26,667 nt of DNA from Psammoneis japonica (taxonomy: Eukaryota). A program made the position numbers and the translations under genes. The stretch's first letter is position 1, and the number at the start of each line of letters is the position of its first letter. The notes under the pieces are model-generated. The model saw only the letters and a list, made by a program, of their open reading frames with translations. It searched no databases and had not been told where the DNA came from. The stretch lies in the NCBI GenBank assembly GCA_008632985.1, contig QPGO01000174.1:124001-150667 (forward strand). Reading direction: 5' to 3'. This document shows, one piece after another, positions 1 through 26,667 of this stretch.

Positions 1-1097
1 CACACAAGGGCATCCAGTTGCGTCGGAGTAAAAGCAAAAAGGTCCTGATGCAAATCGGTTCCATCAATGTTGAGAGTGGAGCGCAATGGACTGTTCGCGG
101 CTTGGTTCAGAACAGTGCCTAGAATGTGCTCGAGGCCATCAATTTGTTGTTGCCTGGTGAGAACCTTGTTGCAACCAGGTGGATGTCGGAACTGGCTGGA
201 GTCGGAGGGTGAGCTTGAAACAACTTGAAACTTGACTTGAATCTTGACTTGATGTCTTGAGCTGTCTTGAGAGTCAGAAGCCGCCGGGCTGTGATGCCCC
301 ATTTGCAGTTGAGTGCCAAGCTTCCCATCTGGTCCGCAGAGTTGTGCCAGCACGTCTGAACCCACAGCTGGCGACACTTTGGGTTGCCTGAGAGCGGAGC
401 AATGGGTTAAAAACCCCTGCTGACAAGCCAGCCAGAGGTGGACAAGACCTCCAAACCGTTCTTGTTTTATGTCGGTTGGACAACCCGATCAGGCCGGCCA
501 AATTTGGCGCTGTGGAGGGATGAACAAACGTGGGAAATGCACCCTCACCCCAACACAGGCTGCGGTCATGAACTGCTTCCTCTCACAGTTGTCCTGGCAG
601 ACCTTGTGGGACTGCAGAAGACCAGCAATCCAGTGCAGACACAAGGCGGCAGACTTGGCATGTGCAGAGCAGGGCCAGAGTCAAGGGTTTGCATCGTGTG
701 CACGTGGACGCGAGCGGATGGACTGGCAGGATCCGCCACAAGGAATCCGGAATCTCAGACGTCTGAGAATTTGGGAATTCCTGGCCAAACAAATGTCCGT
801 TGAACAAACATGTCCAACGATGGGAGGTGTTGGACAAATCCAAACGTGTGGATTTGACCCAGCACCCAGCAGCGAAGAAGGTGGGCACGTGTGCTCCCAC
901 CACCAACGGCGCACATCGTCAAAAATTTCTTGATGATGACAATGAACGCTCAATGGACAACAAAGAGCAAGACTGTCAATCTGACAGAAAATGAAGATGA
1001 CTGGGTGGAAAAAAACAATGGCTCCTTGCTGCTGTCCAAATGGCAGATGAGTCTCCGTGCAGAGACCGCGGCAGGAACCGAAAGACTGGCGCCGTGA
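1..1097 (+). pseudogene. Degenerate coding remnant, unidentified, in a TpA-depleted block
   Basis: Protein-like stretches switch between + frames (438-803, 800-994, 891-1097) with scattered stops. HPHPNTGCGHELL loosely resembles the SGNH-hydrolase HP...GH block, which is not sufficient for a call. No TpA was found between 470 and 1519. Confidence 0.3.
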
Positions 1098-1314
1098 TGC
1101 CTGCACTGCTGTTGTCATTTTTGTGAGCCGAGTGGCTCAAAAGCAAACTGCATCACGTGACGCGCGCGGAACTGAGAGCACGCACAACCGTGTGTGACAA
1201 ACCAAAATCTTGCTCAAATCCTGCCAAGGCTTGGCACTTGATGCCTCGCCCTTGCGCTTGACCACGCTCATGCTCCCGGCGCCTGAGCGAGCGTGCGACC
1301 ACTGTCGCTGCTTT

Positions 1315-1640
1315 TGCACATTCTTCCATTCAACCCAACCGAAAAACAACAGCTGCAGCTCTTTGTGCACCCATGTCTTGATGGTCACAACACGCGAGCA
1401 AAATCTGCTGGCGCTTGTGGGTGTCCGGCCCGCGTGTGAAATTTTCAAAAAAATTCAGTCATCGGTCATCTTGGTTGTCCCTGCTTGCACCCAACCGAAA
1501 AATGACAGCTGCAGCTCTTTAACATGCATGTGTCTTCATGATCATAACACATGTGATTAAAACTTGCTGGCATGTGGATGTTGGCATGAAATTTTCAAAA
1601 AAATCCAGTCATCCTTTCGGTCATCTTGGTTGTCCCAGCT
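1315..1640 (+). repeat. Two diverged tandem copies (about 150-156 bp) of a dispersed repeat, with a third copy at 13936-14080
   Basis: CAACCGAAAAA..ACAGCTGCAGCTCTTT at 1336 and 1492. TGAAATTTTCAAAAAAAT(T/C)CAGTCATC...GGTCATCTTGGTTGTCC at about 1437 and 1587. Confidence 0.9.
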
Positions 1641-1891
1641 AGTTTTTCACGACCTCGCAAATGACTCTGGATGAATGAATGGCCCGACAGCTCTTTCGTA
1701 GCGCGAATCCGGGATGTGGACTTGCACAACTGTATCAACTGTGAAAGAGGACAGAGGATTCGCCGCTGTTAATACAAGCGAACAAACAGAAGAACAAAAG
1801 CACAGGGTCACACTGAAAGAATACACACGAACACGAAGTGATCAGAACAACCCATCAGGGAACAAAAGAACTGGATTCGTGAAAGCACCTG

Positions 1892-3787
1892 ATGACAGGA
1901 CGAGTAATTCGGAAGGCATTCGTGCCGTTGCTCTTCTTGGTGTACCTCTTCAGGACTTTGCATTCAGGGTTAAAGGATGTGTCTATCACCTCGCTGACAC
2001 ATTCGGTGCCGGACAAGTCTTCTTCCTTAAAAGACACCCCCCCTAAGTCTCATCCAAACCAAGAGCCTTTGTCACCCCCCATTCTAATTCAAACAGTGTC
2101 TGTGGATGCAGGAAATGTCACGCATCTTAGCATCGACCACAGATCTGGCGGCTGGGGAAACCGTGTATTTCAAGGCTTGCACGCTCTTGTGGTTCACAGA
2201 CCTGACTTGCCACCAGGACCCTGTCTTGGTGGAACCCAAGGGGCCATGTTTGGCAGCTTCCTCTGCAAGGTGGATTTGTGTCCAGAAAGCACCCCCAAAG
2301 AAAAATACACACACCTGGGTGGAGTGGCCAATCGTGATGCATGGGAGCGCATATTCCGAGAAGTATCGGCGCCCAATCCGAAAGTTCTCCCTTTCTTGGA
2401 GTTAGATCAAACTGCGGTACAAGAAGTCATCGGCACAGAGCTCATGGGAGAGCTTAATCGCACTTGCGCAGTTCACGTACGATTTGGGGACCATTATTTC
2501 CGAAGTGATAAACCCAGGTATGCTGGTGACTCAAGAATAGCAGCGTGTAAAGGCAAAACTGTACAACAGTGTTTTGGACACGTTGCCGATTGGGTGAAGA
2601 GAGCATGTTCATCTTCACATACGGTCTACGTGGCAAGCGACGTTCCAGAGTTCTCAGAATTCGTGGTGAAAGCGTCACCCGACCTGAAAGTCTTCCACGC
2701 CACTCAGGTCAGGACAAGTGTCCACATGAACGACATGGATTCATTTTCGCTCTCAGACCCGCACGCACGGGGTATAGTCATAGATTGGCTTGCGCTGGCG
2801 CTCTCTAAAGAACGACATGCTATATCCAGAAGCACGTTTTCAAGTTCAGCTGGCCTTGGTTTTTATCTCTCGAATTCGTCTTGCGAGAAAGGAGCAGAGA
2901 CATCCATTCTCCTGGGGGGAGCAGCTGCGGAGGTTGTGAAACGTGATGGAAGCTCGAACATTTGCCGCAGCAATCCCTATGTGAGCAAGCTTGAAGATTC
3001 TCTCGAGACAATCACAGAACGCATGGATGCCTGGTTGGAGCCGTTGGCTTATGAGAACACCATGATCCAAGCCAAGACCAATCCTCAATGGCGACGTAAT
3101 TGGGGCCCTTTCAATGCACATGCCGAAATGGCAAAATGTCATCCCGCCCATCGAAGATGTGTGGGAGGCCCCTGTTTTGACGATTTGAGTAAGATCACTT
3201 GTGGGTTGAGCGCCCTGGAACCTGGCTGTGTGGTGTATTCGATAGGTGGAAACAACCAGTGGCAGTTCGAACTAAGTGTCCTGGAAGACACGCCATGTGC
3301 TGTTCATACATTCGATTGCACGGGCCCCAAGCGACGGTTTGTTCCACCCAAACATGATCGTCTGCACTTCCATCATGTTTGCGTTGGAACTGAACATGAA
3401 CCACCCCCCACTGCTCCTTGTGAAGGCCAAGTGAAATGCGGAGCCACTTGGACACTGCGTGAGATGAAAGAGAATCTTGGACACGATCATGTCGATCTCT
3501 GGAAAATGGACATTGAGGGCTTTGAATGGGGCATCCTTGAATCATGGCCCGAGCTGGATGAGGAGCGTGGGGATGTTGCTTTGCCACAACAGTTGCTTGT
3601 GGAAATCCACTATGTCACCCAATTTCCAGCACTCTACAAGAACGGGTCCAGCAAGTTCAAGGATCCCGAGGACAGCGTGAAACTGCAGCGTCATCTGCTG
3701 CAGATGGGCTATGCGGTGGTTGAACGCGATGACAATGGGCGTTGCAAACACTGCACAGAGTTGACCTTGGTTCGTGTGAGATGCTGA
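1892..3787 (+). CDS. Type-II membrane protein, 631 aa: fucosyltransferase-like (GT11/GT23/NodZ-type) domain fused to a C-terminal Methyltransf_22/METTL24-like SAM methyltransferase
   Basis: Uninterrupted ORF with N-terminal signal anchor (RKAFVPLLFLVYLF). Fucosyltransferase-type motifs: GGWGNR, AVHVRFGD, VYVASD, IDWLAL...STFS. Methyltransferase motifs: CVVYSIGGNNQWQFE, VHTFDCT, VDLWKMDIEGFEW, QLLVEIH. Confidence 0.85.
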   Translation: MTGRVIRKAFVPLLFLVYLFRTLHSGLKDVSITSLTHSVPDKSSSLKDTPPKSHPNQEPLSPPILIQTVSVDAGNVTHLSIDHRSGGWGNRVFQGLHALVVHRPDLPPGPCLGGTQGAMFGSFLCKVDLCPESTPKEKYTHLGGVANRDAWERIFREVSAPNPKVLPFLELDQTAVQEVIGTELMGELNRTCAVHVRFGDHYFRSDKPRYAGDSRIAACKGKTVQQCFGHVADWVKRACSSSHTVYVASDVPEFSEFVVKASPDLKVFHATQVRTSVHMNDMDSFSLSDPHARGIVIDWLALALSKERHAISRSTFSSSAGLGFYLSNSSCEKGAETSILLGGAAAEVVKRDGSSNICRSNPYVSKLEDSLETITERMDAWLEPLAYENTMIQAKTNPQWRRNWGPFNAHAEMAKCHPAHRRCVGGPCFDDLSKITCGLSALEPGCVVYSIGGNNQWQFELSVLEDTPCAVHTFDCTGPKRRFVPPKHDRLHFHHVCVGTEHEPPPTAPCEGQVKCGATWTLREMKENLGHDHVDLWKMDIEGFEWGILESWPELDEERGDVALPQQLLVEIHYVTQFPALYKNGSSKFKDPEDSVKLQRHLLQMGYAVVERDDNGRCKHCTELTLVRVRC

Positions 3788-3888
3788 TTGCTGCAGAAAT
3801 TAACTCCTAAATGTAATACAGATGTCATCAGTCCTCCAATTCAACACATTCAAAATTTCTACTGCGTCGCCCATTTTCCTGCGCTCTG

Positions 3889-4043
3889 CAAGAATACACT
3901 CCCCTGATCAAAGCATCGGTTTTATCAAAGAAGAAAGAAGCACAAATGGTGCAAACAACAAACAACACAAGAATGCACTCCCCTGATCAAAGCATCGGTT
4001 TAATCAAAGAAGAAAGAAGCACAAATGGAGCAAACGACAAACA
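3889..4043 (+). repeat. 79-bp tandem duplication, 2 copies
   Basis: CAAGAAT(A/G)CACTCCCCTGATCAAAGCATCGGTTT...GAAGCACAAATGG at 3889 and 3968. Confidence 0.92.
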
Positions 4044-4094
4044 GTACTGTCAACAGAGGAAGACACATCCACACACAAAGCCATGCTACAGTCC

Positions 4095-4733
4095 GTGACT
4101 GGAAATTAGCAATGGACTCAATCTTTAATGGCATTATCAATGGAGTAGGTTATGGTTATATTTATCAATGGCACAACAAGTTGTCCTAAGTTGAACGTTA
4201 TGTTTTATCATTGCACAACAAGATGTCCTAAGTTGAACGCTGGTTTTGAAGTTCCATTGAACTGGAAATTAGCAATCATTAATGACAACATTGAAACTTC
4301 TCTTCACTTACACTGCCTCTGGACAGTACACAGCTTACTTTGTCCACCGTGACTATTCAATCTGCCACATTTTATAAGCCATACACTGTTCTACTTTTGC
4401 CTTAGCCCTGTGCACCCTAGTGACTGGAAATTAGCATTTGGTCTACTTTTGCCTGGACATTAGCAATGGACCCAATCATTGACGGCATTAGCAATGGAGC
4501 AGGTTATGTTTTAGCTTTGCAAAAAAAGTTGTCCTAAGTTGAACGTTGTATTTTTTTCTATTGAACTGGAAATTAGCAATTATTAATGACGACATGGCAC
4601 AGCAAGATGTCCTGAGTCGAACGCTGCTTTTTGAAATCTATAAGACGTGAAGTTAGCAATCATTAATGACAAGTTGGTTGAGCAGCTATAAGACGTGAAG
4701 TTAGCAATCATTAATGACAAGTTGGTTGAGCAG
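4095..4733 (+). repeat. Complex of diverged short repeats ending in an exact 48-bp tandem pair
   Basis: CTGGAAATTAGCA and TGTCCT(A/G)AGT(T/C)GAACG units recur. CTATAAGACGTGAAG...GGTTGAGCAG is identical at 4638-4685 and 4686-4733. Confidence 0.88.
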
Positions 4734-5667
4734 AGATCAATTTTCTGAGCAGCAAAAGAACATGTGATTCAGCGTGGTTCCCCGACTGTTCACCATTCTG
4801 GAAAATAGGAAAACAAAACGCATTTTTGACAGCATGAAGTGTCATGTTTAATGTTGTTTGACAGCTTTTTTTTTCTGCAACCACTAAGATGCAAAATTGA
4901 AGCAACTTTAAAATGGTGCAAAGTGCCAAATAACAAAATTAAATAAATACCAAAACTAGACTATGCTGTTCAAGCTTTTTTGACCTCTACAATTTTGACA
5001 GCGTGCACCTTCAAAACTCGGGGATACAGCATTGTCAATGAAGACGCGGCACAGTGCATTTTTAGCGCGGGGAAAAGAAAAGAGTTGCCTCAACGCACGG
5101 ATGTTGTGCACGAAAATTAGGTGTGAGCATATCAAAGCCAAAAACATGCGCATTAGAAACAAATCTTTGCAGCTTTCACAACATTCCACGCGCCATTGGT
5201 TTTTCTGGAGCTCCAAATAAAAGCATCTTCTTTAACCATTGAAATGACTATGAGTACATTTTGTATTTAATTTTGACTCTTTACGTGTTCAAAGCATGTA
5301 GTCATTATTAAAAGATATATTTCTGACATTATTAATTTCGTATTGAAGTACGTCCAAATTAAATGCGAAGCGACAGTGCTTAGTTTGGGCCGGTAGACAC
5401 ATCAGATGTAGATGCCGGATCATGTCACTGCTGTCGAACAGTAGTGTTAGGACCTAATTGATCCTACGGAATCGGAACAGAAGTTAAACATTATGGTCTA
5501 TCTATCGCCAGTTCGAGCCAACATTTAGGGGAATGAACAAGGAGGCTAGTGTCCACATCTTAAGTGATAAATAATCTGAGACGAATGTAGAGCAACAAAA
5601 GACAATAGCAAGCTATTACATCTTTACCCAGCAACAACGGCTCCCACAAACCACACCTCCAATACAC

Positions 5668-5897
5668 TCAACGAGGAATGCAACTGGTTAAATGAAATTG
5701 CACAAGAAGGAGGTTATCGCTATCTTTTGGAATGGTTACAAAGTATACACACCATGACAGCAAAGGATAATCATGTTCAAAATCAACGAGGAATGCAACT
5801 GGTTAAATGAAATTGCACAAGAAGGAGGTTATCGCTATCTTTTGGAATGGTTACAAAGTATACACACCATGACAGCAAAGGATAATCATGTTCAAAA
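5668..5897 (+). repeat. Exact 115-bp tandem duplication
   Basis: TCAACGAGGAATGC...ATCATGTTCAAAA at 5668-5782 and 5783-5897, with no mismatch seen. Confidence 0.93.
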
Positions 5898-6353
5898 GAA
5901 GTTGAAAAGCACATAACAGTTAGATTATAGTTTTCATTGAATACAAAAAATACACACGTTCGGGAGGAAACGGTTAAGTCATTCTGCGTGCCAACACAAC
6001 ACGCATTTGTTTGACAGCATGAAGTGATTCATTCCACGCGTCAAACAGATTGCTACACTCCGCACACCATATGGATTGGTTTTATCCTTGTGCCCAGCCG
6101 TGTCCCAGAGCCGGTAAAAAAAAATTTCAAAAGAGATATCTTTGAAAAAGATAGCGATTTCGTTGTGAAACATAACAAACGCCAGAAAAAGCCTGAGATG
6201 GACAACCAAGCAAAATAAAAAAACACGTTTTTAACAGCATTCAGTCATGACCAAGCAAGCATGAAGTCCTGTTGACAGAAGCACTGTTTCACTGTTTACC
6301 TTTTTTCCGTACCCACGCAGTTGCCACATTAACGCAAAAATTTAATTGAGTAA

Positions 6354-7124
6354 GAGCATCTTCGCCAGTGAGTCGTAAACATAAACATAAACATAGGAAC
6401 ATAACCTAAAAGGACAAGCGAACAGACTGCCCGTATAAGTTACGATCTGCACGCGACCATCATTTTCAGTCGATCACAATCGTATCCATACACGTATATC
6501 AATAACTAACTGATGGTAGGACGACTTGTTGAATTTTACATGACGCCATGCGGCTTTGAACGCAATATACGACACAAATCACCGTCTATTCAAAGATATG
6601 TCGACGTCTATCAATAGAGAATAATTCATATTATATGTCTATGTGTTACTATGTTGTGAAAGTCATTCTACATCGCGAAAACAAGCGAAATGTTATCACA
6701 CGATTTATGCCTTATTCTCTTCTGACCCCATAAACCCCCCATATGTCGGTTCTCCTCCCATATCTCGATGCGGCCGTATGTAAGTTCATAAGATACGACA
6801 AAGTCTTAATTGTTGGGCCTCTGTAAGGTCCTCTCATCAAGAAAGCGTCGATTGTCGTTTCGTCATGGTGACACGCACTTTCTACAGGATTTCTACACCC
6901 TTTTTGTACCAGAAATTTACGATTTTCGTTTACGATTTTGGAGGTGGATCGTATCCAAGGCCTGATTTGCGATTCACTTTCATGAATCGTAAATTCGAAA
7001 AGGGTTATTAGCGCAAAAAATATGTTTACGATCCACCGAAAATGATGATTTTTTGTGAATCTCATTCGTATCGGAAGACGTACGGACATAGGTTTATGTT
7101 TACGACTCACTGGCGAAGATGCTC
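6354..7124. mobile_element. PIF/Harbinger (Tourist-like) non-autonomous element (MITE), 771 bp
   Basis: Perfect 33-bp terminal inverted repeats GAGCATCTTCGCCAGTGAGTCGTAAACATAAAC (6354-6386 and 7092-7124), flanked by TAA target-site duplication (6351-6353, 7125-7127). Interior is AT-rich with no credible transposase. Confidence 0.9.
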
Positions 7125-9539
7125 TAAAATACCAAAAATAAATAACAAAAATTTTCTATTTAAAAAATTTTGGCGTTTTCGACCCCTTCAATTTTGACCA
7201 ATGGCATTGCAAGCCCTCGGACAGATTTTGAACCTGAGGTGTGGACAACCGCAAAGAGATATGTGGAAAACACATCCGAGTGTCTAATCTTAATGTCTAT
7301 TGGCCGAAATATGGCTCTGAGATTGTTCTATTGGCCGAAATATGTTGAACTAAGTCATTCTATATTGTCCCGCGGTGCGGAAAAAGTTACAGGGTGGCTC
7401 TGAGATTCTTCATTGTCCTGACTTAGACATTTCGGACATAATGTTGCTTCCCTTCCAGACTCCTGTTTTATTCGCTGTGGCATGAATCTCTCCTGCGTGT
7501 GGTCGTTCGGAGAGTGAAACAATTCAAATTAAATCAGTAAGTTCCCATAAACTGTTGATCTTGATTCCTCTTGTGGCTGTTTTCCAAGCTATAATTAACA
7601 TGCCTTGCTTGTTGACAATCATCACGCTAATTTGGTCAGTCACACCAGTTAAGAACCGAGTTATCCTGCTGTGATTTTCAACAATTCACTTACGGAAAAA
7701 GAATGTTTCGGGAGGGGAAACATGAGAAATTTTCGACCCCTGATAAAGCATCGCTCTTCATTTTTAAAGCATATTTGGAATAACGCCTTGGTGTTGCACA
7801 CTATGTCAAAGCAAGTTGTTGTTGTCTTTTGCATTGTCATAATTCTACGGCAGCTACCCACCAATAACACCTACGTGTGTTTCTACGTGCGCTCCCTTAC
7901 TGATGTCGCATTTCGCTGGGTCTCCCAAGACCATTCTGGCCATTTCAACCAATGTCACACCCTTATTTCAGCATGATAATCAATGTTTCTCGGTGAAAAA
8001 GACTGGCGTCGATTCCTTATGGTTCGTATGCTCGTTGATTTTTTTCGTATTGTTTCTGCAGACTCAAGAAATTTTCTACACGGATTCTAGTACAAATTCT
8101 ACGCGCGACAGCAACAACCACCGACGACTGCTGTATCAACGCTCCGAACTACTTACGCCCATACCCATCGGTCCTCAATAACCTTCTTTATCTCCATCTG
8201 CCAATCAAGTGCTTCACTCTATTTGGTGAAAGTACCTCCTCTGTTGCGGCGCTGACGATCCAGTATGGTTTCTACACGAGACAATTGTTTTTTCAGATTC
8301 ATATCTACAAGACCTGTGCTACCTTACTTCTATCTACTGGCTAATCAAGCTCACTACCCTGAGTGGTGATCTTACTGTTCTCGCTACGATTCCTCGAGGT
8401 GTGCAAATAAGATGCCTCATGATGTAACCAACGTGTGCATCACCAGCAAGACTGCAGAAAACTCCAAGTGTTGTGTTCTCTGTTTCAACTGTTTCCGTCG
8501 GGCGTCTCATTCTGGAGGCGCCGAATCCGGCTAATCGCATGGTAGGGTGTAATGAAAGTGTGGGTTAGCCGGCGTCGGTGTTGCTGGGCAAAAGCGTAAT
8601 AGCACTTAAAATTAGGTTTGGGTTTTTTGTCTTTTGCATTGTCATTTTTTGTTAATCACTAGATTGAGAATAGTGCTTCTTTAACATAAACTAGAGAGCA
8701 TCTGCTGAGCATCTTTGTGCTTCTTGTCTTAGCATCGTCTACCTCGACATCTCCCTCACTATGACTTACTTGTGATTTCGTACTGGAAAGTATGATTGTT
8801 GACGGGAAAAACACGTGCTTGTCGCTATGGCACACAAAGCGTTAAGTTCACTTGAAATTTACAAAAAAGTTTTTGTCCTTTAATTTGTGATGAAGAAATT
8901 CCCAATCAAACCTGACAATTCTATTTTGGACGGAAGAGAGGCCGAAAATAGTCTTTTTGTTTCTCTTCTCTTTTGCGCTGCCTTGAGTGACGTTTGTTTA
9001 TGTCAGGATATTTAGGAAACATGAGACCACAAACGGGTCCCTGCTGCTTGGAATCCCTCATTCTGAATTCTTTACACCATCATGCCCAGCATGTCCATTA
9101 TTTGCAGCTGCACCCCGTTCTTGTTGTATGTCGTTCCCATGACAAACATCTACATCATACAGTCATGATTGACATTTTACAGCATCATGCAGAAGTGAGC
9201 ACAATGCCATGCAAGAGAGTGAGTGGAGCCAATAACTTTGCAGGAACTCAGTTGAAATGTCATCTGAACAAAGGCGGGTTTACTACCTTCGTGAGTTAAA
9301 AACAAGCTTAGCGTGGAGTTCATCTCGTGTTCCCTTGGTGGCGAGGGCACTGGAAAGGGGAAAGTGATAGGGAATTGCTTGAATCTTGTTGTTCGGGGTA
9401 AGGCAATGACTGAAAAGGTCAAGTTGTTACAAGAATTTGTTGAAGGCTCAGTGTCGGCCAGCAACAGGAGCGGCAACATCGGGGGCTTTCTGAACTTTGA
9501 CAGAGACGTTCTTGACACCACCGAGTTTGACAGTTTCGA

Positions 9540-10730
9540 ACTCGGCGTTTTCGGAAACGAGTTTCTCAGAGGTGGAGCTTGCGAAAAATGTGCTGTTGCG
9601 CTAGGCTATGTCGTTCGGTGCCATGTATCAGAGGCGGAGCTTGCGGAAAATGTGCTGTTGCGCCTTATGTCGTTCGGTGCCATGTAAAAGTGGGTTCTGG
9701 CGCGTTTCATTGCACGATCGGGTGTGAATATGATCAAATGCCACAGACCTTCTTTAATTGATTGAAACCGATGTTCTGATGTGACCAAAATAATGAAAAA
9801 TGCTATGAGCTAAAAAACATGCACGATGTCCTGATATTAGCAAAATAATGAAAAAATGCCAAGAGCTAAAAAACATGTAAGACCTGCTGAATGTTTGGGA
9901 GCATCATAAATCGACAGTCGGACACATTACTCGGTATTTTCGAAATCAAGTTTCTCAGAGGTGGAGATTGCGGCAAAAGTGCTGTTGCACGCATGTCGTT
10001 CGGTGCCATGTAAAAATGGGTTCTAGAGTTCGTTTTTTGTGCGCGATCGGGTGTGAATATGAACAATTTTTGCATTCAAAAATACTCCTTGATCAAATAA
10101 TGCCCTTCGTTGTGTCATGCGATAGACTGTTCGGCAAGGAAGCTAAGGCAATGCTCCGCAAGATAGCGTCGAAACTATCAGATAAGTGGCAAAAGCCATA
10201 TTCTGAAGTATGCGGCTATGTCAATGCGAGGATGAGTATATACCATAGTTCGGGCAACCCACCGTTGCCTCAGGGGATCCCGTATTCCCGCTTCTCAGAT
10301 CAGCTCCAGGCGACCCCAGTGGGGAGATGGCGCAGCTCTGTCCCTTTACAAACACTAAAAGGACCCCGATTCAATCGACCTCCACCCACCCGGACAGTAT
10401 ACCAACCGACTATCCACAGAGACTTTGATAATACGCCTAGAGAAGACAACAAAAACCTGCCATCATACTGAACACGGCGCCAGAATCAATTCGAATTTCG
10501 CGCGCACAGCCTACGAAATTGCGAAGGACCTACCCCTTATTCGTACGACTGCATTAACTATAATATCCACTTTCTTTTCTAATAATGCCACGGGACCCCC
10601 TTTAATTGAAACCGATGTCCTGAGATGAGCAAAATAATGACAAAAATGCCGACAAAAATGCCAAGAGCTAAAAAACATGCAAGCAAGACCTGCTGAATGT
10701 TTGGGAGCGTCATGATTCGACAGTAGTCGG
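9540..10730 (+). repeat. Two diverged copies of a roughly 390-bp unit with internal sub-duplications; copy 2 is interrupted by a retrotransposon
   Basis: ACTCGG..TTTTCG...GTTTCTCAGAGGTGGAG starts at 9540 and 9929. ATGTCGTTCGGTGCCATGTA occurs three times. GAGCTAAAAAACATG...AAGACCTGCTGAATGTTTGGGAGC at about 9863-9902 and 10665-10708. Confidence 0.88.
10105..10580 (+). mobile_element. 5'-truncated non-LTR retrotransposon (restriction-like endonuclease type, CRE-like C-terminus plus 3' UTR)
   Basis: Reads PFVVSCDRLFGKEAKAMLRKIASKLSDKWQKPYSEVCGYVNARMSI, then a 1-nt frameshift, then IVRATHRCLRGSRIP...WGDGAALSLYKH* (stop 10356-10358). This matches the typical RLE-element C-terminus. Flanked by direct repeat AATAATGCC at 10096-10104 and 10581-10589. 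Confidence 0.85.
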
Positions 10731-10967
10731 TCGAGGGCAAAGCCTCGGTTGGAAGGAGATGCACAGCTTCTGTGACCACGGTCCGAGCAGTGTCACGGGG
10801 TCAGGATCTGCCCAATGTGTAACTTTAATTAATTCTCCGTTTTGGTCCCCACGCACAAAGTTGGGTGCAAAAAGCAACCAGTGCTTGAGGCCTTGTTTGT
10901 TGACAGGATAGGGAGGTGGTGAAGTGACAGCTGGGTAAAAAATGCAGTTGTCAGTCCTATTATGGTT

Positions 10968-11057
10968 ACCTAGAGTGACCCCAAAAGGAGCTCATAGACC
11001 CGAGTGACCTCAGAGCCAGGGCGGATCGGTGTTGCGGCTAGCCCAAAGTAGCTTCAT
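10968..11057 (-). repeat. Duplicate of the last roughly 115 nt of the adjacent CDS, with a 29-nt internal deletion
   Basis: Matches 11068-11183 (GTGACCCCAAAGGAGCTCATAGACCCGAGTGACCTCAGAGCCAGGGC...GGATCGGTGTT.CGGCTAGCCCAAAGTAGCTTCAT). Confidence 0.92.
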
Positions 11058-11069
11058 GGTTAAGAGAAC

Positions 11070-13767
11070 CTAGTGACCCCAAAGGAGCTCATAGACCCGA
11101 GTGACCTCAGAGCCAGGGCTAAGCTGCTTGCGTGTCTCCTTGTTGACGGGATCGGTGTTTCGGCTAGCCCAAAGTAGCTTCATAGGAATACCACTAAGGA
11201 AGTGGTAAAAGTACTCATGAAAGCCATGCTTCTGCCACATGTGCACCTCAGCCGAAAAATATTTGACCTTGTCAAAAACACTGGAAGAGATCAAAGAACC
11301 CAAGAGCTCCCATTCTGCGCCCTCAACATCAAGTCGAAGCACATCAATTTTCTCATCCCCGTGTTCCTTCATCAGACTTTTCAAAGTCCGGACATTGTAG
11401 TTGGCGGCCTTGTTGTAAAGTGTCGTCTCGCCTTGATGCGCACCATCGTTAGGGCCAATGCCAATGGAGTAGAACCAGTGATTCTTACCTCGCTGGTAGG
11501 TCTTATATCCGTTTGATGGGTCAAAGGAGTAAACCGTGCAGCCATACTCATGAAAGAAATCATCAAAATCCCATTGATCGGCAATGCCAAAGGAGTACAC
11601 TGTGCAGTTGCCGGGAATGATGTCATCGAGACAGTACCATCTGGTGACAATCTTCTCGACGAATTCCTTTGTGTTCTGGCATGTTGGTTTTTTGGCTGTC
11701 TCCAAAAATGCTTTCATGTAATTGGTCGTGTTGACAGCAACGGTGGCAGACTTGGTTGCTAGGTTCTTGTCTAGTCGAAGAGAGAACCCGGCACGAAAAT
11801 TTTCAAACACAACCATGTCACCAGCCTTTGATCCTGGGGGGACGGTACAGTCAACAGCCAGACTCTTTTTCAAGCGGTTTTGGTGGACTTGATCAGTGAG
11901 CTCCACAGAATTTGAGTAGTTTCTGAATACAAAACTGTGGTAAAGATTGTATTCTGAGAATGCGTATTCGTGACCGTTGCGTGTGTACGGTGAGGGTTGA
12001 TCATGCGGAATGTTTGAGATTATGGTCTTGCTGCATTGAACCACATCGTTACGGTCTGTCAAAGAGTTGCCGGGACAAAGCACACCCAGTAGTCCATCGA
12101 GTTTGGCTGTTGTCATGCCAGCAAAGTGTGACACAGTGTCTTTACGGGGACTGGAATACCCTAAAAGTCCCGCAGTGGTGATGTGGTAGATGTTCTTGCT
12201 GGCGTGCGGCGCCGAAGTCGCAATCACCACCTTGCCCTCTTGCGTGATCAGATCAAATGGCGCCGTTAGTACCAAGTCAGCATCCCACAGGGCAAACGTG
12301 GAGGAGAGGGAAGGGCCAAGTAGTTTGTAAGCAAAAAGCTTGACAAATTGCTGGAGGTACCACCCAGCCCGGTCACCGAGCTTGGTCCAAGGATCACCCT
12401 TGGCTGCAAAAAGCGTTTGGAAATCCAAGTTGGTTAAAGGAACAACGTCTTGCTCGGAGTGACAGGCCGTCAACCCTGCCAAAACGTCGTCTGCGAAAAC
12501 ATTACGACACGTTGGGACAAGATGACGGGGTAGGATAAGATGGATGTTGCGGGGAGGAGGGTTGAGGTATTTCCGGAGATTCGTCGCAGTCCTTTCGGTT
12601 GCACAGTTGATTGCTCCGGCAACGATAACTACATCCATTTCAGCTGGTGGGTCCCTTTTCTTTTCTTCCTTGGCAACCATACACGCCTTTTGCTTCTCCA
12701 GTTTCAGAAACTGTTCGGCCTCGTTGCTTGTGTCTTTGTCATACATGTGACTGCCGAGGCGCCCACCCTGCGTTCGCATAAAATAGTTTCCAAAGATTTT
12801 ACCTTCAAGAGGAAGAGGCGTCAAACCAAAACGGTAGAGCGTATAGCACCACAGTGGCTGGTCTCGCCACGAATCCTGTTCTTGTTTGTATCGATCCCAA
12901 AAAAAATCCGATGCCTTTTGAAAATTAGGATTTGTGGGGTTGTAACCTACACAACGAAGCGAAAACAAAACTTCGAAAGTTAGCACTGTGGGAGAACGGC
13001 ACCACATTGCTGTCGCAGTTTCTCATATTGTACACACCAAAGAATGTATTCTGATAGAGCTGGCACCCCCAATCGAAGTCGGGCTGTTTCTCCAACCAGT
13101 TCTTGGTGGCGTCAATGTTTGACTGAATGTCCTTTTTGTATTCAACAATTTTGCGAAGCTCCTGTGCTAAAGGCCAGATGTGCTTTCTCTGAGCTAGTCC
13201 AGCATCACTTTGAAGGATTTTGTGACTTTGCTCCTGGAAATCTTGAACTGATCCTTTTGGCCCAATCACACCATCTATGTAAAAGACAACCGGGCAGTGC
13301 TTCTGTATCTCATAATCCTTCCACGCCTGAAACTTTGCGTATCGCGACTCGGTAATCATGCGCCTAAATCCAGTGTCGAAATACAGCACCTTGCTCCATC
13401 CGGGTGTTTTCAAATCGACCAAATTTGTATACAAGAAAAAGGCGTAATTCGGGTATCTGACTTTCCAGCTCGACGCATTGAGTGGCTTGTCGGACTGCTC
13501 CGAAGACAAACCAAAGATGCTGGAGATAAAGCACCCATCATAGGGTTTTTCAGGAGCTGGGTCCGTGAAAATTACTGTAGCATGCGGTTCCTCATGACAG
13601 AACAGACGCTCTTCGTTGGATTTGGGGGGATCTTTAGGCTGCACAAACGCCAGTTCCAGCTGCGACGAGGTAAGCCAGGCATCCCAGAACGCAGTCTTTA
13701 AAAGCGCGATGAGATGCATGACGACGAGCAAAGGCAAAATCGCCTTTCGAACTCCTCTGCCTGCCAT
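11070..13767 (-). CDS. Two-exon type-II membrane protein, about 868 aa: DUF616/TOD1-MUCI70-like glycosyltransferase domain, a second GT-A-like (DUF6492-like) domain, and a Methyltransf_22/METTL24-like methyltransferase. Exons 13767-13038 and 12946-11070
   Basis: ATG at 13767 gives signal anchor RKAILPLLVVMHLIALL. Splicing joins QNTFF-G-YNPTNP in frame. Domain 1 motifs: SRYAKF, FYIDG, SWRDQPLW. Domain 2 motifs: GWYLQQFVKL, LWDADL, FSEYNLY. Methyltransferase motifs: CTVYSFGIADQWDFD, YSFDPS, IDVLRLDVEGAEW, AEVH. Confidence 0.85.
12947..13037 (-). other. 91-nt spliceosomal intron, phase 1
   Basis: Donor GTGTGT at 13037, branch TGCTAAC at 12985-12979, pyrimidine-rich tract, acceptor TAG ending at 12947. 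Removal fuses the two ORFs in frame. Confidence 0.9.
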
Positions 13768-13935
13768 GTTAATTTTTCTTCTCAAATTAAGGGTTGCTTC
13801 TTTTGTGGAAGGATCAGTAATGCTTTCGATCAAGCAGTGTTCTTTGTCACAAAGCTAAAGCACAAAGCCTTGTTGTTTTTGCTGCCCCTCCCGTCTCACG
13901 CAGACACTGATGCGGCATGCGCACAATGCGAGGGG

Positions 13936-14080
13936 AGTACACTTTTCCGTTTAAACACAACGGAAAAATAACATCTTCGTCTCTTTGAAATCATTTTTTA
14001 ATGAAAAATCTACTGACTTGTTGATGTCTATGATGCGTGAAACTTCCAAAAAATTCAGTCATTTTTTCGGTCATCCTTGG
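13936..14080 (+). repeat. Third, TpA-retaining copy of the 1315-1640 repeat, between two divergently oriented genes
   Basis: CAACGGAAAAATAACATC..CTCTTTG, AAAATCTACTG and TGAAACTTCCAAAAAATTCAGTCATTTTTTCGGTCATCCTTGG align colinearly with the copies at 1336-1480 and 1492-1640. Confidence 0.8.
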
Positions 14081-14201
14081 GTCATCAGTCATCAGCAGTT
14101 CCCCCAGTGTGTCGCAGCTCGAGCACGGTCACTTCCAACTCCAAACTTCTCCAACCAGCGTTGAGCAGCTCCTCATTCGACTCTCGCTGTTTGATGTCAT
14201 C

Positions 14202-15194
14202 ATGGCATGGAAAGAAAGTTCTCTTGGGAAGAGCAACAAGTTCAAGTTGTCGTTGCTCGTGGCTGCAATCTTTCTGCTTGCCAGCACAACTCTCTCGTTC
14301 GTGGCTCCAACGGTTTGCGCCGCTGGGGCAGAGAAGACTGACAACACCACACCGCCGCCAAGCATTCAGGGATTCCCTAAAATGGCAATCATCAAACCAG
14401 AGTCTTGTGACAAGGCAGGATGAAAAGGCGTTCTTGGATTGGCGCATGACAGAGGCACATGGGTGCGCGGCCCTGGAGGAAAAATCTTGGGCAGCGCCGA
14501 GACCCATTGCTCACAGGCTCGCCAGCTGCCCAGAGAGTGAAAGTCACCTTCTGGGTGTGGCAGTGATCTTGGATGTGCCACAGAGGCGCTCATCTTTGCA
14601 GCTTCCAAAAGAAAGCACTCTGAAACATCGAGTCTCCGCTGCAGTGGTCGACACGCCGAGCGGCAGTGTCAACTGGATCTTTGAACCATGCGCGACTGGC
14701 TCTCTGAAATTTGGCAATTTCACTGTGCAACCATAGATTTTGACACCATTCCAACAAACTTTTTGCACTGTGGGATGGAGGAGCCACTTGTCCCATTGTC
14801 CCTTGTGGCAGCATGTGCTTGCAGATGGCAGCAATGCAAAGAGCCTGCAGCCACAGCCCTTTGACCTTGTTCGCACCCACGATGTCATTCAGCACATGCC
14901 CCTTGAAACTGGAGTGCAGTTTGTCTGCAATGCAGTCATGCTGGGGGCAAAGTGCCAGGTGGCCACCACACACAAAACAAAAGCTCCAAACAAAAACATT
15001 GCTCTTGGAGATTGGTGTGCAAAAACGACCTGCTGAAGCCACCCTTCAATCTCCCCAATGCAACAAATTGCATCCCGACTCATCCAGATGTGGAAAAGGA
15101 CTGGACTTGTCTCTGCCATTTGCAGCCAGCAACAGCCATCAACGAGTGGCTTTCAAAAAACCCTTGGTGTCACTCACCATTTGAGGAACAATGA
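14202..15194 (+). pseudogene. Pseudogene of a type-II membrane class I SAM-dependent methyltransferase
   Basis: ATG at 14202 and a TM segment (LSLLVAAIFLLA). Across stops and frameshifts it reads KSPSGCGSDLGCAT, VVDTPSGSVNWI, HHSNKLFALWDG, FDLVRTHDVIQHMPL, NAVMLGAKCQVATTH, NKNIALGDWC, NDLLKPPFNLP. This is the motif order of a methyltransferase family I recall as SGxGS...DxPCGDxNW...RDxxQH...PFNxP. Confidence 0.75.
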
Positions 15195-15369
15195 ACAGAT
15201 CCAGCCAGGGGTGCGGTGGGTTAAAGTTGCACATTGGGCGCTTGCCCTCACCCCACTTTTTTCCTGGATTTGCCAATTGCTCTCTGTGCAAAACACGCCA
15301 TTGTGCAAAACGACTGCCAGTCTGCTGGCTGTCACCCGCTGCAGCACAGCTGTTTTGGCATCAGTCTTT

Positions 15370-16040
15370 GCACCTTTCCTGGGCAACTGCCACTTCGAGC
15401 TGCTTTCGCTTTCTTTGCTTCTTCTGTGACTTCTTCTGAAGCTCATTGCCGGGCCCCCGGAGGTGGGCATTTTCACATGTGGGTTCAAACGAGCCCTGCG
15501 GACCAAAAGTGGATCCTTGCCTTTGACGTCTTGGCTCTTCTTTGTTTCCTCTGATGACACAATCTCTTGTGTTGCAGCAAATGGAGCACAAACTGGTTGT
15601 CATGACTCTGCCCCTCCCCTTGGTCCACAAGCTTTGGCTGGGTGCAGCAGGTCGATTCGACAAAGTCGAGCTTCCTCTTAGCGACAAAGCCAGCAACTGA
15701 CACCTTGTTGCCGCAGACACATCCGCTCTCCACCCAGCTCTCAAGAAGTTCCTTGAAATGCTCTTGATTTGGCATGCTCCCTTGCCAACACCATGCTTAG
15801 AATGGGTGCACCTGGGGGGCCGCAAGAATCACATGTGACAGTGGCTCGAACCTCAGATGCCATGAACAATTGTCGGTGTGCCCTGTTGGTCTCCGTTGCT
15901 TTCACATAGATTGCTTCTCTTTGGTGTCGTTTTTCGCATTTGGGAGAGATCTCTTTAGCAGCTCGTCCAGAGACAAGTCAGACTTGTTGATGTACGCTCT
16001 CATCTTTTCCGGCAACAGGAAGTGATCCTTGTTGGTAAGA
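15370..16040 (-). pseudogene. Frameshifted Cys-rich remnant resembling the C-terminal region of a DNA-transposon protein
   Basis: Stitched frames read KDHFLLPEKMRAYI...VRATVTCDSCG/PRCTHSK...ESGCVCG...VESTCC...LCSICC...GKDPLLV...PTSGG...KRKQLE. The CxxC-xPRCxY...YxCG...ExxYY...CxxC layout is one I associate with transposase C-termini. Superfamily not determined. Confidence 0.45.
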
Positions 16041-16515
16041 TTCATTGCATTTACGCCAGGCCTTTTGGGACTTTCCATCCATCGTAAAATAAACATGGAT
16101 GCGAACAAAATAGCCAAGCTGCCCTGTTGACAATGTCTTGAGCATGTAGTCACTGTAATTGTCTTTATTTTTAGCACTTGTATTGCCGTCTGCACTTATT
16201 GCACTCCTCCCTGCTTTACTGTTCGCATTCATCTCACTCCCATTGTCGGGGCCATTGCCATCTGACTTCTTTCCTCTTTCGATTATCGTGCCAAGCACTG
16301 CTTTCGGTTCCTCTTTGAAATTGTCCATGCAGCAAGTTTCTTATGCTAGAGCCTTGAACAATTGAGACAATTGCCCTCTGCCACTGTGTGCTCTCCCCCG
16401 ACCAGTTGGAGTGAGAAAAGTGGGTTCTGCCAAATGGATGCTTGTTCTGTCGTGAGGAAATTGAAAACTTTCCAGCTTCTTATTGTTGTCGAGCACTTGC
16501 TTGCCATGGATGCTG

Positions 16516-17601
16516 CTACACCAGGAGGCGCATTGCCTCGTCCGGACAGGTGAGCAGGGCCTTCCCCAATTCCCTCGTTCGGCCCTGGCAAGACGCCTTC
16601 TTCCTCGTGTTCAACGTCCACTCCAGCACATGCTGCTTCGCCTCCAGCCATTCATCGAGTGTCACCATGGTAGCGTTGCTGTTCATTGCCTCTGCCAGCC
16701 GCACCCACGTTGTCATCCTGGCCTTCTTCTTATTCAAGTGCTTCGCGTCCAGGTCCGGGCAGTGGTGCCTGGAGAGCAGCCCCTGGAGCCGGTCCACTTG
16801 TGTGTAATGTAGGAAGACGAGGTTTGGGAGGTTGTCCTTGACGGCCTTGTAGAGGTCGCACGTCAGTACCTCATGGTTTCCCCAACCGAGTTCTGACCTG
16901 CGGGGCACAATCACCCGCTTGACGAGGTTCGCCTCATCGACGACGCACTCCTGCGGCGAGCCATCCTCCGACGACTTCGTCGTAGGGGCGGACACGACGA
17001 CCAGGGGGTCGCGGCCATTCTCAAAGTTCTTGCAGTGCCGCGTTTCGACGACAAACCGGATCGCCGAGATGAGACGGTCCGTTTCGTGGCGGTACACGAA
17101 AACAACCAGTGAGCCGTCGGCGATTTTCGACATTGAGGAGGGCATGTGCTGCATCAGGTGGATCATAGGCTCGTCCAGCTTCACGTGCGATGCGACGACC
17201 CTCTGCGGTATGAGCGAATTCGTCAAGAACGCCATCCTGTCCCGGTCCTCTGCGACGACGTTTTTCACCTGCAGTTGCTGCGGAGGGTGACCCATGCACG
17301 ACTGCACGAAGTGCTTCAGCGTCGTCCCTGCCGCCTTGGACGGCATCGTAATGAACAGCTGCCCCCTCCTCGAGATGATCTCGTCCAACTCATCGTCGAT
17401 CGACAAGCACTGGTACAGTTGTTCGCTGCCCCGTCCTGCTCCCTGCTTTGCAACCCTCCTGCCACCAAAGCCGTCGTCCGTCGTCGACGAGAAATCCGAA
17501 TCTTAAAGAGCACCGCCGGGAGTGCTCCAGAGCCTCGCCGCGGACAAGACAACTATGACCAACATGGCGATGCGCACTCGCTTGTGTAGTCCCACCGCCA
17601 T
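16516..17601 (-). pseudogene. Sulfotransferase-like type-II membrane protein gene with one in-frame premature TAA (17505-17503)
   Basis: ATG at 17601 and a TM segment (IAMLVIVVLSAA) are in frame with ORF 17406-16516 across a single stop. FITMPSKAAGTTLKHF resembles the 5'-PSB loop, and VFVYRHETDRLISA resembles the 3'-PB motif of PAPS-dependent sulfotransferases. Confidence 0.7.
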
Positions 17602-18018
17602 TGTTCGTTGGTGGCGCTTGTCAATCTCCTTTCGGGTGGTTCCTTCGCTGCAAGCAACGTGTTTGTGTCGACATTTGACATTTGCCATGCACTGCTCTAG
17701 CTAGCAGCAGAGCACCAGCCACACGCCTTGCCTGCACGTACAGAATGTAAGTTTAATGCGGTCATTCAGCAGGTCACAAAAATGACTGGCCTCGTGTAAA
17801 GACCGACAAGGGAGATGACCTCATCACCAGTTGATGACGCAACTGAAAATCATTCCCCGCATCACCATCATTGGACGCGTTCAGTTGGCTTTTGGAAGCG
17901 AGCTGCTTTGCTCATTCTTCCAAAGAGTTTTAACAGCAAGCCAAATGGACAGTCTAAAGTGCCATCTTGTTCGGCGGAGGATGCCATCTGCCGCTGTGTG
18001 GGTGAACCTCGCAGGGCC

Positions 18019-18540
18019 ATGAGCCAGAGCGGAGCCACTGGAAGAGCCCCACAACAAGGAGCAGCACAAGCAGCACAATGACTGGGAGCCATTGGGAATC
18101 AACCCCTGGCACAAGCTGCCAATGATGCGCCAAACACTGGAGGTGCACAGCCCATGCCGCCGGCGCCAGCACACCCAGCTGCAGGCGCCGTGCCAGGAGT
18201 GGCGGCACAGCAGGGTGCGCCGCAATGAGCGCAGCCGCCCAGTGCACCACAACAGCTGGTGCCACCAGTTCATGCAATGGCCGCTGAGGACCCGTGCCAT
18301 GGGAGCCACACAGACATCATGCAAGATTTTGTGGTCCCGACACAGGGACAGTCGCGGCACAACCCAGGTGTGCTGAGAGACCACGTTGGAGCAGCGTTTG
18401 GGCATGACCTGCCTGTGGCACTCGTGTGGAAATGTGGGGCACAAGGTGGGAACAATGCTGGGGTCCTCGAAGTGTTTCACTGCACTGCACAATGCCCGCA
18501 TCAGAGGCCACAACACAGTGTTGTTCACTTTCCTTTGGAA
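18019..18540 (+). pseudogene. Degenerate Pro/Ala/Gln-rich ORF fragment, probably transposon-derived
   Basis: A single frame reads MSQSGATGRAPQQ...*...*...EDPCHGSHTDIMQDF...LPVALVW...LEVFH with two TGA stops, inside a TpA-depleted block. Family not identified. Confidence 0.35.
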
Positions 18541-18953
18541 AATTTGGACATTTGTTTTGACAATTGTGCACAAAAATTGGTGACAGCTCACTTGTTTTTT
18601 GACAGTCAATTTACATTTGTCATTGCCGTTTTATGTTGGCAATTGTTGCCATTTTATTTTGCTTTTAAGTTGCCAAAGAATTTCAATGAGCCCTTTGTTG
18701 TTGAATGGTGCTTTTTGTTTTGATCAATTTTTCACATGTTTGTGGAATCGTCAACTTTGACAGTGCTTTTCAATGGCTTCACCGCAGCCTTGCGTCACCA
18801 CAGACAATGGCATTTCTCCCTCGCCCCAGTCAGCCACGCAATTGCCCAGAGGAACACCATCTCATTGTTTCCACCTGCACGCTCCAGTTGTCCAGTCAAT
18901 GGGCCCCTGCCTGCATTTTGGTGCCTTTTCTACATGCGCAGTTCTCCACCCAT

Positions 18954-19012
18954 TTCACAACAGTGCACCCTCTCCCCAAAATGCTTTTGACGAGAGGGTG
19001 CACTGTTGTGAA
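18954..19012. other. Perfect 21-bp inverted repeat (hairpin)
   Basis: TTCACAACAGTGCACCCTCTC (18954-18974) is the exact reverse complement of 18992-19012. The spacer can pair further (CAAAA/TTTTG). Confidence 0.92.
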
Positions 19013-19052
19013 TCCTGTGCATTCTACGTGAATCGGCAACTGACTGTTGGCC

Positions 19053-22000
19053 ATGGCATCTGACGACTTTGCCCCGTCTGACGACGAGGTCGACCCTGAC
19101 CCTTCTTTCCAAATTACCGAGGACTTAAATTTTGATGAAATGGAGTGTTTCACCAACGGTTTTGGATTCGAATTGTTCCAACCCAAGCTCAAAAGCACAC
19201 TGCAACGCGTGCCTCGAAAAAGAAGTTTTTGGAGTCGACGAATTGGACCCCCTCTCCAGAATTCCTCGCTCTTCCCTTCCTTTGTCACAAGCCGAAGTTG
19301 CGCCGTGTTCCTCATGTTGCCGAAGTTATCCACACCAACAATGTTGCAAGGAAAACCCTTGGCTATCCCGACATTTGGCCCCACATCATGACTCGTGGTT
19401 GGTCCATTGAGAAATCCCGCCGTGCGAAAGGCGAACATGTCCTGCGACACAAAAATCTCGAGGAGGCTCTGCATTTCTCCAAAACATCCGGAGAGACAGA
19501 AAAAGAACAGCATGACCGCATGCTTCTTCACCGTAACATCCAGGTGATGGTGGAATTTGTTTGTGCGATCATCACCGGAGATGACCCAAATGATCCTTTA
19601 TCCGGCAAGCCTTGTTTCCGATTTTTGCGGTGCAAAAGTCTCCAAAGTTTGATCAACGATCAAGCCCAAGACCTCCACAGTGCCCATTTTGTCACTGACA
19701 TCGTCATGCGTTACGTTCAGTGCAAGCCCAAGGACATGGACTGTTGGTTTTTGAAGATTTTCCATCACGTCAAAACCCAAAAGGAATGGCGCCTCTTTGT
19801 TGATGGCTTTCTGGTTGTGTGTGACACTGACGATCCTGGTGCCCAGGCGGATGAGATCAAGGGGTTCCTTGACGACTCAACCGGCAACATGAAGAACACG
19901 GTGACAATGCAAGGCGATTCCCTTGCATGCCGTGAGGCTCATGAAGAAAAAATCAATTCCATGTTGAATCACGAATTTGGGAAGCGTTGTCCCAAGGAGC
20001 AAATTGGCATCCGACCTGGGCACAGCAAGCAGCTCACAATGCTCCATTGCAGAATGCGTGATCAGAGGGCCGGCTGCTTGGAAGATGACAATGAACAAAT
20101 CTACAACTCCAAAACCAAACGCAAAATTAGGAGGACCCGCAAGGATGGCACCTGTTTGTACGATGGCAAGAACCCCCCCCCACCTCCCGCCTTCTGCCTT
20201 TCCGCCTGCATCTGTCGTCTCAATGTCTCTTCTCACACCCCATGATTGTTCACGACCCACCAGAGCCTTCCTTGACCATTCCCAACAAGAAGGCCAAGCC
20301 TGCATCTCGCAATGAACAAGCCCCTCCATCGCTTTCTGGCAATGTTCCGTCGTCTGGGGAGGCGCGCCGGACTCTCACCACCGACCTTCCGTCACTCTCA
20401 GAAATTGTGGAAAACCCAAAACCTGCTTCTACCTCCAAAGGTCCTTCATCCAAACCTCATTCCTCTCCTCCTTCTGTTTCAGCCAATCCTCCTGCAGTTA
20501 CGTCTCCTCCTGGTGACCCTGACGACATGTCGTGGCTGGACCTGTCCACACTCCGCGATCGCTTTGACCCGTCTGAGTGTCGACCCGTCACCACCGAGGA
20601 AGTTTCTTCTCATTTGTCACACCTGCACATCATTGACAAAGCCACCGACACTGATCGGGTGCTTCATCATTCTGCCGCCGACTTTTGCCTGGCGGGTGAC
20701 TTGCGGGAAAACTGGCACACATTCTCAAACAATGCGCCATTGTGTGATTCCGCCACCGCATCTCGTGTTCGAACCGAGCACCCTCCTGACCTTGATCACT
20801 TCTCCAAGGAACTCTCCGTCGCCCATCAGGCTAACTCTCTGTACAAGGGGCACTTCGGGTGCCTTCGTGCATGCATTTCTGCCCTTCTTCTGTTTGTTTT
20901 GTTGAAGGGAGAGTCCGATTTGACACGTGACGGACCGGTTGCAGTTCAAAACGGCGAAGCACGCAGGATAAAGTTCGGTTGTGCTGGGAGAGCACATCAC
21001 CCCAAGACGCCTGGTTCTGCCAAACTGGCTAAACCAAAGGCCACTTACGGACTTGATGTCTTTGAGTCCAATGACAACTTTGACGCCAACAAGACCTCCA
21101 AAATCAAGGCGATGGCAGCCGACATCCTTGACTCGATTCAGCTTTGCGAAAATGAGGTAGAGCTGAAAAAACTGAGCAATCCACCACCATTTGACTGGTC
21201 ACTTCGGCACGAGGAATGCTCGCAAAAGTTGGGCAACGAAATGGGCTGTCTCTTCTTCAAACGTGAGGACGCCACTGTGCAGGGATTGTGCATTTCCGGG
21301 GTCAAGTCTGTGATGGTCACCATGACAATAAAAACTGCACCTGGCGTCGACATGGGAAGACAGCTGCCGGTTGCTTCTTCATTGTGGATGCCTTTGGCGA
21401 CATCTGGTCCTTCAAGGTTGTTGCCAACAGCAGAAGGACCATTGGTGAATGCCACGATGACCAGTGCGACATGAAGCCTGTGCTTGCTCGCATGCACCAC
21501 AATCGAGCTCAGCTTGATTTTGCACTTAAAGACTTGGACTTGCAGCATGATGGTCCCACCCACCCCGATGTGTCGCTTTCCAGCATTACATTCAAGCATC
21601 TTTCCCTTGACAACAACAGGCCGTGGGACAATGTTCTCATTGGTGGAGGTGGCGACTCTTCACATGTCGAGGTGTGCATGGATCGACTCAAGTTCCCGAC
21701 TTTCCCAGTCAGGGACTTCCACTTGTCTGCCCCAGTCACAGTGATCTGCCGTTTCAAGAACATTGTGTGCCGATCGGGTCCCGACCCAAAACGAGTCATT
21801 CGTTTGGCAATCCATGCTGGTTGTCCCACCGGATGTCACCGATTTTACTGCATGGGGGACAAGTGTCTTCCCAACCTTTGTTGCAAAGGTGCTGACCCGT
21901 TTGTCAACTTTGCCGATTGCTTGCAGAACACATTTGGGGTGCCATGCGGTGACCCACAGGTGGGTGGGATCAGCCCCACCAATTTGACGTACGAGAAATT

Positions 22001-23069
22001 TTGCGATGCATTTCTAGACCCTTGTTGCGTCGGAACCGCGAATGACCTAATTGACGCAATGGTGGAAGAAATCTGTGCTGCACTTCTCTGGATAAACAAC
22101 AACGTCAACACCAACGAGTTCTGTCCCAACTTAATGGAACAACGGTGCAAGGCAGCGTGTGATGCTTGGGCAGACCGGGGAGCAGATTTCAGTGAGATTC
22201 ATCTCATGTTGGTGCTGCAATGTCTGGTGCTGGCAGGTGTCGCAGTGAAAGACCATCCAAGACTCAATGACATCATCTGTCCTGTCTTCAATTCGGGAGC
22301 TGCCGCACAACTGGGGCATGTTCAACCGGAAGAAAGGCCGCTCATGCACCAAAGGATGTCATCTGAAACAGGAACCGAAGAGCACGGTTGGAACGGAACC
22401 GAGCACAAACTTTGTGAGAATTCAGACAATTGCTGCACCTGTGTTTTTGATCATGTTTTCCAAGGACCCTGTTCAGGACAAGACCTGTTTACCTTCTCTC
22501 CCTCTGGGCAGTGTCTCCGCAAGCCATGTGGGTCAACCGAGTGTGAAATTTTGGAGTGTGTTGACGACGACCCCAACCTTTGCCAATCACAAGACAATGC
22601 TGAATCGCACACATTTGTGTGTGAATCAGCCGTGCAATCAGATGGTGCCAGTGTTTTCTCTGCTGTTGATGGACTGCCCGCGTACAATGAACTTAGCTCA
22701 TTGTCATCGGAGGAGTCTAGACTCACCGCAAACAATGAACTTAGCTCATTGTCTTCGGAGGATTGTCAATTTGACGCGGAGAAAGAACTAAGTTCATTGG
22801 ATTCGGAGGAGTCTCGACTCGCCGCAGACAATGAACTCAGCTCATTGTCTTTGGAGGAGTCTGTGTTGTCGGAGGACTGCTCGTGTCCTGATTCTGACTG
22901 CCGCGTTCCAATTGTCATGGTAGATTCTGTTGTCCTTCAGTCGCAGGATCAAGAATCCGATGAAGATGACACAAGCAATGCAACCGCGTGCGATCGACCC
23001 GAGCCACCGGTCCTTTTACAAGCACAAGATTTTGACATGGACAAACATGTGAATGCCATTTTTGAGTGA
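19053..23069 (+). pseudogene. Long frameshifted cargo ORF with unknown N-terminal domain, Pro/Ser linker, HxDxxN-containing domain, helical domain ending ExxLCE, and acidic tail
   Basis: ccATGg at 19053 (MASDDFAPS...). The protein-like reading passes through ORFs 19145-20245, 20242-21474 and 21288-23069, with apparent frameshifts near 19210, 20180-20240 and 21300. Cys/His-rich and Tyr-poor. Confidence 0.6.
22686..22862 (+). repeat. 48-bp coding tandem repeat, about 3.7 units (NELSSLSSEESRLTAN-like)
   Basis: Units start at 22686, 22734, 22782 and 22830. Confidence 0.92.
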
Positions 23070-24016
23070 GTCCATCAACAGCCGAAGAACTCCCACAATT
23101 GTTTGGTGTCATGTTTTTCACAAATCTCAACCCGCAACATGACTCCTCCTGTGCTTTTGTTTCACATTGTCATGTCATCCCCAGACAAGATGGAGGTGCA
23201 AATGTCCTGTGGCTTTGCATGACGAGGCCCGTCATGGCCGGAAACCTGACATTAGATGAGATGTGTTCAGACCGTGGCGTGGAAGCTGTCCGATCCACTC
23301 AGCAAAGAAGAGATGAGGCAAGGTGTCAAGTCGTTCAGGATCTCCACACGAACTCAAATGTTCGTGCATGCACTGTGTCCCTGCAGGATGGCAGCCCCGC
23401 TTGTCACTTGAGTTGCAACATGTCCGCCAAGAATTTTGCCCAAAGGGTCAAGACGCGGTTTGGAACAGTGATTGATTTTAAGAAAAGTGGCTTTGTTCAG
23501 ATCTGCATGGACTGCTGCTGGATGCAAAAAGGGGAGTGGCTGCAGTCGACACTCGGAAATCGCTTCTTTGGCGAAAACCTGAGGGATGTGATGGAAACGT
23601 TGTTTCATCCAAAGCTCCAGAGGTGCCGCATCATAATCCCGTGCACCATTTGGTCACTGACCCAAACCGTGCACAACTTGGATGACATTTTGGAGTGCGC
23701 ACTGGTGCAGGCCATGACACAGGACATGGCACATGAAACAGTGACGCTCCACCAGGCTTCCCAGGAGATCATGGAGGAGCACCGTGTGGATTGGCTGGGA
23801 AAACCATCTGCCCAGGAAGCATTGCATTTGGGAGTCACGGAACAGGAAATTCGGGAAACGCTGCCACATGAAGAAGCTGATTCAGTCCCAGAGTTCCTGC
23901 GAGAGTGTGGAAATTACAACCCGAAGGAACCATTCCCGTTCCTGTCCTTTGACAGGAGAATTCCTGATTTTGGGGATGAGTTAAGGAAATGGCCTGGGAG
24001 TTGTTTGCTGTGCTAG
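23066..24016 (+). pseudogene. Decayed cargo ORF, 316 codons, possibly the frameshifted C-terminus of the upstream ORF; possible Rossmann/methyltransferase-like fold
   Basis: Open frame ending in TAG, with alternating strand/helix pattern VLWLCM...RDEARC...CTVS...HLSCN...FVQICMDCCW...IIIP. Only one Tyr in 316 aa. Confidence 0.5.
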
Positions 24017-24130
24017 TTCCCAGTCGGATTTGTGAGTGGATTGTCAAAGTGGGTGAGTGAACGTTGTCTCTGTTGTCCTTGTCGTCCCAATTGAGTTTTC
24101 TGCTGCTGTTGTCGGATGCTCACATGCTTT

Positions 24131-26667
24131 TCACCTGCTTTTGTGAAACAGCTCTCCCCATGTGTTTCTGCGGTCTTGAACTGCCCAAACATGCTTTGTC
24201 CTGTCGTGTGTCTCAGCAATGCCGGGTTGCTCCTCATGCACCAACAATTTGTCACCAACAGCGTCGATGGGCACCAAGAAAAGCTTGGGTGAGCACACTG
24301 TTTGTTCAGTGGAGGACAAGTTGTTGTTCTTCACTTGGTCCAATTTCCAGCAACTGACCAGGTCGGTGTGTTGCATTCGTTCAACCATGGCACGCTTGTT
24401 GGGCTGGCACGTGCAAGGGTGAACGACCGCGTGCAAGTCACCGTGGCTTTCCCTTTGGAAGAAACAGTGAAGTCTTGATGGGAAGCACAATTCCCCCCCA
24501 GTTGTGCCAAAGTTAACATTCACCCAGTCGTGAACCGGTCCTTCGCTGTTGCAGTCTGGGTGTGCGCGGCAAGTGTCTTTCCCGTTCTTGTGGCGGAATT
24601 CGGTTTTGCAAACAAGGTTGACGGTGAGGTTGCCTCCTGCTCCAACGCATTCCCTCCACTTCTTTTGAAAGAAATGGAGCAGGACCGGGTGAACCTGACA
24701 TTGTTTTTGCTTTCCGTGCCAGAGAAAGCTCACTGCATTGTTTGTCGCACTGCAGGTGATGGCAAAGGTGCTGCCACCCAGTGTGTGACTGTCGTTGCCA
24801 CGTGTGACGTCCTTTCGTCCAACTCTCGATGTGATCCATGGGTTGGCCGACAACGCACGGTGCACCTTCATTTGGTCTTGCATGCGCGACGCAACCTGAC
24901 CCAGGAAGATGTCAAAGCTGCGTTGTTGTGCCGTGGCAGAGGGCAATTTGAAAAAATCCTCAAGCAAAGATTCTCCAAGACCAGCGTCAAAGTTCATGGC
25001 ATGACGGAAATGACATAGAAAGATTGGAAGGTGAAGAAGCTCGTGAAGTTTTTGCAGCTTCCACCCAGCCCCTTCGTGTCTGGGGAGCATGTACGACGAG
25101 ACACCAGCAACCAAATTTTCTTTGTGATTTTGGTCAGGTCAGTTGTGTTGGTCGGTGGGTCGCCGAGTCGACACCAAGCATGGAAGGTGAGCAGGTCTTC
25201 CAGCAACTGGAGCATGTGCCTGACACTGCAACTGAAGGGGCTTTCTCTTTTTTTTCCTTTTCCGTTGATTGTGGCTGTTGCCTTCATCCTCGGACTCGTC
25301 CGGTTGTTGTTCCACATGATCGTCTTCATCCGTTTTGTACGGATCATCTGTTCCATCATTGGAATGATGATTGTTGCCATTGTCGCACTCTTCCGGCATG
25401 TGACAGCGATTGATTCGGAACCCAGGCATCCCACGCCCTGACGGCAATGGAGGATTGTCTTGGTCTTCCTGGAGAAAACAAGATTCGCAGACATCTCTGC
25501 CTTCCTTTGTCAGCAGCAACAAACAAAAAACAAAGGCCACCCCCGCCCAATGATGTGAGTTGAGGTGGGTGAGTGATGTTGCCCCGCCCTTGAAATTGGT
25601 TCGTAAGAAAGAATTGCACGTGGATCGGTGATTGCCAAACATTTTTTCCACTGATCTGTCGACCTCGCTTCTCACTGAGTTTGTCATGCTGTCGACAAAA
25701 ACACCAACCTCCCTTTTTAAAGTTCCATTTTCAAAAAGGTGCTTCATGTCGCTTGCCGTGGAAAGGGTTGCTCCAAATGGCTGTTCTCTGAAATCTGCAC
25801 CTGAGCAAGCTGTTGGTGGGCACATTGTGCTGCTTCATGCAATGAAGCTGCTGTGGCCAGTGGTTCCTTTCTTGCTCGTCAAGACTGAGATCATTTGCGT
25901 GGTTCTGGACTGACAAAATGTCACCAGCCCTGACTGGTTCGCACTCCTTCCAAGGGTCGTCAAGCTCATTGCATCCGGTCATGCAAAACCTGGAACAACG
26001 TTGGTGACAGTTCTTGGCACCACACCTGCCCACAAGGCAGTCACCACTCTTCGCATCTCCGTTGATTAGGATCATTGTTGGAATGACATGAAGGAAACGT
26101 GTCTCATCACCGTGTCGAACGCAGCAGCGAAAGCCACCGTTTTCCATCATGTCCAGCAGAGGCTGGAGCATTGTTGCTAACACCTTGTGACAATCCCGGA
26201 TGCTTTGGCCCCTCTCCGACTTTCGAGCGTTGGATTGCTGTTTGGCGGTGGAGGAGGACATTTTTTCTAGGTCGGGAATGTAGCCAAGGACACGCCACTT
26301 TGCTCTGTCATGCCATTGGTTGCAGGCAATGTGAGCCGACGCAACTGTGATGGGTTCTCCGCAGGAAGACGACATGGAGGCTGTCTTCCCAGTCTTGTCA
26401 ATGTAAATTGTCAAACATTCGAGGAACTCTTTAAGAGGATCCGAGACCCTGGCTGCGTGCACACTTCTGTGCCACTCTCCTGCCAAAACACACTTGTCAT
26501 GCTTTCCCTTTGAGACACACATTCCACATGGATCGGCAGTGTCAGCAAGATCACTGGGGTTGGCCCATGTGCAAGCATCCAGCATGAACGATTCCCACAC
26601 ATCTTTGAAATTCCATCGCGGAACTCTCACTGTTGTCTCGCCGCGTTCCCATTGACGCTTTCTAGGT
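24131..26667 (-). pseudogene. Plavaka-type transposase pseudogene with at least 3 frameshifts; 5' end outside the window
   Basis: Motifs in expected order across ORFs 26630-25731, 25825-25139, 25494-24994 and 25114-24131: IYIDKT, GEP, WRVLGYIPDL, INGDAKSGD, SRFC, DMKHLFENG, RTNFKGG, LLTFHAW, PRHEGAGWKLQKLHELLH, NFDAGLGE, RAHPD...DWV. Confidence 0.8.

Follow-up and report, generated by a model that had tools for sequence, protein, structure and literature searches.

Blocks of near-complete TpA erasure in nuclear DNA of the diatom Psammoneis japonica, including a multi-copy transposon, and their probable origin by TpA-to-TpG/CpA hypermutation

Results and Discussion

The window, i.e., the whole stretch of 26,667 nt analyzed here, is nuclear DNA of a eukaryote, and roughly half of it is TpA-erased, nearly every TA having become TG or CA. 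Quite probably, a DNA-level hypermutation of TpA to TpG or CpA, carried out by an enzyme that the cell would direct, has altered 12.2 kb or more of the window nearly to completion. In the longest depleted block (block C, Table 1), the target was a multi-copy DNA transposon, both large genes of which are pseudogenes. The edges of the depleted blocks are sharp, and the intervening host genes retain TpA. The sequence signature is the same as that of the hypermutation restricted to TpA that was recorded in real time in integrated viruses of Bigelowiella natans. The window would represent a second lineage with TpA erasure, a new target class, and near-saturation.

Table 1. Features of the window (positions are those of the window).
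Feature	Position	Strand	Characteristics
TpA-erased block A	1–1520		TpA-free run 468–1520 (1052 nt); no recognizable gene or repeat
Intact host gene, 631 aa	1892–3787	+	Methyltransf_22/FkbM-type C-terminal domain (Pfam PF13383, E 9e-15)
AT-rich spacer	3800–10700		Tandem and dispersed short repeats; normal TpA (o/e 0.4–1.0)
Host ORF, 645 aa	11070–13007	-	Methyltransf_22/21 plus DUF6492; Tyr 4.6%, 31 TAN codons
Host ORF, 302 aa	12925–13833	-	Tyr 3.5%, 12 TAN codons
TpA-erased block B	14029–15900		Single copy or nearly; no recognizable gene
TpA-bearing island between blocks B and C	15901–17810	-	Host ORF 16516–17502, 328 aa, GC ~60%
TpA-erased block C, multi-copy mobile element	17811–26667, past the right end of the window		TpA 62 vs. 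527 expected
Gene A, pseudogene, cargo gene of an unnamed family	19205–24016	+	tblastn with P0059, P0060, and P0061
Gene B, pseudogene, Plavaka-like transposase candidate	24146–26667, cut by the window end	-	Homologue P0155

Extent of the TpA Depletion and Base Balance

Compared with the expectation from base composition, TpA was absent from 470–1519 (0 vs. 56 expected) and nearly so from 14041–15900 (5 vs. 106; o/e 0.05) and 23041–25140 (9 vs. 127; o/e 0.07), whereas the non-depleted segments 1921–2580 (21 vs. 41; o/e 0.51) and 4100–13900 (476 vs. 778; o/e 0.61) were far less affected. All four hand counts of TpA in a preliminary description of this DNA, made from the letters alone, were exact on recount, and the regional depletion claimed there is real and more extensive than the blocks it listed, as a scan in 300-nt windows gave o/e values of approximately 0.25 or less across 1–1500, 14100–15900, and nearly the whole of 17850–26667. 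Pooled, the o/e value was 0.10 for depleted DNA (12,210 bp) vs. 0.60 for normal DNA (10,229 bp). With the cut-offs of the B. natans preprint, 15 out of 27 one-kb windows had Rho_TpA ≤ 0.43, and nine of the 27 also had Rho_CpA+TpG ≥ 1.52.

The five longest TpA-free runs measured 1052, 657, 502, 500, and 488 nt. Mononucleotide shuffling, repeated 200 times, gave a mean of 111 nt for the longest such run and no value above 208 nt. Under a stricter Poisson expectation, with the o/e of 0.60 of TpA-normal DNA in the window as the reference, the probabilities were 3e-15 (470–1519), 2e-21 (14041–15900), 2e-22 (23041–25140), and 2e-68 (17850–26667). Chance is excluded as the cause of the depletion.

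Normal DNA of the window has 48 TpA per kb and the depleted blocks have 3–7 (block A: 2.6 TA, 105 TG, and 89 CA per kb; block B: 3.2, 97, and 103, respectively), and this loss is matched by the gain in TG and CA. As frequencies, TpA drops from 0.0480 to 0.0059, TG and CA both increase to 0.0957 (0.0765 in the normal set), and CpG does not change (0.0404 in the normal and 0.0419 in the depleted set). The o/e values of AT, AA, AC, AG, GA, and CC are nearly equal in both sets, as is that of the GC dinucleotide, which in raw frequency is more common in the depleted, GC-richer set. The abundance of TG and CA mentioned in the preliminary description was borne out, with o/e values of 1.89, 1.60, and 1.57 for TG and 1.36, 1.60, and 1.55 for CA in 470–1519, 14041–15900, and 23041–25140, respectively. 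CpG, likewise described as still common in the depleted blocks, is so (o/e 0.75, 0.47, and 0.60 in the same segments), and the CpG-rich strings quoted were found at 1159 and 24882; however, it is not untouched. The listed differences between copies of the block C element fall most often into the class CG versus TG/CA (12 of 26), and CpG decay hence accounts for some of the excess of TG and CA; ordinary 5mCpG decay would act in parallel on the same element.

5-Methyl-CpG deamination also ends in TpG/CpA and appears active on this element, but it strips CpG rather than TpA, and the blocks have the same CpG frequency as normal DNA; it was rejected as the cause of the TpA loss. Fungal RIP was rejected as well. 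It resembles the present case as a DNA-level, regional process of dinucleotide-specific transitions that ruins transposons on both strands and makes copies diverge. RIP, however, converts C to T mostly at CpA, raising TpA and AT and creating stops, whereas the changes here are A:T to G:C at TpA, with higher GC (51% in depleted vs. 43.5% in normal DNA) and removal of stops. The exclusion of both processes in the preliminary description is therefore upheld.

TpA conversion is unable to make in-frame stops and removes TAA and TAG. On both strands, 61 TAA, 36 TAG, and 512 TGA were counted in depleted DNA vs. 302, 196, and 408 in normal DNA. Since Tyr codons become Cys or His and Ile codons Met, Val, or Thr, the targets stay "open" in six frames yet encode crippled proteins.

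Depleted Blocks and Spared Neighbors

The depleted blocks had been taken for decayed transposons and pseudogenes, which holds in part: it fits 17.8–26.7 kb, whereas searches with blocks A and B revealed no homology whatsoever. Pfam searches gave nothing beyond chance-level rows for the seven ORFs of block A (E ≤ 1) and no match for block B. Copy number was determined by mapping contigs on 6668–26667, block A lying outside this range. Summed depth in bins over 14672–16005 was 73–123, compared to 59 for single-copy DNA. Duplication, previously suggested as a trigger, is not supported, given the single-copy depth of the block B contig (14029–15849) and the normal TpA of short multi-copy repeats at 6.7–10.7 kb; in this respect, too, the window differs from RIP.

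The host gene at 1892–3787 has 56 homologues, and the four named ones are all from diatoms (≤59% identity). It retains the invariant residues Tyr363, Tyr449, and Tyr607, with a TpA o/e of 0.3–0.6. Its 3' end (3300–3787) keeps four TpA, three of them in Tyr codons, whereas the normal level would predict 17 (P 2e-4), and the erasure may have spilled over there. The spacer contains the repeat families D2–D9, and the summed word depth reached 1138, 1252, and 1222 in three out of six bins between 6668 and 10669 (single-copy, 59). It represents a control of repeated DNA free of TpA erasure. The region 11070–13833 has the single-copy word depth of 59. The island between blocks B and C also has single-copy depth (57–60), with 14 TpA per 300 nt in 15901–16350, and is spanned in run X2 from 16192 to 17504 at depth 165.

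In block C, multi-copy depth sets in where TpA drops, near 17810; only two TpA occur between 17811 and 18612, and a variant at position 17809 is present in seven contigs. The summed word depth over 18674–26667 was 1066–3605 vs. 59 for single-copy DNA, and 3204 contigs were mapped at ≥80% likeness. Gene A is read in frames 2, 1, and 3, with at least two frameshifts (near 20185–20260 and at 21297), and its Tyr content is 0.3–1.1%. Gene B carries one frameshift near 25791–25795 and one in-frame stop; it matches P0155 (1283 aa) with E values of 3e-46 and 2e-47, and the Atlas search placed it with Plavaka (0.97, 25 out of 30 matches), while Pfam gave no match. A scan for relatives among viral contigs confirmed none.

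Direction of the Changes

The preliminary description had proposed a DNA-level, regionally confined process that turns TA into TG/CA on both strands, and the two pseudogenes bear this out. Polarity was deduced from protein homologues at 31–52% identity rather than from nucleotide alignments of copies. Opposite 23 aligned Tyr of P0059, the closest intact homologue, gene A has 3 Tyr, 11 Cys, 6 His, and 3 Phe, with no reverse change from Cys or His to Tyr in this alignment. Compared to P0060 (26 Tyr), 2 Tyr, 8 Cys, 9 His, 4 Phe, and 3 other residues were found, with one H-to-Y change in the reverse direction, and gene B has 1 Tyr, 4 Cys, 8 His, 10 Phe, and 8 others at 31 Tyr of P0155. All Cys and His codons at former Tyr sites are TGY or CAY, and Ile sites of the homologues are mostly Val or Met. 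Within one gene, Cys sites (coding-strand A to G) and His sites (T to C) are interleaved, which, together with the about equal rise of TG and CA, indicates that both strands were targeted. The direction of change is established for these two transposon genes only; for blocks A and B, both without relatives, we infer erasure from composition.

Contig differences point the same way: among 40 listed out of 1221, 26 events fall within the block C element, and the window has TG/CA where other copies have TA in four of them, the opposite occurring once. Three further events are TG-versus-CA double differences, for which an ancestral CG fits as well as an ancestral TA.

Composition inherited from a TpA-avoiding donor, or selection against TpA/UpA in RNA, would dispense with hypermutation in this genome. 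TpA is under-represented in most genomes, and even the normal part of the window has an o/e of only 0.60. However, conserved Tyr residues of two protein families became Cys or His in the window copy only, and relatives have normal Tyr and TpA: Tyr amounts to 2.1–6.0% in 61 of the 64 homologues of at least 200 aa vs. 0.5% in the window copy, and the sole related DNA locus (L001) has a TpA o/e of 0.57. Judged by these relatives, low Tyr and TpA is not a trait of the gene family. Moreover, selection could not eliminate the Tyr codons of a gene that still functions and would leave pseudogenes and spacers unaffected, and copies from the same run are still TA at the four listed places. We consider this origin extremely improbable.

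Some long-read base-callers make systematic miscalls at modified motifs, and a modified TpA might have been misread as TG or CA in base-calling or polishing, the real DNA still being TpA. Contigs of run data reproduce the TpA-free state, although run X1 is a public run that is possibly the source of the assembly and is therefore no independent proof against systematic read error. Built from exact words (31-mers), a 4760-nt contig of this run (word depth 59.2) spans 11090–15849 with seven differing letters, and none of the six differences listed restores a TpA within block B; a further contig covers 15824–17915 with one difference. In addition, the pseudogenes bear frameshifts and an in-frame stop, element copies differ among themselves at affected sites, host genes a few hundred bases away on the same contig retain TpA, and an equally Tyr-poor and Cys/His-rich composition is seen in three distant homologues from public protein data. 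Such an artefact is thus very unlikely.

Possible Chemistry and Comparison with Known Systems

Hypermutation would consist of A:T-to-G:C transitions at TpA only, on either strand, by an enzyme that the cell may direct to silent or foreign chromatin rather than to repeats as such. The likeliest chemistry would be the conversion of adenine to hypoxanthine, subsequently copied as G, by a polynucleotide deaminase requiring a 5' T. TadA and ADAT2 enzymes are known to act at A34, a position always preceded by U33.

Since TpA is its own reverse complement, A-to-G and T-to-C changes, and hence adenine deamination and thymine modification, are inseparable by sequence. In the latter case, a TET/JBP-type dioxygenase would oxidize T at TpA to 5-hydroxymethyl- or 5-formyluracil, and ionized 5-formyluracil would pair with G, giving CpA and, on the other strand, TpG. 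Base J and dinoflagellate hydroxymethyluracil occur preferentially at T followed by A, which favors this route; a literature search on the dinoflagellate case gave no match. 5-Hydroxymethyluracil paired with A is not known to be strongly mutagenic, which speaks against it. 5-Formyluracil in DNA mainly causes A:T-to-G:C transitions via mispairing with G and is removed by the HhH-GPD glycosylase AlkA (PMC7051996).

Gene A would place enzymes of the thymine-modification type at the locus. Its family (96 homologues; no Pfam family found) structurally matches best 8z2m_A, a phage 5-phosphomethyl-deoxyuridine glycinyltransferase (Z 7.2, rmsd 4.2, 215 residues aligned), followed by the HhH-GPD glycosylases AGOG (Z 6.4), Mag1 (4.2), and AlkA (3.9). 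The glycinyltransferase family is also the best match in the viral fold library (E 0.35) and ranks first in the Atlas feature search (0.76, a range that shuffled proteins reach). An amino-acid:DNA-transferase or HhH-GPD-glycosylase-like fold is suggested, each of the three matches being weak alone (Z under 8, E above 0.1), and no sequence-level link to these enzymes was found. No dioxygenase was seen within the window, and for B. natans, the only measured case, the accessible part of the preprint names an ADAT2 candidate and no T-oxidase candidate. Thymine attack is therefore rather unlikely, and adenine deamination is preferred.

A-to-I edits made in RNA by ADAR- or ADAT-type enzymes and then reverse-transcribed would yield net A-to-G changes, and the strong preference of ADAR hyper-editing and fungal ADAT2/3 mRNA editing for a preceding U/T matches TpA (10.64898/2026.01.13.699255). 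These systems act on RNA, whereas genomic DNA is changed here on both strands of single genes, non-genic single-copy DNA is erased too, and the edges do not follow transcription units. No retroelement is involved, as no ORF of the window has a reverse transcriptase or retroelement domain and gene B is DNA-transposase-like, which makes this route barely credible. APOBEC3/AID likewise represent enzyme-driven, context-specific hypermutation against selfish DNA; their base and direction are the opposite, with C to U (G to A on the other strand) in TC or CC context on single-stranded DNA and lowered GC.

Contrary to the statement in the preliminary description that no such system had been described, exactly this signature was measured de novo in B. 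natans by Mettrop et al. (bioRxiv 10.64898/2026.01.13.699255). Integrated NCLDV and virophage DNA undergoes TpA-restricted hypermutation there: two viral regions acquired 231 de novo mutations, of which 230 were A to G or T to C, all of these on TpA, at approximately 1000 times the background rate, and an ADAT2 homologue is the authors' candidate enzyme. So far, targeted TpA editing appears rare, with this one earlier case reported, in an unrelated alga. Both cases share A:T-to-G:C changes restricted to TpA, yielding TpG or CpA depending on the strand, confinement to blocks of foreign or selfish DNA, and genomic clusters poor in TpA and rich in CpA+TpG, and the window blocks pass the preprint's cut-offs. 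They differ in host (a chlorarachniophyte, Rhizaria, vs. a diatom, Stramenopila), in target (viruses vs. a Plavaka-like DNA transposon), and in that mutation was measured in real time there and is deduced here from its sequence signature. TpA makes up 3.3% of dinucleotides in the active NCLDV region compared to 0.3–0.7% here. In B. natans, TpA-depleted CDS are enriched in transposase and reverse-transcriptase domains, and the preprint also contains a CDS subgroup at 0.18% TpA.

Extent of TpA Depletion in the Window

The preliminary description, made by reading the sequence alone, had reported TpA to be nearly absent from parts of the window; its four hand-counted figures were exact on recount, and the depletion was confirmed by the recount, by shuffling, and by Poisson statistics. 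The affected area was found to be broader than listed there, comprising positions 1–1500, 14100–15900, and nearly all of 17850–26667, with observed/expected (o/e) values, calculated from base composition, being mostly ≤0.25 in a 300-nt sliding profile. The five longest TpA-free runs measured 1052, 657, 502, 500, and 488 nt; in the shuffled window (n = 200), the longest such run had a mean length of 111 nt and was at most 208 nt long. Poisson probabilities, calculated against the level of the window's normal DNA (o/e 0.60), ranged between 3e-15 and 2e-68. Furthermore, Rho_TpA was ≤0.43 in 15 out of the 27 one-kb windows, and 9 of those 15 also featured a Rho_CpA+TpG of ≥1.52.

The edges of the depleted blocks are sharp (near 1520, 14029, 15900, and 17810), and the neighboring host genes retain both TpA and tyrosine. 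TpA loss is confined to particular blocks, the adjoining host DNA being unaffected, with possible spill-over at positions 3300–3787. In this 3' part of the methyltransferase gene, which is intact, 4 TpA remain, three of them in Tyr codons, compared to 17 expected at the normal level (P = 2e-4), a deficit that may reflect spill-over filtered by selection or, alternatively, codon usage.

Features of the window and TpA counts for selected intervals (expected values from base composition)
Feature	Position	Strand	TpA observed/expected	TpA o/e	Remarks
Depleted block A	1–1520
Interval	470–1519		0/56	0.00
Methyltransferase gene	1892–3787	+			all invariant family residues kept; normal Tyr and TpA
Interval	1921–2580		21/41	0.51
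Interval	4100–13900		476/778	0.61
Methyltransferase paralogue	11070–13007	−			normal Tyr and TpA; weak DUF6492 match
Host ORF	12925–13833				normal Tyr and TpA
Depleted block B	14029–15900
Interval	14041–15900		5/106	0.05
Host ORF	16516–17502				normal Tyr and TpA
Depleted block C	17811–26667				multi-copy mobile element
Gene A	19205–24016	+			pseudogene, read in frames 2, 1, 3 (tblastn)
ORF P0057	21267–23069
Interval	23041–25140		9/127	0.07
Gene B	24146 to window end	−			pseudogene, frames −2 and −3, one in-frame stop (tblastn)

Dinucleotide Balance and Codon Consequences

Compositions were compared between 12,210 bp of depleted blocks and 10,229 bp of normal DNA (3800–14028). The share of TpA among all dinucleotides fell from 4.80% in normal to 0.59% in depleted DNA (o/e from 0.60 to 0.10), and TG and CA each rose from 7.65% to 9.57%, the combined gain of approximately 3.8 points matching the TpA loss of 4.2 points. 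Per kb, the three depleted blocks contained 97–105 TG and 89–103 CA, compared to 76 and 77, respectively, in normal DNA. The CpG frequency was unchanged between the two sets (4.19% vs. 4.04%), and the o/e values of AT, AA, AC, AG, GA, and CC were nearly constant. The o/e of the GC dinucleotide was likewise unchanged, its raw frequency increasing with the higher GC content of the depleted set (51%, compared to 43.5% in normal DNA). Fungal RIP, which converts C to T at CpA and thereby raises TpA and lowers GC, was rejected on these values (TpA o/e 0.10 and GC 51% in the blocks vs. 0.60 and 43.5% outside).

Counted on both strands, depleted DNA contained 61 TAA and 36 TAG triplets, compared to 302 and 196 in normal DNA; TGA increased from 408 in normal to 512 in depleted DNA. 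Since TAA and TAG are almost gone, all six reading frames of the blocks remain open. For genome annotation, this means that TpA-erased DNA yields many long false ORFs, whose translations appear as Cys/His-rich, Tyr-free 'proteins' matching no family.

The few surviving TpA sites were unevenly distributed among sequence contexts. In depleted and normal DNA, ATAT was counted 0 vs. 60 times, ATAC/GTAT 0 vs. 63, ATAG/CTAT 3 vs. 56, and ATAA/TTAT 9 vs. 85, so that the ATA/TAT contexts together had 12 sites left vs. 264 in the reference (3800–14028). Survival ratios relative to this reference were 0.31 for CTAG, 0.25 for GTAC, and 0.21 for TTAA. This pattern, obtained from small numbers and against an AT-rich spacer as reference, suggests an extra preference for T after the A (equivalently, A before the T) and hints at a wider target motif.

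Direction of Change and Strands Affected

For P0057, an ORF within gene A (the cargo pseudogene of block C), a full HMMER search recovered 96 relatives (P0059–P0154, some of them up to 1956 aa long), the best one being P0059 with 52% identity. The P0057 translation contains 0.5% Tyr and 7.0% Cys; among relatives of at least 200 aa, 61 out of 64 contain 2.1–6.0% Tyr. Alignments of both pseudogenes with their relatives polarized the changes: Tyr was replaced by TGY or CAY codons at 17 out of 23, 17 out of 26, and 12 out of 31 aligned sites for P0059, P0060 (a further gene A homologue), and P0155 (the gene B homologue), respectively, with zero or one change in the reverse direction. All Cys and His codons at former Tyr sites were TGY or CAY. 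Ile was replaced mainly by Val and Met, as predicted from ATN to GTN following a codon ending in T (NNT) and from ATA to ATG.

Fate of tyrosine positions in the window pseudogenes (tblastn alignments)
Comparison	Aligned Tyr	Tyr	Cys	His	Phe	Other	Reverse changes
Gene A vs. P0059	23	3	11	6	3	0	0 Cys to Tyr, 0 His to Tyr
Gene A vs. P0060	26	2	8	9	4	3	1 His to Tyr
Gene B vs. P0155	31	1	4	8	10	8	0

Replacements by Cys (A to G on the coding strand) and by His (T to C) are interleaved along each gene, and this alternation indicates that both strands were hit. The core of the preliminary description, which proposed a 'reverse-RIP' process erasing TpA, is supported by the polarized Tyr codons and by the TpA loss equaling the gain of TG and CA. 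Our results show that a DNA-level, TpA-restricted A:T to G:C process has acted on both strands, is bounded to blocks, and is distinct from CpG decay. Same-strand runs were also seen among the polarized Tyr sites (e.g., seven consecutive Cys at 21675–22278), hinting at patches of same-strand events in numbers too small for more than a hint.

At the only related DNA locus obtained (L001, 37% identity), TpA is at a normal level (o/e 0.57). Three more distant members of the gene A family (P0109, P0112, and P0124, with 24–32% identity to the window) contain 0.0–1.1% Tyr, are rich in Cys and His, and carry Cys or His at positions where their close paralogues have Tyr, indicating that other TpA-erased family members are present in public data. 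A word-indexed protein search recovered a single relative of gene A and a single one of gene B, compared to the 96 obtained for gene A by the full HMMER search; few exact words are shared between hypermutated proteins and their relatives.

The Multi-Copy Element of Block C and Duplication as a Possible Trigger

In contigs from the public sequencing run X1 (at least 80% likeness), word depth was flat at 59 over 11.3–14.7 kb and ranged between 1066 and 3605 over 18.7–26.7 kb, and the TpA drop at approximately 17810 coincides with the onset of multi-copy depth. In total, 3204 contigs were aligned, spreading across four likeness classes (593, 705, 991, and 915) and differing by 945 transitions and 276 transversions. 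Summed contig depth reflects copy number only roughly; together with the spread in divergence, it indicates that block C belongs to a family of diverged copies, some tens in number.

The element encodes two convergent large pseudogenes, genes A and B. The intact relative of gene B is P0155 (1283 aa). In an Atlas feature search, gene B was assigned to Plavaka transposases (score 0.97; 211/256 features, 25/30 hits) with a recognition value of 1817, below 2300; the Plavaka Pfam family PF18759 gave no row at E ≤ 1 for three gene B ORF pieces and none at E ≤ 0.1 for P0155. Gene B is accordingly termed 'Plavaka-like' (CACTA superfamily), a name taken from the Atlas feature search and implying no membership. 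Neither terminal repeats nor a CACTA-type end were seen at the left edge of the element, its right end being located beyond the window. Among 42 ORF translations (12 + 30), Pfam detected only the two methyltransferase genes plus chance-level rows, and no reverse transcriptase, integrase, or gag domains. ADAR/ADAT RNA editing fixed by retroposition was rejected, as no retroelement domains were present in the 42 ORFs and both strands were changed within each gene. Of 24 pattern matches in viral contigs, none was confirmed as a viral relative; in a metagenome scan with a four-sequence alignment, one locus emerged from 182 such matches. Toward its C terminus, gene A contains four 48-nt tandem units (22631–22858) that encode an acidic, serine-rich NELSSLSSEES-like peptide repeat, for which no counterpart was found in the relatives.

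Differences between copies were inspected for 40 of the 1221 cases, 29 of which, corresponding to 26 events at 18384–26552, fall inside the element. Among these listed events, CG vs. TG/CA was the commonest class (12/26), the window copy having lost CpG in 11. TA vs. TG/CA accounted for five events (TG/CA in the window in four, TA in one), TG vs. CA doubles for three, and other changes for six. The copies are not identically erased, and at least part of the erasure is therefore later than their separation. Ordinary CpG decay, presumably driven by methylation, also acts on this element.

That the signature could be a read-out error is argued against by the frameshifts, the differences between copies, and the Tyr-poor relatives elsewhere. 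It is also argued against by the X1 contigs, which reproduce a depleted block: exact-word contigs at depth 59 match the assembly across this block and its normal flanks, although this run may be the assembly's own source data.

Duplication as a trigger of erasure, also put forward in the preliminary description, was not supported, as far as depth can stand for copy number. Block B was covered by a 4760-nt X1 contig at single-copy depth with seven differing letters, none of the six listed restoring TpA inside the block. Moreover, short repeats at 6.7–10.7 kb reached a summed depth near 1200 and kept a TpA o/e of 0.4–1.0, which suggests that repetition alone is not the trigger. For blocks A and B, no homology was found with Pfam.

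Comparison with a Recently Described Hypermutation Process

The preliminary description knew of no described system of this kind, which no longer holds. Mettrop and colleagues reported TpA-restricted hypermutation in mutation-accumulation lines of the rhizarian alga Bigelowiella natans, where 231 out of 302 nuclear point mutations were located in integrated NCLDV and virophage DNA (bioRxiv 10.64898/2026.01.13.699255). According to this preprint, 230 of the 231 mutations in viral regions were A to G or T to C, every one of those on TpA, at a rate of approximately 6e-7 per site per generation, exceeding the background 1000-fold, with only some lines being affected. The B. natans genome is described therein as containing TpA-poor clusters rich in CpA and TpG, and 324 TpA-poor CDS, among which DDE and reverse-transcriptase domains are over-represented; an ADAT2-type adenine deaminase was proposed (10.64898/2026.01.13.699255). 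No other report of TpA-specific hypermutation was found in the literature searched, and nothing on the subject was found for diatoms in combination with TpA, RIP, hypermutation, or Plavaka.

The window likewise features A:T to G:C changes at TpA, with both products (TpG and CpA), confined to blocks. The targets in B. natans are integrated viral DNA; in the window, one target is a multi-copy transposon-like element, and two blocks are without homology. The raised rate in B. natans was measured de novo; the sole hint in the window is provided by copies differing at TA/TG/CA sites. The window represents a further case of a very recently described process, now at saturation in a distant second lineage and with a transposon as its target. 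A second occurrence so far removed would argue against a peculiarity of one strain, and two affected lineages would permit a comparative enzyme search for genes common to affected organisms and absent from unaffected relatives. A natural enzyme converting A:T to G:C in double-stranded genomic DNA within a fixed dinucleotide context would also be of interest to base-editing research.

Possible Chemistry and the Predicted Fold of Gene A

Adenine deamination would be the most likely chemistry, performed by an enzyme probably directed to silent or foreign chromatin. TadA/ADAT2-type enzymes act on A following U. The chief alternative would be oxidation of thymine at TpA: 5-formyluracil in DNA is described as mainly giving A:T to G:C because it pairs with G, and as being removed by AlkA, an enzyme of the HhH-GPD type (PMC7051996). 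Because TpA is palindromic, the adenine and thymine routes are indistinguishable from sequence.

The gene A family bears on the thymine route through its predicted fold. No Pfam domain was found in this family, including a run on all 37 aligned members, nor was a sequence-profile link found by Pfam or by a profile search of PDB sequences. The conserved domain (37 aligned relatives) was modeled confidently for the homologue P0061 (pLDDT 91.3). Its best structural match among 48,161 solved chains, a weak one, was 8z2m_A, a phage 5-phosphomethyl-deoxyuridine glycinyltransferase (Z 7.2, rmsd 4.2, 215 residues aligned), followed by similarly weak matches to the HhH-GPD glycosylases AGOG (Z 6.4 to 5.2), Mag1 (4.2), AlkA (3.9), and NTHL1 (3.5). 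The top match in the viral fold library BFVD was an amino-acid:DNA transferase (AADT; E 0.35, weak), and the Atlas feature search also ranked the amino-acid:DNA transferase family (ADDT) first, with a weak score of 0.76; Foldseek against the PDB gave nothing at E ≤ 0.001. The agreement of three look-ups on amino-acid:DNA transferases as the top family, each match being weak, may serve as a lead only. If the fold likeness were true, the element would carry an enzyme class working on modified thymine or damaged DNA bases. No eukaryotic aGPT-Pplase/AADT was found in the literature searched, the reports concerning phages or prokaryotes as judged by their titles and abstracts.

It seems quite improbable that the TpA signature is the scar of an enzymatic thymine modification (5hmU/5fU or derivatives mispairing with G), with transposon and host contesting the modified base and the gene A product hypermodifying or excising oxidized thymine in element DNA, or excising hypoxanthine. 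If true, DNA base modification would be the subject of an arms race within a eukaryotic alga. We know of no eukaryotic mobile element carrying an enzyme of the amino-acid:DNA transferase/HhH-GPD type, and this one would then be the first. On a more modest reading, editing of DNA at TpA may be an ancient defence common to the SAR supergroup. No report of hydroxymethyluracil at TpA in dinoflagellates was found in the literature searched.

Host Genes and Spacer Repeats

The window is unlikely to originate from B. natans: its genes are long ORFs without interruption, whereas B. natans genes are intron-rich, and the named methyltransferase relatives (see below) point to diatoms. No tRNA genes or Rfam families were detected in the window. 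The run X2 of the same sample covers genic stretches only (10993–13826 and 16192–17504, depth up to 165) and nowhere the erased blocks, as expected of a transcriptome; the kind of run is a guess, and no conclusion on expression was drawn.

The two methyltransferase genes are paralogues, each encoding approximately 640 aa and carrying a Methyltransf_22/FkbM-type domain at the C terminus, public relatives of this family being mostly half as long (about 350–400 aa). The four named relatives of the methyltransferase all originate from diatoms (Amphora twice, Ditylum, and Epithemia), with 28–59% identity. Downstream of the first methyltransferase gene, the AT-rich spacer contains nested short repeats with units of 42–80 nt (3889–4733 and 5668–5897) at normal TpA, as well as a perfect 115-nt tandem duplication.

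What the first reader, a model, noticed from the sequence alone, without database searches (positions are those of the whole stretch)
1336..14015. Three paralogous repeat copies show TA, CA and TG at the same aligned site
Seen: CAACGGAAAAA-TA-ACATC (13969), CAACCGAAAAA-CA-ACAGC (1347) and CAACCGAAAAA-TG-ACAGC (1503). Also AAAATC-TA-CTG (about 14011) vs AAAATC-TG-CTG (about 1406). Other pairs agree: GAA-TA-CAC (3895) vs GAA-TG-CAC (3974); GGAG-TA-GG (about 4146) vs GGAG-CA-GG (about 4500); GTCC-TA-AG vs GTCC-TG-AG (about 4612); CATG-TA-AG (about 9878) vs CATG-CA-AG (about 10680); TCA-TA-A vs TCA-TG-A (about 9907 vs 10713). Inference: an ancestral TA resolving to either CA or TG is the simplest reading and implies hits on both strands. 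An ancestral CG would need extra changes to give TA but cannot be excluded site by site.
Basis: partly seen in the sequence, partly recalled or inferred. Interest (0 to 1): 0.8.

Follow-up and report, generated by a model that had tools for sequence, protein, structure and literature searches.

The report
TpA-erasing hypermutation in a diatom-like genome
The TA/CA/TG differences between repeat copies are footprints of a process that has converted almost every TA dinucleotide to CA or TG across large stretches of this diatom-like DNA, including a dead transposon, a signature so far described only in one unrelated alga.

Summary
Taken alone, they are not more than chance. Among all repeat pairs in the window, TA/CA-type transitions (16) are no commoner than CG/TG-type ones (18).

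The headline three-copy site sits at the edge of something much larger. About 12.1 kb of the window (1-1519, 14030-15900, 17955-26667) has almost no TpA:
- TpA observed/expected is 0.10, and one run of 1,051 bp has none.
- CpA/TpG is in excess at 1.53.
- The other dinucleotides stay between 0.84 and 1.28, apart from CpG at 0.63.

The stretch 1520-14029 is normal. It holds two intact methyltransferase genes and young dispersed repeats.

Outgroups give the direction. In a frameshifted Plavaka-like transposon (19139-26667), tyrosine codons conserved in relatives are now Cys (TGY, 5) or His (CAY, 3), and none of the 8 is still Tyr. Thirty-eight related loci from other sources have ordinary TpA levels.

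The same signature (TpA to TpG/CpA in integrated foreign DNA) was reported in a 2026 preprint on Bigelowiella natans. This would be a second lineage, here run nearly to saturation. The enzyme, perhaps an adenine deaminase, is only inferred.

The parts
1333..1485 (+). Repeat copy c1 of the ~150-nt unit. It has no TA and carries CA at the headline column (1347).
   Evidence: (D12, D15)
1489..1640 (+). Repeat copy c2, in tandem with c1. It has TG at the headline column (1503). Its TAs lie only at 1520, 1545, 1558 and 1640, so the domain boundary runs through it.
13955..14090 (+). Repeat copy c3. It has TA at 13952, 13969, 13999, 14011 and 14029, then none until 14378. The other domain boundary runs through it.
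1..1519 (.). TpA-purged domain 1. It holds 4 TA in 1-468 and none in 469-1519, where 55.9 are expected from base composition.
1520..14029 (.). TpA-normal stretch holding gene A, local tandem repeats, dispersed repeats and gene B. TpA o/e is 0.64 in the non-coding 3800-11069 and 0.45 in the two genes.
1892..3787 (+). Gene A, an FkbM/Methyltransf_22-like methyltransferase. It is intact, keeps all 4 Tyr conserved in 31 homologues, and has Tyr/His/Cys content typical of its family.
5106..10747 (.). Dispersed-repeat (transposon-derived) DNA. Many extra contigs of run X1 lie on it at 80% likeness or more. TpA is normal (0.66) and CpG o/e is about 1. Bins 7276-7709 and 9446-9879 have near-baseline depth.
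11070..13833 (-). Gene B, a second methyltransferase only distantly related to A (27% identity over 121 aa). It has Tyr 4.6% and normal TpA.
14030..15900 (.). TpA-purged domain 2, with 5 TA in 1,871 bp.
17955..26667 (.). TpA-purged domain 3. TpA o/e is 0.04-0.17 in every 1-kb window from 18001 to 26000. There are TA-free runs of 657, 502 and 500 bp.
24134..26666 (-). Plavaka-like transposase pseudogene read in three frames (25734-26666, 25142-25834, 24134-25138). It is homologous to P0057 residues 393-1273. Tyr is 0.3-0.6%.
19139..24013 (+). Second, convergent gene of the same element, in several frames. 19139-23066 is homologous to the gene opposite the transposase in locus L004; 23066-24013 has no such match and is assigned only by position. 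Tyr is 0.3-1.1%, His 3.8-5.4% and Cys 2.5-7.0%.
16519..17502 (-). Gene C, an ORF of 328 aa with GC3 0.81 and intermediate TpA (12 observed against 33.8 expected). It lies between purged domains and its family is not identified.

Best explanation
A DNA-level, region-specific hypermutation process converted TpA to CpA or TpG, that is A:T to G:C transitions at TpA on either strand. It acted in parts of this diatom-like genome: a Plavaka-like transposon relic and adjoining non-genic DNA. It ran almost to saturation there. Neighbouring functional genes and younger repeat insertions were left alone.

The three repeat copies straddle the edges of purged domains. The copy outside (c3, left part) keeps TA. 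The copies inside (c1, left end of c2) resolved the same TA independently to CA and to TG.

Shown:
- the direction of change
- the dinucleotide specificity
- the strand symmetry
- the sharp domain boundaries
- the sparing of genes

Inferred:
- The chemistry is deamination of the adenine 3' of a T (read as G after replication) by an ADAT/TadA-like or other deaminase.
- Targeting is to silent, foreign-derived chromatin, as proposed for Bigelowiella natans.
For: 1. Scale. The purged 12,103 bp have TpA o/e 0.10 and CpA/TpG 1.53. The other dinucleotides stay at 0.84-1.28, with CpG at 0.63. There is no TA in 469-1519, where 55.9 are expected.

2. Thresholds. 14 of 26 non-overlapping 1-kb windows have Rho_TpA at or below 0.43. 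Eight of 26 also have Rho_CpA+TpG at or above 1.52, the cut-offs used for B. natans.

3. Direction.
- All 26 aligned relatives of the transposase have Tyr 2.0-4.0%, against 0.3% in the window ORF.
- At the 8 columns where relatives have Tyr, the window has TGY in 5 and CAY in 3.
- Pooled, relatives' Tyr goes to window C 128, H 115 and Y 64 of 714 pairs. The reverse (relative His or Cys facing window Tyr) occurs in 1 pair.

4. Not a family or lineage trait. 38 of 38 related loci from metagenomes have TpA o/e 0.39-0.72. Their lowest 1-kb value is 0.30.

5. Regional, not general.
- Gene A keeps 4 of 4 conserved Tyr and a family-typical composition.
- At codon positions 2-3 and 3-1, TA is 17/38.1 and 13/37.3 (observed/expected) in gene A and 15/30.0 and 19/50.5 in gene B.
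- In the transposon ORFs the same ratios run from 1/17.7 to 7/29.1.
- The boundaries are sharp, at 1520 and at 14029/14030.

6. Both strands. CA 1110 against TG 1180, with no heterogeneity among 300-bp bins (p 0.3).

7. Enzyme-like context. Surviving TAs have a 5' A or 3' T in only 12 of 69, where 43% is expected (p 1.3e-5). In normal DNA the figure is 261 of 541.

8. Other genomic copies. Of the 40 best-supported differences shown (298 more were not shown), 19 are window A/T against other-copy G/C. Thirteen of those 19 lie at a window TpA, against 19% expected (p 3.6e-6).

9. Precedent. De novo mutations were restricted to TpA, going to TpG/CpA, in integrated viral DNA of B. natans (preprint 10.64898/2026.01.13.699255; Results and Discussion read).
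Against: - No whole genome is held. I could not test whether purged DNA is always transposon- or virus-derived, nor how common the purge is.
- Purged segments 1-1519, 14030-15900 and 17955-19138 have no identified origin.
- Young dispersed repeats in 5106-10747 are not purged (TpA 0.66). Targeting is therefore not simply 'any repeat'.
- At those repeats most other copies share C/G where the window has T/A, in same-direction runs (10144-10292 all T>C; A>G at 8151, 8155, 8356 and 8374, with G>A at 8157 and C>T at 8358 among them). Majority rule would read that as CA/TG ancestral and TA derived in the window copy, the opposite direction. It fits my reading only if a partly purged master copy was the one that multiplied.
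- The full mutation spectrum was not measured. Only Tyr codons and dinucleotide shifts were.
- No deaminase could be looked for.
- Relatives' Tyr also faces window Phe in 131 of 714 pairs. That is not a TpA to CpA/TpG change; it is probably ordinary Tyr/Phe exchange.
Confidence: 0.8

Rival explanations
1. A chronic genome-wide mutational bias removes TpA from all neutral DNA. Genes, their promoters and UTRs keep TA through selection. Repeats in 3800-11069 look normal only because they are young. Nothing is targeted.
For: - Every purged segment is non-genic or a pseudogene.
- The two boundaries lie about 370 bp and about 175-200 bp upstream of genes A and B.
- The purged DNA also shows CpG decay (0.63 against 0.88), as older DNA would.
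- A TA-rich patch at 15907-16350 lies just downstream of gene C.
Against: - TAs that could be removed silently are not purged in genes A and B. At codon positions 2-3 and 3-1, observed/expected is 0.35-0.50, against 0.03-0.24 in the transposon ORFs.
- The non-coding stretch 3800-5100 has near-baseline depth except bin 4238-4671 (120.4 against about 59). It has TpA o/e of about 0.5-0.6.
- None of 38 related loci from other sources shows the effect.
- In B. natans the process is regional and intermittent.
Confidence: 0.13
2. A RIP-like process ran in the opposite direction, C to T at CpA, creating TA in c3 and in the window's repeat copies. CA/TG would then be ancestral.
For: - Most other genomic copies carry C/G where the window has T/A, and 13 of those 19 sites lie at a window TpA.
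- The repeat-rich stretch is AT-rich, with GC 0.38-0.45.
Against: - Outgroup polarity in the transposon is Tyr to Cys/His, never the reverse.
- Only 1 of 52 1-kb windows reaches the recalled TpA/ApT threshold of 0.89 (8001-9000, at 0.92). (CpA+TpG)/(ApC+GpT) is never at or below the recalled 1.03, ranging from 1.07 to 1.98.
- TpA o/e of the repeat stretch (0.64) equals that of unrelated relatives (0.39-0.72). It is not enriched.
- At the headline column a CA or TG ancestor needs three changes, against two for TA.
Confidence: 0.04
3. The listed TA/CA/TG differences are ordinary divergence, or CpG decay at the three-state column, and the reader found them by selective reading. Nothing special links them.
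For: - Inside repeats the CA/TA-type transition rate (0.062) equals the CG/TG-type rate (0.066). It is not clearly above YpC (0.045) or YpT (0.036).
- Transitions and transversions are about equal, 72 to 73.
- CpG is depleted in the purged domain (0.63).
Against: - This is true for the five pairs inside 3800-10750. It fails for c1-c3, which sit on the edges of TA-free DNA. At TA sites of one copy the others have CA/TG in 9 of 13 comparisons.
- A CG ancestor at the headline column needs four changes.
Confidence: 0.03

Closest known systems
TpA-specific hypermutation of integrated viral DNA in Bigelowiella natans (Mettrop et al., bioRxiv 10.64898/2026.01.13.699255; outline, Results, Discussion and searched passages read)
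   Same: - Changes are TpA to TpG or CpA only, on both strands.
- They are confined to regions and spare ordinary genes.
- The long-term signature is clusters of 1-kb windows low in TpA and high in CpA+TpG.
- Low-TpA coding sequences there are enriched in transposase and reverse-transcriptase domains.
- The B. natans giant-virus (NCLDV) target region is single-copy, and the edges I could test here are near single-copy depth too.
   Different: - The host here is diatom-like (Stramenopila), not a chlorarachniophyte. The best named protein hits are diatoms, and the preprint mentions no diatom.
- Depletion is far deeper: Rho_TpA is 0.00-0.17 over kilobases, against 0.45 for their giant-virus (NCLDV) region.
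- The identified target is a Plavaka-like DNA transposon, not a giant virus or virophage.
- No de novo mutations were observed here, only the historical footprint.
- A trinucleotide preference is seen here (ATA/TAT removed most completely). The parts of the preprint I read report none.
Repeat-induced point mutation (RIP) of ascomycete fungi (features recalled, not from a call)
   Same: It is a context-specific transition hypermutation that inactivates mobile DNA, with sharp domain edges and sparing of unique genes.
   Different: - The chemistry and direction are opposite. RIP is C to T at CpA and creates TpA; here TpA is destroyed.
- RIP indices are not met.
- The edges tested are not duplicated at 80% likeness.
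Methylation-driven CpG decay
   Same: A self-complementary YpR dinucleotide decays to CpA/TpG through hits on either strand. CpG is also lowered in the purged DNA (0.63).
   Different: It acts on CpG, by C to T. It cannot remove TpA or turn Tyr codons into His/Cys codons.
A-to-I editing by ADAR or ADAT enzymes, with a 5' U preference (as summarised in the preprint's Discussion; the 5' U of ADAT tRNA substrates is recalled)
   Same: It gives A to G with a T/U immediately 5'. It is the obvious chemical analogue.
   Different: - Those enzymes act on RNA. Here a DNA transposon and non-genic DNA carry heritable changes on both strands.
- The best-removed context here is TAT/ATA, which I recall is not among ADAT tRNA anticodon contexts.

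Membership tests
TpA-specific hypermutation of foreign DNA (B. natans type) | Changes are A to G or T to C | tested here: met
   At 8 of 8 polarised Tyr columns the window has TGY or CAY. Pooled, relatives' Tyr goes to window C 128 and H 115 of 714 pairs, and the reverse occurs once. The full spectrum was not measured.
TpA-specific hypermutation of foreign DNA (B. natans type) | Restricted to the TpA dinucleotide | tested here: met
   In the purged 12.1 kb TA is 0.10. AA is 1.28, AT 0.84, AC 0.97, AG 0.92 and GA 1.05. CA/TG rises to 1.53.
TpA-specific hypermutation of foreign DNA (B. natans type) | [quoted passage not shown] | tested here: inconclusive
   8 of 26 windows pass both cut-offs and 14 of 26 pass TpA alone. 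All 8 windows from 18001 to 26000 have Rho_TpA 0.04-0.17, but never three in a row pass both cut-offs. My formula for Rho of CpA+TpG may differ from theirs.
TpA-specific hypermutation of foreign DNA (B. natans type) | Targets DNA of viral or mobile origin | tested here: inconclusive
   19139-26667 is a Plavaka-like two-gene element. The origin of 1-1519, 14030-15900 and 17955-19138 is unknown.
TpA-specific hypermutation of foreign DNA (B. natans type) | Present-day mutation rate raised about 1000-fold in the target region | not testable with these tools
   This needs mutation-accumulation lines or pedigrees. Only one of the four differences between run X1 and the window in unique DNA is TpA to TpG (13429).
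TpA-specific hypermutation of foreign DNA (B. natans type) | ADAT2-like DNA adenine deaminase present in the host | not testable with these tools
   No genome is held for this window.
Fungal-type RIP | C to T at CpA, giving high TpA/ApT and low (CpA+TpG)/(ApC+GpT) | tested here: not met
   TpA/ApT is 0.00-0.92 and (CpA+TpG)/(ApC+GpT) is 1.07-1.98 in all 1-kb windows. The thresholds 0.89 and 1.03 are recalled.
Plavaka transposon (CACTA superfamily), for the purged element | Match to Pfam PF18759 | tested here: inconclusive
   The window ORFs and P0057 give no Pfam hit. Their homologue P0198 does (E 2.1e-7, 31 bits against a cut-off of 26.3). Protein Atlas neighbours of P0057 carry PF18759 in 34-98% of members.

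The most novel reading that the evidence does not exclude
Diatoms, and perhaps SAR algae generally, have a genome-defence system that recognises silent invading DNA and deaminates the adenine of every TpA on both strands until the dinucleotide is gone. This erases Tyr codons, TAA/TAG stops, and TATA-like and AT-rich signals. The system has its own trinucleotide preference (TAT/ATA first) and sharp chromatin-defined borders. It would be a functional mirror image of fungal RIP, with a different base, and shared by two distant algal lineages.
Probability: 0.3. Interest if true: 0.9.

Novelty: new member of a known kind. Interest (0 to 1): 0.75.

Why it matters
TpA-restricted hypermutation of foreign DNA has so far been reported only once, in a 2026 preprint on a chlorarachniophyte, and no enzyme is known. 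My five full-text searches found no other report and none for diatoms.

A second case matters for several reasons:
- It is in a diatom-like genome.
- It acts on a DNA transposon.
- It has run to near-complete loss of TpA.
- Together these suggest the process is widespread and old rather than a curiosity of one strain.
- It offers a strong, easily scanned signature (TA-free kilobases, Tyr-free open reading frames) for finding more cases and the responsible gene by comparative genomics.

It also has a practical side. Purged DNA lacks TAA and TAG, so it is full of long spurious ORFs on both strands. Its proteins escape family models. Both effects mislead annotation.

Tried and rejected
- Whole-genome search: no genome is held.
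- Earlier findings of the scan: none for this genome.
- Rfam: no family in the window. The bacterial promoter/terminator scan around the unit was uninformative.
- Sequencing runs: three DNA-type runs of one sample were found, and no RNA holder is listed. Expression is therefore untested. Run X1 may be the data the window was assembled from, so its agreement is not independent support.
- Recent gene duplication as the source of the unit: rejected. Genes A and B are only 27% identical over 121 aa, and the unit has the same orientation at both places although the genes face each other.
- Leakage of the purge into gene A: rejected.
- Tyr codons kept in frame by selection in the TA-poor ORFs: not seen. 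The few TAs left show no frame preference.
- Strand-biased sub-domains in the purged DNA: none found (chi-square p 0.3).
- Pfam on 20 window ORFs: only genes A and B matched above the curated cut-off.
- Gene B homologue search: only 6 weak hits, one named Bacillariaceae.
- Protein Atlas search for gene C: ambiguous, with phage-like and sulfotransferase-like neighbours at 0.94.
A narrower one worked.
- DNA of the Tyr-free relative P0198 could not be fetched.
- Supplementary tables of the preprint could not be seen. They may list contexts wider than the dinucleotide.
Full report
**Observation**

The window is eukaryotic nuclear DNA, and no genome is held for it. The best named relatives of its proteins are diatoms:
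- Amphora at 59% identity, plus Ditylum and Epithemia for gene A.
- A Bacillariaceae assembly for gene B.
- Bacillariophyta for the transposon family.

All seven site pairs of the finding exist. The three copies of a ~150-nt unit are c1 1333-1485, c2 1489-1640 (in tandem, 76% identical, E 1e-22) and c3 13955-14090. Pattern searches found no further copy in the window.

Taken as a class, such differences are not unusual among the window's repeats:
- The 145 mismatches in all self-alignments are 72 transitions and 73 transversions.
- The transitions split into 16 CA/TA-type, 18 CG/TG-type, 10 YpC, 12 YpT and 16 with a variable neighbour.
- Per site at risk the rates are 0.062, 0.066, 0.045 and 0.036.

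The five supporting pairs inside 3800-10750 are therefore ordinary transitions.

**What is really there**

Dinucleotide profiles show that TpA is almost absent from large parts of the window.
- There are 655 TA in 26,667 bp, but none between 469 and 1519, where 55.9 are expected from base composition.
- Further TA-free runs measure 657, 502, 500, 488 and 457 bp.
- Pooled, the purged DNA (1-1519, 14030-15900, 17955-26667; 12,103 bp) has TpA observed/expected 0.10, CpA/TpG 1.53 and CpG 0.63. All other dinucleotides lie between 0.84 and 1.28.
- The non-coding stretch 3800-11069 has TpA 0.64, CpA/TpG 1.25 and CpG 0.88. Genes A and B together have TpA 0.45.
- With the cut-offs used for Bigelowiella natans, 14 of 26 1-kb windows pass for TpA and 8 of 26 pass both criteria.

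The borders are sharp and run through the repeat copies:
- c1 has no TA.
- c2 has TA only from 1520 rightwards.
- c3 has TA only up to 14029.
- At the TA sites of one copy the other copies have CA or TG in 9 of 13 informative comparisons, CG in 1, TC in 2 and TT in 1.

**Direction**

The ORFs 25734-26666, 25142-25834 and 24134-25138 on the minus strand are one frameshifted gene. It is homologous to P0057 residues 393-1273 (37% and 32% identity).
- The family has 488 representatives.
- One member, P0198, matches Pfam Plavaka transposase (E 2.1e-7).
- Neighbours of P0057 in the Protein Atlas carry that family in 34-98% of members.
- A convergent second gene, 19139-23066 on the plus strand, has its homologue on the opposite strand of locus L004, so the two-gene layout is conserved.

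The polarity evidence:
- All 26 aligned relatives have Tyr 2.0-4.0%. The window ORF has 0.3% Tyr, 6.9% His and 3.9% Cys.
- At the 8 columns where the two nearest relatives, or at least 3 of the 5 nearest, have Tyr, the window has Cys TGY in 5, His CAY in 3 and Tyr in 0.
- Where relatives have His, the window keeps His in 7 of 10 columns and never has Tyr.
- Pooled over all tblastn pairs, relatives' Tyr (714 pairs) faces window F 131, C 128, H 115 and Y 64. Window Tyr faces a relative's His once and a Cys never.

TA is therefore ancestral, and TG and CA are derived. Both kinds occur side by side; codons 42 and 43 of the ORF are TGT and CAT.

The 38 related loci fetched from metagenomes have TpA o/e 0.39-0.72, and no 1-kb window falls below 0.30. 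The purge is therefore not a property of the element family.

One database relative, P0198, has a single Tyr in 1,127 residues and Cys where P0057 has Tyr. That points to another purged copy somewhere.

**Specificity**

CA (1110) and TG (1180) are balanced and homogeneous along the purged DNA (p 0.3), so both strands were hit equally.

The 69 surviving TAs rarely have a 5' A or 3' T. Only 12 of 69 do, against 43% expected (p 1.3e-5) and 261 of 541 in normal DNA. No ATAC/GTAT or ATAT survives. The process thus seems to prefer TAT/ATA, which looks like an enzyme's context preference.

**Regional or general?**

Gene A keeps 4 of 4 Tyr conserved in 31 homologues, and its Tyr/His/Cys content is typical of its family.

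TAs that could be lost silently are retained in genes A and B. At codon positions 2-3 and 3-1, observed/expected counts are 17/38.1, 13/37.3, 15/30.0 and 19/50.5. In the transposon ORFs the same ratios run from 1/17.7 to 7/29.1.

The non-coding DNA at 3800-5100 has near-baseline depth, apart from one bin at about twice baseline. Its TpA is about 0.5-0.6. This favours a targeted, domain-wise process over a genome-wide bias, though the latter is not excluded.

**Other genomic copies**

Contigs of run X1 were laid at 80% likeness. X1 may be the source of the assembly. Summed depth is about 59 over genes and over the repeat unit, and 180-1250 over most of 5106-10747, which indicates dispersed repeats.
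- Differences from the window are mostly transitions: A>G 80, T>C 85, C>T 51 and G>A 58, against 64 transversions.
- Only 40 of 338 places are listed. Of those, 19 are window A/T against other-copy G/C, and 13 of the 19 lie at a window TpA. The expectation is 19% (p 3.6e-6).
- Of the 9 listed changes in the opposite direction, 5 lie at CpG.

This shows the TpA-CpA/TpG axis operating among repeat copies across the genome.

It is also the main result against my reading. Most other copies share the C/G state, in same-direction runs, and majority rule would make TA derived there. I reconcile this by supposing that partly purged master copies multiplied, but I could not test it.

**Known comparators**

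Five full-text searches gave one relevant paper, the preprint 10.64898/2026.01.13.699255. I read its outline, Results and Discussion and searched its text. It reports:
- In B. natans mutation-accumulation lines, 210 of 211 and 20 of 20 new mutations in an integrated giant virus and a virophage are A>G or T>C.
- All the GC-biased ones fall on TpA.
- 124 genomic clusters are TpA-poor and CpA+TpG-rich.
- Low-TpA coding sequences are enriched in DDE and reverse-transcriptase domains.
- An ADAT2-like candidate deaminase is proposed.
- It mentions no diatom or stramenopile.

The window shows the same signature in a different lineage, on a DNA transposon, and far closer to saturation. Fungal RIP runs in the opposite chemical direction, and its indices are not met here (thresholds recalled).

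**Mechanism**

Shown: heritable, DNA-level, TpA-specific A:T to G:C change on both strands, in sharply bounded domains that spare functional genes.

Inferred: deamination of the adenine that follows a T, to inosine read as G, by a DNA-acting deaminase directed to silent foreign chromatin.

An RNA route is unlikely. The identified target is a DNA transposon, and non-genic DNA is also affected.

**Limits**

There is no genome, no expression data and no de novo mutations. The origin of three purged segments is unknown. Only part of the read-laying table is visible, and the preprint's supplements were not seen.

Noticed in passing
window 6353-7135: A 781-bp segment is bounded by 37-nt inverted repeats (6353-6389 and 7089-7125, 97% complementary). 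One contig of run X1 joins 6353 to 7135 with six other letters between. This looks like a small terminal-inverted-repeat element with an empty-site allele, but the joint has only 30 letters on its short side.
   Followed up: partly
window 5668-5897: A perfect 115-bp tandem duplication (2 copies, 100% identical). The X1 contigs listed stop at 5697 and resume at 5868.
   Followed up: no
window 14000-26667: TAA and TAG are nearly absent, so the purged DNA carries many long overlapping ORFs on both strands: 29 of the 44 ORFs of 120 aa or more lie in 14000-26667. Gene finders would over-call genes there.
   Followed up: partly
window 22631-22862: A 48-nt coding tandem repeat (3.7 copies, 76% matches) lies inside the second gene of the transposon. 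It encodes a serine/glutamate-rich 16-residue unit.
   Followed up: no
protein P0198 (unnamed JGI/IMG contig of 4684 bp): A 1,127-residue Plavaka-family ORF with a single tyrosine, and Cys where P0057 has Tyr. It is probably another TpA-purged copy, in the same or another organism. Its DNA could not be fetched.
   Followed up: partly
locus L037 (5735 bases): A metagenome contig carrying a relative of the transposase has CpG o/e 0.01 at GC 0.33. That is an almost complete loss of CpG, a different dinucleotide purge in another organism.
   Followed up: no
window 16519-17502 (-): An ORF of 328 aa has GC3 0.81, against 0.51-0.53 in genes A and B. It lies between two purged domains. It has no Pfam family, and its Protein Atlas neighbours are phage-like and sulfotransferase-like. 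It may itself be of foreign origin.
   Followed up: partly
window 18954-19012 and 22684-22848: Imperfect palindromes of 59 nt (88%) and 165 nt (73%) lie in the purged transposon region.
   Followed up: no
window 13429 and 11658: The two differences between the X1 contig and the window in gene B are A>G at a TpA and G>A at a CpG. These are the two context-dependent changes seen elsewhere.
   Followed up: no

Follow-up and report, generated by a model that had tools for sequence, protein, structure and literature searches.

The one report of TpA-only hypermutation in a nuclear genome is a 2026 preprint (Mettrop et al., bioRxiv 10.64898/2026.01.13.699255), which deals with the chlorarachniophyte Bigelowiella natans. 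According to the main text of this preprint, all 230 A/T to G/C mutations of two hypermutable regions were on TpA, and the genome carries 124 TpA-depleted clusters. The hypermutation was measured live and was tied to integrated viruses, and an ADAT2 homologue was put forward as the candidate. When we searched the literature for TA-specific hypermutation or TA-depleted repeats in diatoms we found no report, and the only relevant work was this preprint. Among better-known processes, RIP of ascomycete fungi produces region-limited, context-specific transitions of repeated or silenced DNA that leave a dinucleotide scar and dead genes, as at the locus described here. The same transitions in RIP run in the opposite direction: CpA goes to TpA, TA is enriched and stops are created, while the process seen here takes away TA, and stop codons with it.

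The locus lies in a diatom-like genome (that of a stramenopile, judging only by the names of relatives), and carries a scar of the B. natans kind near saturation. The whole stretch of DNA analysed (the window) was 26,667 bases long, and its relevant features, in window coordinates, are the following.

1 to 1520, no strand: TA-poor block (4 TA in 1520 bases, observed/expected (o/e) 0.05), ending between tandem copies of an upstream element
1892 to 3787, plus strand: intact Methyltransf_22 gene of another family (Pfam, 9.4e-15), used as a control
12928 to 13767, minus strand: divergent neighbour gene, intact and with normal TA, of 280 codons counted from an ATG at 13767 (open reading frame list; TA o/e about 0.5)
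13960 to 14085, plus strand: upstream element of about 150 bases (self-blastn and alignment)
about 14030 to 15800, no strand: TpA-poor, CpG-poor, TG/CA-rich island (edges within 50-100 bases)
14202 to 14390, plus strand: 5' part of the relic, a start codon and a hydrophobic signal-anchor-like stretch (translation)
14391 to 15170, plus strand: body of the relic, family-homologous and read in three frames (profile-to-DNA alignment)
15290 to 15849, no strand: two-copy repeat piece at the 3' end of the island (contigs of sequencing run X1)
17900 to 26667, no strand: TA-poor high-copy repeat, class unassigned (62 TA in 8768 bases, o/e 0.12)

We observed by dinucleotide counting that the island holds 5 TA in 1771 bases (o/e 0.05). 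Over the 993 bases of 14202-15194, described as nearly TpA-free in a sequence-only reading, there are indeed 2 TA (o/e 0.03). In the intact genes between 11070 and 13767 we counted 91 TA in 2698 bases (o/e 0.50), and at this rate about 59.7 TA would be expected in the island (Poisson P = 8e-20). TG and CA were both raised (o/e 1.60 and 1.59, versus 1.24 in the intact genes), and CpG was lowered (0.47 versus 0.79). Since the AT, AA and TT steps were not depleted (o/e 0.75, 1.38 and 1.28, respectively), a general drift from AT to GC is excluded. Taken against the genic o/e, the deficits of about 46 TA and about 38 CpG compare with an excess of about 79 TG plus CA. With 167 TG and 184 CA in the island, both strands were affected.

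The TA loss was confined to a region, as in the B. natans type: the island is placed between the TA-normal gene (0.5) and the DNA at 15850-17750 (TA o/e 0.40, CpG o/e 0.92). On the left, the final TAs at normal density are at 13999, 14011 and 14029, so that this edge falls within or just past the upstream element; on the right, normal TA density returns at 15907. The island extends from about 170 bases 5' of the ATG of the relic to about 600 bases beyond its stop. Terminal repeats were sought at the island edges, and gave short, chance-level matches only. The TAs that survive avoid ATA/TAT. An independent X1 contig matches 13000-15849 with 6 other letters, and the island is therefore no assembly error.

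The relic was aligned to a profile of 31 sequences by a frameshift-aware protein-profile-to-DNA alignment. The alignment (score 305.7) spans columns 63-312 of 312, with four frameshifts (near 14589, 14728, 14807 and 15019) and three on-path stops, all of them TGA (14421, 14538 and 14741). The single frame from 14202 has five internal TGA, which is about the count expected of any TA-free DNA frame. A HMMER search of 1.84 billion representatives gave 45 relatives at E <= 1e-3, the best at 1.3e-11 for 14617-15033, and tblastn with one relative (P0059) matched the relic at E 1.4e-25 in two frames. The homology is thus real and the gene dead, as the earlier description of a methyltransferase pseudogene had it; the single frame in which it was read has given way to three. 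At the region matching 14202-14390 the N-termini of the relatives are variable, and the 20-residue hydrophobic stretch after the relic start was judged 'signal-anchored' by eye.

Named members of the relic family are diatom proteins, including an Attheya transcriptome protein, and members occur on contigs of up to 877 kb. P0059 has 78 relatives, and 355 related stretches were seen in metagenome contigs. The sequence-only reading had proposed a comparison with an intact paralogue, but the closest orthologue or paralogue in the searched collections has only about 34-38% identity, and the window holds no second member of the family. The relic as a copy of the neighbouring genes was rejected, as tblastn with the intact transferases of the window found no match.

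All three plus frames of 14077-15400 were scanned with Pfam and NCBIfam at E <= 10, and no match to the relic was seen (a CRPA match at 0.027 was spurious). When the relic piece served as query in a word-indexed search of proteins, 245 candidates came up, none of which was scored. The changes from Tyr to Cys/His mask the homology from the family models, and Pfam is blind to the relic. Methyltransf_12 was matched by 10 of the 15 relatives tested, at 17.9-29.0 bits, all under the 30-bit cut-off of Pfam, and precomputed listings give PF08242 or PF13847 for some relatives. Judged from these relatives and not from the relic itself, the family is probably one of SAM methyltransferases.

How much of the damage is due to TA loss was evaluated at the conserved columns. 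The relic keeps 83 of the 128 non-Tyr consensus columns. The family-invariant PCGD is PSGS in the relic, and the equally invariant R-D-x-x-Q-H is not intact (Arg to His), both of which agree with a dead gene. Among 33 mismatches at conserved columns, 4 were one-step TA losses, 5 were CpG losses and 24 were other changes, so TA loss accounts for a minority of the visible damage. Stop codons and indels cannot be made by TA to TG/CA changes, which remove stops instead. The gene, said earlier to have been wrecked by the same process as the transposons, does carry the TA-loss signature, but its frame was broken by indels and TGA.

The conserved Tyr codons were more informative. None of the eight Tyr-dominated columns (Tyr >= 40%) keeps Tyr: seven have Cys or His (codons at 14445, 14508, 14626, 14812, 14971, 15016 and 15114) and the eighth has Phe. 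The three changes to Cys and four to His are interleaved along the relic. In comparison to the other consensus columns this loss is significant (0/8 versus 83/128 kept, P about 2e-4). The 330 codons of the single frame have no Tyr, 22 Cys and 16 His; the corrected path of 321 codons also has no Tyr, with 4.7% Cys and 3.7% His, the family averages being 3.3% Tyr, 2.3% Cys and 3.3% His. The relic is therefore Tyr-free on either path, as first read. Cys/His do occupy the places of aromatic residues at seven of the eight Tyr columns, although the peptides that had been quoted for this stem from different frames. Reverting TG/CA to TA generally raised the profile score in 16 of 94 cases, versus 22 of 124 for the same changes elsewhere (Fisher p = 1.0). 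This test being null, the protein-level support comes from the Tyr columns and a few others.

The control gene at 1892-3787 (56 relatives, the named ones diatom) keeps TAT at 4 of 5 Tyr-consensus columns, and 128 of its 154 other consensus columns are kept. We also examined 80 related loci (337 kb), where none of 1071 1-kb windows had a TA o/e below 0.15, versus 36 of 103 here. TA loss is thus no trait of the gene family.

CpG decay accompanies the TA loss in the island, as had been noticed from the sequence. At 14878 the relic has CAC where all 31 relatives have Arg (CGC to CAC), and 16 of 100 CpG reversions raised the profile score, versus 7 of 136 controls (Fisher p = 0.007). An origin of the TGA stops from CGA had also been suggested. 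For TGA 14538, on a column with Arg in 20 of 31 relatives, this is well supported by the alignment, and for TGA 14741 (Arg in 5 of 31) it is plausible. TGA 14421, the third on-path stop, is on a variable column and may or may not have come from CGA.

As for the surroundings of the relic, the ATG of the neighbour (13767, minus strand) is 435 bases from the ATG at 14202, and this neighbour is intact and TpA-normal, both as previously stated. It has no Pfam match; an atlas feature match to DUF1647/TOD1_MUCI70 at 0.92 suggests, as a lead only, a glycosyltransferase-like protein. The upstream element is common to 1333-1485 and 1489-1640, which are upstream of the signal-anchored gene at 1892, and one of its sites is CA, TG and TA in the three copies.

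The high-copy repeat begins at about 17.6-18.5 kb, and from 18472 on the summed contig depth is 830-4186, versus a baseline of about 59. Its copies show at least four adjacent double differences, with TG here and CA in the others or the reverse (40 of 960 differences listed). Like the CA, TG and TA site of the upstream element, these differences speak for a process that acts on the DNA of each copy separately. Searches for its identity over 17.7-26.7 kb (six-frame Pfam, PDB sequence and atlas) were empty and gave no confirmation of a transposon. Six-frame Pfam on 15170-17700 and 1-1900 gave no match, and neither did scanning the whole window for Rfam families and tRNAs. Contigs of run X2 (a run whose kind was guessed as DNA) cover only 13036-13826 and 16192-17504 and none of the relic, which says nothing on expression.

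The likeness to B. natans, as described in the preprint, covers several points. In both cases the changes are solely TpA to TpG or TpA to CpA on both strands, they occur in kilobase-scale blocks where TA is lost and CA plus TG are gained, and transposon-type and unannotated sequences are among the TA-poor blocks. The differences lie in the host (a chlorarachniophyte there), in the depletion (o/e 0.05-0.12 here versus 0.45 for the B. natans viral insert) and in the target, which is here a single-copy relic of a host-type gene that has undergone CpG decay as well. The surviving TAs here avoid ATA/TAT, and the words 'flanking', 'trinucleotide' and 'context' do not occur in the main text of the preprint (its supplementary tables may hold such data). 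We saw no viral or foreign target here: the relatives include a protein from a diatom transcriptome and members on long eukaryotic contigs, and the searches of the island and of 15170-17700 gave neither viral nor transposon domains. The preprint does report host-like Pfam domains among the TpA-depleted coding sequences, and a foreign target may therefore not be the defining feature. The claim that a host-type gene shares its TA to TG/CA signature with the repeats in the window is supported, the family having a member in a diatom transcriptome and others on contigs of up to 877 kb.

The other processes resemble the scar in part. 5-methylcytosine decay fits the CpG o/e of 0.47 and the CGC to CAC and CGA to TGA changes, but it covers no more than about half of the TG/CA excess and leaves the TA loss entirely unexplained. 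RIP, besides the likeness given above, is linked with cytosine methylation, which we list as shared with the present case, and also with the sexual cycle; RIP acts on duplicates, and here no dependence on duplication was detected (single-copy at >= 80% likeness, in the contigs of one run). ADAR hyperediting and the TadA/ADAT-type deaminases share the A-to-G change with a 5' U/T neighbour; by contrast, what we see is a genomic scar that affects either strand of the DNA at a non-mobile, single-copy locus.

We consider it likely that the relic is a single-copy, dead, host-type methyltransferase gene within an island rewritten by a region-limited TpA to TpG/CpA process together with CpG decay. The ancestral gene would have encoded an N-terminally anchored protein of about 300-340 residues, from a class-I-like SAM methyltransferase family in which the members with names come from diatoms. 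Together with about 600 bases on its 3' side, the relic would have passed, as a 1.8-kb island, through regional TpA to TpG/CpA mutation, with conversion on both strands almost to saturation and ordinary CpG decay alongside. The high-copy repeat and two further blocks of the window carry the same signature. The expected residue changes would be Tyr to Cys/His, ATA-Ile to Thr/Met, CTA-Leu to Pro and GTA-Val to Ala, and the frame was broken by the four indels and by TGA stops of the kind that arise from CGA, not by the TA process. The process may act on DNA where it stands, within a silenced and probably cytosine-methylated domain of chromatin and irrespective of where that DNA came from, and may be TpA-only hypermutation of the same kind as in B. 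natans, the identity of mechanism being an analogy. Chemically, it could deaminate adenines, preferring those with a 5' T, or modify thymine at TpA so that it mispairs. The TpA changes are read from inferred, not observed, ancestors; the TA o/e, the Tyr columns and the TG/CA differences between copies support them indirectly.

What nucleated the domain is the sole point on which the nearest alternative, which otherwise overlaps with the preferred explanation, differs. Here the target would be the two-copy repeat at 15290-15849 (e.g. a transposon fragment or a solo terminal repeat), from which silencing and TA hypermutation would have spread about 1.2 kb to the left, up to the promoter of the gene. 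We regard this as a real, though lesser, possibility. The piece belongs to the island and stops at 15849, within about 50 bases of the right edge, the left end of the island is near the upstream element of the relic, and the rest of the TA-poor DNA in the window occurs in many copies. However, the piece has just one other copy (a second contig, matched in reverse orientation with 67 differing letters and 21 gaps, i.e. about 85% likeness) and no recognisable transposon domain, and CpG decay peaks in the gene body (o/e 0.21-0.36 at 14501-15250, versus 0.47 over the repeat piece). Spread from neighbouring transposons, as proposed from the sequence, gains no support from the about 1.9 kb of TA-normal and CpG-normal DNA between the island and the high-copy repeat; since the two-copy repeat forms the 3' end of the island, it could still be a local source. 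A trigger by duplication in the manner of fungal RIP, which would call for a near-identical paralogue once present, seems unlikely. The family is multi-copy in diatom-like genomes, going by the relatives of P0059 and the metagenome stretches, and the window's repeats bear the signature. Nevertheless, one X1 contig at the baseline depth of 59 covers 13000-15849 (matches at >= 80% likeness), and no second copy of 13000-15289 at >= 80% likeness was seen in 141 million letters of X1 contigs, where gaps prove nothing. As TA and CpG sites are less than about 10% of positions, an intact partner should still exceed 80% likeness, although an older one may have been lost. The window has no paralogue, and the tandem 150-base copies at 1333-1640 are split, with one in the TA-poor block and the other outside. 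The earlier claim that duplicated sequence is targeted is accordingly unsupported.

Equally improbable, in our view, is that a mobile element or integrated virus brought in the relic, which was then hit as foreign DNA. Transferase genes are often carried by the large DNA viruses of algae, and the repeat piece adjoins the gene. The tie to viral inserts in the B. natans preprint would fit as well. The relatives, however, come from a diatom transcriptome and from long contigs of eukaryotic size, the locus is among signal-anchored transferase genes and shares its upstream element with one of them, and the domain searches of the island and of 15170-17700 were empty of viral and transposon domains. 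RNA A-to-I hyperediting (ADAR-like, with a 5'-U preference) followed by reverse transcription to a processed pseudogene would account for an island with roughly the extent of a transcription unit, but we give it very little weight: editing of a single strand yields TA to TG alone, and the relic shows both products equally, in its TG and CA counts and in its Tyr to Cys and Tyr to His changes. Both outcomes also occur at one site across repeat copies, and the shared upstream element argues for a native promoter region. Least credible of all is that there was no mutation process and that TA was avoided by selection, by codon usage or by chance in GC-richer DNA. TA is indeed under-represented throughout the window (o/e 0.4-0.9). 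The gene is nonetheless dead (four frameshifts, three stops, PCGD to PSGS), the island has sharp edges, and none of the 1071 control windows was as low; the replacement of conserved Tyr codons by exactly the two TA-loss products refutes it.

The finding extends what is known from the one preprint in that an ordinary host-type gene, a single-copy relic, carries the scar. If this holds genome-wide, the process would be older or wider than one lineage, and its target would be better called silent chromatin than foreign DNA. The relic itself offers a clean natural assay, as the conserved Tyr codons report the process. Since TA-free DNA is without TAA or TAG, it gives long false open reading frames, and several frames of 300-600 codons are seen in the window. 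In a broader and tentative proposal, which we think more doubtful than the preferred explanation, a TpA-specific hypermutation system would be common to distant SAR algae (the rhizarian Bigelowiella and a diatom-like stramenopile). It would be directed to chromatin domains that have been silenced and not to foreign sequence as such, would prefer TA with a 5' A or a 3' T, and would irreversibly rewrite any silenced gene. If true, such a system would serve as a chromatin-guided 'lock' on silencing and mirror RIP: silenced genes, host genes included, would lose every Tyr codon and their TAA/TAG stops, with stop-poor long open frames as a by-product.

The relic, a dead methyltransferase-family gene copy at 14202-15194, matched none of the family models in any forward-strand frame, and a word-indexed protein search with it found no match. 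When the piece of one frame at 14617-15033 was run through a full HMMER search, 45 proteins passed E <= 1e-3 (best 1.3e-11). Most have 250-400 residues, and it is their central and C-terminal parts that align. With one of these relatives as query, tblastn gave E 1.4e-25, divided between two frames. A profile from 31 relatives was aligned to the DNA with frameshifts allowed, which gave the following layout.

14202 on, + strand: 5' part of the relic, a start codon and then a hydrophobic anchor-like stretch, upstream of 14391
14391-15170, + strand: homologous body of the relic

We observed four frame changes on this alignment (near 14589, 14728, 14807 and 15019) and three stops on its path, all of them TGA (14421, 14538 and 14741). 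The sequence-only reading had called a pseudogene with TGA stops. The dead relic stands, as this homology establishes, but the single frame was wrong; its five internal TGA are about the expectation for any frame, since TGA is the sole possible stop in TA-free DNA. The peptides quoted from it were genuine family motifs, although drawn from different frames. The family-invariant PCGD is PSGS in the relic, and an Arg conserved in 31/31 relatives is His. Class I SAM methyltransferase is the probable identity of the relatives (Methyltransf_12 matched 10 of 15, every one under the Pfam cut-off). Among them, the only informative organism names are those of a diatom, on a transcriptome protein from Attheya, and of Alexandrium, the label of one scaffold; contigs that carry some of the members are 311 and 877 kb long.

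The intact genes beside the relic have relatives with diatom names too. On the strength of such names, the genome is provisionally described as diatom-like. Two long minus-strand ORFs there, 11070-13007 and 12925-13833, are in different frames and share 83 bases. The upstream one has an anchor and a glycosyltransferase-like lead (DUF1647/TOD1_MUCI70, high atlas confidence), and the downstream one a weak DUF6492 match (under cut-off) and Methyltransf_22/21; a single gene interrupted by a short intron or a frameshift may account for the pair. The AT-rich, TA-normal middle of the window carries a perfect 115-base tandem duplication at 5668-5897 (100% identity).

Dinucleotide counting found 2 TpA in the 993 bases of the relic, so its earlier description as nearly TpA-free was accurate. 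The surrounding TpA-poor island (~14030-15800) has 5 TpA in its 1771 bases, an observed/expected ratio (o/e) of 0.05, while the ratio of 0.50 in the intact genes at 11070-13767 predicts about 60 (Poisson 8e-20). TG and CA o/e rise to 1.6 and CpG o/e falls to 0.47. The AT, AA and TT steps are not depleted, and the composition is therefore not a general drift to G+C. Compared with genic frequencies (arithmetic on dinucleotide counts), the island has a deficit of ~46 TA and ~38 CG and a surplus of ~79 TG+CA, so that the two losses together roughly match the gain. An independent contig from the public sequencing run X1 was identical over 13000-15849 save 6 letters; the pattern is therefore not an assembly artefact. 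One TA/TG difference between the assemblies is at 13429, in the intact neighbour gene, where the X1 contig has G and the window A within a TA step (GTGTA vs GTATA). The dinucleotide profile gave further TA-poor stretches.

1-1520: TA-poor block
within 3000-3600: milder TA-poor stretch
17.9-26.7 kb: TA-poor stretch

TA o/e was below 0.15 in 36/103 of the 1-kb windows here, as against 0/1071 (minimum 0.20) in 80 metagenome loci of relatives (337 kb). The TA signature belongs to regions of this genome, not to the methyltransferase family.

On the coding strand, Tyr to Cys is TA to TG, and Tyr to His is TA to CA. At the eight profile columns with at least 40% Tyr, the relic has His four times, Cys three times, Phe once and Tyr never, while it retains the non-Tyr consensus at 83/128 columns (P ~2e-4 for 0/8 Tyr). 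Cys and His had been reported where aromatic residues are expected, and 7 of these 8 columns bear this out. The two kinds of site are interspersed along the relic, and TG and CA are balanced in the island (167 and 184), so both strands were hit. Three more Cys/His lie at columns with Tyr among the leading residues, a Pro at a Leu column is consistent with CTA to CCA, and Val reversion at 14933 (GCA to GTA) raises the profile score. Counting against this reading, blanket TG/CA to TA reversion gave no advantage (better score in 16/94, vs 22/124 for the same base changes elsewhere); most of the relic's TG and CA steps have evidently been there from the start. In the control, the intact Methyltransf_22 gene at 1892-3787, 4/5 conserved Tyr are still TAT. 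Its 3' part, 3000-3611, has TA o/e 0.17-0.29 (3307-3611 is without TA). This depletion resembles a selection-limited or chance effect rather than the full process, since conserved Tyr codons are kept there.

CpG decay does co-occur with the TA loss, as had been proposed: besides the low island CpG, TG/CA to CG reversion raised the score in 16/100 cases vs 7/136 control changes (p = 0.007). An origin of the TGA stops from CGA fits 14538 (Arg column in 20/31 relatives); at 14741 Arg occurs in 5/31, and the 14421 column is variable. Where consensus reaches 60% or more, the relic has 33 mismatches: one step of TA loss explains 4 of them and one step of CpG loss 5; a further 17 are other single-step and 7 multi-step changes. 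The TA process struck the relic yet explains a minority of its visible damage. It removes TAA and TAG, and stop codons and indels are beyond its reach. To say that the same process wrecked the gene is therefore correct only in part, since the signature is present but the stops and indels were otherwise made.

Surviving TAs in TA-poor DNA (1-1520, 14030-15800 and 17900-26667) were compared with those of normal DNA (3800-13767). Survivors shun a 5' A or 3' T (ATA/TAT in 12/71 vs 233/482, Fisher p = 3e-7); ATAC/GTAT numbered 0 vs 63 and ATAT 0 vs 30. The process may thus prefer a context wider than TA itself, or new TAs may arise in a biased way. Products are skewed by strand at 501-1250 (TG o/e 1.9-2.1 vs CA 1.2-1.5) and at 18251-18750 (CA 2.1-2.2 vs TG 1.5-1.6), unlike the balanced relic island. 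The large repeat, high-copy DNA at 17900-26667, has open frames of 300-600 codons, and Pfam, PDB and atlas searches gave it no identity; these frames may merely reflect the absence of TAA and TAG.

Between X1 copies of this repeat and the window copy, transitions predominate (725 vs 235 places). The best 40 of 960 differences include four adjacent doubles in which TG of one copy corresponds to CA of another, three places with TG in the window and TA elsewhere, and one with TA in the window and CA elsewhere. The doubles are as expected from one ancestral TA resolved independently per copy. Likewise, one site reads CA, TG and TA across the three copies of a ~150-base element, which may act as a common leader or promoter, or may be a small mobile element.

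1333-1485, 1489-1640 and 13960-14085: ~150-base element, upstream of the intact gene at 1892 and of the relic at 14202, both signal-anchored transferase-type
20574-20575, 21208-21209, 23732-23733 and 26552-26553: TG-vs-CA doubles
15290-15849: two-copy piece; a second X1 contig, on the opposite strand at ~85% likeness, is restricted to it

RNA editing followed by retrocopying is disfavoured as the origin of the relic, because one edited RNA copied back to DNA would give a single outcome, TG or CA, and both occur, and because the relic shares its upstream element with gene 1892. As to what is targeted, duplicated or silenced sequence had been proposed. At 80% likeness or more, a single X1 contig (baseline depth 59) covers 13000-15849, while summed depth rises to 830-4186 from 18472 onward (tens of copies). 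This filter should let through an intact partner whose differences are confined to TA and CpG sites, so the relic is now single-copy, as seen in one run's contigs, where missing cover proves nothing. No other family member was found in the window, and the TA-poor block 1-1520 terminates between the tandem element copies, leaving one within and the other beyond. These results give no support to targeting of duplicated sequence, and targeting looks domain-wise rather than homology-wise. Spread from neighbouring TEs had also been suggested. Simple contiguous spread from the large repeat is unlikely, since ~1.9 kb of normal DNA (TA o/e 0.40, CpG o/e 0.92) intervenes, but nucleation by the two-copy piece is a live alternative, as this piece is the island's own 3' end and stops at its right edge. 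The left edge lies at the ~150-base element, found also as the tandem pair upstream of the anchored gene at 1892.

As to mechanism, the favoured view is that the DNA of a silenced domain is modified in place. This would happen either through adenine deamination that prefers a 5' T and acts on both strands, or through thymine modification at TpA causing mispairing. According to a 2026 preprint (Mettrop et al., bioRxiv 10.64898/2026.01.13.699255), two integrated viral regions in Bigelowiella natans mutation-accumulation lines mutate ~1000-fold faster than the remaining genome, nearly exclusively by A to G and T to C and always at TpA; 124 genomic clusters are TpA-depleted and CA+TG-enriched, and its authors suggest a deaminase of the ADAT2 type as the agent. 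Set against that account, our scar is the same in kind, whereas the host lineage differs, the depletion is deeper (o/e 0.05-0.12 vs 0.45), the target is host-type and single-copy, and CpG decays alongside. Repeat-induced point mutation (RIP) of fungi is the mirror image, as it creates TA and stops. We found no account of such TA-specific hypermutation in diatoms in the literature. By analogy, the relic locus would belong to a very recently described kind of hypermutation; what makes it of interest is the lineage in which it occurs and the host-type nature of the target.

Follow-up and report, generated by a model that had tools for sequence, protein, structure and literature searches.

TpA-to-TpG/CpA hypermutation very probably struck a dead transposase gene of a many-copy Plavaka-like transposon after its insertion

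The stretch of DNA analyzed here, a window of 26,667 nucleotides, ends within a many-copy transposon that carries a dead transposase gene, and this transposon was very probably hit after its insertion by a hypermutation that changed TpA into TpG or CpA. The element bears the dinucleotide signature of such a process, the replacements in its former proteins point in the corresponding direction, both DNA strands and individual copies were hit, and the depletion is sharply confined to the element and two other blocks. Table 1 lists the coordinates of all features.

Table 1. Features of the 26,667-nucleotide window (o/e, observed/expected ratio)
Feature	Position	Strand	Content or evidence
Third TpA-depleted block	1..1519	.	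4 TA; zero in 469-1519
Second TpA-depleted block	14030..15800	.	4 TA in ~1.77 kb; single-copy depth
TpA-depleted many-copy element	17916..26667	.	TA o/e 0.12, CA+TG o/e 1.52
ORF3, third former gene of the element	19139..20245	+	Codon-usage scan
ORF2 pseudogene, companion gene	20962..22610	+	P0162, 53% identical
Three-way codon	21193..21195	+	Window GAC (Asp) after T, other copies AAC, P0162 Asn
Three-way codon	21208..21210	+	Window CAC (His), other copies TGC (Cys), P0162 Tyr
Plavaka-like transposase pseudogene	24131..26666	-	tblastn of P0013, P0003, P0010, and others
Transposase reading-frame piece C, C-terminal third	24134..25138	-	Contains TCRAHPDCNSEGPVHDWV at 24571-24521
Transposase reading-frame piece M, third frame	25063..25260	-	Contains LLTFHAWCRLGDPP; frameshift on each side
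In-frame TGA stop in the transposase frame	25139..25141	-	
Transposase reading-frame piece B	25247..25834	-	Frameshift versus piece A near 25821-25834
Transposase reading-frame piece A	25821..26666	-	Contains DPCGMC, GEWHRSVH, IRDCHKVL, GRCGAKN
Three-way codon	26550..26552	-	Window GAT (Asp) after T, other copies AAT, 5/5 homologues Asn

According to tblastn, the transposase pseudogene spans residues ~296 to 1151 of a 1,154-aa homologue, with the N terminus located past the end of the window, and it is damaged by at least three frameshifts and one in-frame TGA. The LLTFHAWCRLGDPP of piece M reads FHAWYRLGDPP in the homologues, and this piece was supported by residues 1 to 53 of P0004 in frame −1. 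A total of 420 transposase homologues were found at E ≤ 0.001, the closest being P0003 (E = 2e-175), and the N-terminal piece of the window found transposase homologues at E values from 2e-55 to 1e-14. The homologue alignment contained the conserved stretches GDxKSGD...GGKNC and SHHW. PF18759 (Plavaka), which the available part of the source describes as a member of the DDE cut-and-paste CMCT clade (PMC12730594), was matched at E ≤ 0.01 by 16 of the 21 homologues scanned, 12 of which exceeded the gathering score of 26.3 bits. The transposase pieces of the window themselves gave no Plavaka match at E ≤ 0.01 and none to any Pfam model even at E ≤ 10, which is to be expected because this copy is hypermutated and frameshifted. 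Judged by sequence, the window transposase may be counted as Plavaka by transitive membership through its clear homologues, and the family call made in the sequence-only reading was in this way borne out indirectly, by the homologues and not by the window's own translation.

The surrounding element, at least 8.75 kb long, is a cut-and-paste transposon with three genes: ORF3, ORF2, and the Plavaka-like DDE transposase. Its left border is at about 17916 to 17956, where dense TA ends at position 17955 and a unique contig of sequencing run X1 stops at 17915, and its right end lies past the end of the window. ORF2 is convergent with the transposase gene and contains one frameshift at ~21297, with a tail that continues to ~23069. 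The environmental relative L008 displays the same arrangement of ORF2 and transposase and possesses a relative of ORF3 upstream of ORF2 (E = 2.5e-18). ORF3 had no match in the protein collection; P0162, the relative of ORF2, scored 0.85 with XPG_I/FEN-like clusters in the Atlas, which is a weak lead. The gene order conserved in L008 and the many diverged copies characterize the target as foreign or mobile DNA.

In run X1, 3,204 contigs with at least 80% likeness were located on the window, 593 with at least 99%. Their summed depth climbed from ~59 to values of 640-3,600 at the left border of the element, and the 1,067 to 3,605 reached over positions 18674 to 26667, compared to ~59 on the unique flank, is a summed depth and not a copy number. 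The X1 contig set includes 55% of the words of the window, and X1 is possibly the window's own sample. Runs X2 and X3 gave zero cover over the element, and no RNA run was listed among the runs that contain this stretch; neither observation bears on expression. The termini of Plavaka/CMCT elements are defined by terminal inverted repeats with 5'-TGT..ACA or 5'-CATCA..TGATG and by target-site duplications of 2 to 3 bp; within the window, neither inverted repeats nor a second copy of the element were found. A search of metagenome contigs with the window's own reading yielded no related locus, and a profile search of viral contigs no relative. The window resembles the known Plavaka elements in its long transposase homologues of ~1,000 to 1,400 aa and in the accessory genes inside the element. 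It differs from them in that the window copy itself is beyond recognition by PF18759, that ORF2 and ORF3 match no known family, and that the described families are fungal, whereas the host-like genes of the window look weakly algal or protist-like.

In the transposase region, 12 TA dinucleotides were counted at positions 24131 to 26630 and 13 at 24131 to 26666, compared to an expectation of 86 at the coding rate of the relatives (Poisson p = 1e-22) and of 127 at the rate of the neighboring DNA (p = 4e-38). The o/e ratio of TpA was 0.08 in the transposase region, 0.12 in the element, and 0.62 in the neighboring DNA; in the transposase coding DNA of 25 environmental relatives it ranged from 0.42 to 0.68, with a median of 0.55. 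The next lowest dinucleotide was CG with an o/e of 0.65 to 0.66, and nothing else came near the level of TA. The o/e values of CA and TG were 1.49 to 1.58 and 1.51 to 1.54, respectively, in the transposase region and the element, and that of CA+TG was 1.52 in the element compared to 1.24 in the neighboring DNA and 1.08 to 1.57 in the relatives. The element is thus a bounded block with a strong TpA deficit and a CpA+TpG excess. Per 100 nt, TA decreased from 3.39 in the relatives to 0.51 and TG+CA increased from 15.8 to 19.1, with CG at 4.30 in the relatives and 4.24 in the window. AA, AT, and TT were the same in the element as in the neighboring DNA, and the GC content of the element was 0.51 compared to 0.43 to 0.56 in the relatives.

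Every 1-kb window of the element was TA-poor, and the depletion spanned both gene orientations as well as the spacers. Among the TpA sites, ATA/TAT were most depleted and TTA/TAA survived. Between positions 18001 and 26667, 49 TAA and 29 TAG stops were present compared to 373 TGA, and long false ORFs exist in all six frames because TAA and TAG were erased. The borders of the depletion were sharp, at 1519/1520, 14029/14030, and ~17955, the last of which matches the end of the unique contig at 17915. The codon scan gave no coding signal in the two smaller blocks, 1 to 1519 and 14030 to 15800, and the 66 ORFs of the depleted blocks had no Pfam match save one at chance level. Two methyltransferase-like ORFs (27% over 121 aa) were also noted, which are too distant for a codon comparison, and the host ORF P0163 scored 0.94 in the Atlas with virus or haptophyte clusters, one of which had Sulfotransfer_2 in 13%, a weak association.

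The sequence-only reading had pointed to five strings with Cys or His at transposase positions normally occupied by Tyr, and all five were found in the minus-strand translation. For four of them, the homologues indeed carry Tyr. TCRAHPDCNSEGPVHDWV reads TYRAHPDYxSEGPWYDW in the homologues, IRDCHKVL with its Cys codon at 26192 corresponds to RDYHK, the His codons of GEWHRSVH at 26471 and 26459 stand where five of five and four of five homologues, respectively, have Tyr, and the Cys of DPCGMC at 26519 is opposite Tyr in five of five. The column of the fifth string, GRCGAKN with Cys at 26024, is ambiguous because the homologues split into three with Tyr and three with Phe.

Compared to a majority-rule ancestor of eight homologues, Tyr was retained in 2 of 23 columns and the remaining residues in 314 of 538; the lost Tyr residues were replaced by Cys (9), His (4), Trp (2), and one each of Gln, Ser, Phe, Arg, Val, and Lys. 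In the pairwise comparison with the closest homologues, the window contained at 56 Tyr columns Cys 22 times, His 11 times, Phe 6 times, Tyr 5 times, and others 12 times. That intact homologues have Cys or His in these columns, or that Tyr was lost to random residues, had been named beforehand as grounds for giving up the reading; both are refuted because the homologues carry Tyr and 33 of the 51 losses led to Cys or His. The other 18 of 51 losses, to Phe (6), Arg (3), Asn (3), and others (6), count against the reading. A Tyr in the window opposite Cys or His in a homologue occurred once, and the asymmetry was 22:0 for Y>C and 11:1 for Y>H. In the data set without the N-terminal piece of ORF2, the forward-to-reverse ratio was 30:1 (binomial p = 3e-8), and Tyr was retained in 4 of 52 columns compared to 640 of 1,195 for other residues (Fisher p = 7e-12). 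The Tyr content was 0.0 to 0.7% in the window pieces versus 2.7 to 4.1% in the homologous proteins.

Among the other replacements that had been predicted, I>M (10:2), I>T (3:1), and V>A (9:4) were asymmetric as expected, and L>P (2:1) was too rare to judge. M>V was also asymmetric (6:1) and L>S (2:1) again too rare, but N>D (7:10) and K>E (3:4) showed no asymmetry in the pairwise comparison, which counts against the reading. All replacement classes attainable from TpA, when pooled, gave 102 forward versus 49 reverse changes. The ancestral states were deduced from protein homologues at 37 to 56% identity plus three sites read in other copies. A single-step mutation spectrum derived from the protein columns was discarded as too noisy at this identity, with 100 of 245 changes being multi-step; TpA-context transitions were 21.8 of the 145 single-step changes in this spectrum.

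The three sites that could be read in the window, in other copies, and in the homologues (three-way codons in Table 1) reveal that the hypermutation hits are copy-specific and that the process acted in individual copies. Among the 29 differences listed inside the element, 7 had TG or CA in the window versus TA in other copies, and 14 had CA or TG in the window versus CG in other copies. Ordinary decay of CpG to TpG or CpA, which the sequence-only reading had missed, therefore supplies part of the CA/TG excess of the window copy; R>C, R>H, and R>W pooled were 9:0, and the o/e of CG was 0.66 in the element compared to 0.86 in the neighboring DNA. Three doublets with TG versus CA, at 20574-5, 21208-9, and 23732-3, were considered and dismissed as proof of a TA ancestor since a CG ancestor fits equally well, and of these only the doublet at 21208-9 was resolved to TA, via the Tyr of the homologue.

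TpA is palindromic and was hit on both strands, since the Cys and the His products are present in each of the two convergent genes, as had been claimed before for the transposase. A bias for A to G on the sense strand, considered because Y>C (22) exceeded Y>H (11) over both genes, was rejected since the raw dinucleotide totals on the sense strand contradict it (TG 223/CA 262 in the transposase, TG 165/CA 153 in ORF2, relatives' baseline TG/CA 0.97). The direction from TpA to TpG/CpA, the hits on both strands, and a process at the level of DNA, all part of the sequence-only reading, are supported because of the Tyr losses, the TpA deficit, and the codons of the sister copies.

The following course of events very probably explains these data. 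After insertion, the DNA of the element was hypermutated from TpA to TpG or CpA, an A:T to G:C change at the A of either strand, which removed ~90% of all TpA. A Tyr codon TAY thereby became TGY (Cys) or CAY (His), the Ile codon ATA became ATG (Met), an Asn codon AAY preceded by T became GAY (Asp), and nearly all TAA and TAG stops were stripped. By analogy, the process may be of one kind with the hypermutation that affects TpA alone in integrated foreign DNA of the alga Bigelowiella natans (B. natans). A TadA/ADAT2-like deaminase may carry it out by converting adenine in the DNA to hypoxanthine, and it may serve as a genome defense for which repetition as such is not the trigger. A34, the natural tRNA target of TadA/ADAT2, follows the invariant U33 and is located in a UA context. 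No deaminase gene was found in the window.

Some protists place a hydroxymethyl-uracil-type base at TpA, and a modification or lesion of the TpA thymine that mispairs with G, giving T to C instead of adenine deamination, would leave the same traces. TpA is palindromic, T to C on one strand equals A to G on the other in the sequence, and every replacement count fits this explanation too because the strand of origin is indistinguishable at such a site. A thymine lesion is nevertheless unlikely: nothing specific speaks in its favor, the available text of the B. natans preprint states that its authors favor deamination of adenine and identified a candidate that is ADAT2-like, and the UA context is natural for TadA/ADAT2 and preferred by ADAR (10.64898/2026.01.13.699255). 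The element may instead have been TA-poor from the start as a family trait, by origin from a TA-poor donor, or by selection against TA to avoid nucleases or stops. This would agree with TA poverty in all 1-kb windows of the element, and other copies were readable at few sites, which makes a large shared component predating the amplification possible. However, the 25 relatives have TA o/e values of 0.42 to 0.68 and the homologues 2.7 to 4.1% Tyr versus 0.0 to 0.7%, the conserved Tyr residues were destroyed in a gene that also bears frameshifts, and at three sites that are anchored by homologue residues, sister copies keep TA or show the other product. Two unrelated blocks are equally depleted with sharp borders, at least one of them at single-copy depth. 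A frameshifted and stopped pseudogene moreover rules out selection for a TA-free coding sequence, and an origin of the element as TA-poor is altogether very unlikely.

Hyper-edited retroelements are known in animals, and an ADAR-like A-to-I editing of double-stranded RNA of the element, followed by reverse transcription into DNA, would also produce A-to-G changes. ADAR prefers a U 5' of the edited A, according to the preprint text available, and both products would result if sense as well as antisense RNA were edited (10.64898/2026.01.13.699255). This route is extremely unlikely for an element whose transposase belongs, following the accessible part of the source, to the DDE cut-and-paste CMCT clade (PMC12730594) and which encodes no reverse transcriptase; no Pfam match to one was obtained with 66+19 ORFs of the window. 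The depletion is, in addition, uniform over three genes, two orientations, and the spacers and occurs in a single-copy block too, and the changes in B. natans are reported to appear while the cells grow clonally, in integrated DNA present as a single copy (10.64898/2026.01.13.699255). The earlier argument that a DNA transposon without RNA intermediate speaks against RNA editing was sound on account of the DDE cut-and-paste clade, the depletion of the whole element, and the de novo DNA mutations of B. natans. Methyl-CpG deamination, GC-biased gene conversion, or a sequencing or assembly artifact with an incidental TA deficit has next to no probability. CpG decay is real (14 of the 29 differences listed, 9:0 for the Arg replacements, CG o/e of 0.66 versus 0.86), but none of these causes removes TpA specifically, AT, AA, and TT were unchanged, the GC content of 0.51 compares to 0.43 to 0.56 in the relatives, CG per 100 nt was that of the relatives, and the loss of TA equals the gain of TG+CA. 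The X1 contigs were built separately, 593 of them at 99% likeness or more, although X1 is possibly the window's own sample.

Hypermutation from TpA to TpG/CpA was reported in the literature searched only in the B. natans preprint (Mettrop et al., bioRxiv 10.64898/2026.01.13.699255, 2026), and the following refers to its available text. Mutation-accumulation lines of B. natans displayed de novo TpA-to-TpG/CpA mutations in DNA, and of the 231 de novo mutations in two viral regions integrated there, 230 were A to G or T to C on TpA. An ADAT2 candidate was named, with adenine deamination as the mechanism favored by the authors, and ADAR is described as preferring U before the edited A. Domains of DDE endonucleases and reverse transcriptases were overrepresented among the TpA-depleted coding sequences; the NCLDV region is single copy with a Rho of 0.45, and the virophage region is not yet depleted. 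The window shares with B. natans the TpA target, the TpG and CpA products, and the A:T to G:C direction, the restriction to foreign or mobile blocks, degraded targets that cannot be annotated, and DDE-transposase domains, which are among the enriched targets there. Both also appear independent of copy number, as judged from the single-copy NCLDV region and the single-copy depth of block 14030 to 15800 in the window.

In contrast to B. natans, the target in the window is a many-copy cellular Plavaka-like transposon close to exhaustion (TA o/e 0.08 to 0.12), and the direction was inferred from homologues and sister copies instead of being observed in mutation-accumulation lines. With the thresholds of the preprint, all 8 non-overlapping 1-kb windows from 18001 to 26000 passed for TpA and 4 of 8 for CpA+TpG; the element falls outside the strict three-window cluster definition because, in the one phase tested, CpA+TpG passed in at most two consecutive windows. 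The flank preference, with ATA/TAT lost most, does not appear in the Results, Discussion, or dinucleotide methods of the preprint. B. natans has 8 introns per gene, as given in the part of the source available (PMC13746701), versus three intron-free host-like ORFs of 328 to 650 codons in the window. Together with the presence of the sequence in a single run, dated 2019, and no listed mutation-accumulation runs, this hints weakly at an organism other than B. natans.

RIP in Neurospora and other fungi also consists of context-dependent transitions at the DNA level and leaves transposons riddled with missense changes and a dinucleotide skew with sharp borders. However, RIP produces C:G to T:A changes, mostly CpA to TpA, and therefore raises TpA and creates stops, which is the opposite of the situation in the window: the rise in TpA and fall in CpA/TpG typical for fungal RIP were not found in the element (TA 0.12, CA/TG 1.49 to 1.54). 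RIP also needs duplication, whereas the window includes an affected single-copy block, and its enzyme resembles a cytosine methyltransferase. APOBEC3 and ADAR resemble the process in being deaminase-type, context-specific hypermutators of mobile elements but act on retroelement cDNA or RNA, and the window contains a cut-and-paste DNA transposon and affected single-copy DNA.

TpA-directed A:T to G:C hypermutation is the reverse counterpart of fungal RIP. The process itself has already been described for one alga, B. natans, in the 2026 preprint, and the window adds an independent, nearly saturated example in which the target is of a different class, namely a many-copy Plavaka-like DNA transposon. 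Should the window stem from an organism other than B. natans, the process would have a wider range. It may also be, although the balance leans somewhat against it, that a TpA-directed A:T to G:C mutator is a wider eukaryotic genome defense beyond B. natans, one that also drives many-copy cellular cut-and-paste transposons to saturation, one copy at a time and with hits on both strands. The direction of such a process can be read from conserved tyrosines, which act as built-in markers, and its end state is a TA o/e of ~0.1, proteins enriched in Cys and His, and a gene lost to Pfam, which matters in practice when genes are predicted and repeats annotated in genomes of this kind. The contexts of the surviving TpA sites give a first hint of an extended motif of the mutator, and, if the reading as a wider defense is true, this preference could pin down the deaminase.

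The large transposase of which ~860 codons are encoded in a broken frame on the minus strand (26666 to 24131) had been proposed in a sequence-only reading to have lost conserved tyrosines to Cys and His by a TpA-to-TpG/CpA change in the DNA, acting on both strands. The five motifs quoted were all found (5/5), and four of them stand where the homologues have Tyr; the string GRCGAKN is ambiguous, its column being mixed Tyr/Phe in the homologues. With the majority of eight homologues taken as the ancestor, 23 columns had Tyr; 2 of them retain it, and in the others the window has Cys at 9, His at 4, Trp at 2, and six further residues at one each. Of the 538 columns with a non-Tyr ancestor, 314 are unchanged. 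Stricter conservation among 36 homologues gave eight Tyr columns; two still hold Tyr, three have Cys, two have His, and one has Arg. A pairwise count against the closest homologues, covering the transposase and the companion gene ORF2, assigned Cys to 22, His to 11, Phe to 6, Tyr to 5, and other residues to 12 of the 56 homologue-Tyr columns; the reverse case, Tyr in the window and Cys or His in the homologue, occurred once. When the last 112 columns were left out of the count, Tyr-to-Cys/His replacement was directional as claimed, with a forward-to-reverse ratio of 30:1 (binomial P = 3e-8) and Tyr retained in 4 of 52 columns versus 640 of 1195 for other residues (Fisher P = 7e-12).

The further replacements expected from a TpA change were borne out in part. 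Forward exceeded reverse for I>M (10:2), I>T (3:1), V>A (9:4), and M>V (6:1), and L>P and L>S were too few at 2:1 each. N>D (7:10) and K>E (3:4) were not asymmetric in the pairwise counts, and all replacement classes open to a TpA change, pooled from the same type of comparison, yielded 102 forward versus 49 reverse cases.

The region of the sequence-only reading, 24131-26630, contains 12 TA, an observed/expected ratio (o/e) of 0.08; the ratios of CA and TG are 1.58 and 1.51, and AA, AT, and TT are at the level of the neighboring DNA. Between 24131 and 26666, 13 TA were seen, with 86 expected from the rate in the relatives' coding DNA or 127 from that in the neighboring positions 4001-13000. 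In 25 environmental relatives, the TA o/e of the corresponding coding DNA is 0.42-0.68, which indicates that the TA deficit is not a family trait. Compared to these relatives, the transposase has 2.9 fewer TA and 3.3 more TG plus CA per 100 nt, and CG is the same. Two processes contribute to the CA/TG excess, the TpA change and ordinary CpG decay; the TA loss has one source only. CpG decay was visible in the element (17916-26667) as R>C, R>H, and R>W replacements, together 9:0, and as a CG o/e of 0.66 versus 0.86 in neighboring DNA. Both strands of 18001-26667 together carry 49 TAA, 29 TAG, and 373 TGA stops, and this near-loss of TAA and TAG is responsible for the long open frames, stop-to-stop ORFs of 100-600 codons in all six frames. 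Most of these frames are not genes, and gene finders would over-call in this region.

Features of the window. P0162 is a homologous protein; pieces A, B, M, and C are the reading-frame pieces of the transposase.
Feature	Position	Strand	Remarks
TA-poor block	1-1519		four TA, none in 469-1519; sharp borders
TA-poor block, 1.8 kb	14030-15800		four TA; sharp borders
ORF3	19139-20245	+	from a codon-usage scan trained on transposase and ORF2
ORF2	20962-22610	+	one frameshift near 21297; 53% identical to P0162
Piece C	25138-24134	-	after in-frame TGA
In-frame TGA	25141-25139	-	precedes piece C
Piece M, short	25260-25063	-	third frame
Piece B	25834-25247	-	frame differs from piece A
Piece A	26666-25821	-	frame differs from piece B

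None of the transposase pieces matched a Pfam model. The C-terminal part aligned with the homologous protein P0003 (E = 2e-175), and a search of 1.84 billion representatives with the N-terminal part gave 420 proteins at E ≤ 0.001, often 1000-1400 aa long; the best match to the transposase in the protein collection was 56% identical, and none was near-identical. Since 16 of 21 scanned homologues matched PF18759 (Plavaka) at E ≤ 0.01, 12 of 21 of them above the gathering score, the earlier assignment to the Plavaka family was right by transitive homology. Within the CACTA/EnSpm-Mirage-Chapaev-Transib clade, Plavaka represents a lineage of DDE cut-and-paste elements (PMC12730594). Proteins P0006-P0012, from another source but of the same transposase family, have Cys or His for conserved Arg and have kept Tyr (FLCTNFCGGA versus FLRTNFRGGA, for instance), which is the CpG-to-TpG/CpA pattern as seen by eye in the alignment.

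The depletion is wider than the transposase and reaches from ~17956 to the window end. ORF2 shows the same Tyr-to-Cys/His pattern, ORF3 had no match in the protein collection, and neither has a Pfam family. In L008, an environmental relative of the element, ORF3 and ORF2 are followed by a convergent transposase in the same order and orientation (companion-gene region, L008:1653-5006), which identifies the element as a three-gene transposon. The relatives of ORF2 gave a weak Atlas lead (score 0.85) to XPG/FEN-like nucleases, and no transposase relative was found in viral contigs. The companion-gene region including the ORF2 tail occupies 19139-23069 of the window; in this tail, four tandem 48-nt units (22631-22858) encode an acidic NELSSLSSEE-like repeat.

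Sister copies were read from the contigs of X1, a 2019 run and the only public sequencing run listed as containing the stretch, with at least 80% likeness over a 20-kb stretch, which was matched by 3204 contigs, mainly short pieces over the element. The summed depth, which is not equal to copy number, was 1067-3605 in 18674-26667 and 59 in the unique flank; long contigs span this flank, and one of them stops at 17915. This was taken as showing that the element is present as many diverged copies. The window and the X1 copies differed at 1221 places (945 transitions, 276 transversions), and dinucleotide classes were obtained from 40 of these 1221. Among the differences listed, 29 of them inside the element, TG/CA in the window stood against TA in the copies in 7 cases and the reverse in 1; CA/TG in the window stood against CG in 14, indicating that CpG decay also acts on the window copy. 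At codon 21208-21210, P0162 has Tyr, the other copies TGC (Cys), and the window CAC (His). At 21193-21195, P0162 has Asn, the other copies AAC, and the window GAC preceded by T, and at 26552-26550, Asn in 5/5 homologues corresponds to AAT in the other copies and to GAT preceded by T in the window. These three codons, tied to homologues and copies alike, fix the direction. These comparisons show mutation at least partly in individual copies, on either strand, on top of CpG decay.

The change, a DNA-level, TpA-specific transition from A:T to G:C on both strands, is bounded to the element and the two other blocks, which had neither a Pfam match nor a coding signal. On the plus strand of the first block, which is outside the 20-kb stretch compared with X1, TG (158) exceeds CA (133). 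The 1.8-kb block is at single-copy depth in X1 (59-73), which means that repeats are no precondition for the mutator; this differs from RIP, which requires repetition.

Three host-like ORFs (634, 650, and 328 codons) are all uninterrupted; Bigelowiella natans has a mean of 8 introns per gene (PMC13746701). Together with the single listed run and the lack of a near-identical protein for this many-copy family, this hints weakly and not decisively at a source other than B. natans; these ORFs could be foreign genes themselves. The intact 634-codon ORF (1883-3787, plus strand), with a Methyltransf_22/FkbM domain, adjoins the first depleted block and has an intermediate TA deficit (o/e 0.13-0.53 per 250 bp) and a Tyr content of 1.9% versus 4.6% in the methyltransferase-like ORF 11070-13022; its low TA and Tyr could be mutator spill-over or its own gene composition. 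The 328-codon ORF (16516-17502, minus strand) is GC-rich (0.59) and without a Pfam family; closest to it in the Atlas are clusters of hypothetical proteins from viruses and haptophytes, one of which has Sulfotransfer_2 in 13% of its members, and the depth of X2, a run from the same sample as X1, peaks here within the stretch. Positions 4096-4733 and 5668-5897 are AT-rich (GC 0.38-0.40); direct and tandem repeats of 43-115 nt occur here in several families, among them one exact duplication of 115 nt.

Surviving TpA sites in the element and both blocks had A before T (equivalent to T after A) in 8.5% of 142 flanks, compared to 26-27% in each of the two baselines (Fisher P ~ 1e-7), and their flanks were T-rich (43%). 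From these flanks, ATA/TAT seems to be the most readily used substrate and TTA/TAA the least, in agreement with the strong I>M signal. This flank preference is a new detail. A TadA/ADAT2-like enzyme may deaminate the adenine, guided by a targeting signal that would be other than repetition, and the process may have a defensive role. In the natural tRNA substrate of such enzymes, U precedes the target A. The same U is mentioned in a preprint on B. natans (Mettrop et al., bioRxiv 10.64898/2026.01.13.699255), which was the only report of the TpA-to-TpG/CpA signature found in the literature searched.

In mutation-accumulation lines of B. natans, an integrated giant-virus region and a virophage region contained 231 of the 302 nuclear point mutations, and 230 of these 231 were A-to-G or T-to-C changes on TpA; the preprint also reports 124 TpA-poor/CpA+TpG-rich clusters genome-wide and 324 TpA-poor CDS in which DDE endonuclease and reverse-transcriptase domains are over-represented, and its authors propose ADAT2-like adenine deamination as a foreign-DNA defense (10.64898/2026.01.13.699255). 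The signature is the same here, on a transposon and with TpA near exhaustion. All eight 1-kb segments of 18001-26000 passed the TpA threshold of the preprint, and 4 of the 8 passed its CpA+TpG threshold, never three consecutive, in the one phase tested. The observation made from the sequence was confirmed and its interpretation supported. This real and striking phenomenon has been described in print once before, and the window is an unusually clean, nearly saturated additional example of this TpA hypermutation.
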